From an uncultured virus (IMG/VR IMGVR_UViG_3300037455_001519) (Duplodnaviria; Heunggongvirae; Uroviricota; Caudoviricetes), in IMG/VR virus record IMGVR_UViG_3300037455_001519: a stretch of DNA of 64,000 nt; one strand, written 5' to 3'. Made by a program: the position numbers and the translations under genes. Shown here piece after piece: positions 1 through 64,000 of the stretch. Positions within the stretch are counted from its first letter, which is position 1, and each line of letters opens with the position of its first letter. A model generated the notes under the pieces. That model made no database searches and was not told the origin of the DNA. It saw only the letters and a program-made list of their open reading frames with translations.

Positions 1-1611
1 TATATTAAACATCATATCTATTTCATTAGCATTAGATTTAGTTTCTAGTAAAATTGGTTTACTTAATTCAACTAATTGATTAGTTGTTATTTTAAATGTA
101 TTTAATTTATTAGAAACTGTATGATTGTAAGCTAAAATTTCTATATAGTATGAAGTATTTGGATTTAAATTATTTAATTGGCACACAACTTCATTGTCTG
201 AAATTATAGTACTTCCAAAAATATTTAAGTTATTTTCATTTAATCCATATCTACATAAATAAGAACTAGCATTAGATGATTTATCAAAAATAATTTCAGC
301 TTTATTTTTATCAATATTAATATGTTTAATAACTGGAACACTAGGTTTAGAGTATTCAGTTGTAAAAGTTGATATATCACTATCGACTGATTTATTACCA
401 TTTATTGCTGAAATTTTAAAATCATACGTGGTATTTTCTTTTAAGTCACCTATTTCACAATAAATATTATTATCATCAATAACTAAATTACTTGTATTGC
501 TCCATACAGAAGTATCTTTTTCTTTATAATAACAACTATATCGAGTAGCGTTTTCGCTAACTGTATATGTTAATTTTATAGAACTATCTGTAATAGCTGA
601 ACTAATATTTTTTTGTTTTGTTGGTGAAATAAATTCAGTTTCAGAACTCTTAATATCACTTTTAGAAATTTTATCTTTATTAATAGATTGAATTTGAACG
701 TAATATTTTGTTCCATCTTTTAAATTGTTAATAGAACATTGCATACCATTAACAACTTCTATAATTGTACCAGTTTTATCAAATTTTGAATTATCTTCTC
801 CATAATAGCAAGCATATTTTTCTGTATTAATAGTTTTATCAAAATTAACAGATAAACTATTAGTAGAAGAAATAATATTCTTTATTAAAGGAGTTTCTGG
901 TTGTAATATATATTCTTGTAATGATTCTGTTTTTTCTTCATTTTTATTATCTTCTTTATTAGATACATCTTCTACAATTTCTTTATTATCAACTATTTGC
1001 ACATCTAAATCTTCTGAAGGTTCAGGGTTGGAAACAGTATCAGTATTGTTAGACTTTGTATCTACATTTGTATTTTCAACTACATCTTCTTTATCTGTAT
1101 CATTAGTGTGTATTTCAGGTAAAGAAGTTGAAGTATCTTCTTTTTCAACAGAATTATTGTCTTCTTTTTTAATTTCTTCTTGCAATTCTTCAGGTTTTAT
1201 TATCTCGATAGAATCAATATTAGTTTTATTTGTTTCTTGTTCTTGTATTTCTTCTATCTTGTTTTCAATTTGTTTAATTTGATTATCTGAAACAGTATCT
1301 TTATCAATTTGTTTAATTTCTTCTTTTATTTCAGAAATTTTTTCAATTTTATTAACAAATTCATTATTAGATTGTGCTTCAGTAGTAGAAATTGCTACAT
1401 CTTCTTTTGTTAATATAGGATTATCGAAAATTTCGGATAATTTTTTATTAACAATAATTTCCTCCTTTGATTCAATTCTAGTATTTAAAGATTGGTGACT
1501 ATCTAATACATTTGTTGAAGTTCCTATTCCACTATTAAATAGAACGCATAATCCAACAATACTAAATATTCCAATACTAGAAAAAAGTAAAGTTAATTTT
1601 TTATTTTTCAT
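1..1611 (-). CDS. Membrane-anchored surface protein with Cys-containing FN3-like repeats (runs off left edge; missing from ORF track)
   Basis: GGAGG RBS, then ATG at 1611 (MKNKKLTLLFSSIGIFSIVGLCVLF, hydrophobic N-terminus) and an E/K-rich stalk. Repeats such as YSCYY...CEIGDLKENTTYDFKISAING resemble those in 20829-29789. Confidence 0.8.
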   Translation of the reverse strand, partial: MKNKKLTLLFSSIGIFSIVGLCVLFNSGIGTSTNVLDSHQSLNTRIESKEEIIVNKKLSEIFDNPILTKEDVAISTTEAQSNNEFVNKIEKISEIKEEIKQIDKDTVSDNQIKQIENKIEEIQEQETNKTNIDSIEIIKPEELQEEIKKEDNNSVEKEDTSTSLPEIHTNDTDKEDVVENTNVDTKSNNTDTVSNPEPSEDLDVQIVDNKEIVEDVSNKEDNKNEEKTESLQEYILQPETPLIKNIISSTNSLSVNFDKTINTEKYACYYGEDNSKFDKTGTIIEVVNGMQCSINNLKDGTKYYVQIQSINKDKISKSDIKSSETEFISPTKQKNISSAITDSSIKLTYTVSENATRYSCYYKEKDTSVWSNTSNLVIDDNNIYCEIGDLKENTTYDFKISAINGNKSVDSDISTFTTEYSKPSVPVIKHINIDKNKAEIIFDKSSNASSYLCRYGLNENNLNIFGSTIISDNEVVCQLNNLNPNTSYYIEILAYNHTVSNKLNTFKITTNQLVELSKPILLETKSNANEIDMMFNI

Positions 1612-1711
1612 ATAAATACCTCCTATAAAATTGAATCAATTACAATTATTATATTTTAGAATAAATAAGCGATTAAAATGAAAAATGAAGGGTTACTAAT
1701 CAAGAAAAACT

Positions 1712-1740
1712 TTGATTTTTTATCAATAAAATGATATAAT
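1712..1740 (+). promoter_or_regulatory. sigma-A promoter
   Basis: TTGATT-17bp-TATAAT with extended TG, upstream of the GGAGG RBS of 1777. Confidence 0.7.
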
Positions 1741-1776
1741 ATAAAAGAAATTATATATAAGGAGGGTTTATAAGAT

Positions 1777-2331
1777 ATGAAAACAGAAATTTCTTACGAA
1801 GAATTAATAGATGGAGAATCTAATTATGAAAAAGAAATAATTAAAAAAGCAAAAGAAAAAATGGCTAACAAAGAGATGATAACACAGGATATGTCTTTAG
1901 AAGATGCTATAATTTATGCAGGACAAAATTCTGAATCTTTTGTCAGAGAATTTAAGGCGTTAAATAAAAATAAATTAACTTTTAATATATTTGCTGCCTT
2001 ATTAGGACCAATTTATTTTATGTATAGAAAAATGTATCTATCTTCAGTATTATTTATACTACTATCATTAGTTATTGAAGATATTCCATTCTTAAATATA
2101 CTTTATATGTTATTAATGGGTATTGCAGCAAATTATATTTATTACAACAAAGCTTCTTACGAAATAAGAACAATTAATGAAAAATATAAAAATAATAATA
2201 CTGTAAGAAAAGAAATTTTAAGACAAACTGGTGGCGTTAATATTGCATTACCTATGATTTGTGTTTCTTTATTAGTAATCAGTTTAATGTTTTTAATGTC
2301 AATGTTATTTATAGCAGTATTACATATATAG
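1777..2331 (+). CDS. DUF2628-like membrane protein
   Basis: FNIFAALLGPIYFMYRKMY and ANYIYY...GGVN motifs, several TM segments. Confidence 0.7.
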   Translation: MKTEISYEELIDGESNYEKEIIKKAKEKMANKEMITQDMSLEDAIIYAGQNSESFVREFKALNKNKLTFNIFAALLGPIYFMYRKMYLSSVLFILLSLVIEDIPFLNILYMLLMGIAANYIYYNKASYEIRTINEKYKNNNTVRKEILRQTGGVNIALPMICVSLLVISLMFLMSMLFIAVLHI

Positions 2332-2342
2332 GAGAATAAATT

Positions 2343-3017
2343 ATGAAAAAAATAGATTTAACTAAGAAAAATAAAATATGTATCATATGTATATTAGGTT
2401 CTATTTTAATATGCAGTTTAGGATTATTTATATCAAATATGATATATGAATCTAAATTAAGAAATCCTGAAACGGTAGCGAAAGAGACTTTGAAAATCTT
2501 TTACGAAGATAAATATAACAAAAAAATGGCAAAATTTATTTTAAATGAAGATTCTGATAAGTATTTTGAAGAAATAGAAAAAGATTTATATTCAAGAGTT
2601 TATAATTCAATTAAGGTATTGGGTGACGAAGAATTAATTGAAGGTCAAGATGCAGTTAAGGTTGCAAAAGACTATTCACGTAAAAATATTGAGTTATTAA
2701 AAACAATTGATAATTATTCAATAGAAAACAGTATTAACAATAATGATTCATACATATATACAATTAAAGTGTATCCAAAAGATTTATCAAATGTTTATAC
2801 AGAAAAAAATGATTGTATAGTTAATGAATCAATCGCTTATCCAGAAGCTAATTATCAAACAATAATTAATTATTATTGTACAAACAAGAGTTTAACAAAT
2901 GATTTAAAAAATCAAGAAAATCCTATTACAATAAATATAACATTAAATAAAGATAAAAAAGGTTTCTTTAGACCAACTGAAGATTCATTAAAAACGCTTT
3001 TAAGTGTTGTTTCTTAA
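2343..3017 (+). CDS. Hypothetical membrane-anchored protein
   Basis: RBS GGAG, N-terminal TM helix, 224 aa. Confidence 0.7.
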   Translation: MKKIDLTKKNKICIICILGSILICSLGLFISNMIYESKLRNPETVAKETLKIFYEDKYNKKMAKFILNEDSDKYFEEIEKDLYSRVYNSIKVLGDEELIEGQDAVKVAKDYSRKNIELLKTIDNYSIENSINNNDSYIYTIKVYPKDLSNVYTEKNDCIVNESIAYPEANYQTIINYYCTNKSLTNDLKNQENPITINITLNKDKKGFFRPTEDSLKTLLSVVS

Positions 3018-3023
3018 TAGATA

Positions 3024-3052
3024 AAAAAAGACCTTGAAATGAGGTCTTTTTA
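3024..3052 (+). terminator. Intrinsic terminator
   Basis: AAAAGACCT-tgaaatg-AGGTCTTTTT hairpin plus U tract. Confidence 0.75.
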
Positions 3053-3147
3053 TTATGTCAATTCTGTCATAAAAGTCGAATTATCATTTAATTTTATAAA
3101 TAAAATAATAAGTAGATAGAACTTTGATAAAAGGAGTGATATTAATA

Positions 3148-3810
3148 ATGACAAGAAGAAAGAAAAAGATAATTGATAAAATACTCAAAACTGTTATTTC
3201 CATATGTTTTATTTTGGTGGTATGCTTTTTTGGAGTACATAAATATAACGATTATTTACAAGAATTAGAAGATTTAAAAGTTATTCAAGAGATAGAAAAA
3301 AATTTAAATTACAATAATAGCATATTTGAAGAAGTTATTCCAGATAATTCTTCAGAACAACATAATGTAGAAAGAATTGTAATTAATAGCAAAGATTTAT
3401 TAATATCCAATACATCATATATAGGTGTAATAGAAATTCCGCAATTAGGAGTAAAAAAACCTATAATACAAGGAATCACAAGAAAAGCCATTGCCTCTAA
3501 AGTTGGTTGGGAACCTCATAGTACTATGCCAGGAAATGGTGGTAATGTTGCATTAGCAGCACATAATTCATCAAGTTATTTTGGAAGAATTCATAGTCTT
3601 TCAAATGGAGATAAGATTATTGTTACAACAAAAGATGGAGTTTTTACTTATAAAGTATTTGATAAATTTAAAGTACATAAATCAGAAATTTGGATATATG
3701 ACAAAATTTCAAATTATGAAGAAACTATTACTTTAATAACTTGTGTATATCCAGATAATAATTATAGATGGATTGTAAGAGGAGAATTAATTAATATAGA
3801 AGATTTATAG
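3148..3810 (+). CDS. Sortase (class D-like)
   Basis: N-terminal TM; NVALAAHN (His), ITLITC (Cys), YRWIVRG (Arg) catalytic triad. Start moved to ATG 3148 after AAGGAG. Confidence 0.92.
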   Translation: MTRRKKKIIDKILKTVISICFILVVCFFGVHKYNDYLQELEDLKVIQEIEKNLNYNNSIFEEVIPDNSSEQHNVERIVINSKDLLISNTSYIGVIEIPQLGVKKPIIQGITRKAIASKVGWEPHSTMPGNGGNVALAAHNSSSYFGRIHSLSNGDKIIVTTKDGVFTYKVFDKFKVHKSEIWIYDKISNYEETITLITCVYPDNNYRWIVRGELINIEDL

Positions 3811-3952
3811 TTTAGTAATCTAAAATAAAAATCGAATATATATTTAATTCTTTTTTTATATAATAAGGTTGTAAGTAATGATAAATTACGCATATTTTTA
3901 GATTTATCTTAATTATTTACAAATTGCAAATATATTTGTGGGAGGAAAGTAA

Positions 3953-4735
3953 ATGATTAAAAGTATGAAAAGTTTTTTAAGAACTACTTTATTCTCTATA
4001 TCTTTGTTTGGACTTAGCTTTTGTGCTATTCCTGGAGTTAGTGCTCTAGAAATATTAGCAACAAACTATTCTATGAACGCAACATCTTCTAAGATGACAG
4101 CTCAAGAATTATGTGAAACTGCTAATTTAGTTACTACTGACCCTTCTTCAGGTGTTACTTGGGCTTGCTCTAGTGCCAATTTAGACACTACAAAAGCAGG
4201 TAGATATTCTATTAACATTAGAGCTAACGATGGTTCTAATTCAGAATTAAAAACTATCCAAGTAAGAGTAAAAGCTAATGTTTCTAATACCGCACCTGTA
4301 TTAGAATTAACCCAAAGCTCAGTAACTATTTATAAAGGTGACGAAATTAATTTAAATAGTTTCATCAAGACTGCTACAGATGCAGAAGACGGTAATTTAA
4401 CGCCTACAATAACTAAAAATTTAGATACAGGTAAAGCCGGAGTATATTCAGTAACATATACAATTACTGATGCTCAAGGACTAAAAGATACTAAAAAGCT
4501 TACGGTTAAAGTTATCGCTAAAAGTTCTGAAAGTAATGAGGCAGAAACTATAGTTGTTGACAATAATCAAACTGAACAAGCTCAAACAACAGTTGAAAAT
4601 ACATCAGCTGTAGAAAATAGACAAGAATTACCAAGCACAGCAGATACTACAATGATAAATTTAGGTATTGCTGTAATAGGCTTAGCTGCAATTGGTACAG
4701 TTTTATTTAAAAGAAAAAGAGAATTAGTTGACTAA
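3953..4735 (+). CDS. Cell-wall-anchored protein with Ig-like (DUF5011-type) domains and LPSTA sorting signal
   Basis: Signal peptide; ATDAEDGNLT...DTGKAGVYSVTYTITD Ig motif; C-terminal LPSTA + hydrophobic helix + KRKR. Confidence 0.85.
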   Translation: MIKSMKSFLRTTLFSISLFGLSFCAIPGVSALEILATNYSMNATSSKMTAQELCETANLVTTDPSSGVTWACSSANLDTTKAGRYSINIRANDGSNSELKTIQVRVKANVSNTAPVLELTQSSVTIYKGDEINLNSFIKTATDAEDGNLTPTITKNLDTGKAGVYSVTYTITDAQGLKDTKKLTVKVIAKSSESNEAETIVVDNNQTEQAQTTVENTSAVENRQELPSTADTTMINLGIAVIGLAAIGTVLFKRKRELVD

Positions 4736-4741
4736 AAAAAT

Positions 4742-4769
4742 AAAAAGACCTTATTTAAAGGTCTTTTTT
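4742..4769. terminator. Bidirectional terminator
   Basis: AAAAAGACCTT-attt-AAAGGTCTTTTT between convergent genes. Confidence 0.75.
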
Positions 4770-4780
4770 ATTTGAAGATT

Positions 4781-5353
4781 TTAATCCATATCAAATGGAC
4801 ATTCATCTTCTTCTGCAACTGTTTCAGCAACAGTTTCTTCTGCAACTGGAGCTTCAGCTGCATCTTTTTGGACTCTGTCATAATCCATTACGATTAAAGT
4901 TGGAACATATTTTCCATCTTTATTTTCGTAACCACTAAAGAAAGCATCCTTAACTGCGATAAATGCAGAATCACCTTCAGGTTCTTCTTTTAATGTTACA
5001 CTCATATTTGCATATGTTGTGTTTCCATTATATTCATTTTTTGCAGAAGTTTGCCATTTACCGAATTGGTTTTTGTTAACCCACATTCTAGCAATTGGAC
5101 TTGTTGCTTCTTTTGTGTTATCATCAGCAACTTCATAGTTGTTAACGATAATTTTTGGAGTTCCGTTAGCTCCAACACCTAACATAAATGAATTTATTTG
5201 TACAAATTCAGTTTTAGCAGGTGCTTCGATTTTTGTTGATAAGTTGGCAGGAATAAAACCGGTTTTCTTTTCGCCAGCTTTATTTGTGTATTTTACACCA
5301 ATGCTGTAAGATACCTTTCCATCTTTTTCAACTTTATTTAAGTAACATTTCAT
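4781..5353 (-). CDS. Putative single-stranded DNA-binding protein (two tandem beta-rich units, acidic tail)
   Basis: Internal duplication ending PKIIVNNYE / PTLIVMDYD; acidic tail EEDECPFDMD typical of SSBs; divergent from the DnaQ-like gene. Confidence 0.55.
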   Translation of the reverse strand: MKCYLNKVEKDGKVSYSIGVKYTNKAGEKKTGFIPANLSTKIEAPAKTEFVQINSFMLGVGANGTPKIIVNNYEVADDNTKEATSPIARMWVNKNQFGKWQTSAKNEYNGNTTYANMSVTLKEEPEGDSAFIAVKDAFFSGYENKDGKYVPTLIVMDYDRVQKDAAEAPVAEETVAETVAEEDECPFDMD

Positions 5354-5613
5354 ATTATCCTCTCCTTTCGTATATTTTATTTTTTCAAAGCATCATCAAA
5401 GACAATGCATAAGATAAAATAAAATGTTAACTTACAATACATTATATCATATTTTAAGATAGATTACAATATTTTTTATTTTATCTTGCAAAAATAACTA
5501 TTTTTTGATATAATATACTTAAATTAAAAGTTTTATTTATTAACATAAAATACAGTAAAATAATGATGTAAAAGTATTACATAATTTTATATACCTGGAA
5601 GGAGGGAATATCT

Positions 5614-6513
5614 ATGAATACTTTTGAAAAAGGCGGGAGCTATTTATCTGATGGAAAGATAAAATATTTCGTTCCGTCTAATAAGATGAATATGGTTTCT
5701 AAATTAAAAAATAATAAATTTATTGTTTTTGACTTAGAAACAACTGCATTAAAACCTGATATTAATTACGGTAAAATTATTGAAATTGGTGCAGTGAAAA
5801 TCGAGGATAATAAAGTAATAGATAGATTTTCTACCTTTATTAATCCCGGTATGAAGATTCCTCAAAAAATTGTTGATTTAACTCATATAACTGATGATAT
5901 GGTTAAAGATGGTCCAGACATTTGGACTGCTGTTAGACAATTTAATGACTTTATTGAAGATGGCTATGTTTTAGTAGCACATAACGCTCGTTTTGATGTA
6001 ACATTTTTAACATATTGGTTGAATAAGATGGGTTTATTTTATGATGCTGACGCTTATGTCTGTACTATGGAAATAGATAAGATAATTCATCCCGATGCAC
6101 AAAATCATAAATTATGTACTTGTATTCAACATTACGGAATTGTTAATAATGCTGCGCATCGAGCAGTAGATGATGCTGAAGCAACAGCTAATTTATTAAT
6201 AAAGCAAAAAGAGGAATTAATTAAAACATTAGATAATGTAAATTATACGTTTTCTAATGAGGGTAAAACAATTGATGTTAATTTATTAAAAATTCGAAGT
6301 TATTCAGATTGGAAAAAACCAGCTGATAAAAATCACGGAGTTTTAGATAGATTATATGTTAATTTATATTACCCAGACGACCAAGTATACGGTTCTGTAT
6401 ATTATGACAGATTAACTCAAACTTGGTTTAATAAAGATTTTCCAGAAACTTATATTTTAGATTTTGGGAAATTAGAAGAAGTAATCAAAGCGCTTAGAAA
6501 GGGGGCATTATAA
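5614..6513 (+). CDS. DEDDh 3'-5' exonuclease (DnaQ/PolC-exo-like)
   Basis: VFDLETT (ExoI), VAHNARFD (ExoII), HRAVDDAEAT (ExoIII). Confidence 0.92.
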   Translation: MNTFEKGGSYLSDGKIKYFVPSNKMNMVSKLKNNKFIVFDLETTALKPDINYGKIIEIGAVKIEDNKVIDRFSTFINPGMKIPQKIVDLTHITDDMVKDGPDIWTAVRQFNDFIEDGYVLVAHNARFDVTFLTYWLNKMGLFYDADAYVCTMEIDKIIHPDAQNHKLCTCIQHYGIVNNAAHRAVDDAEATANLLIKQKEELIKTLDNVNYTFSNEGKTIDVNLLKIRSYSDWKKPADKNHGVLDRLYVNLYYPDDQVYGSVYYDRLTQTWFNKDFPETYILDFGKLEEVIKALRKGAL

Positions 6514-7574
6514 TGATTACTACAACTAAAGATGAAATTTCAAAAATTATTAAAATGAGAAAAGTTCTTGAAAGCAATTATGACTTAGAAAGTATATCTA
6601 CTTTTAAAACATCATTATGCTTTAAAAAAGATAAACTTTATATAATTGTAAATCAAGAAGATAATTATTTACAAATATCTTTAGATATCTTTGATAATAA
6701 TGAAGAAATTTCGTTTGAAACAACTTTTGATGAAGTATTAAAAATAGCTAAAACTTTTACAAAAAAAGCTGACATTAATGTAATTATTAATGACAATAGT
6801 GTCTCTTTTGAAGCTTTGCAAGACAAAGACCTAGTAAAAGAAACTATTATGATTCAAAAAGGAGACTCAACTCCTATTCGTAATTTAAAAGGCTCTGATG
6901 TTTCATCAATAGATTTATTAACAAGTTTAATAGCTTGTTATAAAATCTCTAAAAAAATGGAAGTTATAGCAGATATAAATAGTCAAATTAAAATATCTGT
7001 TGTAGACAATATTTTAAATATAATGTCAAATTCGAATGATGCAATCATTAAAGGTTCTTTTGATTTTATAGGAAAAAATACTAATTTCTATTTAGAAAAA
7101 GAAAATGTAAAAATGGTATATTCTTGTATTCAAGAATCTAAAAGTCTAACTAGTACAATAAGTATTTATGAAGGACTTATTATCCAAGCTGGTTGTTTTA
7201 TTATTTGGAGTAAAAAATCTTCAAGACCAAGTTTTAATATAGAATCATTAATTGATAATATTGAAACAAAATTAGATTTTTCTAAAATTGAAAATTCAGT
7301 TATAGATGAAGCTAATATTAATAAAAGAGATATTGAAGAAAGAATTTGTTATTTAGATAACGAAACGCTTACTTCTAATACTACATCAACCGTATTTTCT
7401 AATATTTCAATTATAGAAGCTGGTTATGCCGATAAAAAAATTAGTGAGCTTTTAAAAATAAAATCACTTGAATTAGATGAATTAGAAATGTATGTCGATA
7501 AAAAATATAATATATTAAAAATGAAAAATGATTTTTTAACATATTATGTTCTTCCACAAAAAAAGACCAATTAA
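6513..7574 (+). CDS. Putative highly divergent DNA polymerase III beta sliding clamp
   Basis: 353 aa (clamp-sized), TAATG-coupled to the exonuclease; C-terminal LTYYVLPQK resembles the DnaN end (YLIMPVR). Confidence 0.45.
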   Translation: MITTTKDEISKIIKMRKVLESNYDLESISTFKTSLCFKKDKLYIIVNQEDNYLQISLDIFDNNEEISFETTFDEVLKIAKTFTKKADINVIINDNSVSFEALQDKDLVKETIMIQKGDSTPIRNLKGSDVSSIDLLTSLIACYKISKKMEVIADINSQIKISVVDNILNIMSNSNDAIIKGSFDFIGKNTNFYLEKENVKMVYSCIQESKSLTSTISIYEGLIIQAGCFIIWSKKSSRPSFNIESLIDNIETKLDFSKIENSVIDEANINKRDIEERICYLDNETLTSNTTSTVFSNISIIEAGYADKKISELLKIKSLELDELEMYVDKKYNILKMKNDFLTYYVLPQKKTN

Positions 7575-7587
7575 ATGGTCTTTTTTT
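7561..7587. terminator. Bidirectional terminator
   Basis: AAAAGACCA-attaaa-TGGTCTTTT between convergent genes. Confidence 0.75.
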
Positions 7588-7588
7588 A

Positions 7589-8317
7589 TTATTCTAAAGT
7601 TCTTTGTTCGAAATATACATTTAAATTATCTAAAGCGTTTCTAATATAAGAAGCAATATCGTTATAATTTTCATTTTGTTCTAATGTATTTATGTCAATT
7701 TTAATGATAAAATCTATCATAATAGGTTCATTTATATCTTTACTACTTTTTGTATATACAGGAGTAAATTCGGTTTTTATATAATTTGACCTTAATAATT
7801 CTGAATGACAAAAGTCTGTCATTATCTTCTTTATTCTTAAAATAAAGAATGGAACAATACATTTTGAAGCTATTTTTAAGTATGCCTCATTATTATTTTC
7901 TAAACCAACATAGTTTTGCATTACATCTTTAGTTAACTTTATTGTTTTATAAACATCTAAAGTTTGTAAATTGTCTGAAATTTTTAGTGCACTTCTTTCG
8001 ATTTCAACTTCTTGTAATGTAATCTGTTCCATTAATCTATTTGCAAATATAGCAATTTCTTCTTCAATTTGTTCTTTGGTTTTCTTATATTTATTATCTT
8101 TTAATAAAATATTTTGAAATTCTTCAATACTAACAGAATTATTTAATAAAGCATTTTTAACTTCTTCATTTATAATTCCGCCTTTATAATATCTTTCATT
8201 AATAATAAATTTAGTATCTTCAAGAACGAATGGATTTGGGTCTCCAGAAGTATACCATTCTGAAATAACTTGTTTTCTAGCAATTAGCTCCTCTCCTAAT
8301 CTATTAATTATTTTCAT
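7589..8317 (-). CDS. Hypothetical protein
   Basis: Long ORF, GGAGG RBS before ATG 8317. Confidence 0.75.
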   Translation of the reverse strand: MKIINRLGEELIARKQVISEWYTSGDPNPFVLEDTKFIINERYYKGGIINEEVKNALLNNSVSIEEFQNILLKDNKYKKTKEQIEEEIAIFANRLMEQITLQEVEIERSALKISDNLQTLDVYKTIKLTKDVMQNYVGLENNNEAYLKIASKCIVPFFILRIKKIMTDFCHSELLRSNYIKTEFTPVYTKSSKDINEPIMIDFIIKIDINTLEQNENYNDIASYIRNALDNLNVYFEQRTLE

Positions 8318-9071
8318 TTTCACTACCTCCTAAGTCGTTAAAAATATCTTTTACATTAATTATTTCTGTATATTCCTCAATATTTGGAACAACAACATCT
8401 TCTTTAAAATCATAAAGAGTAGATTCATAAGATGCAACTCCAATTACTGAAGTATCCTTAATAAAGTTATGTTCTAAAATAGGAGCAAGATTTATTTCTG
8501 TTTTATAACAATAATTATCTTTTATCCCGTTTCTAATAGAAATTGATTTAATATCTTTAATATTTTCACTATTGTTAAAAGATAATATAGAACCCATTTG
8601 TTTTAAAAGTGCATTTATATTATCATCAATTTTTATTGAAGATTGATAATACATAATCTTTTCATCTTTAGAATGAATATTAATATAATTTACATCTTCA
8701 ATTTCTTTTTGTTTGATATTTTTTAGTAAATCAATTAATGAATAATTTATTTTAAAATAAGAATCGTTGTATTTTAAAAATAAATTTTTATTTATTTCAT
8801 AAAGTTTAAGTTCAACAACATTATTATTTATATTTAATTTAATATTTCCATTTATCTTATTTTCTTTTGTATCAAAAGCGATGTCACCAGTTGCGGTAAT
8901 ACTCGTATCATCTACCGCATAATTAATTAAAATATTCTTTTTGAATTTTTGATAACCAGAAGATTCTGAGATTATTTCCTTAGCATCTTGATTAGATATT
9001 TCTTTTGTTGAGCATCCTGTAATACCAAAAATACTACATAATACTATAAAACTTAACAATATTTTTTTCAT
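8304..9071 (-). CDS. Lipoprotein
   Basis: MKK + hydrophobic stretch + lipobox ITGC. Confidence 0.75.
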   Translation of the reverse strand: MKKILLSFIVLCSIFGITGCSTKEISNQDAKEIISESSGYQKFKKNILINYAVDDTSITATGDIAFDTKENKINGNIKLNINNNVVELKLYEINKNLFLKYNDSYFKINYSLIDLLKNIKQKEIEDVNYINIHSKDEKIMYYQSSIKIDDNINALLKQMGSILSFNNSENIKDIKSISIRNGIKDNYCYKTEINLAPILEHNFIKDTSVIGVASYESTLYDFKEDVVVPNIEEYTEIINVKDIFNDLGGSENENN

Positions 9072-9230
9072 TATATCATCCCTCTTTTTTTCATATCTAT
9101 ATATTTTATAACAACATCAAATCGTAAATAACCCTTTTATGTTAAAGCAGAATAAATTTTGGAATAAGTAAAAATAATGATATAATATTAAATGTAAGAT
9201 ACAAAAAATATCAATAGGAAGTGATAAACA

Positions 9231-10016
9231 GTGACAACAAAAATAAAAAGTGTAACTTCTGATATTATCATTCAGAATCAGAAAAAAAGTATTAAATTTG
9301 AAAATAAATTAAAAACATTAGATATAAAATATCGTTATTTAAAAAATAGTTATATAATTTCAGAAATAAATGATGACGATATAAATATATTTATAAATAT
9401 ATTAGCTTGGGAAATAATTAACTCTTTTAATGTAAAAATTAAATTTTTAGATGATAGTTATTCGGAGAATTTTGTTAATTATGTTAATAAAAACCCTTTT
9501 ATTACAATATATGTAAAAGATAAATTAACGGAATATTTTATGAATGATAATTCCGTAATCGATATAGAAAAGTTTATTAAATATAATCTACACAATTTAA
9601 ATTCTGAGTATGAAAAACTGTTGGATAAAATTGATAAAAAAGAAACTTTTAATAAATATATTTTAAAAAGTGTTTTATTTAATGATGATAGATTAAAAAA
9701 TGTTAAAGAATTAAATATAAGATTTATAAGTTATAAAGATATTAATGATTTTGATTGCGAAATCACAACGGACAACAATTTAAAAATAAATTCATTGTTA
9801 GTAGATTCAACAATTAGACTTTATAATTTATCACCTTCATTAAAATCTAGTAAATCTATAATGAAAAACGAAATGAATGCTGCAGTCGCAACTATTATTA
9901 GTATTTGCCCTGCTAAAGTTAATTTTAGTGGTAAATACAATAAAAAAATTGTAAACAATATAATAAAAGAAGTTTCGAAAAATTGTATAAACAATATTGA
10001 TTATGAATTAAAGTAG
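9231..10016 (+). CDS. Hypothetical protein (weak YtxC-like resemblance)
   Basis: GTG start after AGGAAG; IDIEKFIKYNL segment recalls YtxC; family uncertain. Confidence 0.6.
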   Translation: MTTKIKSVTSDIIIQNQKKSIKFENKLKTLDIKYRYLKNSYIISEINDDDINIFINILAWEIINSFNVKIKFLDDSYSENFVNYVNKNPFITIYVKDKLTEYFMNDNSVIDIEKFIKYNLHNLNSEYEKLLDKIDKKETFNKYILKSVLFNDDRLKNVKELNIRFISYKDINDFDCEITTDNNLKINSLLVDSTIRLYNLSPSLKSSKSIMKNEMNAAVATIISICPAKVNFSGKYNKKIVNNIIKEVSKNCINNIDYELK

Positions 10017-10027
10017 GTGAAAAAATA

Positions 10028-10564
10028 ATGGAAGAATTTTATTTTCTTGGATATGACCAAGGAGTAGCAAATTCAGGAATAGCAGTTTTAAAATTTAAAT
10101 TATATAAAAGTGGAAAATTAAAAAAAGAAGTTGTGTATTACAAATGGGTAAAAACTTCTTCAAAAGACGAAATGCCTCAAAGATTATGTAAAATTTACGA
10201 TGAGTTAGATTATGCTTTTCGAAATTTTGATATATCAGCAGTAGCCTGTGAAAAATTATGGAAAAATGACACTAATAAAAGAACAGGAAGAAATTCATCT
10301 GCTGGTATGATGAGTGCAAATACGTCTTCTGCAATTTTAATGCTATTAGCCGGGAAAAATGATATATATTTTAGACAATATGTTCCAGCAACAGTAAAAA
10401 AAATCTCTACAGGTTCTGGATTGGCTAAAAAAGAAGATATGATTAATTATGTATTAAAAGAATATAAAATTAAAGATAATATTTGTGAACATATAGCTGA
10501 TGCAATATGTATCGGCAACGCAATAGGAATAGAATATTTACAAAATTGCGGATTAATTTATTAA
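10028..10564 (+). CDS. ruvC: Holliday junction resolvase RuvC
   Basis: LGYDQGVANSG, VACEK, YVPATVKKISTGSGLAKKEDM, HIADAICIG motifs. Confidence 0.9.
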   Translation: MEEFYFLGYDQGVANSGIAVLKFKLYKSGKLKKEVVYYKWVKTSSKDEMPQRLCKIYDELDYAFRNFDISAVACEKLWKNDTNKRTGRNSSAGMMSANTSSAILMLLAGKNDIYFRQYVPATVKKISTGSGLAKKEDMINYVLKEYKIKDNICEHIADAICIGNAIGIEYLQNCGLIY

Positions 10565-10578
10565 AAGAGGTGATTTCT

Positions 10579-10965
10579 ATGGATTTTACAAAAGAAGAAA
10601 TGAATGAAGTAAATAAATTATTTAGAGAAATAGAAAAATTATTTTTTCAAAAAAGTAACCATAATGTTCCTAATTATATTTGTGTATTTTTTCAAAAAGA
10701 ACAAAATTTTATTTATTTAAAAATAAAATACAGAAACATAGATATGGAAATTTATCGTTTTAATAATGAGTATAAATACACTATTAATAATAGAGGAATT
10801 TTCGATAAAGAAATTTTAAGCTTAATTAATTACATCAAAAATAATTTTGAATTATTTATAAATAAACCAATAGAAGATGGTAAAACATTGAATTTTATTT
10901 TTGAATCGGGGGACGTGGAACAAATATTACTTGAAAGATGTAGAAGAAAATACGATATTATGTAG
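10579..10965 (+). CDS. Hypothetical protein
   Basis: GAGGTG RBS before ATG 10579; terminator follows. Confidence 0.7.
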   Translation: MDFTKEEMNEVNKLFREIEKLFFQKSNHNVPNYICVFFQKEQNFIYLKIKYRNIDMEIYRFNNEYKYTINNRGIFDKEILSLINYIKNNFELFINKPIEDGKTLNFIFESGDVEQILLERCRRKYDIM

Positions 10966-11019
10966 ACTCTTATTTTAAGAGTCTTTTTTGTATTTATCTA
11001 TTTTTTTTAATAAAATATA

Positions 11020-11048
11020 TTGACTTATAGAATCAAAAGTTCTATAAT
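11020..11048 (+). promoter_or_regulatory. sigma-A promoter of primase
   Basis: TTGACT-17bp-TATAAT. Confidence 0.75.
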
Positions 11049-11081
11049 AAAGGAGATTTAATAAGAAAGGAAGTGTCATAG

Positions 11082-12368
11082 ATGGCAAAGTTAAATTTCC
11101 AAGAGTTAATTGAAAAAATTAATGAAGTACCATTAAGTACAATAGTTTCATTAAGAGTCAATTTAACTCAAAAGGGCAGACACTTTGTTGGTCTATGCCC
11201 ATTTCATCAAGACCATACTGAAGGTTCTTTTTCCGTAAATGATGAAAAACACATTGCAAAATGTTTTAGTTGTGATGATGGAGTTAATGACGGTATTAGT
11301 TTTATTGCTAAAGTTGATAAAACTTCACGAAGTAAAGCTATTATCATAATTGCAAAAGAATTAGGATTCATTTCAGAGAAAGATGCACAAAGTGCTGGTA
11401 TTGAAGGTATCAATAATGATGCCGCAAAGCTTATAAACAAAGTATCAATATATAGAGAAGCTAATAAAACAATAGCAGATGCTGATATTATTAATATGGT
11501 TTATAAGCTAATATCTTCAGAAGGAAATAAACTAGATGGAGGCAAAGATGTTTTAACTAAAGAACATCGCGATTATCTTCACAGTAGAAATATTTCTGAT
11601 GAAGATATCAAAAAAAATGGTTATTTTACGATGCCATCAAGACGCGCAGTCGTAAAGATTGTCAAAAAGCTTTCTATATTTGATTTTAAAAATGAGGATT
11701 TAAAATATATTCCCGGTTTTTATTTAGCAAAAGATAGAAATTTTATGACATTAAGACCATATAAAGGAATAGGAATTCCAATTAAAAATATTGATGGAAA
11801 AATCGTGGCTATTCAATGTCGTAGAGACGGAGATATTAAGCCCGGTGAACAACGTTATTTTTGGTGGAGTTCAGCTTCTGAACAATTAGGTGCATCTCCA
11901 GGTTCGCCTATAGATGTAATAAGACCACAAATTGCATTTACTTCAGCCGTATTCGTTACAGAAGGACATTTTAAAGCTGATATACTTGTAAAAAAATACA
12001 AGTGTCCTGCTATTAGTGTTCAAGGTGTTGGTAATTGGAAGCAAATTCCTAAAGAATTAAAAAAATTCAATGTAGAATCCGTATATATAGCATATGATGC
12101 TGATATGGCATATAATATGGCCGTAATGGACCAAGCAATTAAACTTGGTGATGCCATTAAGGAAAAATATTCGGATATGAAAATATTTTATATCGTTTGG
12201 GATTTTAATATTGGTAAAGGAATCGATGATTTCTTATTAACCGGTAATAAACCAAAAAGACTTTCGTTTGATGCATTTAAAAATAAATGTGACCAAATGA
12301 AAGAGATAAATAGTACTGATAAAGATACTATTTATAAAGAATATAAAAGAATTTTCTTAGAAAAGTAG
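11082..12368 (+). CDS. DNA primase (CHC2 zinc finger + DUF3854-like TOPRIM), mobile-element type
   Basis: GLCPFHQDH...CFSC zinc finger; VTEGHFKAD, AYDAD, KGIDD TOPRIM motifs; lacks chromosomal DnaG architecture. Confidence 0.88.
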   Translation: MAKLNFQELIEKINEVPLSTIVSLRVNLTQKGRHFVGLCPFHQDHTEGSFSVNDEKHIAKCFSCDDGVNDGISFIAKVDKTSRSKAIIIIAKELGFISEKDAQSAGIEGINNDAAKLINKVSIYREANKTIADADIINMVYKLISSEGNKLDGGKDVLTKEHRDYLHSRNISDEDIKKNGYFTMPSRRAVVKIVKKLSIFDFKNEDLKYIPGFYLAKDRNFMTLRPYKGIGIPIKNIDGKIVAIQCRRDGDIKPGEQRYFWWSSASEQLGASPGSPIDVIRPQIAFTSAVFVTEGHFKADILVKKYKCPAISVQGVGNWKQIPKELKKFNVESVYIAYDADMAYNMAVMDQAIKLGDAIKEKYSDMKIFYIVWDFNIGKGIDDFLLTGNKPKRLSFDAFKNKCDQMKEINSTDKDTIYKEYKRIFLEK

Positions 12369-12528
12369 AAGATATTAATAGTCTTCTATTTTTTTATGAT
12401 TATGTGTCTAAAAAGATAAAATATATTGTATATAATATACTCATTAGTATATTAGATATAGGAGAAAGTTTAAAATATTTTCCAAAAAAGAAAATCAAAA
12501 AAATTTAAATGAAAGGAAGGGATTTTTA

Positions 12529-14187
12529 ATGGAAAATCAAAATGAAAAACTTTATGGAGGTTTAGTAATCTTTGCAATAAAAGACGAAGATAAACCTCAA
12601 GTAGGAGATACTGTTCAAATAGAACATTTAAATACTCCTGCGGATGCCGAAGCTTTCGGTATTAATAAAGGTAAAGGAATTTACCTTGTTCAAAAGGATG
12701 AATTAATTTCTCAAGTTAACGGATATACATTATCTAAAGCTAAAGAATTTAATAGTCTTTTTGGCAAAAGAAAAGCTAATGCCACAGTTGTTTCAGAACA
12801 ATCAATTACATTAGCAAATGGTAAGGATGCAACAATGTTAATCATTGAAGCAGACAAGCCTGTAGTAACAGTAAAACAAGAAGATGGTTCAGAAGGCGTT
12901 ATAATGGAATTTAGTGGACAAAGTGTCGAATTCCCAGATAAAGCTGACTTCTATAATGTTTTAACTACTAATCCAGATGCTGTAGAAAACAATTTAACAG
13001 TTGTAAAAAACGGTACAGAGTTAATTTTAATGTTTGGTGATAAAAAAATTGGTAAAAGCTCTAACGAGAAATATCTTAGAATGTTTAAAATGTTCGAAGG
13101 CCAAAATATCCCTGTTACATATAAAGAAACTAGTAGAGGTTTAGTAAAAGTTAGCATAAATGAAGCAGATTTAACTATTGATACAAGTGATATGTTTAAT
13201 GATGAATTAAATCGTATTGAATCAATTGGTTTAAGTAGAGAAGACGCACAAAAAGCAGTTCAACTAATGTTATATTACCAAATTGAACCTAACACAATTA
13301 AAGAAGTTTTAGCTGGATGGAAAAAATTTGATGAATTAGGAGAATCTTTAATTCCTTCTATTTCTGATGCAATTAAAGAAAATAAAGGAAAAACTTACTA
13401 TTCTTATATTGACACAAAAGAAATTATTCACGATTTAACTGGTTGGACATTATTTAATACACCAGTTAGATTAGTCGGAGAAATGTCAGTAGGTAAGAAC
13501 TTAGCTTTAAAAACTTTAGCAGCAATTTTCCGTCGTCCAATGTTAAGATTATCTTGTAATGGTTTTACAGATGATACTGTTTTACTAGGTAATACTACAT
13601 TAAAAGAAGGTGTTGTAGAATTTGAACCTGGTCTACCAATCTTAGCTGCTCAAAAAGGGTACTGGATTGTATTAGACGAAATCAATGCTACTCCAGCCGA
13701 CGCATTAATTGCATTACATTCTTTATTAGAAAATGAAGATGGTACAATTAATATCAAAGAAATCGGTAAAGTTGTTCCAGCTGAAGATTTTAGAATCTTT
13801 GCAACAATGAATGCAAATGACGATAATAATTTATATGCTGGCACTAAGGATATGAATGCTGCATTAGAAAGTAGATTTACAACAATCTATATGGATAATG
13901 AATTAAGCATTAAAGAAATCCTTAAAAATAAATGCGTTTCTGCAAGCGACGCTGATATCAATAAAGTTGTATCTATTTATAACAGCTTAGCTGTTTTAAC
14001 TAAAGACCCAACAAAAGATTTTCCAACATCTTTTATTGCGGTAAGAGCTTATGTTGATATTCTAAATGGACCTGCAATGATTTCTTTAAAAAAGAGATGT
14101 ATCCAAAAATTAGCAAACTTAAATACAGCAGACCCTGTTTACAGAGAATATGTTGAACAAACAGTTGAAGATATTTTTGGTAAATAA
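12529..14187 (+). CDS. MoxR-family (CbbQ/NorQ/CobS-like) AAA+ ATPase with long N-terminal extension
   Basis: Walker A GEMSVGKN, Walker B IVLDEIN, FRIFATMN sensor, ALESRF arginine finger. Confidence 0.88.
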   Translation: MENQNEKLYGGLVIFAIKDEDKPQVGDTVQIEHLNTPADAEAFGINKGKGIYLVQKDELISQVNGYTLSKAKEFNSLFGKRKANATVVSEQSITLANGKDATMLIIEADKPVVTVKQEDGSEGVIMEFSGQSVEFPDKADFYNVLTTNPDAVENNLTVVKNGTELILMFGDKKIGKSSNEKYLRMFKMFEGQNIPVTYKETSRGLVKVSINEADLTIDTSDMFNDELNRIESIGLSREDAQKAVQLMLYYQIEPNTIKEVLAGWKKFDELGESLIPSISDAIKENKGKTYYSYIDTKEIIHDLTGWTLFNTPVRLVGEMSVGKNLALKTLAAIFRRPMLRLSCNGFTDDTVLLGNTTLKEGVVEFEPGLPILAAQKGYWIVLDEINATPADALIALHSLLENEDGTINIKEIGKVVPAEDFRIFATMNANDDNNLYAGTKDMNAALESRFTTIYMDNELSIKEILKNKCVSASDADINKVVSIYNSLAVLTKDPTKDFPTSFIAVRAYVDILNGPAMISLKKRCIQKLANLNTADPVYREYVEQTVEDIFGK

Positions 14188-14279
14188 TATATAGGAAACG
14201 GATATTTCTCCGTCTCCTATATCTAATCTTTTTTGGGGGAAATATCCATTGATTATTAGTATGAAAGGAGCAATATTAT

Positions 14280-16202
14280 ATGGATAATTTAAAGCGTGTT
14301 CGCGATTTTTTAATAAACCGTCGAATGAAAAAATATTTGTCATTCCTAGGAGTTAGGGGTTCAGAAGTGCCAACAACAAAAACTACAATTTTTGACCCAG
14401 GTACAGAAGGAACATCTTATACTGACGGAACAAATATTTATATTACCATTTGGGAAAGTTTCTTAACAGTAACTAACCCAGTATTAAAAGCTTTTTTAGA
14501 AGCTTCTGTAGGTCACGAAAGTGAACATATAAGAAGTTCTTGTTTCAAGCATTTAAAACAATTTACTGAGTTAATCGGTAATTATTATTATAATAAATAT
14601 GGCATTGATAAAAGAGTCGGAGAAAAATTTGGAGCATCTTTGTATAATATATGCGAAGATGGACGAATTGAAAGAATCTATACTTATAGATTCCCTGGTT
14701 CAATTCCTTCATTTCAACTATTAAACGGTGAAATTTGGAGAACAAATGCTATAGATATAAACGAGCAAGAAAGAAGCGTTTATGCAGACTTAATGTCAGC
14801 AATATTATGTCTTTCAAAAACTGGTGTAAAACCAAAAAATTGGGATACAATTTATGCTGGCACAGAAGCAGATAGAAGATTAATGGATATTTCTAACGAC
14901 ATTTCTGAAATAGTTGATTCTAACTTAACAGAAGATGTAATTAGAATATTGTTGATTATTAATGATAAATTATCTGATTTTGTAAAAGAAGGTCTTGAAA
15001 AAGATGCTGAATTCTTAAAACAATTAGATGCTTTAAAAGAAGCTGGATATAACATTTCTAACAGTGATGAAAAACAACAATCTCAAGCAGGAGCAAATGG
15101 TTCTGGTGGAGGTTCTGCTGCACATATTGGTGGAAATTCTGCTGGTAACGGCTCTGGACAATCTCAAGATATGGATTCTGTAATGAGTAAAGCAAATGCT
15201 AACGCTAAAGATAAAACAGAAGAAGATATTGAAAAAGAGATTGAAGAAAATCGTCAACAAGTTGAAAATGATACAACAGCCGATGATATGTTACAAGAAG
15301 GCGAAAAAGAAGCAGCTGAAGAAGCAAAAAATAATAGTGACGATGATATATCTCAAGATGATTTAAATAAAATTTCTAAAGATTCTGATATTGATATTAA
15401 AAATGCTGATATTACAAATTACTCTTCAGGGATAACAGATGCAAATGCTGTAGAACCTGAAGAATCTGTAAAAGAAAAAGCAAATTATATTTATAATCAA
15501 TTAAAAAAATTGTTTATAAAAAGAGATAATAGAGATATTAGAAATTTAAAAAAAGGTAGATTAGATAATAGAAAGCTAGCCAGATATAAAATGATGGAAA
15601 ATACATCAACTCCAGAAGTAAATATTTTTAAAAGAAATTCTAAAGATATTATTCCTGAAGTTTCAGTATTAGGATTGGCAGATATTTCTGGTTCTACTGG
15701 TGGAATATTATTTGATAAAATCTTAGATTGTCTTGCTATTATTGAAGGCGGCTTTGCACCATTACTTCCAATAAAGTTAATGACTTACGAAGGTGGTTAT
15801 GGGTCACCAAATATAAATGTTCTTAAAGATTTTAAAAATAAAATTAAAAGAATAAATTATAGCGCTACATTCAAAAAAATAGGTCGTGCAGGCGGAGGTA
15901 CTCCTACTGCAGAGGCTATGGCTATTGGTGGATATGAATTAGATAAAAGAAAAGAAAAGAAAAAACTTTTATTTATCATAACTGATGGAGAACCTAATGA
16001 CCAAGAAGCAGTATTAAAAATTACTAAACAACTTAGACGAAAGGGAATTAAGGTTGTAGCGATTTTAGTTCAAGATAGAGTTGATAAAAGAACAGAAGAA
16101 AATTTCAAAAAGATGTATGATGACAAAGATTTTATTACAGCATCTGAAGATGAATTCGCTTCAATTCTTATTAAATTATTAACATCTTGGATTAAAAATT
16201 AA
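14280..16202 (+). CDS. vWA-domain partner (CobT/NorD-like) with N-terminal HExxH metallopeptidase-like domain
   Basis: GHESEH + NICEDGRIE; acidic/Gly linker; GRLD; MIDAS DISGS, GGTPT, ITDGEP. Confidence 0.88.
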   Translation: MDNLKRVRDFLINRRMKKYLSFLGVRGSEVPTTKTTIFDPGTEGTSYTDGTNIYITIWESFLTVTNPVLKAFLEASVGHESEHIRSSCFKHLKQFTELIGNYYYNKYGIDKRVGEKFGASLYNICEDGRIERIYTYRFPGSIPSFQLLNGEIWRTNAIDINEQERSVYADLMSAILCLSKTGVKPKNWDTIYAGTEADRRLMDISNDISEIVDSNLTEDVIRILLIINDKLSDFVKEGLEKDAEFLKQLDALKEAGYNISNSDEKQQSQAGANGSGGGSAAHIGGNSAGNGSGQSQDMDSVMSKANANAKDKTEEDIEKEIEENRQQVENDTTADDMLQEGEKEAAEEAKNNSDDDISQDDLNKISKDSDIDIKNADITNYSSGITDANAVEPEESVKEKANYIYNQLKKLFIKRDNRDIRNLKKGRLDNRKLARYKMMENTSTPEVNIFKRNSKDIIPEVSVLGLADISGSTGGILFDKILDCLAIIEGGFAPLLPIKLMTYEGGYGSPNINVLKDFKNKIKRINYSATFKKIGRAGGGTPTAEAMAIGGYELDKRKEKKKLLFIITDGEPNDQEAVLKITKQLRRKGIKVVAILVQDRVDKRTEENFKKMYDDKDFITASEDEFASILIKLLTSWIKN

Positions 16203-16295
16203 AAGAGAAGGCAAAAACGTCTTTTCTTTTTTATTTTGATTACATTTTTTAATTTATTTTTAACGTTATTTAAGAGTAAAATATAGTGTATAATC

Positions 16296-16324
16296 TTGAT
16301 TTATATTTAGTTCTGTGGTATAAT
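16296..16324 (+). promoter_or_regulatory. sigma-A promoter of dnaE
   Basis: TTGATT-17bp-TATAAT with extended TG. Confidence 0.75.
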
Positions 16325-16357
16325 ACAAGATATATATAAAGGAAGGAGAATAAGATT

Positions 16358-19300
16358 ATGTCAGAAAAAATTAAAAACATTTTTGATGTAAAATTAGATT
16401 TTCCAGAAGGTTTAGAAATGACCTTAAAAATAGGAAAATCTAAAAAGAACAAATTTTCTTCTTTAGAATACAAAAATAGAAGACTAAAATCTATTGAATC
16501 TAATCTATTACCTGAAGAATATAACGATGGAGATAAAATTACTGTTTATTTAAAAAACGGATTTATCACTAATGAAAACGATGAAGAAATTATTGCTGTA
16601 GGAGATTCTCTTATAGAAATAAATACTGTAACTGTTGACGTTATAAGAGATGGTAATAAAGTTAATATTGCATTTGGAGATATTGTTTTAGATACAAAGG
16701 ATGTTGATTATTTTGAAGAACTTTTTATAAGAAGTTCTAATTATAATTGTCCTGTTATCAATCAATATCAAGCAAGATTAATTTCTCCTACTGAAATATC
16801 AATTGAAAGATATTCTAATAATCACCAACATAGTGAATATTCTGCGTTGGATGGTATGTCAAAATTAAAACAAATAGCAAATAAGGTTCCTGATGGTAGT
16901 GGATGCGGTTTAACTGACCATTATCGTATGACCGGAGACCGTAAGTTCTGGACAGAAATGAAAGAACATAATAAAATACCTGTTTTAGGTATGGAAGGTG
17001 CTATTGAAAGAATTGACGAGAATATTTTAAATGATATTTACGTAGACACAACTACTGATGAATATAAAAAATCTCATTTTTTAAGAGACCATATTATTCT
17101 TTTAGCAAAAGATAACACTGGTTATCATAACTTAGTTAAATTAGCTAGTTTAAGCTGGAATAATTTTTATGGTAAAAACCATATTACATTTAAAGATTTA
17201 AAACAATATTCTGAAGGAATAATCGTTACTAGCGCTTGTATTGGTGCAACTGTTAGTAAAAGTATTCTTGAAGATGAGCGTAGAATCAGAAAAATCTTCT
17301 TTGAAGAATTAGGTATTGAAGATTTTCAATATATTCCTAAAAGAGAAAATGAATGTGATATTATAGAAGATGATGATTTAAATATTAATGCAGAAGAAAA
17401 ACAATTGTTAAAAAATAAGTTCAATATTGAAACTGATATTTTAACAGTTGATATTATTAAAGATTTAATAGAAAAAGATAGTTTTTTATTTAGTAAAACA
17501 AAAGAAGAATTAAAGAGTTACAAAAGCGTCGCAAAAATGTATATCAATAAAATGATTGAAATTTTTGGTCGCGAAGATTTCTACATCGAAATTCAAAGAC
17601 ATAATTTTGTCTCTGAACAATATGTAGAAAAAAGATTATTAGAGTTAGCTAAAGAATTTAATCTTAAGTTAACTATAGGTATTGATAATCATTTTGTTAA
17701 CAAAGAAGATGCTCCTGTACACGAAATGTGGTTATGTGAAGCTACTAAAAAAACTCTAACAGATACAGATAGATTAAAATTTCCTGGTGATGGATATTGG
17801 TTTATGTCTTCAGAAGAAGTTCTTGAACGTTTTGGAGATTTACCAGAAGCATTAGATGGAAGTTTAGAAATTCTAAATAAGTGTAGAGATGTTGATTTAA
17901 CACCAAATGGTTATAAATTACCTAAGTATCCTTTACCTGAAGGTTATGAAGATACTAAAGAAGGACAAGTAGCATATTTTAAAAAGATGGTATTAGACGG
18001 TTATAAAAACAGATTCTTAGGAACTGATAAATATAATGACCCAGTCTATACTAACAGAATGTCTTTTGAAATAAAAACAATCCTTAATATGGGATTTGAG
18101 AGTTACTTCCTTATTGTTCAAGATTATATTTCTTGGGCTAAAGATAATAATGTAGCAGAAAATATTGAAAAATATTTCCCAAAAGCACATTATAATTGGG
18201 ATGAAATACCAGAAGCAATAAAAAATAAAACAGATGAAATCTTTGTAGGTCCTGGACGTGGTTCAGCCGCAGGTTCATTAGTTGCTTATTGTTTAGGTAT
18301 CACAAATATAAACCCAATTGAATACGATTTACTTTTTGAACGTTTCTTAAATCCAGATAGAATTAGTATGCCAGATATCGATACTGATTTTGAGGACTCA
18401 GAACGTGAAAGAGTAATAGACTATTGTAAAGCCAAGTATGGAGCTGAAAATGTATCAAGAATTGGTACTATTGGAGTTTTAGCTGCAAAAGGTATTATTA
18501 GAAGTATCCAAAGAATTGAAGGCAAAGAAGTAGCATTAGCTAATAAGATTTGTAAGACAATTCCAAATACTCCTGGTATTACTTTAGCAGGTGCTTTAGA
18601 ATCTTCACCAGAATTTAAAAAAATGTATGATGAAGAAGATGAAGTAAAAGAAATGGTTGATACAGCTATGAAACTTGAAGGATTAGCTAAAACAACTGGA
18701 ATACACGCTTGTGGTATATTAATAGCACCAGATGCTGTTAATAATTTTATACCACAACAAATTCTTAAAAATCCAAAAAACGGCGAAAAAGAGTTAACAA
18801 CTCAATATACTGGCCCTGAATGTGAAGATTCTGGATTATTAAAGATGGATTTCCTAGGTCTTAGAACATTAGGAGTTTTACACGAAGGTATTAATGATAT
18901 TAATAAAGTTTCTGAAAATAAAATTAATTTAACTTCTATACCTATTAATGATATGGAAACAATGAAATTTTTATCTACAGGAATGACTGATGGTGTATTC
19001 CAATTTGAATCATCATTTATGAAAGATATCGTTAAAAAGATGTTACAAGATATTAATAGTAATAAAACATTGACTGGAGATATTTGTTTTAACCGTCTTA
19101 CAGACGCCACAGCGCTTGGAAGACCTGGACCTATGGCAACTATACCAGACTATGTTAAAAACCTATTAAATCCTGCTCAAATCAAGCCTACAAACACTCC
19201 ATTAGACGAAATATTAAAACCAACATACGGAATAATAGTTTACCAAGAGCAAGTTATGAATGCTGTTAAAGCTTTAGCTGGTTTCTCAGCTGGAGACGCT

Positions 19301-20800
19301 GATGCTGTTCGTAAAGCAATGGGTAAAAAATTAATGGATAAAATGGCAATTCTTCGTGAAATGTTTATTTATGGTAACAAAGAAAAAGGTATCCCTGGAT
19401 GCATTAAAAATGGTTACGATGAAAAATGGGCTATTGAATTATGGGATAGAATGGCAGAATTCGCTAAATATGCCTTCAATAAATCTCACGCAGTAGCTTA
19501 TACATATTTATCTTTAAAAACAGCTTGGATAAGCAAATATTATCCAAATATCTTCTATAAATCAAATCTTAATAGTTTTATTGATAATAATGACAAAATT
19601 AAACAATATATTAACGTTGCGAAAAAACGTGGTGTTAATGTATTAGGTCCAGATATTAATTTATCAGGTCAAGCTTTTTCTATTGATTATGAAAACTATA
19701 ATAATATGAGTCCTATTAGATTTGGATTAAAAGGTATTAAAACTTTAGGTGATAGTTCTAAGTATATAATACAAGAAAGAGAATTAAATGGTCCATTTAT
19801 TAATCTTCAAGATTTCGTTACTAGAATGATAAGCAATTATTCAATCGGTAAGAAATCAATCGAAGCATTAATTAGAGCTGGTGCATTAGATTCTTTTGAA
19901 GGAACTAGAAAAAATAAAATTGATGCTTTAGATAAATTAGTAAACAGTTGTAAAGCTGAAGCTAATGAATTAAAAAGAGGTCAATTAACTATTTTCCAAT
20001 TAGCTAAAGAAATGAATGATACTGGTATTCTAAATCAAATAGAAGAATTAAATCATATTGATTATGATTTAAATGACAAATATTCTTTAGAAGAAGAACT
20101 TAAAGCTGAGAAAGAATATACTGGTTTCTATATTTCTAGACATCCTATTGATGAATATAAAACATATTTAGCAAGTAAAGATGCTGTTAATATAGAAAAC
20201 ATTATTAAAGATAAAGAAGAAGAGGAAATTGTAGAATTAGTTGAAGAAAACGAATCTTCTGATGAACAATTAGACCAAACAACTCTTGACGATATTTTAG
20301 ATTTAGATTCAGAAGTTACTATAGGTGGAATTATTAAAGACTTAGAAGTACATTATTCTAAGAAAAATAATTCTAAATTAAAAACTTTTGTTATCGAAGA
20401 TGATACCGCAGAAATTAAAGCTGTAGCATTTACTAAAACATTAGAAAGAAATAATATAGATAATATTATTAGCGATGATAATGTTGTTATATGTACTGGT
20501 AAAGTTGTTAAAGATGATTTTGGAACACAACTTATCGTTTCAAATATTTCTAAAATAGATGACGATAAATTAAGTATTCCTTCTACAATTAATGTCAAAA
20601 TTCCTTCAAAAATTATTGGAGCAAAAGTAAGAGAATTAATTAGCAAACATTTAGATACTAAAAAAAGTACTAGATTAGTAATGTGGTATAGTGAAGATGG
20701 TAAAACATTTAAATCTTATACTCGTTATGTTAAATATTCTTGTAGCTTAATTGAAGGTTTAACTTCAATAGTTGGTCCAAAAAATATTAAGACAAGATAA
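16358..20800 (+). CDS. dnaE: DNA polymerase III alpha subunit (DnaE), divergent, with ~150-aa N-terminal extension and insertions
   Basis: PHP HQHSEYSALDG/TDH; GPGRGSAAGSLV; FERFLNPDRISMPDIDTDF; KMDFLGL; YAFNKSHA; clamp motif QLTIF; C-terminal OB fold. Confidence 0.97.
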   Translation: MSEKIKNIFDVKLDFPEGLEMTLKIGKSKKNKFSSLEYKNRRLKSIESNLLPEEYNDGDKITVYLKNGFITNENDEEIIAVGDSLIEINTVTVDVIRDGNKVNIAFGDIVLDTKDVDYFEELFIRSSNYNCPVINQYQARLISPTEISIERYSNNHQHSEYSALDGMSKLKQIANKVPDGSGCGLTDHYRMTGDRKFWTEMKEHNKIPVLGMEGAIERIDENILNDIYVDTTTDEYKKSHFLRDHIILLAKDNTGYHNLVKLASLSWNNFYGKNHITFKDLKQYSEGIIVTSACIGATVSKSILEDERRIRKIFFEELGIEDFQYIPKRENECDIIEDDDLNINAEEKQLLKNKFNIETDILTVDIIKDLIEKDSFLFSKTKEELKSYKSVAKMYINKMIEIFGREDFYIEIQRHNFVSEQYVEKRLLELAKEFNLKLTIGIDNHFVNKEDAPVHEMWLCEATKKTLTDTDRLKFPGDGYWFMSSEEVLERFGDLPEALDGSLEILNKCRDVDLTPNGYKLPKYPLPEGYEDTKEGQVAYFKKMVLDGYKNRFLGTDKYNDPVYTNRMSFEIKTILNMGFESYFLIVQDYISWAKDNNVAENIEKYFPKAHYNWDEIPEAIKNKTDEIFVGPGRGSAAGSLVAYCLGITNINPIEYDLLFERFLNPDRISMPDIDTDFEDSERERVIDYCKAKYGAENVSRIGTIGVLAAKGIIRSIQRIEGKEVALANKICKTIPNTPGITLAGALESSPEFKKMYDEEDEVKEMVDTAMKLEGLAKTTGIHACGILIAPDAVNNFIPQQILKNPKNGEKELTTQYTGPECEDSGLLKMDFLGLRTLGVLHEGINDINKVSENKINLTSIPINDMETMKFLSTGMTDGVFQFESSFMKDIVKKMLQDINSNKTLTGDICFNRLTDATALGRPGPMATIPDYVKNLLNPAQIKPTNTPLDEILKPTYGIIVYQEQVMNAVKALAGFSAGDADAVRKAMGKKLMDKMAILREMFIYGNKEKGIPGCIKNGYDEKWAIELWDRMAEFAKYAFNKSHAVAYTYLSLKTAWISKYYPNIFYKSNLNSFIDNNDKIKQYINVAKKRGVNVLGPDINLSGQAFSIDYENYNNMSPIRFGLKGIKTLGDSSKYIIQERELNGPFINLQDFVTRMISNYSIGKKSIEALIRAGALDSFEGTRKNKIDALDKLVNSCKAEANELKRGQLTIFQLAKEMNDTGILNQIEELNHIDYDLNDKYSLEEELKAEKEYTGFYISRHPIDEYKTYLASKDAVNIENIIKDKEEEEIVELVEENESSDEQLDQTTLDDILDLDSEVTIGGIIKDLEVHYSKKNNSKLKTFVIEDDTAEIKAVAFTKTLERNNIDNIISDDNVVICTGKVVKDDFGTQLIVSNISKIDDDKLSIPSTINVKIPSKIIGAKVRELISKHLDTKKSTRLVMWYSEDGKTFKSYTRYVKYSCSLIEGLTSIVGPKNIKTR

Positions 20801-20828
20801 AAGAGAGTTTAATTACTCTCTTTTTTTA

Positions 20829-23800
20829 TTATCTATTTGACCAGTTAGCCCATCCGCTTGTACATCCAATATCCTTATATCTACTAAATCCCGAACCAGA
20901 AGTAGGTAAGTAGTTCCAAGCTCTATTAAATAAGTCTATAGCATCAGAGTAAGCAAGTCCGTCACACGCCAAATCGTTACCAACTGAACATTTTCCACTT
21001 ATAGGGAAGTTGCCAACTAATTTATTATATTGTGCTTGAGAATTGCTGCTTCCAGCACTACCAAAAGTTACTCTACAAGTATGTTGTGCCCAATTTGAAT
21101 AAACGTTAATATCGCTATTAGGCATAGCTCCACCAACATAACTTCTCCATCCAGTAAAATACCATTGTTCATTTCCTGGAGGGTTTCCTGGATTTGGTAC
21201 TGTATCTCCGGTTTTTACAGTACTAGATGTCCACCATCCGTCTCCTAAACCATAGTAATTAGCTGTATGATTATTACCTTGCCAATTAGCAGTATAGCTT
21301 CTGTTTCCTGTTGAACCTTTACTTACAGTAACACTTGTAGAATTACCAGAGATTCCTGTACCAGACCATCCTAAGAAAGTATATCCAGTTCTTGTTGGAT
21401 TTTTAAGAGTAAATGTATTAGTTTTCTTATTATATGTAGTTGGGTTACCAGATACAGAACCGCTATTTAATGTATATGATATATTAAATGTTGTTAAGGT
21501 AATAGTAAATTTTCTTTTTAAAGTTTGACTATTACCAGCGGCATCTGTGACAGTATATGTTACATAATAAGTACCACTATCTCCCCACGTAGGTGCTGTA
21601 TCATATTTCTTAGTAATTTTATCAGTTGCTGTATAATTATCTTTAATAGTTAATCCAGAATAGATATCATAAGTTGTTACAGTGTCAGCTATTGTAACGT
21701 CATTACCTGTTATAGTAGGTTTGGTTTTATCTAATTTATAAGGTCCGTAACACTGTTTGGTAGTTTCATTTGTACCATAAAGTATCTTAAAGCATATTTT
21801 ATTTCCAACATTTGTTTCGTCTGTCATATAAATTTTAGCAGAATCTTTAAAATCCGTTTTAACAATAGTTTTATTATCTGCAGAAGTATGTTCTACAGAT
21901 AATCTATCTTGAATAGTATTGACATTAGGTTCGCAATTTGAAGAATCTATACAATATGCTAACCCTGTTATTTGATTTTGAACAATAGTTGACGCTTTTA
22001 CATCAAATTCAATATTTTTATTTGCCCATCCAGCAGAATTAAGCTGAGAATTATCAACTGTAACACTTAATGATGGTACAATAACATTCATTGATAAAGA
22101 ATGAGTATCTGATTCTACTGTATAATGACCATTTTCTACGATTGAATAAAATGAGTATTCTCCACCACTTAAGTTAGTAAACCTACATTCTAAATATTTA
22201 TTATCTTTATCAACAGTAGCTTCTCCTTCATTTCGGAAGTCTCCTAAACTAATATAACATTTATAAATATGATTAGGATTTTCAATATCATATTTAGCAT
22301 ATATATTATTATTATCGTATAAATAACTTGCAGTGTAAATTGGTTTAGAAGGTTTTATATAATCAGTCTTAATTATATTAATGTCTGAATCTACATATTC
22401 GGTACCATTTCTAATTGTCATCCTTGTGTAATATGTAGTATTTTCTGCTAGATTATTATATTCACATCTTTTTTCACCATCTAAACTTTCAATTAAAGTT
22501 CCAGCAAAATCTAAATTATCTATATCAGTTCCATAAGAACATATATATCTAACATCAGATAAATTATTATCATTATCTTCATATATATCAATAATTGATT
22601 TTTCTGTTATTGTACTAGATGTTTTAATTGGTTTAACAGGTTTTTGATATTTTGTTTTAATTGTATAAATGTCACTATCACTTGATTTAGTGTCGTTAAA
22701 TACAATAGTTTTTAAATAATAATTATGTCCTTCTTCTAGATTAGTTGCTTTACAAGTAACTCCATCTGAGAATGTCTCTTTATCAATTTCAGTAACAATA
22801 TCAGTTGAATCATTACCTATATAACATTTAATATCTGTATAATTTTTTAAACCAGAAAAATGTGCTTCAATAGAATTTAAAGTAGTTTCATAATTATCTA
22901 ACACTACAGGTTCTGGTTGTTCATAATTTGTAATAATTTCTATAACATCACTTGATACTTTTTTATCATTATTTATAACATCTAATCTTATGTAATAATT
23001 TTTATTTTGAGTCAAATTATCTATATGACATTGAATTTTATTGTCACTTGCTATACTATTAACAAGATTGTCTTGAATATCTTTAGTTTCGCCGACATAA
23101 CACATATACGATGTAAAAATAGTATCTGTATTAAATTCTATATCTATAGTAGTATCTGTCATTTCATAAGTAGATAATGTTGGTTTTATTGGAGTATGAT
23201 TATCTGTTTTAAATGTCTTAACATCACTTTCAGACGATTTATCTCCATTATAAGCAATTACCTTATATGAATATTCAGTATTCTGAGTTAAATCATTAAA
23301 TACACAATATTGTTGTTGTCCAAGAGGAGTAATGACATTTCCTTTAATATAATCATTATTATCCAAACTATAGAAACATTCGTATTTTTGAGCATTATTT
23401 GAATCTTCCCAAGTAATAGTAACTGAATTTTCCTTTGTTAAACTAACAGTAGGAATAACTTTATCTGGAACTTCAAGATATTCTTCAACAGGTTCTTTAT
23501 TTTCAACATTATCAAGTATTTTAATTAAAGTTATTCTGGCATATCCATTTCCCTTTTTACCTATACTACTTTCTTTAGTAATAGGGTCTATAATCTGTGT
23601 AGAGCCACTTTCTATTTTTGGAGAAGTAAACTCGTAGCCAGAATAATGTATGTTGCCTGAAAAAACTAAATTATGTTCTGTGGCTGTATTGTGAAGGCTT
23701 ATGTTATCTTTATATCCAGAAACATAAGAACTACCTCCGGCTCCTGCGCCTTTAATACCAGTGCCTCCTCCACCAAAATATCCACTACCACCAGCATTTA

Positions 23801-25121
23801 CTGAGAAACCAAAGCCAGGTTTATTATTATTAGCTAAATATTCTGTTAATTGAGATGATTTAAAACCGTTTTTAATAGAAGAATTTATTCCAGGAACTTT
23901 TTGTTTTCCACCAATAGCGTTAATTATGCCAGTAAAATTACCAAAAGCATTTTGACCATTAGTTATACCACCGTTTCCACCATTAGCAGTAATACCAGTT
24001 CCACCTGCTCCTGCAACCATAATTCTAGTTTTTAATGAATTAAAAGAATTCCATTTTGTACCGTAATTTAAACGAACATCGGTGGCACCACCACCGGCAT
24101 ATTTATAATCTGTTTTTATTGTTCCATTAAAAGATTCTCCCTTATCATTTCCCTGTTCTCCAACACAAATATAAAGAAGTTGATTTTCAGGAAGATTTAT
24201 ATTACCTGATGTATATGCACCATTTCCACCTTGAAAAGAATTAAACGAACCACCAGATGCTCCCCACAATTCTATTTGATATTCTCCAGTATAAGGAGCA
24301 TACCATTCTTCACAATTTCCTGAATAATCGAAATCAACAATATATCTATCTATATCTAAAGTTTTATTGTTAATAGCTATTGTATTCTGATTTATTTCAT
24401 TTGAAGTTAATTCATTATTCCAAATAGCATAAGAAGATAATTTCATATTAATTTTGTCGCCAACAATTATTTTATTTGATATATTAATCATTCCTAAATT
24501 AGCAGATATAGAGTTATCTAATTGTCCGTTGACATACAATTTTAACAAGTCGTTATTATATACAACAGTAATAGAATGCCAAGTATCTGTAGTTAATAAT
24601 TGATTAGATTCTAATTCAATGTTATTTAAAATAACTTTAAGCACACCATTATTGTTTAAATATACTTTAAAATTAGCATTATTAATTAACATTGCTTGAG
24701 TATCTGGAAGTTGTAATAAATTAATATTTAATAATAAAGAAAATTTGTCATTATTAATATTTATTGCTGTTTCTAAATTATCATTAATACCATCAAATAA
24801 TAAAGAAGTTTCATTCCATCCAGAATTGTCATCAAAATCAAAATTATGCAACGAAGCATCATTTGTTTTATTTTGAGCATACCATATATCTTTATTTTCC
24901 GATTCATTATTTATATGTTGACCTAAAGAGCTATTACTAGAAGCGTCTAAACAAGTAACTAGGCCTTCTTTATAAAATGAATTACATAAAGTTTCTGAAT
25001 TGGCATTATTATATAAATTATTACTAGGTTTTCCAACGTTATTGTAAACCATAAAACCGATAGCAGTAAAAACAATTACTATTGCAGAAATCCAGAATAG
25101 TTTATTAGTATTTTGACTCAT
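20829..25121 (-). CDS. Giant surface protein/adhesin: N-terminal TM, LamG-like, Gly-rich (ALK/LTK-like), FN3-like repeats, Ig-like, Listeria-Bacteroides-type repeats
   Basis: WHSITVVY...LYVNGQLD (LamG); IELWGASGG/GGGATDVRL (Gly-rich); LxxNTxY FN3; NPTRTGYTFLGW repeat. Confidence 0.85.
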   Translation of the reverse strand: MSQNTNKLFWISAIVIVFTAIGFMVYNNVGKPSNNLYNNANSETLCNSFYKEGLVTCLDASSNSSLGQHINNESENKDIWYAQNKTNDASLHNFDFDDNSGWNETSLLFDGINDNLETAININNDKFSLLLNINLLQLPDTQAMLINNANFKVYLNNNGVLKVILNNIELESNQLLTTDTWHSITVVYNNDLLKLYVNGQLDNSISANLGMINISNKIIVGDKINMKLSSYAIWNNELTSNEINQNTIAINNKTLDIDRYIVDFDYSGNCEEWYAPYTGEYQIELWGASGGSFNSFQGGNGAYTSGNINLPENQLLYICVGEQGNDKGESFNGTIKTDYKYAGGGATDVRLNYGTKWNSFNSLKTRIMVAGAGGTGITANGGNGGITNGQNAFGNFTGIINAIGGKQKVPGINSSIKNGFKSSQLTEYLANNNKPGFGFSVNAGGSGYFGGGGTGIKGAGAGGSSYVSGYKDNISLHNTATEHNLVFSGNIHYSGYEFTSPKIESGSTQIIDPITKESSIGKKGNGYARITLIKILDNVENKEPVEEYLEVPDKVIPTVSLTKENSVTITWEDSNNAQKYECFYSLDNNDYIKGNVITPLGQQQYCVFNDLTQNTEYSYKVIAYNGDKSSESDVKTFKTDNHTPIKPTLSTYEMTDTTIDIEFNTDTIFTSYMCYVGETKDIQDNLVNSIASDNKIQCHIDNLTQNKNYYIRLDVINNDKKVSSDVIEIITNYEQPEPVVLDNYETTLNSIEAHFSGLKNYTDIKCYIGNDSTDIVTEIDKETFSDGVTCKATNLEEGHNYYLKTIVFNDTKSSDSDIYTIKTKYQKPVKPIKTSSTITEKSIIDIYEDNDNNLSDVRYICSYGTDIDNLDFAGTLIESLDGEKRCEYNNLAENTTYYTRMTIRNGTEYVDSDINIIKTDYIKPSKPIYTASYLYDNNNIYAKYDIENPNHIYKCYISLGDFRNEGEATVDKDNKYLECRFTNLSGGEYSFYSIVENGHYTVESDTHSLSMNVIVPSLSVTVDNSQLNSAGWANKNIEFDVKASTIVQNQITGLAYCIDSSNCEPNVNTIQDRLSVEHTSADNKTIVKTDFKDSAKIYMTDETNVGNKICFKILYGTNETTKQCYGPYKLDKTKPTITGNDVTIADTVTTYDIYSGLTIKDNYTATDKITKKYDTAPTWGDSGTYYVTYTVTDAAGNSQTLKRKFTITLTTFNISYTLNSGSVSGNPTTYNKKTNTFTLKNPTRTGYTFLGWSGTGISGNSTSVTVSKGSTGNRSYTANWQGNNHTANYYGLGDGWWTSSTVKTGDTVPNPGNPPGNEQWYFTGWRSYVGGAMPNSDINVYSNWAQHTCRVTFGSAGSSNSQAQYNKLVGNFPISGKCSVGNDLACDGLAYSDAIDLFNRAWNYLPTSGSGFSRYKDIGCTSGWANWSNR
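21715..21752. repeat. 38-bp perfect direct repeat, copy 1
   Basis: gtaggtttggttttatctaatttataaggtccgtaaca, identical to 26377-26414. Confidence 0.85.
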
Positions 25122-25232
25122 AAAATTACCTCCCTCAAAAGTTTTATATACATATTTATTATATGAAATATAATGCTTATCGATAATAAAAAAAAGGCCA
25201 AATTTAGCCTTTTTTAACGTTATTATGTATTA

Positions 25233-28200
25233 TTACCAGGTTACTGTAATATTTGCTTTACCAGAACTTAAACCTTGTTCATTGTAACCCAATAATAAGC
25301 CGTGGTTATTTTTAGCATAAACCCAAACTCTATATACGTGCCATTTAGATACAGTATTTACACCATTTAATGTCATTTGATATGCGTTTGGAACAGATAC
25401 TTCCCAAGTACCGGCAGATGAGTGATTTGTACCAACGCCATATTCTCCGTTTGGAGCACCACTCCACCATTCGCCATCTCTAGTAACTTCGATGTAAACT
25501 CCACCTGCATCATATGCATTATATCTATGCCAAGTACCAGTTACCCATTTATCTCCGGTTGTACCTTTGTTAATGCAAGATGTTCCAGACCAACCATCGA
25601 ATACATAACCTTGTCTAGAAGGAGTTCCTAAACAGAAATTATTTGATTCAATATTGAATGTAACACTTCCTTGAGAATAACCTTCTGATACGTGTAATGT
25701 GTAATTTATAACGCTCCAATTAGCTGTATAGCTTCTATTACCAGTAGAGCCTTTAGAAACTTTAACAGATGTAGATTTACCACTAATTCCAGTTCCAGAC
25801 CAACCAGTAAATGTATATCCATTTCTTGTTGGATTAGTTAACGTAAAGTCTGCTGTTTCAATATTATATGATGTTTTATTTGAAGCAGAACCTCCGTTCA
25901 TTGTGTAACTAATTGTATAATTTGTTGGTGTCCAGTTAGCTTTATATGAACGAGCTCCTTTAGAACCTTTTGATATAGTAACTGTTTTATTTGTATCTCC
26001 AGTTAAACCTGTACCAGACCAACCTTTAAAATCATAACCTGTTCTTGTTGGGTTGTTTAATGTAAAGGTATTAGTCTTTTTATTATATGTTGCTGGATTA
26101 GTCTTTCCACTTGGTAATGCGCCACTATTATAATTATATGTTATATTAAAATCAGTTAAAGTGATTATAAACTTTCTTGTAAATGTAGTTGCATTACCTG
26201 CTAAATCTGTAACAGTGTAATTAACTGTGTAAGTACCATCTGTTCCCCAAGTTGGAGCCTTATCGTATGTTTTAGTTAATTTATCGTTAGCAGTTAAATT
26301 ATCTGTAATAGTCATACCAGAATAAATATCATAAGTATCTACGTCGTCTCCAATAGTTTTATCACTACCTGTTACGGTAGGTTTGGTTTTATCTAATTTA
26401 TAAGGTCCGTAACATTGTGTAGTAGTAGCTTTATTTCCATACAATACTTGGAAACACATTTTAGAACTACTACTTTCATTAGTCATATATACATCGGTTT
26501 CATTTTCAAAATCAGATAATATCGTAGTTTTAGAATCCGTAGAAGTATATGTAACTCCAGACACATCTATTTCTGTAGAGAATTGAGGATTACAGTCTGA
26601 GCTATCTATACAATACGCTAAACCAGTTATTTGTCCTATAACAATAGTATTTGCTTTAACGTGAGCTTTAATATTTGATTTTGCCCAGCCATTACTATTG
26701 AATTGTGAATTATCAACAGTAACTGCTAATGTAGGAACAATGTCATCCATTACTATAGAATGGGTATCAGATTGTGTTTTATATGGACCATTTTCTGCTG
26801 TTGAATAGAATGTATATTCTCCTCCTGATAGATTATTAAATCTACATTCAATATTCTTTTCTTCTGCGTTTACAGTCGTTTCTCCTTGAACAGGATTTCC
26901 TTTATCAATAATATAACACTTGTAAGTATAATTAGGATTATCAATATTATATTTAGCATAAATATAGTTTGTGTCATATAAATATCCAGTTATATATTCA
27001 GGTTTAAGCGGTTCGGCAAAATCTGTTTTAATAACATTAATTTCTGAATCTACCGCTTCAGTACCATTTCTAACAGTCATTCTTGTATAGTAAGTGGTGT
27101 TTTCAGTTAAACCACTATATTCACATTGTTTTTCTCCAGTTAAGCTTTCAGTTACAACACCAGAGAAATTAATATCATCAATTGATGTACCATAAGTACA
27201 AATATATCTAGGGTCTGAAAGCTCACTATTAGTATCATTATAAGTATCTTTAATTGAATTCTTTGTACTAACACTATTTGTTAAAGTAGGTTTTTCAGGA
27301 GCTTGATATTTTGTCTTTATAGTAACAATATCACTTTCTGTAGACTTAGTATCATTAAATACTATAGTCTTTAAATAATAAGTTGTTCCTTCTTTTAATC
27401 CGTCAGCCTTACAAACAACGCTGTCAGAATAAATTTCTTTATTTATTTCATTAGTTACATCTGTTGATTGAGTACCTATATAACATTTAACATCTGTATA
27501 ATTTGTTAATGTTTTAAATGTAGCATCAATAGTATTTAATCCTGTTTCATTTTCTCCAGCACCAGAAGCTAGTGCTTCAGGAGTTTCATATTCAGTAACT
27601 AATTCAACAATATCACTTGAAGTTTTTTTGTCCCCATTAATTGTTTCTAATCTATAATAATAAGATTTGTTTTGAGTTAAATTATTTGATGTACAAGTAA
27701 CTATATCATTATTTATTGAAGTATTTATAACATCTTCTTGACTGTCAATTGTTTCACCACTATAACAAATATAATTAGTTGCAATAGGGTCTACTTTAAA
27801 TTCCATTACAATTTCAGTATCAGAAACATTGTTTGACATTATAATTGCTTTAGTTGGAGTGTGATATTGAGTTTTTAATGTCATAATATCACTTTCTGAA
27901 GTTTTATTACCATTTTTAGCAATTACTTTATAATAATGAGTTTTATTTTGTTCAAGTTCATTAAATATACATACTTGTTTTTGTCCAAGAACTGTTGTAA
28001 CAGTTCCTTTTTTATAATTAGTACCATCAGCACTTATATAACATTCATAACTTTGTACATTATCAATATCATCCCAAGTTATTTCAGCAAAATTTTCATC
28101 AATATATTTAACACTTGGATTTACCTTAGCAGGTACTTCAAAATCTTTTGAATTAGGTGTTTTATTTGGTACGCTATCTAAAGTTTTAATTAATGTAATT

Positions 28201-29789
28201 TTAGCATAACCGTTACCTTCTTTTCCATAAGTTTTAGAGCCTGTTGTTGGTTCTAAAATTTCAGTAGTTCCGCTTTCCATCTTTGGAGATGTAAATTCAT
28301 ATCCAGAATAATGTGCATCAGAAGTAAATACTAATTCATCTTCTGTTGATATAGCGTGTAATCCTATACTATCTTCGTGTCCTGAAATATATGATGAACC
28401 ACCAGCACCAGAACCGATACTACCAAATCCACCACCACCGAAGTATCCGTTTCCGCCTCCATTGTAAGCATATCCGAAACCTGATGTTTTATTATTATTA
28501 ACTAAATAATCTCTAAGTTCATTTTTATTAAAGCCAGCTTTGATTGAATTGTTATTTCCGGCATTTTTTTGTTTGCCTCCAGTTGCGTTTAAAATACCAA
28601 CGTAATTTCCTTTGGCGTTTTGGCCGCTTTCCATACCTCCAGCACCACCTTGTGCAGAAACAGCAGTTCCTCCACCAGCTGCTACCATAATACGAGATTT
28701 AAGCGAATCAAAATTAGCCCAATTATTATTATATTCAAGTCTTACGTCGGTAGCTCCACCACCAGCATATTGAGAGCCGCCTTGTAAAGTTCCGTTAAAA
28801 GATTTTCCAGAATTGTTACCTTGTTCACCAACGCAAATATATAAAGGTTGTCCTTCTTGTAATTCTATATTACCTGAAGTGAATGCTCCGGTACCACCTT
28901 TATTAGAATTATATGAGCCTCCTTGAGCACCCCATAGTTCTATTTGATATTCACCTTCATAAGGAACGTACCATTTAACGCAATCTCCGGTATAACCAAA
29001 AGTAACAACATATTTATCTATATCTAATATTTTATTATTTAATGCAATTGTATTTTGGTTTACTTCATTAGTATCTAATGCTTTATCCCATAATGCAAAA
29101 GACGAAACATACATATTAGCATTACCAATAGTTAAATTTTGAGAAATATTAATATTTCCTAAATGAGCAGGTATTTTTGAATCTAATTGCCCATTAATAT
29201 ATAGTTTTAATAAATCATTATCGTAAGAAACCATAATAGAATACCAAGAATCTTCTTCTAAAATAGTTTGAGATTCAATTTCTTTTGTTCCGTTACTAGC
29301 ATTTATATAAACTTTTACTTTTCCGTTAGGTTCTATATAAATTTTTATTCCATTATTACTTATAATTTCTTTTTGTGAATTAGGTAATGTAGGTAATTTT
29401 AAATTAATTAATAATGAAGCTTTGTCTTCAAAAGTTTTATTCACTTTTAAAGAAACGCTATCATCAATACCGTCAAATAATAAAGCAGTTGTATCCCAAC
29501 CAGATTGTTCATTATAATTAAAACCGTTTAATTTTCCTTCTAAATTAAATACTTGGTCAATCCATTTAGGATTATTTCCTGAATATTGTCCTTCAGAAGT
29601 ATTACTACTTGCATCTAAACAAGTAATTAAACCTTCTTTATAAAAAGAATTACATAGTGTTTCAGCATTTGCGTTGTTATATAAATTGTTGCTAGGGTGA
29701 CCGACATTGTTATAAACCATAAATCCTATAGCAACAAACACTATAACTATTGCTGAAATCCAAAATAATTTATTCGTGTTTTGACTCAT
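25233..29789 (-). CDS. Giant surface protein/adhesin, tandem paralog of 20829-25121
   Basis: Same N-terminus MSQNTNKLFWISAIVIVF and same domain order; more xxRxGYxFxGW repeats; different C-terminal tip. Confidence 0.85.
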   Translation of the reverse strand: MSQNTNKLFWISAIVIVFVAIGFMVYNNVGHPSNNLYNNANAETLCNSFYKEGLITCLDASSNTSEGQYSGNNPKWIDQVFNLEGKLNGFNYNEQSGWDTTALLFDGIDDSVSLKVNKTFEDKASLLINLKLPTLPNSQKEIISNNGIKIYIEPNGKVKVYINASNGTKEIESQTILEEDSWYSIMVSYDNDLLKLYINGQLDSKIPAHLGNINISQNLTIGNANMYVSSFALWDKALDTNEVNQNTIALNNKILDIDKYVVTFGYTGDCVKWYVPYEGEYQIELWGAQGGSYNSNKGGTGAFTSGNIELQEGQPLYICVGEQGNNSGKSFNGTLQGGSQYAGGGATDVRLEYNNNWANFDSLKSRIMVAAGGGTAVSAQGGAGGMESGQNAKGNYVGILNATGGKQKNAGNNNSIKAGFNKNELRDYLVNNNKTSGFGYAYNGGGNGYFGGGGFGSIGSGAGGSSYISGHEDSIGLHAISTEDELVFTSDAHYSGYEFTSPKMESGTTEILEPTTGSKTYGKEGNGYAKITLIKTLDSVPNKTPNSKDFEVPAKVNPSVKYIDENFAEITWDDIDNVQSYECYISADGTNYKKGTVTTVLGQKQVCIFNELEQNKTHYYKVIAKNGNKTSESDIMTLKTQYHTPTKAIIMSNNVSDTEIVMEFKVDPIATNYICYSGETIDSQEDVINTSINNDIVTCTSNNLTQNKSYYYRLETINGDKKTSSDIVELVTEYETPEALASGAGENETGLNTIDATFKTLTNYTDVKCYIGTQSTDVTNEINKEIYSDSVVCKADGLKEGTTYYLKTIVFNDTKSTESDIVTIKTKYQAPEKPTLTNSVSTKNSIKDTYNDTNSELSDPRYICTYGTSIDDINFSGVVTESLTGEKQCEYSGLTENTTYYTRMTVRNGTEAVDSEINVIKTDFAEPLKPEYITGYLYDTNYIYAKYNIDNPNYTYKCYIIDKGNPVQGETTVNAEEKNIECRFNNLSGGEYTFYSTAENGPYKTQSDTHSIVMDDIVPTLAVTVDNSQFNSNGWAKSNIKAHVKANTIVIGQITGLAYCIDSSDCNPQFSTEIDVSGVTYTSTDSKTTILSDFENETDVYMTNESSSSKMCFQVLYGNKATTTQCYGPYKLDKTKPTVTGSDKTIGDDVDTYDIYSGMTITDNLTANDKLTKTYDKAPTWGTDGTYTVNYTVTDLAGNATTFTRKFIITLTDFNITYNYNSGALPSGKTNPATYNKKTNTFTLNNPTRTGYDFKGWSGTGLTGDTNKTVTISKGSKGARSYKANWTPTNYTISYTMNGGSASNKTSYNIETADFTLTNPTRNGYTFTGWSGTGISGKSTSVKVSKGSTGNRSYTANWSVINYTLHVSEGYSQGSVTFNIESNNFCLGTPSRQGYVFDGWSGTSCINKGTTGDKWVTGTWHRYNAYDAGGVYIEVTRDGEWWSGAPNGEYGVGTNHSSAGTWEVSVPNAYQMTLNGVNTVSKWHVYRVWVYAKNNHGLLLGYNEQGLSSGKANITVTW
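26377..26414. repeat. 38-bp perfect direct repeat, copy 2
   Basis: Identical to 21715-21752. Confidence 0.85.
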
Positions 29790-29914
29790 TTTTATCACAT
29801 CCTCTTTAATAGTTTTAGGAAAATCAATCTTTTACTTATTTTATAAAAAAAATGAGTTATTTATTATAAAAAAGTAGGTATAAAAAAAGAGAAAACAAAT
29901 ATTGTTCTCTTTTT

Positions 29915-31813
29915 TTAATAGTCTATATCTATATTAGAATCTGTAGCTAAATTCATTATATTTTCTTTTCTTAGTTCTACTTTTGTTCCCATATAAATTT
30001 TAGTCATATTTTCAGCGGCTTTTGCGTCTTCTAATGTAATAGGAACTATTTTTCGAGTATCAGGATTCATAGTTGTTTCCCATAATTGTTCAGCCTTCAT
30101 TTCTCCTAAACCCTTAAATCTTTGGATAGATTTTATTTTGCTTTTTAATTTTGTTTTATATTTTTGTAATTCAGCGTCACTATATACATATATAAAATCA
30201 TCTTTAGTACTAATTTTATATAAAGGAGGAATAGCTTTATAAACGTGTCCATTATTAATTAAATCTGGCATCAAACGATAAAACAACGTTAATAATAGTG
30301 AACGAATATGAAAACCATCAATATCAGCATCAGTAGCAATAATGATTTTATCATATTTAATCTTAGAATCGTCATAATCTTCGCCATAACCAGTACCCAA
30401 AGTTAAAATAATACTTGTAATTTCTTGATTTGCAAAAATTTTATCTTCGGTTGCTTTTTCAACATTCAAAACTTTTCCTCTTAAAGGAAGAATGGCTTGA
30501 TATTTACGGTCTCTACCCATTTTAGCTGTACCACCAGCTGAATCACCTTCTACTATAAACAATTCATTATCTTGAGCTTTTTTGGATAAACAACTTGCTA
30601 ATTTACCGTTATTTTGAAGTTCTCTTTCTTTTGAAAAAACTTTATTTTTTAAGTTATCAATATTTTTTCTCAAAGAAGCACTTTTTAATGCATTTTTAAT
30701 AATAATCTCAACTTGGTCAATATTCTTATCAAAATAAATTGGACCATAGTTTACCATAATATTATCTAAAGCATTTTTAGCATCTAAATTACCCAATTTA
30801 GTCTTAGTTTGGCCTTCAAATTGAGGATTCGTATGTTTGATAGAAACAATAGAAACTAAACCTTGTCTAATGTCTTTACCATCTAAATTTTTTCCTTTAT
30901 TTAATTCTTGAATATAATTATTAATTAATTTAGTTAAACCACTTCTCATTCCTGTAACGTGTGTTCCTCCTTCAATAGTAGAGATATTGTTACAGTAACT
31001 AAAGGATTTTTCGGTATAATCAGTAATGTATTGTAAGGCAATTTCGGCCTTTATTCCGCCGTATTCTCCTTCAATATAAATAGGTTTTGTTAAACAATCT
31101 TCATCTTTATTTATTTCTTTTATATATCCAAAAATACCTTCGTCTTCTTTATATATAATATTTTCATCATTCTTAGTATTAATAAATACTATTTCTAAGC
31201 CTTTATTTAAAAATGCACTTTCTTGAAGTTTCTTTTTAATATTTTCCGGATTAAAAGAAATGTCTGAAAAAATTTCTTTGTCTGGTAAAAAAGTTATTTT
31301 AGTTCCTGTTTCTTGAGAATTTATTTTTTTACTAGGAAGCATTCCGTTTTTTAATGCAACAACAGGAATTCCTTGTTTGTATTCATCAGTATATAATTTT
31401 TCATTTCTTTTAACTTCTAGTTTGAAATATGAAGATAAAAAATTAACACAACTCATACCTTGTCCGTGAAGGCCTCCAGATACATCATAATTTTTATGTG
31501 AAAATTTGCCGCCAGCGTTCAATTTTGAAGCGACTAATCTAGCAGCACTTATTTTAGACTGTTTATGTAAATCAACAGGTATTCCTCTTCCGTTATCTTC
31601 AATACTAATAGAGCCGTCTTTATTTAAAGTAACTATAATTTTAGCACAATAACCGGCCAAGAATTCGTCTACACTATTAGCAAAAATTTCATAAAATAAG
31701 TGAAAAACGCCTCTCGAATCAGTAGAGCCAATATATAAAGCTGGTCTAGCTCTACAATGACTTCTATCATCTAATACTTCTATATTATCGGCAGTATATT
31801 TTTTTTCTTTCAT
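29915..31813 (-). CDS. gyrB: Type IIA topoisomerase subunit B (GyrB/ParE)
   Basis: EIFANSVDE, DNGRGIP, SGGLHGQG, VEGDSAGG, PLRGK, TDADIDG, RFKGLGEM; gyrB versus parE not resolvable. Confidence 0.9.
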   Translation of the reverse strand: MKEKKYTADNIEVLDDRSHCRARPALYIGSTDSRGVFHLFYEIFANSVDEFLAGYCAKIIVTLNKDGSISIEDNGRGIPVDLHKQSKISAARLVASKLNAGGKFSHKNYDVSGGLHGQGMSCVNFLSSYFKLEVKRNEKLYTDEYKQGIPVVALKNGMLPSKKINSQETGTKITFLPDKEIFSDISFNPENIKKKLQESAFLNKGLEIVFINTKNDENIIYKEDEGIFGYIKEINKDEDCLTKPIYIEGEYGGIKAEIALQYITDYTEKSFSYCNNISTIEGGTHVTGMRSGLTKLINNYIQELNKGKNLDGKDIRQGLVSIVSIKHTNPQFEGQTKTKLGNLDAKNALDNIMVNYGPIYFDKNIDQVEIIIKNALKSASLRKNIDNLKNKVFSKERELQNNGKLASCLSKKAQDNELFIVEGDSAGGTAKMGRDRKYQAILPLRGKVLNVEKATEDKIFANQEITSIILTLGTGYGEDYDDSKIKYDKIIIATDADIDGFHIRSLLLTLFYRLMPDLINNGHVYKAIPPLYKISTKDDFIYVYSDAELQKYKTKLKSKIKSIQRFKGLGEMKAEQLWETTMNPDTRKIVPITLEDAKAAENMTKIYMGTKVELRKENIMNLATDSNIDIDY

Positions 31814-31955
31814 TATAACACCGTCCTTATTAATATTTTTATATAATACAATTATACTTTATATTTCCATAATGACTTTTATTATTAAAAATAGAAATAA
31901 AAAAACTATTTATTCCCAGATAAATAGTTTAGTGTGAGAGATTAATGTGAGAGAT

Positions 31956-32930
31956 TTAAATTTCTTTTTTAAAACTTGTCATTTTTACGGGTTTAAGTTT
32001 ACCTTCTTCATTCTTAAAGAATGCACCAGATTTATCTAAACCTTCTTTAATTCTATCTTCAGTAGATACTCTAAAGTTTTCAATGCCAGAATAATTAACA
32101 ATAATTTCAGTTGCGCTAACCATATCTTCATCACCAGCTAAGAAAACTAATAATGTTGGAACAGTAGTTTTATTTTTAGCATCAAAATCTTTTGTCCAAA
32201 CTTTTGTTTTTATAATACCTTCATCTAAATATTTAATTTCTTCTCTAAAAGGTAGTCCAATATCTCCAGCAGGAACTACTTCGCAAGTATAATATTTAAC
32301 ACTACCATCATCTTTTTGAATTCCGAAAGAAAAGCTTGGTTTAATTTTAAATACCGTAGCCCTTCCGCCTTCTGTTGGTTTATTTATTAAAAATTCTGGA
32401 GTTGGGTCAAAAGAAACAATATGTTCTTTTTTTAAATTTTCTAATAATTTAACATAGAATTCTGTAATAAATAATCTTTTACCAACTAATGCAGAATCTT
32501 GAATATTCATTGATACATCATAATTAATTAAACTAGTTTTACTATATTTATGTAATAAAATTTCAACACCTGTAAAGTCCAAACAATATACAACAAGTGC
32601 ATCTTCATAGGTAGTTGATAATATTTGATGTGTATCACTTAAAATAAATTTATTAATAACTCTTCTAGAAATTAATGCATTAATTCTATTTCTAAATAAA
32701 TTTTCATCTTCTATCTTTAATAATTTAACTAATTGTTCAAAAGTAGCAAATCTAAAGAAGAATAGAATTTTAATTAATTCAAAATCATCAGGTTTATAAA
32801 AACCGTTAACAATATCCTTAGCTAATGCATTTTTATTAACTATACCGGGAGAAGCAAATGCAAAAGCTAAATTAGGCCACATTCCAGACGGAATACTTAA
32901 AAATTTAACATCTTTTTTAATATAATTCAT
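31956..32930 (-). CDS. Putative replication-relaxation (Replic_Relax) family protein
   Basis: N-terminal wHTH-like FRFATFEQL; LFITEFYVKL; IKPSFSF...YTCEV nuclease-like core. Confidence 0.55.
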   Translation of the reverse strand: MNYIKKDVKFLSIPSGMWPNLAFAFASPGIVNKNALAKDIVNGFYKPDDFELIKILFFFRFATFEQLVKLLKIEDENLFRNRINALISRRVINKFILSDTHQILSTTYEDALVVYCLDFTGVEILLHKYSKTSLINYDVSMNIQDSALVGKRLFITEFYVKLLENLKKEHIVSFDPTPEFLINKPTEGGRATVFKIKPSFSFGIQKDDGSVKYYTCEVVPAGDIGLPFREEIKYLDEGIIKTKVWTKDFDAKNKTTVPTLLVFLAGDEDMVSATEIIVNYSGIENFRVSTEDRIKEGLDKSGAFFKNEEGKLKPVKMTSFKKEI

Positions 32931-32943
32931 AATTTAAACCTCC

Positions 32944-33813
32944 TTATAATTTAAACTCGTCATCGAATTTAGTTAAAACTATTTTGCCTCTAACAGTTTT
33001 TCTATTTCCTAAATCCTTAACGCCAATAATTTGTATAAATACTTCGTCATTTACTTCAAAACCTTCCATTGGGAAGCATAATGCATCAATCATTGGTGCA
33101 ATATTAACAAAACATAATGTTGAAGTCTTTTTAACAATACGTCCTTTAACAACTTCATCTTCCTTAAAATCTTCAGGTTGTTTTGTCATTTCTTCTTGAT
33201 ATTTCTCTACCATAGTAACATAAATAGTATTCTTTTCTTCATTAAATTTAGATATTTTAACTTTTAAAGTATCACCAATTTTTTTAACTCTTTTAATATT
33301 AATATAACCATATGCAAATCCACTGTCATACAAGAAATATCTAATATTATCTTTGTCTACTAAATATGCTCCAAAATCAGTAAATCTATAAATAGTTGCT
33401 TCCACTTCTTTATCTATATATTTATCAAAATTTTCTATAATTTTTCTTTCATTTTCTTTGTTAAAATTATATTTATTAATAATATTTTTTCTATCTTTGT
33501 TTTGTTTTTTGATTTGGTTAGCAAAAACTTTATTGAATGTTTTTACTTTTGTGATATAAGCTTCAAGCTGAGTTCCTATCAAAGATTGAATACTTTCTTC
33601 ATCATATCTTCTAGAAAGATTTTCTGGTCTTATTAGAACAATCTTTTTACGGTTTTCATACATAAAATAGCCTTTCACACCATATTTTTTTGTTTTTGCC
33701 TCATCCTGAGAAATAAAAGTTACACTTTCGTCAACAGTGACAGTAATAGGTGTCTTATTTGTACGATATTCCTCTAAAGAAGATATTTCTTTTTCTTTTT
33801 CTTCTTTCGTCAT
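32944..33813 (-). CDS. Multi-S1-domain RNA-binding protein (ribosomal protein S1-like)
   Basis: Three S1-like units, e.g. VEATIYRFTDFGAYL...KIGDTLKVKI and VVKGRIVKKT..CFVNI. Confidence 0.8.
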   Translation of the reverse strand: MTKEEKEKEISSLEEYRTNKTPITVTVDESVTFISQDEAKTKKYGVKGYFMYENRKKIVLIRPENLSRRYDEESIQSLIGTQLEAYITKVKTFNKVFANQIKKQNKDRKNIINKYNFNKENERKIIENFDKYIDKEVEATIYRFTDFGAYLVDKDNIRYFLYDSGFAYGYINIKRVKKIGDTLKVKISKFNEEKNTIYVTMVEKYQEEMTKQPEDFKEDEVVKGRIVKKTSTLCFVNIAPMIDALCFPMEGFEVNDEVFIQIIGVKDLGNRKTVRGKIVLTKFDDEFKL

Positions 33814-34040
33814 TATTTTTCCTCCTTAAATTCTTCATCAATATTATTTTTTTGAGCAGAATTTGTTAAATTGACTTTAATAAAATCATCGTCCTCGTCT
33901 TTTTTATCCTGTTGGTCTTCTTCATCAGGTATGTTATTAATCTTTTTTAAAATATCTTCTAATTTAAAATGACGATACTCTAAAAAAACATCTAAAAGAC
34001 TTTTACGTTCTTCGAAGTTATTTTTTTCAAAAATGTTCAT
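33813..34040 (-). CDS. Small acidic hypothetical protein
   Basis: Coupled (TAATG) to the S1 gene; RBS GGAAG. Confidence 0.6.
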   Translation of the reverse strand: MNIFEKNNFEERKSLLDVFLEYRHFKLEDILKKINNIPDEEDQQDKKDEDDDFIKVNLTNSAQKNNIDEEFKEEK

Positions 34041-34161
34041 CAAAATCACTTCCCGACAAAAATTTCATTAATTACATTTGTATTATATGTGATTGCATAA
34101 TATATAACAACGTGTTTTTGTTTTAATCTATTTATTATATTCAGAATTCGATATTTTATAC

Positions 34162-34190
34162 TTGAAATTTCTCCGTTTTTATGATATAAT
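34162..34190 (+). promoter_or_regulatory. sigma-A promoter of recD2
   Basis: TTGAAA-17bp-TATAAT with extended TG; shows the ORF-track TTG start is too early. Confidence 0.75.
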
Positions 34191-34224
34191 TATATCAAGA
34201 AAAGAAAGATTGGAGGTAATGCAT

Positions 34225-36492
34225 ATGAGATATCATCTAAATGAAAAATTTAATGTTGTATTTGAAATATTAAATATTAAATATAGAGATAATTTCTTCG
34301 CAATTACCGAAGTAAAAATTTTAAAACTAGATTCGAGAGACATCTTACCTAAAAAAATGATAGTAAAAGGAAATTTTCCCACTATTTTTAAAGGTAATAT
34401 ATATGAAGCAGAAGTCTGTATTTCAGAACATTTACAATTTGGATTCTTTTTAAAATTATTAAATGTACCAAAAGAAAAAGTATCAAACAGTGAAAATGGA
34501 TTAGTAAATTTTTTAAAGAGCCATACAAAAAGCGTTACCAAAAACGAAGCAAAAGTTGTTGTAGACACATTGGGAATTGATTTAATAGATAAAATTAAAG
34601 AAAATCCAAATGCTTTAGACAATGTCGAATTATCTAAAAAGAAAAAGTTAGCTATTAAAAAGAGTGTTTTAAATCATTGGAATTTCGAAAAACTATTAAT
34701 TTTTTTACAATTAAATAATATCAATTCTAATGTTGCAAATTTAATTTACGATAAGTTTGAAGACGAATGCTTTTCTATTATTTACAAACATCCTTATAGA
34801 TTAATTGAAATTAAAGGGTTAGATTTTAAAATTATAGATTTCTTAGTTAAAAATAACGAAAAAATAAACTTTACAAAAAAAGAAAGATTAGAGGCAATTA
34901 TTGTTTCAATAATAAACAAATATGTTGAAAATTTAGGATATACTTGTGTAGAAAAAGATATTATAAAAGCAAATATAAAAAAATTTACAGATATATATGC
35001 AAGTATAGATGACAATAACTTTGAGGATAAATTAATAGAAGAAGTATTTACCGTATTAATAGACAAAGAAATTATAGTAATAGATAAAGTAAGTAATAAA
35101 GATTATGTATATTTTAAATATTTATATAAAAACGAAAATAACTTAGCTGCAAGAATTGTTGATTTAAATACAAAGTTAGAAGTTGGTGAAAAGATAGCAA
35201 CCAATCAGCAAATAGAAGATTTTATTAAACAATATGAAAAAGATTATTCTTTAACATTAGCAGAAGGTCAAAAAAATGCTATTTTAATGGCATTAAATAA
35301 TAAACTTAGTATTTTGACCGGTGGGCCAGGTACAGGCAAAACTCAAACTATTAACACTATATTAAAATGTATAAAAACATTGAGTCCTGAGACAACACTT
35401 TCGTTAATGGCTCCAACAGGAAAAGCATCAAATAGAATGAGCGAATTAACAGGAGAGAGTGCTTCTACAATACATAGAGCTATTAAATTAAATGGTTTTA
35501 TAAAAGATAATGAAACACAAATAGTTAATAGTGATTTTATTATTATAGATGAATGTTCAATGATTGACTCATATCTATTTGAACAGTTATTACTAAATGT
35601 AAAAACAGATGCAAAAATACTTTTTGTAGGTGACGCTAACCAGCTTCCTAGTGTAGGAGCCGGTAATGTTTTTAAACATTTAATAGACTGCAATACAATT
35701 CCAACGACTGAATTAACAGAAATTTTCAGACAATCATTATCTAGCAAAATAATTACAAATTCTCATAAATTAATAAAGGGAAATTTATCGCAAGATTTAG
35801 AATTAAATGATAAACAATCTGATTTTCATTTTAAAGAAGAAAATAGCTCTAATAAAATATTAGAAATTACTGAAAAAATGTACGAGTGGTTATTAAGAAA
35901 TAAACAATGTAGCGTAGAAGATATTTGTATTTTAGCTCCTATTAAAGATTCTGAAATAGGAACACATAATTTAAATAGAGCAATACAAAATAAAATAAAT
36001 CCTTGTAAAAACAAAGACAAAGAATATGCTATAAATGATATAGATGTATTAAGAGTTAATGATAGAGTAATGCAAACCGTAAACAACTATGAATTAGGAG
36101 TAATGAATGGTGAAGTTGGGATTGTTACAGATATTTCCGAATATAACAACAGTGGTTTAAAAGCTATTTATGTAGAATATAAAGATAAAGATGAACCTGT
36201 TTGTTATACTGGGGCATCAATTCCTGAATTAACATTAGCATATGCTTGTTCAATCCATAAAATGCAAGGTAGTGAAGTTCCATATATAATCAACATTATT
36301 CACGGAAGTCAAAAAAATATGTTAAATAGGAATTTAGTATATACAGCTTGGACAAGAGCAAAAAAAGAGATTTTTGTCATTGGTCAAAAAGAAGCTTTAG
36401 ATAAAGCTATAAATAATATTTCTTCTTTTAAAAGACAAAGTTTATTAAAAGAAAAAATAATAAAAAAGACTAAAGAGGGAATAATAAAATAA
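34225..36492 (+). CDS. recD2: RecD2-like SF1B helicase
   Basis: GGPGTGKT, APTGKAS, IIDECSM, GDANQLPSVG, YACSIHKMQGSE, YTAWTRAK. Confidence 0.93.
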   Translation: MRYHLNEKFNVVFEILNIKYRDNFFAITEVKILKLDSRDILPKKMIVKGNFPTIFKGNIYEAEVCISEHLQFGFFLKLLNVPKEKVSNSENGLVNFLKSHTKSVTKNEAKVVVDTLGIDLIDKIKENPNALDNVELSKKKKLAIKKSVLNHWNFEKLLIFLQLNNINSNVANLIYDKFEDECFSIIYKHPYRLIEIKGLDFKIIDFLVKNNEKINFTKKERLEAIIVSIINKYVENLGYTCVEKDIIKANIKKFTDIYASIDDNNFEDKLIEEVFTVLIDKEIIVIDKVSNKDYVYFKYLYKNENNLAARIVDLNTKLEVGEKIATNQQIEDFIKQYEKDYSLTLAEGQKNAILMALNNKLSILTGGPGTGKTQTINTILKCIKTLSPETTLSLMAPTGKASNRMSELTGESASTIHRAIKLNGFIKDNETQIVNSDFIIIDECSMIDSYLFEQLLLNVKTDAKILFVGDANQLPSVGAGNVFKHLIDCNTIPTTELTEIFRQSLSSKIITNSHKLIKGNLSQDLELNDKQSDFHFKEENSSNKILEITEKMYEWLLRNKQCSVEDICILAPIKDSEIGTHNLNRAIQNKINPCKNKDKEYAINDIDVLRVNDRVMQTVNNYELGVMNGEVGIVTDISEYNNSGLKAIYVEYKDKDEPVCYTGASIPELTLAYACSIHKMQGSEVPYIINIIHGSQKNMLNRNLVYTAWTRAKKEIFVIGQKEALDKAINNISSFKRQSLLKEKIIKKTKEGIIK

Positions 36493-36504
36493 GGAGATGT
36501 TAAT

Positions 36505-36924
36505 ATGAAAAAATTAATATTAAGTCATAATAAAATATTTACTGGTAATTCTGGCAATGCCGATATATATAAATTTTTAGATAATTTAAATTTAGATAAT
36601 TTAAAAAAATTATATGAAAATAATAATAATTATAAAAATAACAAATATTATTTTAAAGTATCAAAATTAAGATATTCTGAAGATATTTCTAATTATGGTT
36701 TTAAAATTGTTTATAACGATTGGACAAATCAAGAAGAGGGTTACGAATTACAAGATGGAGATTACAAATTATTTATTCCTATAAAAATGAATAAAGATGG
36801 TAATGCATATATTACATCTAATATGACAGAAACTAAAAATTCTTCAAAAATAATTGATACATTAAAAAGAATGCTAAAAGCGAAACTAGTAAAAACAGAA
36901 ATAGTTGAACAAAAAAAGAACTAA
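36505..36924 (+). CDS. Hypothetical protein
   Basis: AGGAG RBS; co-oriented with recD2. Confidence 0.7.
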   Translation: MKKLILSHNKIFTGNSGNADIYKFLDNLNLDNLKKLYENNNNYKNNKYYFKVSKLRYSEDISNYGFKIVYNDWTNQEEGYELQDGDYKLFIPIKMNKDGNAYITSNMTETKNSSKIIDTLKRMLKAKLVKTEIVEQKKN

Positions 36925-37545
36925 TTAATTTAGTTCTTTTATTTTTGAAATAATTATTTTTTTAACGTCGTTAAAAATTTCCTCTGGAGAGCGATTTGCA
37001 TCGATAATTACAATTCTATCAAATTGTTTGGCTAATTCTAAATATCCATTTCTAACTTTTTTATGGAAATCTAAAGATTCTAAATCTAATCTATTTACTT
37101 CTCTATTTTTATCTTTATTTATTCTATTTAAGCCTATTTCAGGGTCTAAATCGAAATATAAAGTTAAATCTGGAATTTTGTAATTAATAGCCTCATTTGC
37201 TTTAAGAATTTTTTCTATACCTAATCCTCTAGCATATCCTTGGTATACAAAATTACTGTCAACATATCTATCACAGATAACCATTCTTCCGGCATTAAGT
37301 GCAGGTAAGATAGTTTCTTTTAAATGTTGATTTCTGTCAGCTGCATATAATAACGCTTCTGTTTCAGAGTCCATCATTGTATTTTCTTTATTAACAATAA
37401 CTTCTCTAATTTGTTTACCAATATCAGTACCGCCAGGTTCTCTGGTTACAATAAAGTCGATGCCTTCATTATTAAAAAAATCTTGAAGCATTCTAATAAT
37501 AGTAGATTTTCCGCTTCCTTCGCCGCCTTCTAAAGTAACGAACAT
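36925..37545 (-). CDS. tmk: Thymidylate kinase
   Basis: FVTLEGGEGSGKST, TREPGG, LLYAADR, CDRYVDS..YQG. Confidence 0.96.
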   Translation of the reverse strand: MFVTLEGGEGSGKSTIIRMLQDFFNNEGIDFIVTREPGGTDIGKQIREVIVNKENTMMDSETEALLYAADRNQHLKETILPALNAGRMVICDRYVDSNFVYQGYARGLGIEKILKANEAINYKIPDLTLYFDLDPEIGLNRINKDKNREVNRLDLESLDFHKKVRNGYLELAKQFDRIVIIDANRSPEEIFNDVKKIIISKIKELN

Positions 37546-37601
37546 ATTTATCACTCCTTTACTAAATTATTTCTATATATTTTACTAAAAAATTTTTTAT
37601 A

Positions 37602-37633
37602 AAACAAAAACGGGGCGCTTAAATAAACGCCCC
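37602..37633 (-). terminator. Intrinsic terminator of small-peptide gene
   Basis: GGGGCG...CGCCCC stem followed by GTTTTTGTTTT on the minus strand. Confidence 0.75.
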
Positions 37634-37714
37634 TGGGATTCCAAAAAATGAATAATCACGATAAGTAAAAAAATCTTTAAAAAACATTTCTAAACTCAAT
37701 ACTAAATTTTTCAT
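37619..37714 (-). CDS. 31-aa small peptide MKNLVLSLEMFFKDFFTYRDYSFFGIPGAFI
   Basis: AAAGGGA RBS, 5' hairpin TAAGGC-tacg-GCCTTA, GC-rich terminator overlapping the stop. Confidence 0.6.
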   Translation of the reverse strand: MKNLVLSLEMFFKDFFTYRDYSFFGIPGAFI

Positions 37715-37814
37715 TTTTAATCATCCCTTTCTTTGGAAAAATTTCCTATTTGAGTAAGGCCGTAGCCTTAATATATATTATTTATAAAATTTCTTTTATA
37801 TTATTTTTTTATAA

Positions 37815-38354
37815 TTATTTATCAAAATTAAATGAAATTTCATTATTTTCATTTAAAACTAATTTAGCAGTAAAAGTTTTATTTTCTTTTGATTTAAATT
37901 TAATTGGATTAGTTGTTTTATTTTCTAATAGCATTTGTGCAATGTCTTCTGTAATATCAGTACCGGCAATAACGCCACTAATTTTAAAATTACAGTCTGT
38001 ACACTTATAATAAGCTCCATATAAACCTTCTTTTAAAATAATATCATTTTTACATTTAGGACATTTGCCAATAACTTTGTCTTCTGTTTTAACAAAATTA
38101 AGTTCAGTACCAAGCGATTCTTTGTTTAAAACAATTTTAGCTTTAAAAGAATTACCTTTATTTGACTTCATATCAAATACACCAGAATCTTTTCTTAATA
38201 CAATCTTATTGAAAATTTCAGGAGTTATATTAACCCCACAAATAGTTTTAAAAATTTTAAATCCACAGCCTTCTTTATCTTCGCAATAATAACAACCTTT
38301 GTTTTCAAGTATAGTTTTACCGCAATTTGGACATTTTTCTAATTCTTGACTCAT
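37815..38354 (-). CDS. Stand-alone topoisomerase C-terminal zinc-ribbon/repeat protein
   Basis: Two CPxC...C(x)nC-FKI...IxG...KSxxxxxFxAKxVL units, homologous to the C-terminus of the upstream TopB. Confidence 0.8.
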   Translation of the reverse strand: MSQELEKCPNCGKTILENKGCYYCEDKEGCGFKIFKTICGVNITPEIFNKIVLRKDSGVFDMKSNKGNSFKAKIVLNKESLGTELNFVKTEDKVIGKCPKCKNDIILKEGLYGAYYKCTDCNFKISGVIAGTDITEDIAQMLLENKTTNPIKFKSKENKTFTAKLVLNENNEISFNFDK

Positions 38355-38456
38355 TCTATGACCTCCCATTTATCATTTACATACATATATTATATACAAT
38401 ATATACTTTTTTTAAAATATAAAACTTTTTTATAAAAAAAGAGTATCAAAATACTC

Positions 38457-40547
38457 TTATTTAAATTGAAATTTAATTTCGTTGTTTTCTAAAATCAAAA
38501 TGGCATTAAATTTTTTATTATTTTTTGATATAAAACCTTTGATTTCTTTTGTTTTTTGATTCTTTAATAGTTCTTTAACATTAGTATCTGATATCGCTTT
38601 GCCAGCAATTTTTCCGCTAATTTTAAAGTCACAAGATGTGCATTTAAAATATTTTCCGAATTTTCCAGATGTAGAGATAAAATCGCTGTTACACTTAGGA
38701 CATTTACCTAAAACAGAATTATTATTGTTGCTATATGTAGTAGAAACATTTTTTTCATATTTTAAGCTTTTTAATTCATTTACTAATCCAGTAATATATT
38801 GAATCATCTCTTTATTAAAATTATCTGTTTTTAAAGTTCCATCTTCAATCATACTTAATTTCTTTTCAAATTCAGCAGTTAATTCAACATTAGCAATATT
38901 CATATTTCCTAGTGTTTTGATTTGCCACATTCCTAAATCTGTAGGTACAAAATATTTTTTATCTTTTTTAATTACTCCAATTTGTAATAATCTTTCAATA
39001 ATTCCGGCACGAGTGGCAGGAGTTCCAAGAGATAAACCTTTCATCTCTTCTAAAAGTTGTTCATCTTTAATATTCTTACCAGCAGTTTCCATTGCTTTAA
39101 TCAAAGTTGCGTCATTATATCTTGTTGGAGGTTGTGTAAATTTACTTTGAATGTCTGTATCAATTAAATTCACTTTATCTCCCTTTTTAACTAATGGCAA
39201 TTCTGTATCGACTGAATTTTTACCTAAGACTTCTAAATATCCTTTATCAATCATTATAGAACCATTTGTTTTAAACAAATGTCCATCATCTTCTGTAACA
39301 ATAACGGTTTTATCGCATACACTAGCTGGCATAAATATCGCAATAAATCTTCTACAAATCAAATCATATAATGCTTTTTCATCAGATGTTAATGAAACTT
39401 TATTAGGATTTTCAGTTGTTGGAATTAAAGCATAATGGCTACCAACTTTTTTATCATTAACATATTTTGAATTTTCACTAGCTTTATCTAGATTTGTTTT
39501 TGTGATTTTTTTAATAAATTCAGTATATTCAGAAACATTTTTTAAATTATTTAATAAATTAGGAAATGTCTTTGCTACGCTTTCTGTTACACAAACACTT
39601 TCTGTTCTTGGATAAGAAGTTATTTTTTTCTCATATAAACTTTGTGCCAAATCTAATGTTTTTTGTGCACTAAAGCCAAGTTTAGTATTTGCTTCTTGTT
39701 GTAGAGTTGTTAAGCTAAATAATTGAGGAGCTTGAGTTTCTACTCTTTTAGTTTCTACTGCAATAATTTTAGCTTCATTTTTTAAATCATTTTTAATATT
39801 TTCTATTTCTTTTTTATCGATTATCATTTTGTCATCATTTGGATTAAAATAAGTTCCAATATATTGACTATTACTATCATTATTAAAAGTAGCATTTAAT
39901 ACAAAATATTCTACAGGTTTAAAATTCTGAATTTCCAATTCTCTATCAACAATTAATTTTAAAACAGGTGTTTGAACACGTCCTATAACAGTTTTAGAAG
40001 CTGTTTTAAGGGCAAAAGCTCTCGTTCCATTCATACCTATTAACCAATCCATTTTAGCTCTAGAAAAGGCTCTATTAGTTAAATTAACAAGAGAATCTTC
40101 TTGCTCGTCGCGTAAATTTTTAAAGGCTCTATTTATTTCATCTTCTGTTAAATCATTAGCCCATAATCTTAATAACGGAAGTTTTGTTCCAATTAAATTT
40201 ATATTAGTATGAAATATTGCTTGGCCTTCAGCATCACCGTCGCAATTATTTATAATACCATCGTAATCTCCTGATTTAACAGCTTTCTTTATATCATTGA
40301 ATAACTTAGTCTTATCTTTGCTGACTTTATACAAGAATTGTTCAGGGATAATTGGAAGAGTCGATAAATCCCATTTTAACCATTCATCCTTATATTCTTG
40401 AGGTTCTTTTAAAGCACATAAATGTCCTGCAAAACTCATAAAATCAGCAGTAAAGTTATATTCATTTTTATGAGAATTATAAACAGCCTGAACTGTCCTA
40501 GATAAACTAGGTTTTTCAGATAAAACTAAATAATGTGGTTTATTCAT
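38457..40547 (-). CDS. topB: Type IA DNA topoisomerase III
   Basis: SEKPS, DGDAEG, GRVQTP, AQSLYEKKITSYPRT (catalytic Tyr), LGTPATRA. Confidence 0.93.
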   Translation of the reverse strand: MNKPHYLVLSEKPSLSRTVQAVYNSHKNEYNFTADFMSFAGHLCALKEPQEYKDEWLKWDLSTLPIIPEQFLYKVSKDKTKLFNDIKKAVKSGDYDGIINNCDGDAEGQAIFHTNINLIGTKLPLLRLWANDLTEDEINRAFKNLRDEQEDSLVNLTNRAFSRAKMDWLIGMNGTRAFALKTASKTVIGRVQTPVLKLIVDRELEIQNFKPVEYFVLNATFNNDSNSQYIGTYFNPNDDKMIIDKKEIENIKNDLKNEAKIIAVETKRVETQAPQLFSLTTLQQEANTKLGFSAQKTLDLAQSLYEKKITSYPRTESVCVTESVAKTFPNLLNNLKNVSEYTEFIKKITKTNLDKASENSKYVNDKKVGSHYALIPTTENPNKVSLTSDEKALYDLICRRFIAIFMPASVCDKTVIVTEDDGHLFKTNGSIMIDKGYLEVLGKNSVDTELPLVKKGDKVNLIDTDIQSKFTQPPTRYNDATLIKAMETAGKNIKDEQLLEEMKGLSLGTPATRAGIIERLLQIGVIKKDKKYFVPTDLGMWQIKTLGNMNIANVELTAEFEKKLSMIEDGTLKTDNFNKEMIQYITGLVNELKSLKYEKNVSTTYSNNNNSVLGKCPKCNSDFISTSGKFGKYFKCTSCDFKISGKIAGKAISDTNVKELLKNQKTKEIKGFISKNNKKFNAILILENNEIKFQFK

Positions 40548-40560
40548 ATAACGTACCTCC

Positions 40561-40785
40561 TTAATTATGAACAATTTTACACTCTAAAGTATCATCGTTT
40601 AAAAAATGTCTATCGTGTAATATATAATCGTCATTTTCTTTATTACAAAAATTTTCTATTAAATCATCGCATATTGTTGTTATAGTTCCAAAATATATTT
40701 TTTGTGTTCCGTCTAATATATATAAATTACCATTTTCATCTTCTTTTGCATTATTTAATAATTTTATAAATTGTTCTTTATTCAT
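40561..40785 (-). CDS. Hypothetical protein
   Basis: GAAGG RBS; directly upstream of topB. Confidence 0.65.
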   Translation of the reverse strand: MNKEQFIKLLNNAKEDENGNLYILDGTQKIYFGTITTICDDLIENFCNKENDDYILHDRHFLNDDTLECKIVHN

Positions 40786-41024
40786 ACGAATTACCTTCTT
40801 TCTTATGAATATATTATATCATATTTTTTGTTTTTTTTCAAGATAAGACGAATAAATATTAATAATTTTAACAAAAAAAAGAATGCTTTTAGCACCCTTT
40901 TTTGTGTATATAAATATGCACTTCCTTTTATTTAAACTTGATATATTATCTTCCTAATTAATCTCTTGCTTTCTTTGGAATAATTAAAGCTAAAAATAAC
41001 TATAATATATTTAAGAAAGTGAGA

Positions 41025-41198
41025 TTAGTTTTTCTTGTTATTTTTTATAATAACAAATGTGATATTACCATTAGTAATAATGTTGGAATTTTGCATTACT
41101 AATGATAAATTTATGGAGTCATCTCCTTTCTTTTTATTTGCAAAGAAAGAAGAGATTCCTTTTATAAAACTGATTATTTTTAAAATCATTTGTTTCAT
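41025..41198 (-). CDS. 57-aa small protein (MKQMILKIISFIKGISSFFANKKK...)
   Basis: GGAGGT RBS; amphipathic basic N-terminus; below the ORF-track cutoff. Confidence 0.5.
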   Translation of the reverse strand: MKQMILKIISFIKGISSFFANKKKGDDSINLSLVMQNSNIITNGNITFVIIKNNKKN

Positions 41199-41485
41199 AA
41201 GCATTACCTCCGTATTTTTTCGAGGTAATAAAAGGACAATAAAAAGAATTTAAATAAGAGAACTTAAATTCTTTTACAAGAGATATCAAGCCTCTTATTT
41301 TTTTTATATATCAAGAGTAAATATTTTTACTCCTTTCATATATATAATTATTTTATACAAATATTTTAAGAAGAATCTATTTTAGATTCTTTTTGTTATT
41401 CAAGAAATTAAATATTTTTAATATAAAACAATTACTTTAATAAAATATAATGATATCTGAAAAGATATAGAAAGGAAATGATGTT

Positions 41486-41692
41486 ATGAAATTAAAAGAA
41501 TTACTAGAATTAATTAATCAACTAGTAAAAGATTACGGAACCGACATATTAGAAAAAAAAGTATATGTTGGAGATGATGATGGTTGTAATGATTTTCACG
41601 CTACAGGATATGTTGATAAATGGACAAAAGAAGAATATGAAGACATTCCTGGTTTAGAAGATGAAGATGATGACATTATTGCATTATTTTAG
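41486..41692 (+). CDS. Small acidic hypothetical protein
   Basis: AAAGGA RBS; 68 aa. Confidence 0.7.
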   Translation: MKLKELLELINQLVKDYGTDILEKKVYVGDDDGCNDFHATGYVDKWTKEEYEDIPGLEDEDDDIIALF

Positions 41693-41706
41693 TAGGAGGA
41701 TTAATT

Positions 41707-41991
41707 ATGAGAACAGTATATTCAACTTCTCGTCTTTTTGTAGATAAAGATGTATTTGATATTATTTATTTATATTTACTAGAAACTGAAGAAAATGGAT
41801 ATGAATTAGTATTTAATTTTCAAAACCAAGAAAAAAAGAAGCTAATATCAGATGAAAAAGTTTTTGATAAAAAGACAAGAAGTAAAATTGTAAAATCAAT
41901 AACATTCGAAGATGCTAAAGAAGTTATTTTTGTAGATTTATTAGAAGATGAAATTAATGACTTCCTTAATAAATTAAAAGGTAATTATTAG
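41707..41991 (+). CDS. Hypothetical protein
   Basis: AGGAGG RBS; terminator follows. Confidence 0.7.
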   Translation: MRTVYSTSRLFVDKDVFDIIYLYLLETEENGYELVFNFQNQEKKKLISDEKVFDKKTRSKIVKSITFEDAKEVIFVDLLEDEINDFLNKLKGNY

Positions 41992-41993
41992 CA

Positions 41994-42028
41994 TAAAAAA
42001 AGAGTAGATTTTCTACTCTCTTTTTTTT
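41994..42028. terminator. Bidirectional terminator
   Basis: AAAAAAAGAGTAGA-ttt-TCTACTCTCTTTTTTT. Confidence 0.75.
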
Positions 42029-42032
42029 ATTT

Positions 42033-44666
42033 TTATTCACCATCTTTTTTAAAAGTTTCTAATAATTCAGATAGTGTATATGTTTTATGATATTTATAAT
42101 CTGGATTAGATGGATTTTGAACTCTAATAACTTTAAAAGTGGCTTGCGTATTACCAATCAATTTATCTTTAATGTTATATTGATTATAATATTTGATATT
42201 AATTGCATTGGCACCAACGTGTTTAATATCATTATAGAAATCATATTTACCGTCTTCTGCAGTCATCTTTGTATACCAACGTCTTCCACCATCTAAAATT
42301 TCTTGTTCGCCAATTTTTGAATCACCTTTTTTATATATAGCTCCTTCTTTTCTTTCAACAACAACTTCAGGTAATTCACAAACGTGTTCAGTTTCTGATG
42401 TATATGTAGTATCTAATGGAACGTGTACTCCTTCAACATCTTCTGAGAAATTTAAATCAAATTCTTGTTCAGGGAATGTTGTAACAACAGTTATTTCGTC
42501 ATTATTTAAAGGAATATTATTAGATGTTGTAGTATAGTTAATTTTTATTTTGTTTTCAAATCCTTCTCCAGCATTTATATTCAAATCAGTATTAATACTG
42601 TTAACACTAATAGTTTCAAAATATTTCTGAACATTATTTTGAGTTGTAAACACTCTTACCGGATTAGTAGGAGTATAAGTTTCACCTTCGGTTAAAGTTA
42701 TTTCTTCTTTAGAGGATACATAAACATTACCTTTTAATGTAGAAACTACGCCATTAGGTTCAATAATTTTAGTTTCGATAATACCATTATAAGGAACTGT
42801 AAATTCATTAATATCGAATGTTTTTTCACCATCCCAAGTAGTTTCTCCATCTTTTACTTTGGTTCCATTATAAGATATTTGCCATCTAATTTTTCTGTTT
42901 GTATTGTTTTTAATTGTAGTTGTAACTCTAGACTTATCAGTTTCTTCCATTGTATAAGTATCTATATTTTCAATATTAGAGCCTTTATCAAAGCGATATG
43001 TAGAATTTAATACAATTGTAACATTATTTACTCCAACATTTTTATATGTTGTCTTTAATGATTGTTCATTTAAATTTCTATAAGGAATATAGATAACGTT
43101 ATCAGTTTTAAATGATAAATCTGATTGTTCAGTTAAAGTTGCTTCAGTTGTTGAAGCAGGATTACTAATATAGTTTTGAACAGTATTAGTTCCACCTAGT
43201 CCAGAGAATTTAATATTTCCGTAACCAGCACCACCAGCATTATAAGATAAACCAGTTCTTCTTCTAATTGAACCACCGTTGAAATCTCCTTCTGTAATTA
43301 CATAATTTTGAGGATTATCAAAAGTGATTACTTCAAAATATTTTTCTTGATTTGTATTTGGTCTTTTTATAACTTTAATAGGGTTTTTAGGTGTAATAGT
43401 TCCTGTTGCTGTATTTTTAGCTATATTTTCATTAGATGCCGTATATAAAGTTGAATCTACTCCATATCTTTCTCCACTATTACTTCTATTAAAACCAGTA
43501 TATGTTTCTTCTATATCAAAAGTAATATATCTATTTTTGTTTGAACTTGTTACTTCTTTAGTAATGGTAACAGTTCCTGTATTTGTACTAGTTCCGCTAG
43601 TACAATCAGGAGTTCCGTTTTTATTATTATCTGGATATACGCACAATGAATATCTAATAGGGCTTCCTGATTTATTATTAACATATGTTCCTACTACATT
43701 AGTTTTTGTACCAGATTTAGAAGTATAAGAAACTAAATTAGTTATCTCCGCATATTTATTTTTGGTAATAGTTATATAAGTAGGATTACCTATCAAATGA
43801 GAATAAGCTGTACTTTCCCACATTTCATATTGTGAACCAGGAACGAAGGTATTATTTCCTCCATAAGTCCAGTCAACATTATAAGTAGGATTACCTCTAA
43901 AAGAATACCAAACAGTTCCATCACTGTCATATCCCCATCCGGTTCCGGCATATTCACCAACACCGATATACATAGTTTTTCTACCATTAACATTATTTGC
44001 ATTTAATCCAACTTCACTTGTTTGCCAAGCGCTTCTCGAATTTCTATCTTTTCTAGCCATAACACCAGTAGTACCATTATAAATTCTATTTGTTAATGCT
44101 GTCTTGTTAATACTAATAATCATATTTTTATATTCTGATGAAGTACTAGTTCCTACAGCACTTTCATAAGTTTTAACTCTAGTTCTATATTCTCTAGAAC
44201 CATTAGTGCCATATTCATTAATTCCTAACCATACTTCATAAGAAGTATCTCTAGTGTCTCCATTATTAATAATATCAGCAATATTAATATCACCTTGAAA
44301 ACCTGTCCAATTATTATATTTAGAACAAGTTGGTGCTGGTGCATCATCTGGACAAGCATTTAAATAACCACCAATTAATAAGTTTAATGTATGATTGGTA
44401 GTTGTTAAATTAGTTCGATATTCTCTATGAGATAAATTACCTCTCAACACTAAATAATAACTGTGATTATATTGTTGATACACTTGTTTATGACCCACAG
44501 CATAACCAGCAACAGAGAAAGTAGTACCATTCATCTTATATGTTGTAAAAAAATAATTAATTTCACATCTATCATCAGAACAGTCTTCCCAAGCTTTAAC
44601 ATTAGCAGTTCCTATGCTGAATACTGCAAAAGCCATTATTAAAAATAAAAATATTTTTTTATACAT
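42033..44666 (-). CDS. Large secreted beta-rich protein with internal duplication
   Basis: Sec signal (ANVKA|W); repeated TPxNPxxV...QKYFExI units; T/N/G-rich. Confidence 0.75.
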   Translation of the reverse strand: MYKKIFLFLIMAFAVFSIGTANVKAWEDCSDDRCEINYFFTTYKMNGTTFSVAGYAVGHKQVYQQYNHSYYLVLRGNLSHREYRTNLTTTNHTLNLLIGGYLNACPDDAPAPTCSKYNNWTGFQGDINIADIINNGDTRDTSYEVWLGINEYGTNGSREYRTRVKTYESAVGTSTSSEYKNMIISINKTALTNRIYNGTTGVMARKDRNSRSAWQTSEVGLNANNVNGRKTMYIGVGEYAGTGWGYDSDGTVWYSFRGNPTYNVDWTYGGNNTFVPGSQYEMWESTAYSHLIGNPTYITITKNKYAEITNLVSYTSKSGTKTNVVGTYVNNKSGSPIRYSLCVYPDNNKNGTPDCTSGTSTNTGTVTITKEVTSSNKNRYITFDIEETYTGFNRSNSGERYGVDSTLYTASNENIAKNTATGTITPKNPIKVIKRPNTNQEKYFEVITFDNPQNYVITEGDFNGGSIRRRTGLSYNAGGAGYGNIKFSGLGGTNTVQNYISNPASTTEATLTEQSDLSFKTDNVIYIPYRNLNEQSLKTTYKNVGVNNVTIVLNSTYRFDKGSNIENIDTYTMEETDKSRVTTTIKNNTNRKIRWQISYNGTKVKDGETTWDGEKTFDINEFTVPYNGIIETKIIEPNGVVSTLKGNVYVSSKEEITLTEGETYTPTNPVRVFTTQNNVQKYFETISVNSINTDLNINAGEGFENKIKINYTTTSNNIPLNNDEITVVTTFPEQEFDLNFSEDVEGVHVPLDTTYTSETEHVCELPEVVVERKEGAIYKKGDSKIGEQEILDGGRRWYTKMTAEDGKYDFYNDIKHVGANAINIKYYNQYNIKDKLIGNTQATFKVIRVQNPSNPDYKYHKTYTLSELLETFKKDGE

Positions 44667-44778
44667 AAAAAGGTCACCTCTTTTTTATTAAAAATTACTT
44701 CACCATTATTATATAAAATTTAAATATATTTATATATAAAAAAAGAACGATATTCAATATATCATTCTTATTTTTTTC

Positions 44779-45936
44779 TTATTTATATAATTGTTTAATA
44801 TTCCAATTTTCTGGATTAACGTGAGGGTCGCCGTCTCCGACTAATTCACTTTCAGGTTTTAATCTAGCTTCTAAGAATACATAACCTAAAACTTCCATTT
44901 TATCATTAAATACATAATAAGTAGTATAATCATAATCTGGACTAGAAACATCGCCTTTAACGGTTGAAGCCCAAGATGAACATCCATCATTTCCACCAGC
45001 GTTTAGACTATTTAAATTTGGTGTACAAGAATATCCATTTGCTTTTCCTACATACATTCTATTTACAACGCTACCTAAATTTGAAGACACTCCGCTAATG
45101 TGAACTCCTCCAGCACCATTTATATTATTACTCATAACACTCATAGACATAGGAAATAATATTGAACTTTGATAATAATATTTAGGACTACCAGAACCTG
45201 CTTTATGTTTAAAATTCAAATTATATTGAACTCCAGCTCCTGTTCTGTCAACTATGTCAGTAGTCCAAGTTCCACCATTATATTCAAGTCTAGCCTTATT
45301 ACCATCTAATACAGTAACCTTTGTTCCATTTCCACTATATGTAGTACCAACTGGAATTAATTGATTTGAATTATTATTTGATGTATTATTTGTAGTATTT
45401 TGAGTATTTGCTTGAGTATTATTGTTATTAGTTGAATTGTTTTTTGAAGATGAATTATTTTTAGTATTTGTATTTGCATTTTTCTTTTCATCTTCTTTTT
45501 TTGTATCTACAGGAACACTATCTTTAACAACTATTTTTCCTGTATATGTTTTATCATCATATCTAATGTAATATTTATATTCACCAGCTTTAGTAGAATC
45601 AACTTCTTCAAAATTCACACCTTTAAAAGCTAATTTATCATTTTCGTTTAGATTATCTTTATTAGAAATTAAATCCAACCAATTAATATTATTTAAATCG
45701 TCTTCAGTTGTATTTAATTCAATTTCGTAATCTTTTAATACTAATTCTGTAGCACTTTGGTCTTTTTCTGTTAATTCTTTAACTGGTTCAGTTATTTCTT
45801 GATTATTTTTAGATTCAGGTTGTTTTCCTACATTATTATAAACAACAACCCCACCAACTACTGCTCCAGTAGCAACAGTTCCAACTAATACATATTGTAA
45901 AACTTTTGAAGCTTTAATTAAATTTAAAATTTTCAT
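44779..45936 (-). CDS. Membrane-anchored surface protein with Ig-like domain and N/T-rich linker
   Basis: N-terminal TM; VDSTKAGEYKY..Y..KTYTGKIVVKD Ig motif. Confidence 0.75.
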   Translation of the reverse strand: MKILNLIKASKVLQYVLVGTVATGAVVGGVVVYNNVGKQPESKNNQEITEPVKELTEKDQSATELVLKDYEIELNTTEDDLNNINWLDLISNKDNLNENDKLAFKGVNFEEVDSTKAGEYKYYIRYDDKTYTGKIVVKDSVPVDTKKEDEKKNANTNTKNNSSSKNNSTNNNNTQANTQNTTNNTSNNNSNQLIPVGTTYSGNGTKVTVLDGNKARLEYNGGTWTTDIVDRTGAGVQYNLNFKHKAGSGSPKYYYQSSILFPMSMSVMSNNINGAGGVHISGVSSNLGSVVNRMYVGKANGYSCTPNLNSLNAGGNDGCSSWASTVKGDVSSPDYDYTTYYVFNDKMEVLGYVFLEARLKPESELVGDGDPHVNPENWNIKQLYK

Positions 45937-46087
45937 ATGGTTTACACCTCTTCTTTCATTTGATATACATATTATATCACATATTTACAAAAAAAGCAAC
46001 TCATTTTCATTGTTTTTATAAAAATTCTTGATTTTTTTGCCATTTTTTGGTATTATTATGGTAACAAAAATAAGGAGAGAATAAAGA

Positions 46088-46807
46088 ATGAAAATAAAAA
46101 TTGCAAAAAGAATAAATCTTATTTTATGGATTATAGGAATAATAATTTGGTCATATTTATTGATAACTTCACATATTTTTACGCCATTAAAATTTATTAA
46201 TTTAGGAACAAATAAACAAATTTTATATACTCAAGATGAGGCAATATATGCACCTCCTAGTCAAAAACTGGATAATAAATGCTATAAAGGTAATTTAGAT
46301 GATTTAAACAATAAAGAAGTATATATTGGAGTTCTTAATTATTTGTGCGAGACTTTTAACGAACAAAATGTAAAAGTTGAAGTTAAGAATGCTTCAAAAC
46401 AAGAATTTAAAAATCTAGTTCTTGCAAAAACATCTAGTTTTGGTAATATCATTTTTTATAAAAATTCTATTGAAAGCTTTAATCCTGACTCAGAACTTAT
46501 TGCTCATATGGTATTCCACGAATATATACATCTTTTAATGTTTAGACATATGGCAAATGGAATTACTATTGATTATAAATCAAATCAATTATTAAATAAT
46601 ATTCGTCAAACGTATCAAGAAGTACCAGAAGAAATTCTTATTCCAAACGAATATGCAACTAGTTCAAAAAAAGAACAAATTGCCGAGATATTGGGAATCT
46701 ATTTATCAAAAAAGACAGTATTTATGGAAAAAGATAATCGAACTAGATATATTTTAACAAGTAATATAGAACAAGATTTATATGCACAATTTTTAAATAA
46801 TTTATAG
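46088..46807 (+). CDS. Membrane-anchored zincin-like metallopeptidase
   Basis: N-terminal TM; HEYIH; downstream YATSSKKEQIAE third-ligand motif. Confidence 0.7.
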   Translation: MKIKIAKRINLILWIIGIIIWSYLLITSHIFTPLKFINLGTNKQILYTQDEAIYAPPSQKLDNKCYKGNLDDLNNKEVYIGVLNYLCETFNEQNVKVEVKNASKQEFKNLVLAKTSSFGNIIFYKNSIESFNPDSELIAHMVFHEYIHLLMFRHMANGITIDYKSNQLLNNIRQTYQEVPEEILIPNEYATSSKKEQIAEILGIYLSKKTVFMEKDNRTRYILTSNIEQDLYAQFLNNL

Positions 46808-46838
46808 AAAATTCTTACACAAGAATTTTTTATTTTGC

Positions 46839-46867
46839 TTGAAAAAATGTGGATTTTATGGTATAAT
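46839..46867 (+). promoter_or_regulatory. sigma-A promoter of ligA
   Basis: TTGAAA-17bp-TATAAT with extended TG. Confidence 0.75.
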
Positions 46868-46926
46868 ATATGTAATAAAAAGAAAGAAAAAATATAATAT
46901 ATTGTCTAGATGAAAGGATGATTTTT

Positions 46927-48888
46927 ATGGAAAGAAAAAAAGAATTGGAATATTTAATAAAAAAATATGACAAAGCTTATGAAGAAGGGCATCCATTAAT
47001 AACAGACACTGAATATGATATTCTTTATAATGAATTAATTGAATTAGAAAAAAAATATGGAGTTAGTGAAGAAAGTCCAACAAAATATATTGAAGATGCA
47101 AAAATAAGACATCTAAATAAAGTTGTTCACGATTCTCCAATGCTATCCCAAGAAAAATGTCATACAAAAGAAGACATAATAAATTTTGTAAATAGAATTA
47201 ATGATACAAAATATATAGTTGACTTAAAACTTGATGGAATCTCAATTAGTTTAAAATATAAAGAAGGAAAACTTATTCAGGCTGTTACTAGAGGAAATGG
47301 GCATTACGGTTATGATATAACAGCTGCAGCTTTAAAAATGTCTAATGTACCAGAAAAGATAAACGAGAAAATTGACATTGAAGTTCGTGGAGAAGTTATT
47401 ATAAACGATGCAGACTTTGAACGCCTAAATAAAAACGGTGAATATTCAAATTCTAGAAATTTTGTTGCCGGTACATTAAATGCTTTAGACGTAAACTTAG
47501 TAAAAGATAGACATTTATTTGTTAATGTTTACGATATTAGAAGTTATAATGGAAAATTAGGACAACAAATGTCAACAATCGAGGCTCATAATCTTCTTAC
47601 TAATTTAGGTTTTAATGTAGTAAAATATTGGATTTTCGCAAAAAATGAAATAGACAAAATGACTGATTTCTGTGAACAATTTAATAAAACTATTAGACCT
47701 ACATTAAATTTTAAAATTGATGGACTTGTAATAAAAACTAATAATGATAAAATTATTGAAAAATTAGGAAATACGTCAAAATTTCCAAAATCATCAATAG
47801 CATTTAAGTTTGATTCATTAGATAGAAGCACAAGATTAAAATCAGTTGAATGGCAAGTTGGACGTACTGGACTTATTACTCCTGTTGCAAATTTCGATTT
47901 AATTGAAATAGATGGTGTCGAAATCAATAAAGCTTCTTTAGCTAATATTGATAACATAAAAAAATTAGATATCAAAATTGAAGATAGCATTGTTGTAGCA
48001 AGAAGTAACGATGTAATTCCTAAGATTATTTCAGTTATAAAAGAAAAAAGAACAGGAAAAGAACAAGAAATTACTTTTCCAACAATATGTCCTGTTTGTG
48101 GAGAAAAAACAATGTTAAAAGGACCTCTTCTTTATTGTTTAAACGATAATTGTTCGGCTAAAACAATAAATAAGATAAGTCACTTCGCTACAAGAGATGC
48201 AATGAATATTGAAGATTTATCAGATAAAACAATAGAAGCTATTCAAGATGCCAATATTCCATTTAATTCTTTTGAAGATATTTATTTACTTCATAATTAC
48301 ACTAAAGAATTAATAGATATTGAAAGATTTGGAGAGAAAAAAGTTTCAAATTTACTTAATGAAATAGAAAAAAGTAAAAATAATTATTTGCATCAATTAC
48401 TTTATGGTTTAAGTATTCCTAATATTGGGTTATCAAAAGCAAAAGCTATAGCTAGTCTTTATAAAAATGTTGGCGAATTAAATCAAGATGTGATTAACGG
48501 AAACTTTTTAGATAAAATTAAAAATTTACCTGATTTTGGAAATATTATTGTTCAATCAGTAGAAAAATGGTTAAATAGTAACAAAAATTTATTGTTATTC
48601 TTTGAATCATTAGGAACTTTTAACTCAGAAGAAATTTCTGTATCAAACAGTAATTTAATAGGAAAAACAATTGTTATTACCGGAGAACTTTCTAAACCAA
48701 GAAAAGAGATTGAAAAAGAATTAATCGCTTTAGGAATAAAAGTTTCTTCTTCTGTTTCAAAAAACACAGATTACGTTTTAGTTGGAAATAATAATACTGA
48801 CACAACTTCTAGTAAATATCAAAAAGCTTTAAAATTAAATATTCCTATAATTGAAGAAAATGGATTTAGACAATTAATAAAGGACTAA
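46927..48888 (+). CDS. ligA: NAD-dependent DNA ligase
   Basis: KLDG adenylation motif, TRGNG, EVRGE, WQVGRTG, CPVC zinc finger, C-terminal BRCT. Confidence 0.96.
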   Translation: MERKKELEYLIKKYDKAYEEGHPLITDTEYDILYNELIELEKKYGVSEESPTKYIEDAKIRHLNKVVHDSPMLSQEKCHTKEDIINFVNRINDTKYIVDLKLDGISISLKYKEGKLIQAVTRGNGHYGYDITAAALKMSNVPEKINEKIDIEVRGEVIINDADFERLNKNGEYSNSRNFVAGTLNALDVNLVKDRHLFVNVYDIRSYNGKLGQQMSTIEAHNLLTNLGFNVVKYWIFAKNEIDKMTDFCEQFNKTIRPTLNFKIDGLVIKTNNDKIIEKLGNTSKFPKSSIAFKFDSLDRSTRLKSVEWQVGRTGLITPVANFDLIEIDGVEINKASLANIDNIKKLDIKIEDSIVVARSNDVIPKIISVIKEKRTGKEQEITFPTICPVCGEKTMLKGPLLYCLNDNCSAKTINKISHFATRDAMNIEDLSDKTIEAIQDANIPFNSFEDIYLLHNYTKELIDIERFGEKKVSNLLNEIEKSKNNYLHQLLYGLSIPNIGLSKAKAIASLYKNVGELNQDVINGNFLDKIKNLPDFGNIIVQSVEKWLNSNKNLLLFFESLGTFNSEEISVSNSNLIGKTIVITGELSKPRKEIEKELIALGIKVSSSVSKNTDYVLVGNNNTDTTSSKYQKALKLNIPIIEENGFRQLIKD

Positions 48889-48967
48889 CAAATAGTCCTT
48901 TTATTTTGCTTATTTTCATAATTTAATATCGATAAAACAAGTATAATATTTAAAATGAGGTGAAATA

Positions 48968-49552
48968 ATGATAAAGAAAACAATGTTAATATCAATATTA
49001 TCTTTATTAATGTTTATACCAAACACGAAGGCAGAAGAAATAGATAATATAAATTGTATAAATGGAAAAATTTTATTAAATAATATAGAATATTCTTTAG
49101 TAGGAATTAATTATGATACTGTAAATGAAGATATTTGTCCGTATTTAATAGGAAAAGAGAACTATTCATATGAAATAGAAAATGATAAGATATATTTATA
49201 TAATGAAGACAATTCATTATCATTATCAATATTATCAGAAGGATTAGCTAAGGCACAATTAAATTCATCTGTTAATGAATCAAAAGAATTTTGTGAAGCA
49301 GAAAAAGAAGCTAGAGATTCATCAAAAGGAGTATGGTCGGGAATATCAGACGAAACATCTTGTACCGATAGATATCTAACAAATGCTGAAACGAAAATAA
49401 TAACCGAAGAATCTAGTGAAGAAGCTAAAAAATGGGGTGTTAAAGAAAGCACATTGTCAATAATTTTACGATTTTTATTAGCGTTCGTTGTTGGAGGATT
49501 TATACTTTTTATAAAATTTTTTAAACCATTAAAAAAGCGTCTACATAAGTAG
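48968..49552 (+). CDS. Surface protein with degenerate thermonuclease (SNase)-like fold
   Basis: Signal peptide; YSLVGIN, LSEGLAK, AEKEARDSSKGVW; C-terminal TM + basic tail; catalytic DGDT not seen. Confidence 0.6.
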   Translation: MIKKTMLISILSLLMFIPNTKAEEIDNINCINGKILLNNIEYSLVGINYDTVNEDICPYLIGKENYSYEIENDKIYLYNEDNSLSLSILSEGLAKAQLNSSVNESKEFCEAEKEARDSSKGVWSGISDETSCTDRYLTNAETKIITEESSEEAKKWGVKESTLSIILRFLLAFVVGGFILFIKFFKPLKKRLHK

Positions 49553-49558
49553 ACGTTT

Positions 49559-49984
49559 TTATTTGCGTTGTAATTTAGGAATAGTTATTTCTTTATCTAT
49601 AATAGTTTTTATTTTATCAACTTTTATTTTTGATATCTTTTTAAAAATCTTTTCAGATTTTGGTTTCTTTGAAGGTATGATTTCAATTAAACTACCTTCA
49701 TTTAAAATGAATACATCTAATCTTTTACCATAAAAATAAAAGAAAACATTTAATAAATCGATAATATTCTTATTATAACCTCTGTCAAACATTCTTTCTC
49801 CTTTATATAGAGTGGCGTATTTACCATATATATAAAGATTATGTTTTAAAAGAAAATCATCCAATTTTTCTTGTGTGAAATATTTTTCAGTAGTATCTGT
49901 AAAACAATCAAATAGTTCGTCACAAAATTTAACGAATGATTCGGTTCTTAGAGTATTAAAATCTTCAAAGTCAAAATTATTCAT
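49559..49984 (-). CDS. Hypothetical protein
   Basis: AAGGAGG RBS before ATG 49984. Confidence 0.7.
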   Translation of the reverse strand: MNNFDFEDFNTLRTESFVKFCDELFDCFTDTTEKYFTQEKLDDFLLKHNLYIYGKYATLYKGERMFDRGYNKNIIDLLNVFFYFYGKRLDVFILNEGSLIEIIPSKKPKSEKIFKKISKIKVDKIKTIIDKEITIPKLQRK

Positions 49985-50083
49985 ATAAATATCCTCCTTC
50001 AATAAGAAATCTTTATGCTTTATTATATATAAGATATCAAAGTAATAAAAAAGAAAATTGTCAAATAAAAAGATAAAAGTTTT

Positions 50084-50989
50084 TTATAAACCTTTATCTT
50101 TACAATGCGAACATTTAGTCTTCTTAATAATGAATTTATATACTTTATTAGAAAATACATCACCACATTTAGGACATCTCCATAAAACCTCTTTATCTGA
50201 TTTTCCTAAAATTTCATCTGGCTTAATATCATTTTCAGGATACCAATATTTTAGTAACTCAGGATATAATGTTTTAAAATCGTTATATCCTTTTAATAAA
50301 ACTCGATTTCCACATATAGGACACTTATTTCCATTAGACCTATTTAATGGTCTAGATTGCCATTCGTGACCTTTTTCACATTTCCACCAAACAATAAAGT
50401 GTGATTTAAATTCTACCTGTGATGGTAACATTGGATTTCTTTCATAATTCCATTCTTTCGCAATATCAGGTCTGACATTCGAAATAGAATTATAAACTTT
50501 ATCCCAATGCATTAAAGCATAAATTTCTGACAAGTCGCGTTTAATATCTATATCAATTTTAACTTTTATACAGAAAATTCTTGATAAGATATCTTGTATA
50601 AACATTATTGCATTAACCAATTCTTCGAAACTTTTATTTTTCTTTAGAATATAGTCATAAGAAATATTGTCTAATTGTTTTAATCCATTTTCTCTTATTC
50701 TTATAATATTTATACCATTTTTCTTTAATATTTGATTTTTAACTCTATCTACATTAGTTGTGTTTTTATGATAGTAATAACCATCATATTCAACCACAAA
50801 CTTTTTATTTTTCGCTTCAAAGTAGATATCTAAACTTTTAGTTGTACAAAAATCTGCCATTGCAATAATTTTATTTGCTAGCAAAACATCTTCTTCAACT
50901 TTAAGTCCTGCTTTTTTAAGATAAAAAGCAATTACTTTTTCAGGAAACGAAACAGTGTGTGATGTAGATAGCTTTTCTTTTACTACCAT
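50084..50989 (-). CDS. DUF559/Vsr-like endonuclease domain fused to two zinc-ribbon repeats
   Basis: SFPE..LDIY..VEYDGYYYH..D..K..IRIRE; WWKCEKGHEW...CPIC and WRCPKC...CSHC. Confidence 0.75.
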   Translation of the reverse strand: MVVKEKLSTSHTVSFPEKVIAFYLKKAGLKVEEDVLLANKIIAMADFCTTKSLDIYFEAKNKKFVVEYDGYYYHKNTTNVDRVKNQILKKNGINIIRIRENGLKQLDNISYDYILKKNKSFEELVNAIMFIQDILSRIFCIKVKIDIDIKRDLSEIYALMHWDKVYNSISNVRPDIAKEWNYERNPMLPSQVEFKSHFIVWWKCEKGHEWQSRPLNRSNGNKCPICGNRVLLKGYNDFKTLYPELLKYWYPENDIKPDEILGKSDKEVLWRCPKCGDVFSNKVYKFIIKKTKCSHCKDKGL

Positions 50990-51068
50990 ACTACAACTTC
51001 CTTTCTAAATATTAAAGTTATTATATTATATAACAAATAAAAAGAAATAAGAAAAAATAAAAAGGACT

Positions 51069-51488
51069 CTATTTAATAGAGTCCATAATAGATTGTCTTT
51101 CAGTATTTTTTAATTCAGTATCAATAAGTTTTTCAATATCTTCGTTCATACCTTCTGAATAACCAGAAAAATATTTATTACCAATAACGGTAAATGGAAC
51201 GCCGTTAATTTGAACTCCAGTTTTAGAAGAAAGTTCATTTATTTTAGCTTGATTATTATTATTTTCCCAAACTTCATAATCAATTATATTTATCTTATTC
51301 TTATATTTACCATTTTTTAAACCTTTTAAATAATTCATTTCTGCTGCACAATGAGGACAACCTTCTCCTCTAAAGATATAAATATTTATAGGTTCAATTT
51401 TAGGGTTGTGAGAATTGTAATAAGTTACACCACTAAAAATTAAAAAAATACTTAAAATAACTAAAATTATAATTTTCTTTTTATCCAT
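51069..51488 (-). CDS. Membrane-anchored thioredoxin-fold thiol-disulfide oxidoreductase
   Basis: N-terminal TM; CPHC active site; GVPF cis-Pro loop. Confidence 0.85.
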   Translation of the reverse strand: MDKKKIIILVILSIFLIFSGVTYYNSHNPKIEPINIYIFRGEGCPHCAAEMNYLKGLKNGKYKNKINIIDYEVWENNNNQAKINELSSKTGVQINGVPFTVIGNKYFSGYSEGMNEDIEKLIDTELKNTERQSIMDSIK

Positions 51489-51492
51489 ATTT

Positions 51493-52383
51493 TTAACCTC
51501 CATTTTCTACAGGTAACAATTGTATATCAAAAGTTCTTAACCCATTAGCACATCTATAAACTTGGTCAACGACTCCAATATACATAATGTCCCTATGTTC
51601 AACTAAAAATTCTATAATATAATTAGGTAATTCTCCTAATTTTTTATCATCTTGATTTAAAACAAAAATCTTATTATGATTTTCATAAGAAAGATGAACT
51701 ATGTCATCTTTTTGTAATTCTTTAATTCTGTCTTGAATCTTTTTATCTTTAGATGTATTTTGAGTTTTTACAATATTAGTTTTTAACAAGTAATCTTCTT
51801 GTCTTTTTTTATTATCAATATCAGTATAAACGCCAACAGCTAATCTTAAATATTGATTATGCATTTCTCTAAAACAAAAATCTAACAAATAAGATTCTCT
51901 TTTAATTATTTTTAATAAATAATCTTGCATTTCTCCATTATACATAGTACCGATAAAAGTATCATTATTATATAATTCAATGGTAGAATTATTTTCTTTA
52001 ATAATCAAATTAGTAAAATATTTATTCTTCTTGCTTCGAAATTTTTCATCCATAATAAATGTTAATGAAGCAAATGAATATTTTAAAACTTTATTTTCTA
52101 AATCTTTAGGAAACTCATATTTATTATGACAATGATAAGAAATAGATTTTTTCCATATAAATCTTTTTTCTTCTCTGTTAATTTTATGTTTAAATTCAAT
52201 ATCTTTAATAGTTAACAATAATTTACTAAAACTAAAGTTTTCTGTGTCAATTTTTTTAACTTTTTTAATACATTTTGTACAAACAATTCTACTGTCTTTT
52301 CTTTTTTGTTTTGGATTAAAAAAATTAATTTTTCTTTTACAGATTTCACAATATAAGATTTTTCGTTTTACATTTTTATTCAT
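51493..52383 (-). CDS. Hypothetical protein with N-terminal zinc ribbon and C-terminal HIRAN-like region
   Basis: CEIC...CTKC; LQKDDIVHL...IFVLNQDDKKLGELP. Confidence 0.55.
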   Translation of the reverse strand: MNKNVKRKILYCEICKRKINFFNPKQKRKDSRIVCTKCIKKVKKIDTENFSFSKLLLTIKDIEFKHKINREEKRFIWKKSISYHCHNKYEFPKDLENKVLKYSFASLTFIMDEKFRSKKNKYFTNLIIKENNSTIELYNNDTFIGTMYNGEMQDYLLKIIKRESYLLDFCFREMHNQYLRLAVGVYTDIDNKKRQEDYLLKTNIVKTQNTSKDKKIQDRIKELQKDDIVHLSYENHNKIFVLNQDDKKLGELPNYIIEFLVEHRDIMYIGVVDQVYRCANGLRTFDIQLLPVENGG

Positions 52384-52388
52384 ACACA

Positions 52389-52829
52389 TTACCATCCTAA
52401 CGCCCAATATATTTTCATTAAAAGTTTATGCGATTTATCAAATTCTTTTTTAATAATAAAATAATCTTCTATATCTAAAGTATCATAATCTCTATTTAAA
52501 AATTCCAGAGCTTTTTCTTCGGTTGCAGCATATAATTTATAACCGTAAATAATTTTATCTAAAGTTTTTAGCCATTTTTTATGGCCCTTATTTCCTTCAT
52601 CTGCGCCCCCATCTGATAAAAACATTCCAGGTGTAACTCTATCAGCAATATATTCTCTAAAATAACATAAACGAGAATAGATTTCCATTGCCATTGTTAC
52701 ATCCAAATCATAAAACTCAGCAGGTACAAAATTATTTTCATCAGGATAATAATTTTTATCTTCTTTTTTAAAAGGAAATGTTTCTTCGGAATAACCGATT
52801 TCTTTTAAATATTTGTTTAGTGTTAACAT
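52389..52829 (-). CDS. Hypothetical protein (phage-like)
   Basis: GAGGTG RBS; EFYDLD...WLKTLDKII..., ends YWALGW. Confidence 0.7.
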   Translation of the reverse strand: MLTLNKYLKEIGYSEETFPFKKEDKNYYPDENNFVPAEFYDLDVTMAMEIYSRLCYFREYIADRVTPGMFLSDGGADEGNKGHKKWLKTLDKIIYGYKLYAATEEKALEFLNRDYDTLDIEDYFIIKKEFDKSHKLLMKIYWALGW

Positions 52830-52964
52830 ATTGTGTCACCTCACAATATTATTATAATATATTTTATTAATATTTACAAGTCTTTTCAGAACTAGAACAT
52901 TTTAACGTTTTTAGAAAATATAACAATATATATAATATAAGTATGAGAAGGAGGTTAGATAAAA

Positions 52965-53375
52965 ATGTCTACAAACACAAATAATTTATGGTATGTTATT
53001 ATTGGAGCATTAATCGTTCTTGCTATTTTTTTAGGAATAAATGCTCACGTCAATGATTCTGTTAATAGCGTATTCGAGCCTTCTAAAGAGACTATAGAAA
53101 TTAACAATTTTGATAAAAATGAAATTAAAGCAGAATGTTTTGTATTTACAAATTTTAAGACAGAAAATGGAGTGTTAACAGCTAACATAGAAAATAAATG
53201 TTATAACGATAAAACATATACATTCGAATTTACAATTTTTAAAAACAAAGAAGAAAGTGTAAAATTACCAAATTTAACAATAGCCATAACTGGTGAAAAT
53301 AAAATAGAAAATAAAGTATTAGGCTCTATACAAGGCATAGAAAGCATTTATGACCTAAAAATAAAAAGCATATAA
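52965..53375 (+). CDS. Pilin-like membrane-anchored protein
   Basis: MSTNTNNLWYVIIGALIVLAIF leader, then a small beta domain with a Cys pair. Confidence 0.65.
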   Translation: MSTNTNNLWYVIIGALIVLAIFLGINAHVNDSVNSVFEPSKETIEINNFDKNEIKAECFVFTNFKTENGVLTANIENKCYNDKTYTFEFTIFKNKEESVKLPNLTIAITGENKIENKVLGSIQGIESIYDLKIKSI

Positions 53376-53389
53376 ATATATGCTTTTTT

Positions 53390-54019
53390 TTATTTTCTTT
53401 CTTTTTTAGATTTTGATTCTAAGATTTCATCAGCTAAACCTTCTTTAACTGCTTGTTCGGCATTAATCCAGCAATCTGAATATTTTTTATCTTTATATTT
53501 ATTAATTACTTCTTCGCTACTAGCTTCTGCCATTAATTTAAATACTAAATCATTTAAATATTTAGATTCAGCTACTTCTTCTTCCATACTAGCTAATTTA
53601 CCTTGTGTTCCAGAAGATACACTATGAATCATTAATCTAGAATTTCTGCCAATTACGCGCTTACCAGTTGCTCTAATAAATAATATAGCCGCACAAGAAG
53701 CTGCCATACCATAACAGATAACATTTACCTTTGATTTTAAAGATTCCATTGTATCTATAATTCCTAATAAAGCATAAGCTTCTCCACCTGGAGAATTAAT
53801 AATCATTGTGATATCTTTTTCTTCAATTGCATCAAGATAAACTAATTGAGAGTGAATTAATTCAAACATTTGTTGATTAAATTCACCTGTAACATAAATT
53901 ATTCTGTCTTTTAAAACTCTTGAAAAAACATCATATGTAAATCTACCTTTATCGTTTTCTTCATTAATACTAGGAACTACACTTAATCCAGTAGTTTTAT
54001 TAAATAATTCTTGTTTCAT
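53390..54019 (-). CDS. clpP: ATP-dependent Clp protease proteolytic subunit, divergent
   Basis: YDVFSRVLKDRII, INSPGG, GMAASCAA (Ser), MIHS (His), DCWINAEQAVKEGLAD (Asp). Confidence 0.92.
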   Translation of the reverse strand: MKQELFNKTTGLSVVPSINEENDKGRFTYDVFSRVLKDRIIYVTGEFNQQMFELIHSQLVYLDAIEEKDITMIINSPGGEAYALLGIIDTMESLKSKVNVICYGMAASCAAILFIRATGKRVIGRNSRLMIHSVSSGTQGKLASMEEEVAESKYLNDLVFKLMAEASSEEVINKYKDKKYSDCWINAEQAVKEGLADEILESKSKKERK

Positions 54020-54042
54020 TTATAATCTCTCCTTATTACTTA

Positions 54043-54177
54043 TTATTTTAAAAATCCTATAATTCCCATTGCAAGATATATAATTGCAAGTAAAAATATA
54101 ACGCCGCCAATTATATAAAATAACAAATTAGAATTTTTAGTATTTTTATCTAAGCTATTTTTTAAATTTTTAAACAT
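54043..54177 (-). CDS. 44-aa single-TM microprotein MFKNLKNSLDKNTKNSNLLFYIIGGVIFLLAIIYLAMGIIGFLK
   Basis: GAGGAGG RBS; directly upstream of clpP; not in ORF track. Confidence 0.7.
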   Translation of the reverse strand: MFKNLKNSLDKNTKNSNLLFYIIGGVIFLLAIIYLAMGIIGFLK

Positions 54178-54284
54178 AAATAGAACCTCCTCTACTTGAT
54201 ATGTATATTATATCATAATTAACAAAAAAAGTCAATAAAACTATTTTTTTCTAATATAATAAAATAAATGAAGGAGGTATAAAT

Positions 54285-54401
54285 ATGGACAATCTTGTTG
54301 TGTTAATAATCATATCATTTTTAATGATTGGTTCTATAGTATACTTAAAATCAAAAGAAAAATCTGATAAAAAAGATACAAAGAAAAAAGACTCAGAATA
54401 A
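54285..54401 (+). CDS. 38-aa single-TM microprotein MDNLVVLIIISFLMIGSIVYLKSKEKSDKKDTKKKDSE
   Basis: TATAAT and AAGGAGGT upstream; terminator hairpin over the stop. Confidence 0.7.
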   Translation: MDNLVVLIIISFLMIGSIVYLKSKEKSDKKDTKKKDSE

Positions 54402-54410
54402 GAGTCTTTT

Positions 54411-56342
54411 TTAATTTTCTTCATTTTCATCATCAAATAGAGAATCAATATCAAAGAATGCTTTATCTTGATTTTTATCATCTGAACTATTTTCCTTTTC
54501 TTCTTCAACAGAAATGATATCTTCAGAAGTAGTATCTGTTTCAAAATCGTCATAAGCATAATCAGGTATAAAATCAGGATAATAATTATTGTATTGTTCT
54601 TCTTCGGCATCAGCAAGTTTTTCTAGAGAATTATCAAATTCATCATCTATAGTTTTAATTTTTGGTTCTTCATATTTACGTTCTATATTAATAATCATAT
54701 CTTCATCATCATTATCTGAAATGTAATTTTCATCTACTGTCTCTTCAGATATATTTTGATTATCATCTTCTGTGCTATAATCTATTACTTCATTTTCAGT
54801 ATTTATAACATCAGGAGTACTCACAACAGAATTATTAATATTTTCAATAATGTCTGTAAAATCATTATTTTCTTCAGCATCTATATCTGAATCATCCTCT
54901 ATATCCGTACTAGCTTCTTCAACTATATTAATAATGTCATTTTCACTTTCTTCTTCAGGTTGTTCTACATTTTCTTCAGAAACATTTTCATTTTCTAATA
55001 CATCATCTTCAATTTTATTTACATCATTTGTTTCTGTAAAAATTGATTCTACAACATTGTTTAAATTTTCAGCAGCATTTACTTCATTTGATAATTGATT
55101 TTTCTTTTTCTTCTTTTTCTTTTTTTTCTTTTTACTTTGAGTTTCTAAAGCTTCAGGATTAATATCAACAAGATTATTAATATCAAAACTTTCTGTTTCG
55201 TTTCTATATAAAGTAGGAATATCATCAATATTGTCTAATATAGCATCTACAATATTATCAGATGCAACAGGAAGTTCTTCTTGATTAATAGGGTTAAAAG
55301 TAGATTTTGCGCTATTATTAGATAAACTTTGATTAATATTATAAACTCTATTATTAAAATCTTCATTACTTATTTTAAAAGGAATATTATTATCAGGAAC
55401 GATTGTTTTCTTTTTTAACTTTTTACCAATATTAATAATAGATATTCTTTCTTCTTCGTCATCTAACCCATTATTATAAAAAGCACATTTTCCACATTTT
55501 TTAATACCCTTATCTACAGTCATATAAAAAATGGTATTAGGAGTACGTAATGAAAGTTCTCTAAATAATTGAATCTTATATAAATTAAAATCATCAACTG
55601 TTGTAATAGGTTTAAAATAAGAAAATTTATCAACAAAATATGTTATATCATTAAATACTAAACCAGATAAAAGAATGTAGTTTTTGACACAACTTTCTAA
55701 TAAATATTTAGCATCATAATCAAGTTCAGTAAACGAATTTAAAAATAATGTTGTTGATAAGTCATAGTTTTCATTATACTTAAGTAAATCTCCAATTTCT
55801 GTAATATAGTTATCTGCATCGTCTACATATAAATAATGTGGTCTTTTTAATGTAACTTCAGTATTTTGAATATCTATATATAAATGATGTAATATTTTTT
55901 TAAGCATTCTTCTACTTTTGTCTTTATATTTTTCTTCTTCTAAATCGATTATAATAATAGACTTATTTCTTATTTCTTGTTTATAATCAATTAGTTTAGT
56001 CATTTCATCATAATCATAAGGTTTATCTTCTAAAAGCATTTTATAAGTAGTAATATCAGCACTAGGTTTAATTACTTTTAATTGTGTTTTTCTTTTTAAT
56101 CTATTAGCAAGAGACATTAAAAAATAAGCTTCTTCTTTATCATTAACTATAAAAGTACATCCAACAAAATTACCACCATTTTGAATTTGTTGTTTAGCAA
56201 ATGCTGGAATAATTTTTGTAGTTTTTCCTGAATTTTTAGTTCCTATAACAGCTAAATTTAATAAACGACTTTTTTCAGAAATTTCAACAGTTTCTTCTTT
56301 GTCTATACCAATGATTAAATTTTGAATAGATTTATTATTCAT
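54411..56342 (-). CDS. Degenerate VirD4/TraG-like P-loop protein with long acidic low-complexity tail
   Basis: NLAVIGTKNSGKT Walker A; HYLYVDDAD Walker B; poly-Lys tract; D/E-rich C-terminal half. Confidence 0.6.
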   Translation of the reverse strand: MNNKSIQNLIIGIDKEETVEISEKSRLLNLAVIGTKNSGKTTKIIPAFAKQQIQNGGNFVGCTFIVNDKEEAYFLMSLANRLKRKTQLKVIKPSADITTYKMLLEDKPYDYDEMTKLIDYKQEIRNKSIIIIDLEEEKYKDKSRRMLKKILHHLYIDIQNTEVTLKRPHYLYVDDADNYITEIGDLLKYNENYDLSTTLFLNSFTELDYDAKYLLESCVKNYILLSGLVFNDITYFVDKFSYFKPITTVDDFNLYKIQLFRELSLRTPNTIFYMTVDKGIKKCGKCAFYNNGLDDEEERISIINIGKKLKKKTIVPDNNIPFKISNEDFNNRVYNINQSLSNNSAKSTFNPINQEELPVASDNIVDAILDNIDDIPTLYRNETESFDINNLVDINPEALETQSKKKKKKKKKKKNQLSNEVNAAENLNNVVESIFTETNDVNKIEDDVLENENVSEENVEQPEEESENDIINIVEEASTDIEDDSDIDAEENNDFTDIIENINNSVVSTPDVINTENEVIDYSTEDDNQNISEETVDENYISDNDDEDMIINIERKYEEPKIKTIDDEFDNSLEKLADAEEEQYNNYYPDFIPDYAYDDFETDTTSEDIISVEEEKENSSDDKNQDKAFFDIDSLFDDENEEN

Positions 56343-56469
56343 AATAATTATCCCTCCTCAAGATATATATATTATACTTTCTTTTATTTTAATAAAAACC
56401 TTTTTAATGTTTCAACTTTTTTTAAAATATAATAATATATCTAATAAGAATTAGATAAAGGAGTAAAAT

Positions 56470-57090
56470 ATGAAAAAACAAAAAACAAGACTAAGATTAA
56501 AAAGAAATGTAAAGGTTACATTACTTTCAATATTAGTCACTTCTATTATGGCAGGAGGTATTGTAGGTATTAAATCATTACAAACTCCACCAACAACAGT
56601 TGTTGACGCTGCTAAAGCAGAAATAACTGAAATAAAAATAGAAGAAATTGAAACTACTGAACCTACTACAGTAGCTGCACCTGTTGTAGCGCCAGTTGAA
56701 GCTGAGGGAACGAAGAAAGTTGAAGAAAAAACAGCAGTAGAAAATAATTCTATGCAATATAGAATGACTTTCTATGCTACTGATGACGGTTATGGAACTG
56801 GTTCTGTAACTGCTTCAGGAAAATCTACTAAAGATTTTCAAATCAATGAAAATGGATGGTATACATACCAAGGAAAACTTGTAGTTGCAACAGCATCAAC
56901 AAGACTTGGTAAAACCAATCAAAAAACATACAAACTTTACGATGAGTTAGAAATAACTATTAAAGGTAAAAAATACGATGCTATCGTATTAGATGCTTGC
57001 GGAGCTTGTATGAAGGGTAAAAAAATTGATTTATTTGTTAGTTCAACAAAATATGGCTATGACGGCCAAGTTACTGTAGTAAAGAAGTAG
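56470..57090 (+). CDS. Membrane-anchored 3D-domain (lytic transglycosylase-like) protein
   Basis: MTFY...TASG, VLDACGAC, KIDLF. Confidence 0.7.
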   Translation: MKKQKTRLRLKRNVKVTLLSILVTSIMAGGIVGIKSLQTPPTTVVDAAKAEITEIKIEEIETTEPTTVAAPVVAPVEAEGTKKVEEKTAVENNSMQYRMTFYATDDGYGTGSVTASGKSTKDFQINENGWYTYQGKLVVATASTRLGKTNQKTYKLYDELEITIKGKKYDAIVLDACGACMKGKKIDLFVSSTKYGYDGQVTVVKK

Positions 57091-57094
57091 TAAG

Positions 57095-57124
57095 GGAAGA
57101 CCAATTAAATGGTCTTTTTCTTTT
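57095..57124 (+). terminator. Intrinsic terminator
   Basis: AAGACCA-attaaa-TGGTCTT plus U tract. Confidence 0.7.
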
Positions 57125-57134
57125 GGTTTTAACC

Positions 57135-57163
57135 TTGAAAAAAGATTAAAAAAATGTTATAAT
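57135..57163 (+). promoter_or_regulatory. sigma-A promoter
   Basis: TTGAAA-17bp-TATAAT with extended TG. Confidence 0.7.
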
Positions 57164-57250
57164 AATAATCAGAAATAAAGAAAGAGATATGAAAAATATA
57201 AAATATATTAATTGATAATAATCAATTAGTTTAAGAAAGGAGATATAAAA

Positions 57251-59671
57251 ATGAAAATTGTTGTGCAAATAAGATTTAATACTTATTACAAACAAAAATT
57301 TGGAATCTATAAAGCTTTCTTATATGATAACAACGGGTATTGTATCGAATCTCAATATTCTTTAAAAGGAAAAACAATTTATCCTTTATTAGAAGGAAGA
57401 TGTTATGAACTTGAAGGAAACGAAGAATATGATAGTAAATATGGTAGAACATTTAATTTTAAAACTGCATTTGAAATTTTCCCAGTTAATAAAAAACAAA
57501 TGTCATATTTAGAAATATCTGAGATTAGAAGAAGCTACAATCGCTTTTTTACTAGTAATATAACAACAAGTGTTATTCAAAAAGAGTTAAGAGAGAGAAT
57601 TGATGAAGAAGATAAAGTAAGACAATTATTAAATTACAATATCAATTTCTTAGATGCTCAAAAACTAGTAGATAACGATGAAGATATTTTAGACAAAATA
57701 AAACAAGACCCGTATATACTATTAGATATTGCAAAAAACTTTGATTTCTTAAAATGTGATAAAATTGCATCAAAATGTAATTTAAATCCAAACGATTCTT
57801 ATCGAGTTAGAACAGGAATTAGAGAAACTTTAAAAGACATTTGTAATAGAACAGGTAATAGTTTTGTTGTTATTGATGAATTTTTTATTAAACTTGTAAA
57901 TGAAAATCTTAAATATTATTTAATACCTGAAGACATAAAAGAAATTATGTCGATATATAATCAAGATAAAAATAATAAATTAATTGATTTTAATGTATTT
58001 CATTTCTTTTATAATACAGTATTTATTCCTGAATTAGAAGAATGCATTCAAAACAATGAAAAGTATTTATTTTTTGAAACAGATTATGATAATATTTTAA
58101 ATGAATTAACAAAATCAGATAAGAAATTTACAGTATATCAAGATAAAATTTATTTAACAGAATTATATGAGGCAGAAGAATTAATTGCTAATAAAATAGT
58201 TGCGTTAAATAAAAATAAATCAGATAAAAATGATAAAAAAGAATTAAAACAACATATTCATATGTACGAAAGTAAAAATTCTATTACGCTTAATAAAAAG
58301 CAAAATGAAGCAATTAACCAAATTCTTGAATTTAAAAATGGTGGTGTATATATATTAACTGGTAAAGCAGGCACAGGCAAAACAACTGTTGTCGACGCAA
58401 TAGTTAATATAAATAATTCACTTAATAAACATTCATTAGTGGCTTTAGCAGCTCCAACAGGAAAAGCTGTAAAAGTAATAAAAGAATCCTTAACTACCTA
58501 TGCACCTGTTAATACTATTCACAGAATGCTAGGATATAATGGAGAAGAATTCCTTTATAATGAAAAAGCACCATTAAATGAAAGTTTTATTATTGTTGAT
58601 GAAACTTCAATGCTAGATTTAGAAATGGCTTCAAATCTTTTAAGAGCTATTAGAGACGACAGTAAAGTTTTATTTTTAGGAGACCCAAATCAATTACCTA
58701 GTATTGGTCCAGGTAAATTCTTAAAAGATATCATAGAATGTCTTCCGGACAATATTATTGAATTGACTGAAATATGTAGACAAAAAAATGGGTCAGGAAT
58801 TATAGAAAATAGTTCCAATATTTTAAATGAAGATATGATACAAACTTCTCAAACTAAAGATAATTATGTATTTTGGGGAAATAATGTAGATTTTTTTACA
58901 AAGAGATTATTTCAATCCATAGATTATTTAAAAAATAAATGTGGATTATCTAATGACGAAATAGAAATATTAACGCCAATGAGAATTGGACCATTAGGAA
59001 CATATCAATTAAATAAAATATTACAACAAAAATTTAATCCTCAAGGATATTCATTAATGGATATAGAAGAATATACCGATATTAAATCTTTCACTCCTAA
59101 CAAATTCAAAATAGGAGACAAAGTAATTAATATTAAAAATAATTATCAAATTTATAAATACGATAGACCTATTAACAGCGTAAACATAGATAGTTACATT
59201 GTTTATTGTACAAATATTATTATGAATGAAAATAATGTAAATAGATTAGACGGTAAAATAAAAGCTATAGGTGTTGCTAATGGAGAGTCTGGATATATTA
59301 CAGACATCTTTAGCACAGAAATTCCTATATTCGATTCTAAAGGAAGATTTAGAGGAAGAAAGAAAGCTGATTGTATTACCGTTGAGTTTGATGACGGATA
59401 TATATGTTTCGTTGATTCCACTGATTTACGTTTAGGTTATGCTGTAAGTGTACATAAAAGCCAAGGTAGTGGATGGAAAGGTGTAATTAGTATAGTTGGC
59501 CCTGGTCATCAAAAAATGGCTTGTAATGAATTAATATATGTTACAAATACACGTGCAAGAGAGCAAAATATTTATATTGGTAGTGAAGATATTTATAAAG
59601 AAGGTATTCACGTTCATTTAAATGATAGATTAACTACTTTAGTAAAAAGATTCCAACAAAAAAACAAATAG
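57251..59671 (+). CDS. recD2: Second RecD2-like SF1B helicase
   Basis: GKAGTGKT, APTGKAV, VDETSM, GDPNQLPSIG, YAVSVHKSQGS, YVTNTRAR. Confidence 0.9.
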   Translation: MKIVVQIRFNTYYKQKFGIYKAFLYDNNGYCIESQYSLKGKTIYPLLEGRCYELEGNEEYDSKYGRTFNFKTAFEIFPVNKKQMSYLEISEIRRSYNRFFTSNITTSVIQKELRERIDEEDKVRQLLNYNINFLDAQKLVDNDEDILDKIKQDPYILLDIAKNFDFLKCDKIASKCNLNPNDSYRVRTGIRETLKDICNRTGNSFVVIDEFFIKLVNENLKYYLIPEDIKEIMSIYNQDKNNKLIDFNVFHFFYNTVFIPELEECIQNNEKYLFFETDYDNILNELTKSDKKFTVYQDKIYLTELYEAEELIANKIVALNKNKSDKNDKKELKQHIHMYESKNSITLNKKQNEAINQILEFKNGGVYILTGKAGTGKTTVVDAIVNINNSLNKHSLVALAAPTGKAVKVIKESLTTYAPVNTIHRMLGYNGEEFLYNEKAPLNESFIIVDETSMLDLEMASNLLRAIRDDSKVLFLGDPNQLPSIGPGKFLKDIIECLPDNIIELTEICRQKNGSGIIENSSNILNEDMIQTSQTKDNYVFWGNNVDFFTKRLFQSIDYLKNKCGLSNDEIEILTPMRIGPLGTYQLNKILQQKFNPQGYSLMDIEEYTDIKSFTPNKFKIGDKVINIKNNYQIYKYDRPINSVNIDSYIVYCTNIIMNENNVNRLDGKIKAIGVANGESGYITDIFSTEIPIFDSKGRFRGRKKADCITVEFDDGYICFVDSTDLRLGYAVSVHKSQGSGWKGVISIVGPGHQKMACNELIYVTNTRAREQNIYIGSEDIYKEGIHVHLNDRLTTLVKRFQQKNK

Positions 59672-59672
59672 A

Positions 59673-59909
59673 TTATTTTTCTATTTGTTTTTTATTTTTC
59701 TTGATTTTAATAGCAGGGAATTTTAGTTTATCAAGTGAAATATCTGATTCATAAGGAACTGGATTATCTGTCTTTTTAGCTGCTAAATCCATATAAACAG
59801 TTGCAGTTTTAGAAAGAGTATCTACGCTTATAACTTTAACCATTATATTACTTTCTGCATATTCATCATAGAAAACCATCCACATACCTGGTTTAATTTT
59901 TTTGTCCAT
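59673..59909 (-). CDS. Small hypothetical protein (SH3/KOW-like beta pattern)
   Basis: AGGAGG RBS before ATG 59909. Confidence 0.65.
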   Translation of the reverse strand: MDKKIKPGMWMVFYDEYAESNIMVKVISVDTLSKTATVYMDLAAKKTDNPVPYESDISLDKLKFPAIKIKKNKKQIEK

Positions 59910-60140
59910 AAAATGTAAGCCTCCTAATTCTATATAAAAAGTAGCAACCACACTTTAACTTTTTTATAAAAGTTAGCTATTTCTTAATATTTTATAAACA
60001 CACAATAAATATTTCTTATATTTATTAATACAATTATAACACCTTTTGTAAAAAATGTCAATAAGATGTTAAAAAATGTAAAGTGTTAATAATAAAAAAT
60101 ATTGTTATTTTTATAAAAAAAATAAATATAATATGTATAT

Positions 60141-60252
60141 GATTAATAGAGGGTCGCGTCCTTTATTAATTCGTGTTCGAACACACAAAATCTTTAAATA
60201 GAACCCCTCATCTATTTAAAGGTGGAAAAGAAGGATTTATCCTTCTTTTTTT
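60141..60252 (+). ncRNA. Putative structured small RNA (~112 nt)
   Basis: TATAAT at 60127-60132; three consecutive hairpins and a terminator; no RBS-led ORF. Confidence 0.6.
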
Positions 60253-60313
60253 GTGCATATTAAAATAAAAAAAATATAAAATATATTATAAAAACATTGG
60301 GAGGTAAATGCTT

Positions 60314-60454
60314 ATGGATGATAATACAAACACTATTTTTATGATAATAGTAGGAGTTATTATTTTATGTTTGATTGTAATATTATTTAGAGATAATATT
60401 GGAGATTTAATTTCTGGAGCATTGGGTTCTCCTAATACTTATCAAACGCATTAA
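60314..60454 (+). CDS. 46-aa pilin-like microprotein MDDNTNTIFMIIVGVIILCLIVILFRDNIGDLISGALGSPNTYQTH
   Basis: GGGAGGT RBS, own terminator at about 60453-60484; hydrophobic helix then amphipathic helix, as in Flp-sized pilins. Confidence 0.7.
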   Translation: MDDNTNTIFMIIVGVIILCLIVILFRDNIGDLISGALGSPNTYQTH

Positions 60455-60488
60455 AAAAAGAGATACAAAAATATCTCTTTTTTTATAT

Positions 60489-60884
60489 TTAAATATAATT
60501 ATTGACAAAAGAATTAAATAAATGTTTGTCATTTATAAATATATTTTTATAAATATCTTCACATTCCAAGATGTATCCATTTTTTATTTTATCAATGTAA
60601 ATATCATTGTTTAATTCCTCTTGTAAAATATAGTCTATTTCTTGTGTAGTTAAATCGTTTTTTAAAGTTATTGAAAAATCAAGTGGAATATTATAATATT
60701 TAGCTACACTTTCAATAGTATACCCTTTAGTATATAAATAATCACTAAATTCATTTCGATTTGTAATTAAAACGAATAATGTAGGATTTTTTATTAAGTT
60801 AAATTTACGTTTTAACAAATTAGACTTTATAATTGTATCCATAAAATCCCTACTCATTTTTACTTTTAAAAAATTATAATCCAT
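60489..60884 (-). CDS. Hypothetical protein
   Basis: GGAGGG RBS before ATG 60884. Confidence 0.65.
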   Translation of the reverse strand: MDYNFLKVKMSRDFMDTIIKSNLLKRKFNLIKNPTLFVLITNRNEFSDYLYTKGYTIESVAKYYNIPLDFSITLKNDLTTQEIDYILQEELNNDIYIDKIKNGYILECEDIYKNIFINDKHLFNSFVNNYI

Positions 60885-61060
60885 ATTTTCCCCTCCAAAC
60901 ATTAATATTTTACAATTTAGAGAAATTGATAATAAAAATTGAAGCATTTTTAATCTTAAAATATTAATAAACCCTTATTTTAAAGGGCAATGAGTTATAT
61001 TTTTATTATTTTACAATATAATAACATTGTGTGTGATTTTCTTTCTAGGGGGAGATAAAT

Positions 61061-61894
61061 ATGGAAGAAAAGAGGGAAAGATATTCAAGCAGAATCGCTT
61101 GTTACAATAATATATATAATACGTCTAATGTGCCTTTTTGGGTATATTCAAACGTAATAGATAATTTTATGACAATGTTAGGAAATGTCGATGAATATAC
61201 AGAATATCATTGCTTTAGAGTAGCAACATTAACTAGCTTAATGTTAGAATTTGCAATAAATGCTCAAATAAATGAAGAAATTAATCAATTAAATAATCTT
61301 CAATGCAAAGATATCGTATATGGAGCTTATGTACACGACATTGGAAAAGCACAAGTACCAAGTTATATCTTAAGAGATAAAGAAAAATTAACAGAAGATG
61401 AATGGGTAGCATTAAAGGCGCATCCTGTAAATGGTGCATTTATGTTTTTGGGCCCAGGATTTGAAACTATCAGAGAAACTATACTTGGACATCACGAAAG
61501 ATTTGATGGAAATGGATATCCAATGGGAGATTGTGGAAAACAAATCGCATTAGGAGCACGTTTAGTTTGCGTATGTGATTCTTTAGATGCAATGACAGAC
61601 AAAAGACCATATCAAAATAATCAACCATTAACATTAGAAGAAGCATTGGTCGAAATAAACAAATTTGCTGAAACGCAATTTGACCCAGATATTGTAAATA
61701 TATTAAATGAACTCGTAAAAACTAAAGAATTCCAAGAATATTGGAATAATAGAAAAAATAAAGAATATTTAAAATTAGAATCAGAAAGAATTAAAAATTG
61801 GTTATATAATAAAGACCAACTTGAAGAAAAAATAAAAGTAGAAGAAAGAAATGTCGCAGTGATGAGAAAAATTTTAAATATAAAAAAGAGCTAA
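61061..61894 (+). CDS. Stand-alone HD-GYP domain phosphodiesterase
   Basis: HCFRV, HDIGK, HPVNG, HHERFDGNGYP, DSLDAMTDKRPY, QFDP. Confidence 0.92.
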   Translation: MEEKRERYSSRIACYNNIYNTSNVPFWVYSNVIDNFMTMLGNVDEYTEYHCFRVATLTSLMLEFAINAQINEEINQLNNLQCKDIVYGAYVHDIGKAQVPSYILRDKEKLTEDEWVALKAHPVNGAFMFLGPGFETIRETILGHHERFDGNGYPMGDCGKQIALGARLVCVCDSLDAMTDKRPYQNNQPLTLEEALVEINKFAETQFDPDIVNILNELVKTKEFQEYWNNRKNKEYLKLESERIKNWLYNKDQLEEKIKVEERNVAVMRKILNIKKS

Positions 61895-61913
61895 TTAATA
61901 GCTCTTTATTTTT

Positions 61914-62360
61914 TTATTCAAAATCAAGAAGACTTTCGTCGCATTGTACTTCATTTTCTGAAAGGCCGTCTAAATCAAAACTAACTAAAGTAGACATACG
62001 ATATTTTACATTAATCAAAATTTCTGATAAATATTTAATAAGTTCTTCTTTACTAGTAAAGGAAACTGTTTGAAATTTTATTTTATAATTTCTATTTGTT
62101 CTAATGTTGTTGTTTTTGTCTAAACTTTGATTTTCTTCCATAAAAATTTGATATGCATAACCGCTATATACCACGTCAGGATTCATAACATTATCTATAC
62201 CAAATTCAGTAGATACTTTATCCAAAATTTCATCAATTTTTTTTGAGATTAATTTAGGATATCTATTAGAAATTTCATTAATTTGTAAACTATAATTATT
62301 GTCAATTTGAACAGCTATTAAATTTTCATCTGAATATAATATATTATTCATAATTTTCAT
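61914..62360 (-). CDS. Hypothetical protein
   Basis: AGGAG RBS; 148 aa. Confidence 0.7.
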   Translation of the reverse strand: MKIMNNILYSDENLIAVQIDNNYSLQINEISNRYPKLISKKIDEILDKVSTEFGIDNVMNPDVVYSGYAYQIFMEENQSLDKNNNIRTNRNYKIKFQTVSFTSKEELIKYLSEILINVKYRMSTLVSFDLDGLSENEVQCDESLLDFE

Positions 62361-62492
62361 CTCCTAATATTGATATTTATTAATATAATTATAGCATATA
62401 TATATAGTATGTGCAAATAAAAGATGTTTTATAAAAAAGAAAAGTAGAAGAATTTATATAAAAATATTATATAATAAAAAAGAGGTGAGCCT

Positions 62493-63266
62493 ATGAAAAA
62501 GAAAATATATATACTGATGGCAATCTGTGTACTATTATTAACAGTAACCGGTTGTGGAAAACAAGATAACAATAATAAACAAAATAATAATTCTCAAAAC
62601 AAAATAAATATAGAAACGAGCGAAAGTGAAAATTATGAAGTTTTTACCAAAATGTCTATTAATGATTTATATGATGCTACGTGGTCAGATAATTCATTCT
62701 TCGTTTTATACTATGATGGTTCTGAAGCTTCTGAGTTACTAAAAAAAGAAGTAGAAAAATTAGGTCATAAATACAAATGGAACATTTATTTAATAGATAT
62801 AAATGAATTATATGAAGAAAAATTAAAAGAAAAAGACGTAATAGCCGAAATAGACTTAGAAAAACAAACGTTTATAGAAAAATATTGTAAATATATCGAA
62901 ATCAATGAAAGCAATATAAATTTATACAGTGAAGATGAAATTGAAACAAAAGATGGAAAACAAGTTGTCTTTGAATGTTCTGCTAAAGTTGCAAAAGAAA
63001 AAGACCCAGAAATTAATATAGAAGAAAATGAAATTCCAATGTATTCTTGCAATACCTGTGAAAAAGTAAAACGAGAAATATTAAATAGTTTAAACACAGA
63101 ATATGGAACAGATTTAGTATATTATCAAGAAGGAGATATCGCTGCAAGTCTTGACGGATATTTACCTGATGGATATCAATCTTTAAACTATTCTGAAAAG
63201 AATTCTTTAATCGAAGAATCTAACGATAATCTAGAAACTTGGTTTAAAGAAATAATTGAAGCATAA
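62493..63266 (+). CDS. Lipoprotein, possible thioredoxin-like fold without CxxC at the canonical site
   Basis: Lipobox VTGC; FFVLYYDGSEASE at the CxxC-equivalent position; CNTC later. Confidence 0.7.
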   Translation: MKKKIYILMAICVLLLTVTGCGKQDNNNKQNNNSQNKINIETSESENYEVFTKMSINDLYDATWSDNSFFVLYYDGSEASELLKKEVEKLGHKYKWNIYLIDINELYEEKLKEKDVIAEIDLEKQTFIEKYCKYIEINESNINLYSEDEIETKDGKQVVFECSAKVAKEKDPEINIEENEIPMYSCNTCEKVKREILNSLNTEYGTDLVYYQEGDIAASLDGYLPDGYQSLNYSEKNSLIEESNDNLETWFKEIIEA

Positions 63267-63288
63267 ATAAAAAAACTAGCTAATACAG

Positions 63289-64000
63289 CTAGTTTTCTTT
63301 TGAATATTTTTGAGGATTCTGTAATTGGTCAAGAGTTTGATTTTTTTCAGATTCATTGTTTACAACAATTACAGCACCTATATATTCTTTATTATTTAAT
63401 TTAATGCTATATGTGTATATTCCAGGTGTTGAAATATCAACATTTTCGGTATTTATTGTTAATTTATTTAACATATTTTTCGAAATATTTTCTTCTATAT
63501 AAGCATCATACTGATTAGGTAACATTGTATTTTTAACTAATACAATGTTTTTTAATGTAATATTGTCAATTACTTGCTCTTCAACTGATTTAGAGTCATT
63601 AGAATTAAAATATCTAATTAAAGTATAAGTATTTCCAACAATCAAGAATAACATTAACACAATAAATATTATATAAATTTTCTTTTTATTTGATGGATTA
63701 CTTTCTCTTATTTCGAACGATTTATTAGTTTTTTCATTAGTAACAATGAATTTCTTTTTTTCACTAATTAAATCTTCAATAAAATCAAAATCTAATTCCT
63801 GTTTATTGGCCAGATTTTTTATTTTAAGATTTGAAATAATCGTTTTAGCTTTTATTTCATCAATAACAACAGGTGAAATATTTTTTTCTTTATAAATCTT
63901 AAGAAGCGTTGAAGGAGCCCACTCTTCCGTAACCTTATCAAAACAATACTCGTCATCATCAATTACTTTTATTAAAGTATCATTTCTGAATAAATAATAT
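63289..64000 (-). CDS. Membrane protein with C-terminal Ig-like domain (start lies beyond right edge)
   Basis: Frame stays open from 63660 to the window end; TM KKKIYIIFIVLMLFLIVG; VDISTPGIYTY..KEYIGAVIVV like 44779. Confidence 0.75.
   Translation of the reverse strand, partial: YYLFRNDTLIKVIDDDEYCFDKVTEEWAPSTLLKIYKEKNISPVVIDEIKAKTIISNLKIKNLANKQELDFDFIEDLISEKKKFIVTNEKTNKSFEIRESNPSNKKKIYIIFIVLMLFLIVGNTYTLIRYFNSNDSKSVEEQVIDNITLKNIVLVKNTMLPNQYDAYIEENISKNMLNKLTINTENVDISTPGIYTYSIKLNNKEYIGAVIVVNNESEKNQTLDQLQNPQKYSKEN

Follow-up and report, generated by a model that had tools for sequence, protein, structure and literature searches.

Several giant plasmids of Bacillota have been deposited from cultured isolates, among them BTB_502p (NC_018878), pSC2 (NC_014628), pJFP838A (NZ_CP013615), pJeoMA (CP009417), pGspE55-1 (NZ_AP022558) and a 300-kb element of C. 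difficile BI1 (NC_017177). The copy number of BTB_502p is about 1.8 (PMC3569317), pJeoMA was confirmed by PFGE (PMC5027565), and three papers, in the text available, term their own plasmid unique or without homology. The Inocles of oral Streptococcus are circular, 300-400 kb long and carry insertion sequences; in the available part of their description their gene kit is read as serving repair and stress tolerance, the protein InoC averages 454 aa with an N-terminal PF13814 domain, and the elements are lost on liquid culture (PMC12340149).

The DNA analysed here (the window, 64 kb) represents about 90% of a 71-kb contig (71,195 bp), with a GC content of 26.1% and 91.9% coding sequence. Its 52 ORFs were scanned with Pfam and NCBIfam profiles and also with PHROGs (Table 1). 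The window is assigned, with a probability of roughly 0.85, to a large low-copy plasmid of the same lineage as the six deposited elements named above, its putative host being a low-GC member of the Bacillota living in the ruminant gut. Gene content, shared markers, gene order, trees and a clamp fold form the basis of this assignment. The labelled sequencing runs were from bovine, goat or unspecified gut, DNA identical to the window was present in two further bovine gut studies, and the contigs of close relatives measured 144 and 203 kb.

Table 1. Features of the window, with the evidence for each and its occurrence in the five plasmids compared.
Feature	Coordinates	Strand	Evidence and occurrence
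Sortase (3124-3810) and adjacent Ig-like LPSTA-anchored protein	3124..4735	+	Pfam/NCBIfam
Orphan, acidic C-terminus	4781..5353	-	no profile match
DEDDh 3'-5' exonuclease, stand-alone, epsilon/PolC-exo-like	5614..6513	+	Pfam RNase_T 6e-36; motifs intact
Highly diverged beta sliding-clamp-fold protein	6513..7574	+	AF2 and Foldseek; Atlas structure comparison
Conserved hypothetical protein of plasmid family	7589..8323	-	blastp, E 2e-7 to 4e-5 against 231-243 aa ORFs in 3/5
RuvC Holliday junction resolvase	10028..10564	+	Pfam 3e-13; 2/5
Primase, CHC2 zinc finger and DUF3854 TOPRIM, plasmid type	11082..12368	+	5/5
MoxR-type AAA+ ATPase	12529..14187	+	Pfam AAA_5; 5/5
VWA-domain partner of MoxR ATPase	14280..16202	+	Pfam VWA 4e-8; 5/5
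DnaE (Pol III alpha), N-terminal extension	16358..20800	+	Pfam/NCBIfam; tree
Two paralogous large surface proteins: LamG, glycine-rich, fn3, Listeria-Bacteroides repeats	20829..29798	-	Pfam
GyrB/ParE-like type II topoisomerase B subunit	29915..31813	-	NCBIfam
Family marker: winged helix and degenerate nuclease-like domain, remote Replic_Relax relative, 324 aa	31956..32930	-	
S1-domain protein, directly upstream of marker	32944..33813	-	Pfam S1 4e-8
78-aa acidic ORF	33813..34049	-	response regulator in this position in relatives
RecD2 helicase, divergent from S1-marker unit	34162..36492	+	TIGR01448 above cut-off; 5/5
Thymidylate kinase (Tmk)	36925..37554	-	Pfam/NCBIfam; 3/5
Topoisomerase III (TopB 38457-40574) and separate ORF of C-terminal repeats	37815..40574	-	TopB in 5/5
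NAD-dependent DNA ligase (LigA)	46918..48888	+	Pfam/NCBIfam; 3/5
ClpP-type protease	53390..54019	-	Pfam, PHROGs; 1/5
Truncated VirD4-like P-loop domain (~240 aa), long acidic tail	54411..56342	-	
Second RecD2-like helicase	57251..59671	+	NCBIfam
HD-domain (HD-GYP-like) protein	61061..61894	+	4/5

An earlier note on this DNA had listed DnaE, an exonuclease, a primase, LigA, a GyrB-like protein, TopB, RuvC, two RecD2 helicases, Tmk and a sortase. All were recovered with Pfam or NCBIfam, with catalytic motifs intact as judged by motif patterns, and the sortase and adhesin claim held, an LPXTG protein and the large surface proteins being confirmed; the beta clamp, the MoxR/VWA pair and the S1 protein had been overlooked. 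The gene described there as SSB-like (4781-5353) had no match in Pfam, NCBIfam, PHROGs or PDB sequences, which leaves that identity unverified, and no blastp match to the SSB of pGspE55-1. The two large surface-protein copies share 70-80% DNA identity with each other and have no match in the five plasmids.

The marker ORF matched exactly 11 of 72,556 plasmid records, all of them Bacillota plasmids of 127-722 kb (the six named above and five more), at about 30% identity. A second, independent marker, the canonical Replic_Relax of pGspE55-1, selected the identical 11 plasmids. The marker family comprises 191 clusters at 50% identity, and in its tree the window lineage is long-branched. In C. botulinum and C. 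sporogenes, large plasmids of 149-276 kb carry a primase of the same subfamily (35% identity over 91%), but neither marker matches them and they therefore fall outside the 11-record set. As to the name Replic_Relax-like given earlier, the ORF itself has no PF13814 match, and 36 of 135 family members do match at E<=0.1. The gene was rejected as a PF13814 relaxase on the missing profile match and the lack of an intact PD-(D/E)XK-type centre; the column that we take to be the catalytic Asp holds Ser in 50/135 members and Asp in 17/135.

Two gene blocks are shared with the relatives, where the genes had been described as scattered; the kit itself stood. The S1 gene keeps its position in 9/9 plasmid loci (annotated as S1 in eight), and in all nine the S1-marker unit is divergent from RecD2; the window has the same arrangement, with a marker within the 305-325 aa range. 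The window differs from the deposited megaplasmids at the adjoining position, where the short acidic ORF, without sequence match in the five plasmids, stands instead of the response regulator, and in having its own surface proteins. The second block, primase (CHC2-DUF3854)-MoxR-VWA-DnaE, is present in the window and is kept in order and strand in four of the five plasmids and in an Aneurinibacillus plasmid, in which RuvC also lies upstream of the primase. A DnaG-type identity was rejected for this primase on its CHC2 and DUF3854 architecture, and its matches fall off from E 5e-26 to 4e-9 at the point where DnaG-type proteins begin.

Overall, 21 of the 52 window proteins match at least one of five plasmids and 31 match none, with identities of only about 25-54%. 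Primase, MoxR, VWA, DnaE, marker, S1, RecD2 and TopB each occur in 5/5, the exonuclease in 4/5 and the second RecD2-like helicase, at a distinct second locus, in 4/5; GyrB, LigA, RuvC and Tmk are patchy (1 to 3 of 5). The best nine MoxR matches among plasmids are all members of this family, the best ten DnaE matches in the plasmid database are 10 of the 11 marker-bearing plasmids, and the best three GyrB matches are family members (48-51%). Compared with 55 genome-derived DnaEs and one phage DnaE, the window and five plasmid DnaEs formed a clade with support 1.0. The GyrB-like protein grouped with BTB_502p, a grouping that rests on two long branches. Neither gene was placed with the sampled chromosomal orthologues, in midpoint-rooted trees whose sampling lacked chromosomal orthologues of Bacillus- or Streptococcus-type hosts. 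The megaplasmid-like replicon proposed earlier is supported by marker distribution, conserved gene order and both trees. Its proposed status as an undescribed class is only partly upheld: deposits of cultured relatives number at least 11, and a comparable kit is present in the named Inocles. Most likely, the element represents a deeply branching ruminant-gut lineage of a megaplasmid family that extends across the Bacillota and was not found described as such.

The ORF at 6513-7574, whose start codon overlaps the exonuclease stop codon, gave no Pfam, NCBIfam or PHROG match. Its AF2 model (pLDDT 77) shows a three-domain processivity fold, poorly modelled and of low confidence at residues 262-319. 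Every top Foldseek match was a beta clamp (best E 2.3e-14, TM ~0.58, ~10% identity), and Atlas structure comparison gave TM 0.73-0.77, the nearest Atlas feature clusters being mostly viral (Uroviricota). On this model the ORF has a beta sliding-clamp fold, which is new here. Like DnaN, it is predicted to repeat an alpha/beta domain over its full length; unlike DnaN, it is invisible to DnaN profiles and its gene adjoins that of an exonuclease instead of dnaA/recF. Any head-to-tail ring binding the polymerase would be putative. Five metagenomic homologues share 38-59% identity with it; none was found by sequence in nine isolate plasmids with a profile that also misses PDB clamps, and in this the window differs from its deposited relatives. 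The neighbouring DEDDh enzyme is, from its sequence, probably the proofreader, and DnaE carries at residue 1209 a QLTIF motif, which resembles the clamp-binding consensus.

We consider it fairly likely that the plasmid elongates its DNA with its own enzymes. The plasmid primase would lay primers, DnaE would extend them on the plasmid's own beta clamp, and the adjoining DEDDh enzyme would proofread; LigA would seal, Topo III, the type II topoisomerase (of which no A subunit was found in the window) and RuvC would unlink the daughters, and RecD2 may clear or restart forks. A clamp so little like those of the host could insulate the replisome from host clamp-binding partners. The Pol III-type replisome claimed earlier gains from the clamp fold and loses from the window containing neither replicative helicase nor clamp loader; these would lie elsewhere on the element or be borrowed. 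It is rather doubtful, though conceivable, that MoxR/VWA acts in loading or assembling a part of the replisome, and that S1 and the marker form an origin- or oriT-binding regulator and not a nicking enzyme.

The missing helicase and loader also favour a megaplasmid whose polymerase kit serves repair and stress tolerance and which is copied by the replisome of its host, an unlikely reading that still deserves real weight. In many Bacillota, DnaE acts as an accessory polymerase, and the patchiness of GyrB, LigA, RuvC and Tmk points the same way. Against it, primase and DnaE are kept in all five relatives, even the 127-kb one, and mostly in one block, and a private clamp joined to proofreader and primase would better fit replication.

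The contig is linear and short, and one primase homologue cluster (P0192) includes a 6.0-Mb contig, so that integration or misassembly is possible for some members of the family. Integration of this element into the chromosome of an uncultured Bacillota, or a chromid, is nevertheless improbable: no tRNA, tmRNA, rRNA, ribosomal protein or metabolic gene and no Rfam match at gathering score was found in the 64 kb, as the earlier note had it for metabolic genes; each of the 11 records with the marker is a database entry for a circular plasmid (topology seen for nine); and a sample of 400 genomes from one low-GC order contained no full-length marker.

A jumbo phage or phage-plasmid with its virion module outside the window is more improbable still. 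ClpP matches a phage head-maturation protease profile (PHROGs, E 2.6e-38), an fn3 repeat weakly matches a tail profile (E 4e-4), the clamp-like Atlas clusters are mostly viral as noted, 18 viral loci contain relatives of the primase, and a complete 199-kb viral record has seven of the 52 proteins in common (exonuclease, primase, DnaE, two RecD2 and two topoisomerase ORFs). That record, however, has no MoxR, VWA, S1 or marker, and its DnaE is not part of the clade; two pattern scans of viral contigs did not turn up the marker, and the window encodes a sortase with an LPXTG substrate. Capsid, terminase and portal were not found among the 52 ORFs, in agreement with the earlier note, and the fully listed pGspE55-1 has no annotated capsid or terminase. 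A PF03237 scan gave no match in four plasmids and missed the 199-kb viral record too. A chimeric or misassembled contig is scarcely credible: no single record in other runs covers the whole 20 kb compared, but contigs of 0.4-3.7 kb from two other studies match with zero differences, one of them bridging ruvC-primase-moxR, and the gene order agrees with distant plasmids.

For the preferred megaplasmid, transfer probably proceeds by T4SS and Tad pili, by analogy with relatives, which have a canonical 410-450 aa Replic_Relax, VirD4, VirB4 and Tad pili; none of these, and no Par system, was found in the window. Each of the five plasmids tested has one PF13814 gene (open frames 436-477 aa), and the pGspE55-1 annotation includes PrgI, VirD4-type, Tad and ParM genes. 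The window's Replic_Relax-like and VirD4-like ORFs are paralogues and not these canonical genes. The VirD4-like claim failed as to 54411..56342, which matches true VirD4s over short stretches only (E 5e-5); it was rejected as a coupling protein for want of a full-length ATPase domain with membrane anchor, having no family match and a Walker A at residue 34, and is 33-37% identical to a separate hypothetical family in 3/5 plasmids.

Compared by annotation with the available Inocle data (PMC12340149), the window shares DnaE, a PolC-type exonuclease, Tmk, a RecD-like helicase, GyrB, Topo III, sortase, LPXTG proteins and a glutaredoxin-like protein. It differs in its Replic_Relax-like gene, which is the 324-aa paralogue and not InoC, in its ruminant-gut rather than human oral Streptococcus origin, and in having no transposase or IS element among its 52 ORFs, on part of an element. 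The PF13814 genes of the five plasmids are InoC-sized, a likeness of size and profile. The available Inocle annotation table, in which most families are unannotated, lacks entries for 'primase', 'MoxR' and 'von Willebrand'. By analogy of annotation, not of compared sequence, the element would work like the oral Inocles.

Two markers now delimit a megaplasmid group whose marker family is large in metagenomes, and the window links several giant plasmids each reported as unique. Routine plasmid typing all but misses the group, because MOB-suite types all 11 relatives as non-mobilizable and most genes are hypothetical. Tentatively, and at somewhat less than even odds, these plasmids and the oral Inocles may form an old conjugative giant-plasmid superfamily across Bacilli and Clostridia, with well over 100 uncultured lineages and a private Pol III-type replisome, in which the ruminant clamp would be orthogonal to the host's and MoxR/VWA a loader or assembly factor. 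If Inocles belong, the stable cultured pGspE55-1, pSC2 and BTB_502p would allow direct tests of how Inocles replicate and transfer. A plasmid-encoded clamp-exonuclease-DnaE-primase set, if true, would recast 'DNA repair' genes as an autonomous replisome and could become an orthogonal replication system for laboratory Bacilli.

A search of 72,556 plasmid records with the marker, the orphan ORF with a winged helix and a nuclease-like domain, gave 11 matching records, aligned along almost the whole marker at about 30% identity. All 11 are Bacillota plasmids of 127-722 kb, and two of the records are equal in length and may be one plasmid. The same records supplied the ten best plasmid matches of the window DnaE, the nine best of MoxR and the three best of GyrB, and the canonical 417-aa Replic_Relax protein of pGspE55-1 selected the identical set of 11. 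Gene order was compared at nine loci, from nine of the 11 records; at every one the arrangement is that of the window: the marker follows an S1-type gene, and a RecD2-type helicase gene is transcribed away from the pair. Five whole or near-whole plasmids were compared protein by protein, and 21 of the 52 window proteins matched at least one of them. Primase, MoxR, VWA, DnaE, marker, S1, RecD2 and TopB were matched in all five, and the order and strand of primase-MoxR-VWA-DnaE are kept in four of these and in a sixth plasmid. For the other 31, most of them surface proteins or orphans, none of the five plasmids gave a match. Marker distribution, gene order and the DnaE and GyrB trees (described below) back the megaplasmid-like reading of the earlier note, and we place the window in the BTB_502p/pSC2/pJFP838A megaplasmid lineage with a probability of about 0.85. 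A short acidic ORF sits where the relatives have a response regulator and is possibly its remnant. An unannotated protein, 36-43% conserved and present in all five plasmids (alignment A7), is a candidate further marker of the family.

Features of the window and of related loci (nt)
Sequence	Position	Strand	Feature
Window	4728-4782, 7556-7593, 36909-36946, 57090-57127		A/T-flanked hairpins
Window	5614-6513		Exonuclease
Window	6513-7574	+	Predicted clamp
Window	16358-16800		DnaE N-terminal extension, ~140 aa
Window	about 17300-18200		DnaE insertions
Window	31956-32930	-	Marker, 324 aa
Window	33813-34049		Acidic ORF, 78 aa
Window	37815-38369		Topoisomerase III zinc-ribbon and C-terminal repeats
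Window	50084-50989		DUF559-like nuclease with DUF4379 zinc fingers
Window	54411-56342		VirD4-like P-loop protein
L165 (plasmid locus)	15982-17043		Unannotated protein, ~350 aa
L210 (pJFP838A)	9997-14528		Split dnaE
L211 (low-GC genome)	G299:C1:76086-79313		Open frame, 454 aa

In a DnaE core tree (62 sequences, 525 columns), the window DnaE and five plasmid DnaEs formed one clade with support 1.0. Placed outside it were the best 30 of the 119 matches found in a phylum sample built around a Mollicutes-titled genome, the best 25 of 29 from a second such sample built around a Lachnospiraceae genome, and one viral DnaE. In the GyrB tree, the window protein joins that of BTB_502p, away from the 30 GyrB/ParE sequences taken from genomes; this result is weaker than that for DnaE because two long branches carry the grouping. 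The alternative of a chromosomal fragment, whose proteins would branch with host orthologues, is therefore disfavoured by both trees, as neither protein does so among the chromosomes sampled, a set that left out those of Bacillus and Streptococcus type. The window DnaE has an N-terminal extension and insertions, and some plasmid DnaEs align to it only from residue 74-93. The dnaE genes of both clostridial plasmids, pJFP838A and the C. difficile BI1 element (L122), are split at a shared position that follows the GRGSAAGS region; this suggests an intron or a similar insertion.

The 52 window ORFs (91.9% coverage, GC 26.1%) were scanned against Pfam, NCBIfam and PHROGs. The replication and repair kit described earlier was recovered, with catalytic motifs intact according to patterns that we take to be those of the enzymes; the SSB-like gene was the exception, finding no support in these databases or in PDB sequences. 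As previously claimed, no capsid or terminase gene occurs among the 52 ORFs, and RNA and profile scans returned no tRNA, Rfam RNA or ribosomal protein in the window. ClpP matched a phage head-maturation protease profile (PHROGs), a match counted as weak because the families probably overlap. A scan with the terminase profile PF03237 found nothing in four of the plasmids, but nothing in the viral record used for comparison either. No iteron or CRISPR-like array was prominent among the window repeats, and the number of promoter-like sites did not rise above chance (125 versus 144). Terminator-like hairpins in the first 20 kb numbered 9 against 4.0 expected; four similar short hairpins, each between convergent genes, look like bidirectional terminators. 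The topoisomerase III zinc-ribbon and repeats form a separate ORF directly after topB, and the DUF559-DUF4379 fusion may be a homing-type endonuclease.

By the protein index, the contig from which the window comes is no longer than 71,195 bp. Part of dnaE is present in 20 sequencing runs from 13 studies, the labelled runs being bovine, goat or unspecified gut. Among the four runs compared with the window, two, from other bovine studies, hold contigs identical to it over 0.4-3.7 kb; the other two, X5 and the raw-read X21, gave short conserved matches only. Outside the plasmids, no marker match was confirmed when genome contigs were scanned by pattern, and 400 sampled genomes of one low-GC order gave two weak partial matches only. 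Primase matches listed from genome contigs were mainly DnaG genes, the only true relative among them being that of an Aneurinibacillus plasmid. A metagenome scan returned three short contigs (32-33% identity), and the surface protein, searched without a positive control, had no match in 61 + 61 genomes. A marker cluster (P0303, P0308) whose 33 members are spread over numerous contigs, the largest of 286 kb, points to a common relative in metagenomes. The L211 open frame, which is as long as the average InoC (the PF13814 marker gene of the Inocles), is weakly similar to the N-terminal part of the marker (E 4e-4).

The ORF that overlaps the exonuclease stop codon had no profile match in Pfam, NCBIfam or PHROGs. 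A model built from six sequences (pLDDT 77, residues 262-319 poor) retrieved only beta clamps among the PDB matches listed (best E 2.3e-14, about 10% identity), and the Atlas's own model matched beta clamps with TM 0.73-0.77; the protein has, by these models, a predicted beta sliding-clamp fold. The QLTIF motif at DnaE residue 1209 resembles what we assume to be the clamp-binding consensus. Homologues with 38-59% identity lie on metagenomic contigs of up to 203 kb. None was found by sequence profile in nine isolate plasmids, a silence that does not establish absence because the profile also misses PDB clamps, and none by hhalign over 201 ORFs of the relatives. Two conserved 350-aa plasmid proteins were rejected by eye as candidate homologues, one being helical-looking and the other membrane-anchored.

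The marker model is confident (pLDDT 95). VIA matches were confined to the N-terminal winged helix, the best being TubR (Z 9.0, rmsd 2.0, 84 residues); the C-terminal part gave weak nuclease-fold matches only, and Foldseek returned no match at E<=0.001. The family comprises 191 clusters at 50% identity, and PF13814 was touched by 36 of 135 members. The presumed catalytic Asp, in the column that we assume to hold it, is mostly substituted. The clade that holds the window protein has good support and a long branch in the marker tree. Besides the marker, each of the five plasmids tested has a canonical PF13814 gene. The marker is thus a paralogue: the Replic_Relax-like label stands as a remote family relation, and the protein is more likely a DNA-binding regulator than a relaxase. 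The gene labelled VirD4-like does encode a short P-loop domain of that type, followed by an acidic tail; its matches are to a separate hypothetical plasmid family, not to true coupling proteins.

In the accessible parts of their papers, BTB_502p (PMC3569317), pJFP838A and pSC2 are each described as unique or without homology, and the role of pJeoMA is left open (PMC5027565). The accessible text of PMC12291638 describes a pCDBI1 of 45-48 kb, distinct from the 300-kb BI1 element. No treatment of these plasmids as one family was found in literature whose coverage omits most subscription journals. The Inocles of oral Streptococcus (PMC12340149, accessible sections) have an annotated gene kit in common with the window and, by description, the kit and an InoC-type architecture in common with the cultured relatives. 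Because the likeness to the window is by annotation only, and habitat and host differ, we take the element to be Inocle-like in its workings but do not classify it as an Inocle.

We infer a low-copy conjugative megaplasmid that would supply the primase, DnaE, proofreader, clamp and ligase for its own copying; its topoisomerases and RuvC would resolve the daughter replicons, and sortase-anchored and large repeat proteins would remodel the host surface. Neither a replicative helicase nor a clamp loader was seen in the window. The main mechanistic rival is that the polymerase kit serves repair, as proposed for the Inocles in section 14 of their paper (PMC12340149). pGspE55-1, the smallest of the relatives, retains primase, MoxR, VWA, DnaE and SSB, also carries PrgI, VirD4-type, Tad and ParM genes, and has no virion annotation, which favours replication over repair as the core role. 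Individual cultured megaplasmids were already known; what is new, and gives the finding its worth, is the linking of these plasmids as a family, together with the hidden clamp predicted in the window lineage.

Follow-up and report, generated by a model that had tools for sequence, protein, structure and literature searches.

The window analysed here, a stretch of 64,000 nucleotides, encodes at dispersed positions five proteins that open with an Asn-[Thr/Ser]-Asn (N[TS]N) motif followed by a hydrophobic helix: two adhesins of 1.4-1.5 kaa, a 136-aa protein (52965) and two small proteins of 46 and 44 aa. Do these N-termini constitute a common assembly signal, as an earlier note on this DNA proposed, and if so, for what structure and by which machine?

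Reality and conservation of the N-terminal motif

All five open reading frames have the coordinates, N-termini and ribosome-binding sites that the earlier note had given (Table 1). N[TS]N occupies residues 4-6 in four of the 55 window proteins (both adhesins, 52965 and the 46-aa protein) as against 19 of 19,423 positions anywhere; in the 44-aa protein it is found at residues 15-17, after a Lys-containing extension. The shared leader is genuine, but the two adhesins are paralogues and are counted once, so the lineages number four. With NTN in register throughout, the six pairwise N-terminal scores among these lineages take ranks 1, 2, 3, 4, 7 and 10 out of 153, and the 44-aa protein accounts for ranks 1, 2 and 4; by this measure the motif exceeds chance. 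When 18 independent TM-bearing N-termini are shuffled, an exact 3-mer common to three of them at one position arises in 2.1-2.4% of trials, or 0.14-0.16% without Lys-containing 3-mers, a restriction chosen after the data had been seen. A search of 748,895 bases of other loci for an NTN-plus-helix open reading frame returned no credible case.

Table 1. Features of the window discussed in the text
Feature	Position	Strand	Basis or relevance
MoxR-type AAA, vWA and DnaE genes	12529..20800	+	Context; place the window in the pSC2/pJFP838A/BTB_502p family
1430-aa paralogue of the 1518-aa protein	20829..25121	-	Codon comparison, profile
1518-aa surface protein	25233..29789	-	Pfam/NCBIfam domains; leader conservation
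136-aa protein (52965), candidate minor subunit	52965..53375	+	pLS20-type profile, homologue, model
44-aa protein, candidate minor subunit or regulator	54043..54177	-	11-residue extension, then NSN and hydrophobic helix
TraG-like P-loop protein gene	54411..56342	-	Context; family marker
46-aa leaderless Flp-like protein, candidate main subunit	60314..60454	+	Homologues, Pfam, two profiles
AT-rich hairpin and T run, probable terminator	60454..60484	+	Visible in the sequence 3' of the 46-aa gene

The leader is also retained in homologues. N4-T5-N6 is kept in four homologues of the 46-aa protein at 78-89% identity and in one at 51%. Protein 52965 and its homologue P0018 are identical at 33 of residues 1-34, as against 61 of the remaining 102, while the adhesin homologues P0007, P0009, P0010 and P0011 match at 9-10 of the first 10 residues and at merely 43-64% in the LamG region. 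Between the two adhesins, codons 1-30 differ by 15 synonymous changes and one non-synonymous change. By these sequence comparisons, the N-terminal helix is under strong purifying selection.

None of the five has a canonical prepilin site (G/A-xxxx-E/D) among its first 25 residues, in agreement with the earlier note. Its companion statement, that a usual basic n-region is lacking, needs amendment, as one Lys (K7) precedes the helix in the adhesins and several do so in the 44-aa protein. The Glu5/Tyr6 motif of Flp pilins is likewise missing; whichever register is used, the corresponding residue is Asn or Thr. By the usual rule, Met would be removed from Met-Ser starts; as a general substitute for leader cleavage, such removal was rejected, as it fits the three Met-Ser proteins and not the Met-Asp or Met-Leu starts.

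Reciprocal match to leaderless proteins of pLS20-type plasmids

The closest match to the window proteins is gene 41 of pLS20 and its relatives in pLGUG1, pBMB71 and related Gram-positive conjugative plasmids. These plasmids encode leaderless proteins of 45-60 aa (M-L-D-Q-N-T...) beside a TadA-like ATPase (TadA/'VirB11', gene 37), with Asn as the fifth residue in 11 of 15. In pLS20 the small gene is present as a tandem triplet, and the operon also encodes a 99-aa protein starting M-G-D-N-T-N-K. A profile was built from 15 leaderless genes next to TadA-like loci of seven plasmids, with the window sequences left out. The five window proteins rank 1-5 of 55 against it, in one register: the 46-aa protein scores 21.9 bits, 52965 11.9, the 44-aa protein 9.6, and the 1430-aa and 1518-aa adhesins 4.1 and 3.6. 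Only one of 243 background TM N-termini, itself a canonical TadE-like pilin, reaches at least 8 bits. For the adhesins, the scores lie above those of window proteins outside the set but at background level, since 16 of the 243 score at least 4 bits and 23 at least 3; the adhesin homologue P0010 scores -0.7 bits. A 38-aa gene at 54285 scores 0.7 bits and was excluded from the set. In the reverse direction, with a profile of the window leaders, all ten of the best-scoring entries among 76 N-termini are small genes of this pLS20-type set, after which the score drops from 9.9 to 4.2 bits.

The profile of the N-termini suggested in the earlier note finds TadA-adjacent leaderless proteins, and the match holds in both directions. 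At the level of sequence, homology of the helix is shown for the 46-aa, 136-aa and 44-aa proteins, as is its conservation. The link to pLS20 requires profiles, because a tblastn search of plasmids with the 46-aa protein alone found no match. A profile of the 46-aa protein against 401 Bacillota genomes gave 20 matches at E-values up to 0.05, the number expected by chance, none pilin-like. DUF5411 loci are present in six of 401 Bacilli genomes, and in the five inspected no small gene of the NTN type lies less than about 1.5 kb away.

In both groups there is no leader, and an invariant Asn is followed by Thr or Ala, two polar residues and a hydrophobic helix that often contains Gly; the length (about 47 aa) agrees as well, and pLS20-type loci have no prepilin peptidase nearby (Peptidase_A24 in none of six plasmids tested). 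Unlike gene 41, the window proteins are one residue shorter at the start and are dispersed, whereas the pLS20-type small genes adjoin the ATPase, and the window helix is also fused to the 136-aa protein and the two adhesins. The adhesin of pLS20 itself (gene 34) starts without this motif. The pLS20-type proteins are themselves only putative pilins, since gene 41 is given as 'Unknown', and genes 38-41 as unknown, in the accessible text of the pLS20 family paper (PMC8557374), and since the gene-38 family aligns weakly with the TadB of the window's plasmid family (probability 3.8%, E 0.011). In the mostly openly accessible literature, we found no paper on leaderless Tad-like pilins and none that regards gene 41 of pLS20 as one.

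The window set also resembles the Tad/Flp (type IVc) pilins, such as Caulobacter PilA and Aggregatibacter Flp1/TadV, in having a candidate subunit that is a helix of about 45 residues with no head, and a TadA-type ATPase in relatives. As portrayed in the portions available of three papers, the hallmarks of Tad/Flp pilins are a class III signal peptide ending in Gly or Ala, Glu5 and Tyr6 (PMC10191384, PMC10710030, PMC3244431). The window proteins have none of these, and the set is not a canonical member of that group. Gram-positive tad-like loci without any protein bearing a prepilin signal appear in the survey of Imam et al. 2011 (PMC3244431), compared here by description alone; in the available text no leaderless subunits are proposed for these 'no Flp' loci, and those named include tadV.

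The small proteins

The 46-aa protein shares its size, its helix and an F-R-D-x-I motif behind the helix with the Flp pilins of the window's plasmid family, and scores 16.1 bits against a profile of these, the next window protein reaching 4.0. Pfam Flp1_like gives it 19.6 bits, under the cut-off of 33.5, and a canonical family Flp only 16.7. An upstream leader is impossible, because a stop codon directly precedes the alternative start at 60308. With no positive charge ahead of the helix and an Arg behind it, an N-in topology is a poor fit. The ribosome-binding site and the hairpin that the earlier note assigned to this gene are both visible; a terminator scan called none, missing the hairpin because it is too AT-rich. 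RNA contigs from four runs cover parts of 52-61 kb, in a form by which genes cannot be ranked by expression, and among the pieces listed none covers the 46-aa gene. From its sequence relationships, this protein is very probably a leaderless pilin homologue.

The same assignment is probable, at somewhat lower confidence, for 52965 and the 44-aa protein. Protein 52965 is predicted to comprise the leaderless pilin-like helix (about residues 6-32), a flexible linker and a beta-sandwich head, for which fold searches named no family; the head is of a generic kind, with its best match to SadB (Z 8.4) and archaeal pilins at Z 4.5-5.2. The 44-aa open reading frame is a gene call in three source collections.

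The adhesins

Behind its NTN helix, the 1518-aa protein has LamG, an ALK/LTK glycine-rich domain, FN3-like repeats and Listeria-Bacteroides repeats. When N-termini are aligned without gaps to family Flps, the 1430-aa adhesin gives the best match among the window N-termini tested (35.9; adhesins 31.5-35.9, unrelated window protein 46088 28.7), although a p near 0.01 is also obtained for three control proteins. A structure model of the adhesin's first 130 residues has a pLDDT of 42.6, too poor for use. The adhesin's first 560 residues have no match in 301 Bacilli genomes at E 1e-8, and the glycine-rich domain, present in four of 301 Bacillota genomes, has no NTN start there (one of the four genes is cut by the locus edge). 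A longest contig of 203,092 bases is listed for both an adhesin homologue (P0007) and a 52965 homologue (P0018), which suggests that the two travel together on a related element; the adhesin homologue P0011 is on a contig of 144 kb. The earlier note's interpretation is partly supported: the 46-aa, 136-aa and 44-aa proteins match the leaderless pilin-like profile, and the adhesins do so at background level. That the adhesin helix is the same module is an interpretation we favour slightly.

A giant plasmid family with its own Tad loci

Judged by gene content, the window is part of a giant cattle-gut plasmid belonging to a Bacillota plasmid family of 127-722 kb; the contig from which the window comes has 71,195 bases. 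Fourteen of 55 window proteins match fetched loci of the pSC2/pJFP838A/BTB_502p family, and core genes and their order are held in common (exonuclease, RuvC, primase, AAA, vWA and DnaE), as are an S1 protein and its neighbour, a TraG-like protein, RecD2 and topoisomerase. In a tblastn search the TraG-like protein matches five plasmids, all family members, at 34-37% identity. The vWA protein matches 11 family records and one weak Pseudomonas record. A genome scan returned 11 loci at 24-32% identity, none of them close, a metagenome scan a single chance match in an unrelated gene, and scans of viral contigs no relative.

The earlier note called for co-occurring assembly machinery. An ATPase of this kind is a feature of the family, as the 11 Bacillota plasmid records matched by the vWA protein are the same 11 with a close CpaF ATPase (11 of 11 complete records), but no TadA, TadB, TadC, CpaB or prepilin peptidase is found within the 64-kb window, and the products of pLS20 genes 36-40 have no match there at E 0.01. 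Among five MAGs with vWA relatives, all incomplete assemblies, one has a family-type CpaF, one has distant ones and three have none, one of the last containing a 214-kb element contig.

The Flp1-like pilins of this family, which extends to C. difficile BI1, belong to the same element family as the window and yet differ from the window proteins: they have normal leaders, with Gly at -1 in 11 of 11 and Glu5 in 10 of 11. An A24 peptidase accompanies most viewed Tad loci, with two in each of the two megaplasmids tested. The family CpaF is no more than about 26% identical to pLS20 TadA. Both pJFP838A and BTB_502p have a TadE-like gene close to the one for the TraG-like protein and separated from the Tad locus by tens to hundreds of kb; these TadE-like genes were ruled out as 52965 orthologues, as blastp gave no match. 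The literature covered above contains nothing on the Tad locus of this family.

Proposed assembly and alternative explanations

We propose that the five proteins share a homologous, uncleaved pilin-type helix, M-x-x-N-[TS]-N-x-hydrophobic, of the kind seen in pLS20 gene 41 and its relatives. They would insert into the membrane as signal-anchors, leave hardly any residues in the cytoplasm and so resemble already-processed pilins, making a prepilin peptidase unnecessary. Their extraction and polymerisation would fall to a TadA/CpaF ATPase and two platform proteins in the membrane, whose genes would lie outside the window on the same element, with the 46-aa protein as main subunit, the 136-aa and 44-aa proteins as minor subunits, and the adhesins docked on the fibre or the machine through the same helix. 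The likeliest role would be mating-pair contact or surface attachment. That the machine is encoded on this element seems likely, and that a genuine filament forms seems fairly likely. The complete account, in which the five proteins are subunits and cargo of a Tad-like filament that needs no peptidase and serves mating or adhesion, is an even call.

Common ancestry might instead serve something other than an extended fibre: a short pseudopilus spanning the membrane or cell wall, or accessory subunits of a conjugation channel, that push or hold the large adhesins like T2SS endopili. This is rather unlikely, although the pLS20-type small genes sit within conjugation operons, adjoining VirB2-like and VirD4-like genes, and Gram-positive elements form no conjugative pili according to the accessible text of the pLS20 family paper (PMC8557374). 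A polar N-terminus and the absence of Glu5 are also unlike solved pilus cores (PMC10710030, in part), but in the Caulobacter Tad pilus, as described there, Glu5 faces the surface without forming the usual N-terminal salt bridge, and the tandem triplication in pLS20 suits an abundant polymer subunit. We consider it unlikely that the element has no matching machine and that its proteins are loaded onto a leaderless Tad-like system of the host chromosome, or act as mimics blocking pili of the host or of rival plasmids. The dispersal of the genes away from any ATPase and the three incomplete MAGs without family-type CpaF would fit; every complete family record has its own CpaF, however, and the TadE-like genes of pJFP838A and BTB_502p are dispersed in members that do have a machine.

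It is distinctly improbable that only the 46-aa protein is a pilin homologue and that the adhesins, perhaps with 52965, are ordinary single-pass anchored proteins whose Asn-rich N-termini converged in an AT-rich genome. The background-level adhesin scores, the generic head of 52965 and the roughly 2% chance of some shared 3-mer accord with such convergence; the exact register in six of six lineage pairs, the near-identity of adhesin homologues over residues 1-10 alone and the failure to find NTN-plus-helix frames in other loci do not. Finally, the 46-aa and 44-aa proteins are small, have a single helix and give a weak holin match (E 0.04), and a 115-nt structured RNA (z -6.1) lies just upstream of the 46-aa gene, which might point to membrane toxins, holins or exclusion peptides with the RNA in control. 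This is highly improbable: RNA and gene share a strand without overlapping, the RNA has a terminator of its own at its end, and both pilin sets are matched far more strongly by profile.

Implications

Returning to the uncleaved pilin-type helix, a wider generalisation is possible but doubtful: a peptidase-independent class of type IV filament common to pLS20-type conjugative plasmids and giant gut plasmids, in which subunits are mature as translated and a 25-residue helix is a portable display tag loading 150-kDa adhesins onto the fibre. In the available portion of one account (PMC10191384), type IV filament assembly is defined in a way that includes cleavage of the leader by a prepilin peptidase. 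If the helices are pilins, they would be exceptions both to that definition and to the statement that Gram-positive conjugative pili do not exist, and leader-based pilin predictors would have missed a whole class. They would also offer Gram-positive cells a new way to display very large adhesins, and would explain the attachment or mating of an undescribed giant rumen plasmid.

Anatomy and conservation of the shared N-terminus

The five open reading frames and N-termini singled out in an earlier note are present as it described, and the shared start is real, but the two adhesins are paralogues and the leader is therefore carried by four independent lineages rather than five. N[TS]N occupies residues 4-6 in 4 of the 55 window proteins, compared with 0.1% of all positions. 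When 18 independent TM-bearing N-termini were shuffled, ~2% of shuffles gave a 3-mer common to three of them at one position; the figure is 0.15% if 3-mers with Lys are left out, a restriction picked after seeing the data. The pairwise ranking is more telling, with the six pairs among the four lineages at ranks 1, 2, 3, 4, 7 and 10 of 153, all aligned at the NTN offset. A search of 68 other loci (748,895 bases) for NTN-plus-helix reading frames returned a single candidate, apparently spurious.

The earlier note named lack of conservation in homologs as something that would refute its reading; N4-T5-N6 and the adhesin leader are in fact kept. All five homologues of the 46-aa protein (four at 78-89% identity, one at 51%) retain N4-T5-N6. 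Nine or ten of the first 10 adhesin residues are kept in four outside homologues, versus 43-64% identity at residues 66-250; in the two most distant, merely 9 of 20 positions of the helix (residues 11-30) are identical. The two adhesins differ from each other in codons 1-30 by 15 synonymous changes and one non-synonymous change. The 136-aa protein (52965) and its homologue P0018 are identical at 33 of residues 1-34, as opposed to 61 of 102 elsewhere; the same longest contig, of 203,092 bases, is listed for P0018 and for the adhesin homologue P0007. Such conservation is unusual among ordinary signal peptides.

Features of the window
Feature	Position (strand)	Remarks
Surface protein	1-1611 (-)	FN3 repeats, related to adhesin repeats; truncated at window edge; ordinary Lys-rich N-terminus, no NTN helix
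Sortase gene and adjoining Ig-repeat protein	3148-4735 (+)	LPXTG-like anchor; predicted second surface-display route on the element
Adhesin, 1430 aa	20829..25121 (-)	NTN set
Adhesin, 1518 aa	25233..29789 (-)	NTN set
52965, 136 aa	52965..53375 (+)	NTN set
44-aa protein	54043..54177 (-)	NTN set
38-aa protein	54285-54401 (+)	single helix, Lys-rich tail; convergent with TraG-like gene
Structured RNA stretch, 115 nt	60140-60255 (+)	just upstream of 46-aa gene; three or four hairpins, U-tailed terminator at end; z -6.1; no Rfam family at gathering score; possibly a small RNA not described before, or a regulatory leader
46-aa protein	60314..60454 (+)	NTN set
HD-GYP-type c-di-GMP phosphodiesterase gene	61061-61894 (+)	600 bases from 46-aa gene; possible regulator of attachment; HD proteins found on family plasmids too

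The 46-aa gene is monocistronic, with a ribosome-binding site and a hairpin, probably a terminator, of its own, and its product, which lacks the positive charge that would account for an N-in topology, is the leading candidate for main subunit. In the model of 52965 (pLDDT 70), a helix at residues 6-32 is joined through a linker of low confidence to a beta-sandwich. Its predicted outline is like that of archaeal pilins, with a structural match of Z 4.5-5.2, a common level; the best match is SadB (Z 8.4). From the domains of the adhesins (LamG, ALK/LTK glycine-rich, FN3 and Listeria-Bacteroides repeats), we infer that their N-terminus stays inside the cell or in the membrane.

Similarity to small proteins of pLS20-type plasmids

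In pLS20 (locus L089), a TadA-annotated ATPase is followed by two membrane proteins, a 120-aa protein and three tandem genes of 47-48 aa (13016-13504), one annotated and two unannotated, whose products start M-L-D-Q-N-A-D-R. Two of these three gene-41 copies have identical protein sequences, and the operon also encodes a 99-aa protein starting M-G-D-N-T-N-K. Relatives of the ATPase occur on 280 plasmid records. When pLS20 and seven of these records were compared, leaderless hydrophobic genes of 45-60 aa were found beside the ATPase cassette in seven of the eight loci, pLS20 included; none was seen beside the cassette in the Lactococcus locus.

A profile built from the window leaders put 10 pLS20-type small genes in first to tenth place among 76 N-termini, a set that counts alternative starts; below them the scores drop from 9.9 to 4.2 bits. 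The reverse profile was built from 15 pLS20-type small genes picked by position and size, five of them outside that top 10 and one identical pLS20 copy omitted. It ranks the five NTN proteins 1-5 of 55 (21.9, 11.9, 9.6, 4.1 and 3.6 bits; next 2.0), with N4 of all five aligned to profile N5. Of 243 background TM N-termini, at least 8 bits is reached by one, a canonical TadE-like pilin, at least 4 by 16 and at least 3 by 23. Judged against this background, the profile scores argue convincingly for homology of the 46-aa, 52965 and 44-aa proteins to the pLS20-type small proteins, and merely suggestively for that of the adhesin N-termini. The 38-aa protein fell outside the NTN set in the pLS20-type profile test; in outline it is reminiscent of type I toxins.

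A screen for Peptidase_A24 found none in six pLS20-type plasmids and two in each of two megaplasmids of the family described below. Gene 41 has no Pfam match and genes 38 and 39 have no T2SSF match, their TadB/TadC labels being assigned by position, size and topology. Over 203 columns the gene-38 family can be aligned with the TadB-like family of the megaplasmids, but at a probability of just 3.8%, and pLS20 TadA is ~26% identical to megaplasmid CpaF, in a separate clade. The pLS20 family paper (PMC8557374) lists genes 38-41 as unknown and gene 37 as a putative VirB11, and the word Tad is absent from it. The earlier note had also called for co-occurring assembly genes; within the 64-kb window, no protein matched products of the pLS20 cassette or the megaplasmid Tad cassette.

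The plasmid family and its Tad locus

The window has a G+C content of 26% and no tRNA genes, and encodes DnaE, primase, gyrase B, topoisomerase, NAD ligase, two RecD2 helicases, ClpP and thymidylate kinase, as well as a sortase and numerous surface proteins. Its contig measures 71,195 bases, and the two sequencing runs with at least half of the sampled words, both cattle gut metagenomes, may be its source. The window's vWA protein matches 12 plasmid records, namely 11 from Bacillota (127-722 kb, with one plasmid recorded twice) and one from Pseudomonas, matched weakly. Gene order around vWA is common to C. difficile BI1, pJFP838A, BTB_502p and a Paenibacillus plasmid; 14 of the 55 window proteins match the family loci examined, and all five plasmid records matched by the TraG-like protein (54411) belong to the pSC2/pJFP838A/BTB_502p family. 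We place the window in this family as a divergent member, at 22-46% identity.

A search with C. difficile BI1 CpaF (E < 1e-40) finds precisely the 11 Bacillota records matched by vWA. The Tad locus, inspected in nine of these and in one Bacillus contig of 739 kb, comprises an ATPase, CpaB, an ATPase, CpaF, a pair of membrane proteins, Flp, two TadE/TadG-like genes and, in most cases, an A24 peptidase. A leader with Gly at -1 is present in each of the 11 Flps extracted, and Glu5 in 10. Against a profile of the mature Flps the 46-aa protein scores 16.1 bits (next window protein, 4.0). In ungapped comparison with Flp the adhesins come top (35.9 and 31.5); their best alignment sets residue 2 against +1, and W-I-S is common to both. 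The same test gives 28.7 for an unrelated window protein, and its shuffle control was lenient. Five MAGs with vWA relatives (family-type CpaF in one, distant ones in one, none in three) speak against CpaF being universal among such relatives.

The locus is highly conserved across the pSC2/pJFP838A/BTB_502p/C. difficile BI1 plasmids (loci L002, L042, L047-L054), adjoining a replication-relaxation gene, a sigma factor and often ClpX. Family plasmids seem to have an additional Tad-like locus or an additional A24 peptidase (locus L044, 12809-19257; plasmid records W02, 85380, and W03, 80027). All 11 family records are typed 'non-mobilizable'. A literature search found no paper naming two family plasmids together, or one with Tad.

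Proposed assembly and implications

Canonical prepilins lose a leader ending in Gly/Ala, which leaves no cytoplasmic part (PMC10191384). The NTN proteins differ in having a near-zero cytoplasmic part from translation onward, and a TadA-type ATPase with its platform pair would extract them directly. Glu5 may be dispensable, since it faces the surface in the Caulobacter Tad pilus and is not conserved in archaeal pilins (PMC10710030). By the defining features of Flp/Tad pilins the NTN set falls outside that class, but its way of working is probably similar. A 2011 survey had already noted Tad-like loci that lack any prepilin signal (PMC3244431), and a literature search found no paper on leaderless pilins. 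The contribution of this window is the link to pLS20 gene 41 by profiles in both directions, the scattering of the genes over a giant plasmid whose relatives have canonical Flps and, if the suggestive adhesin homology holds, the same helix on adhesins of 1.4-1.5 kaa.
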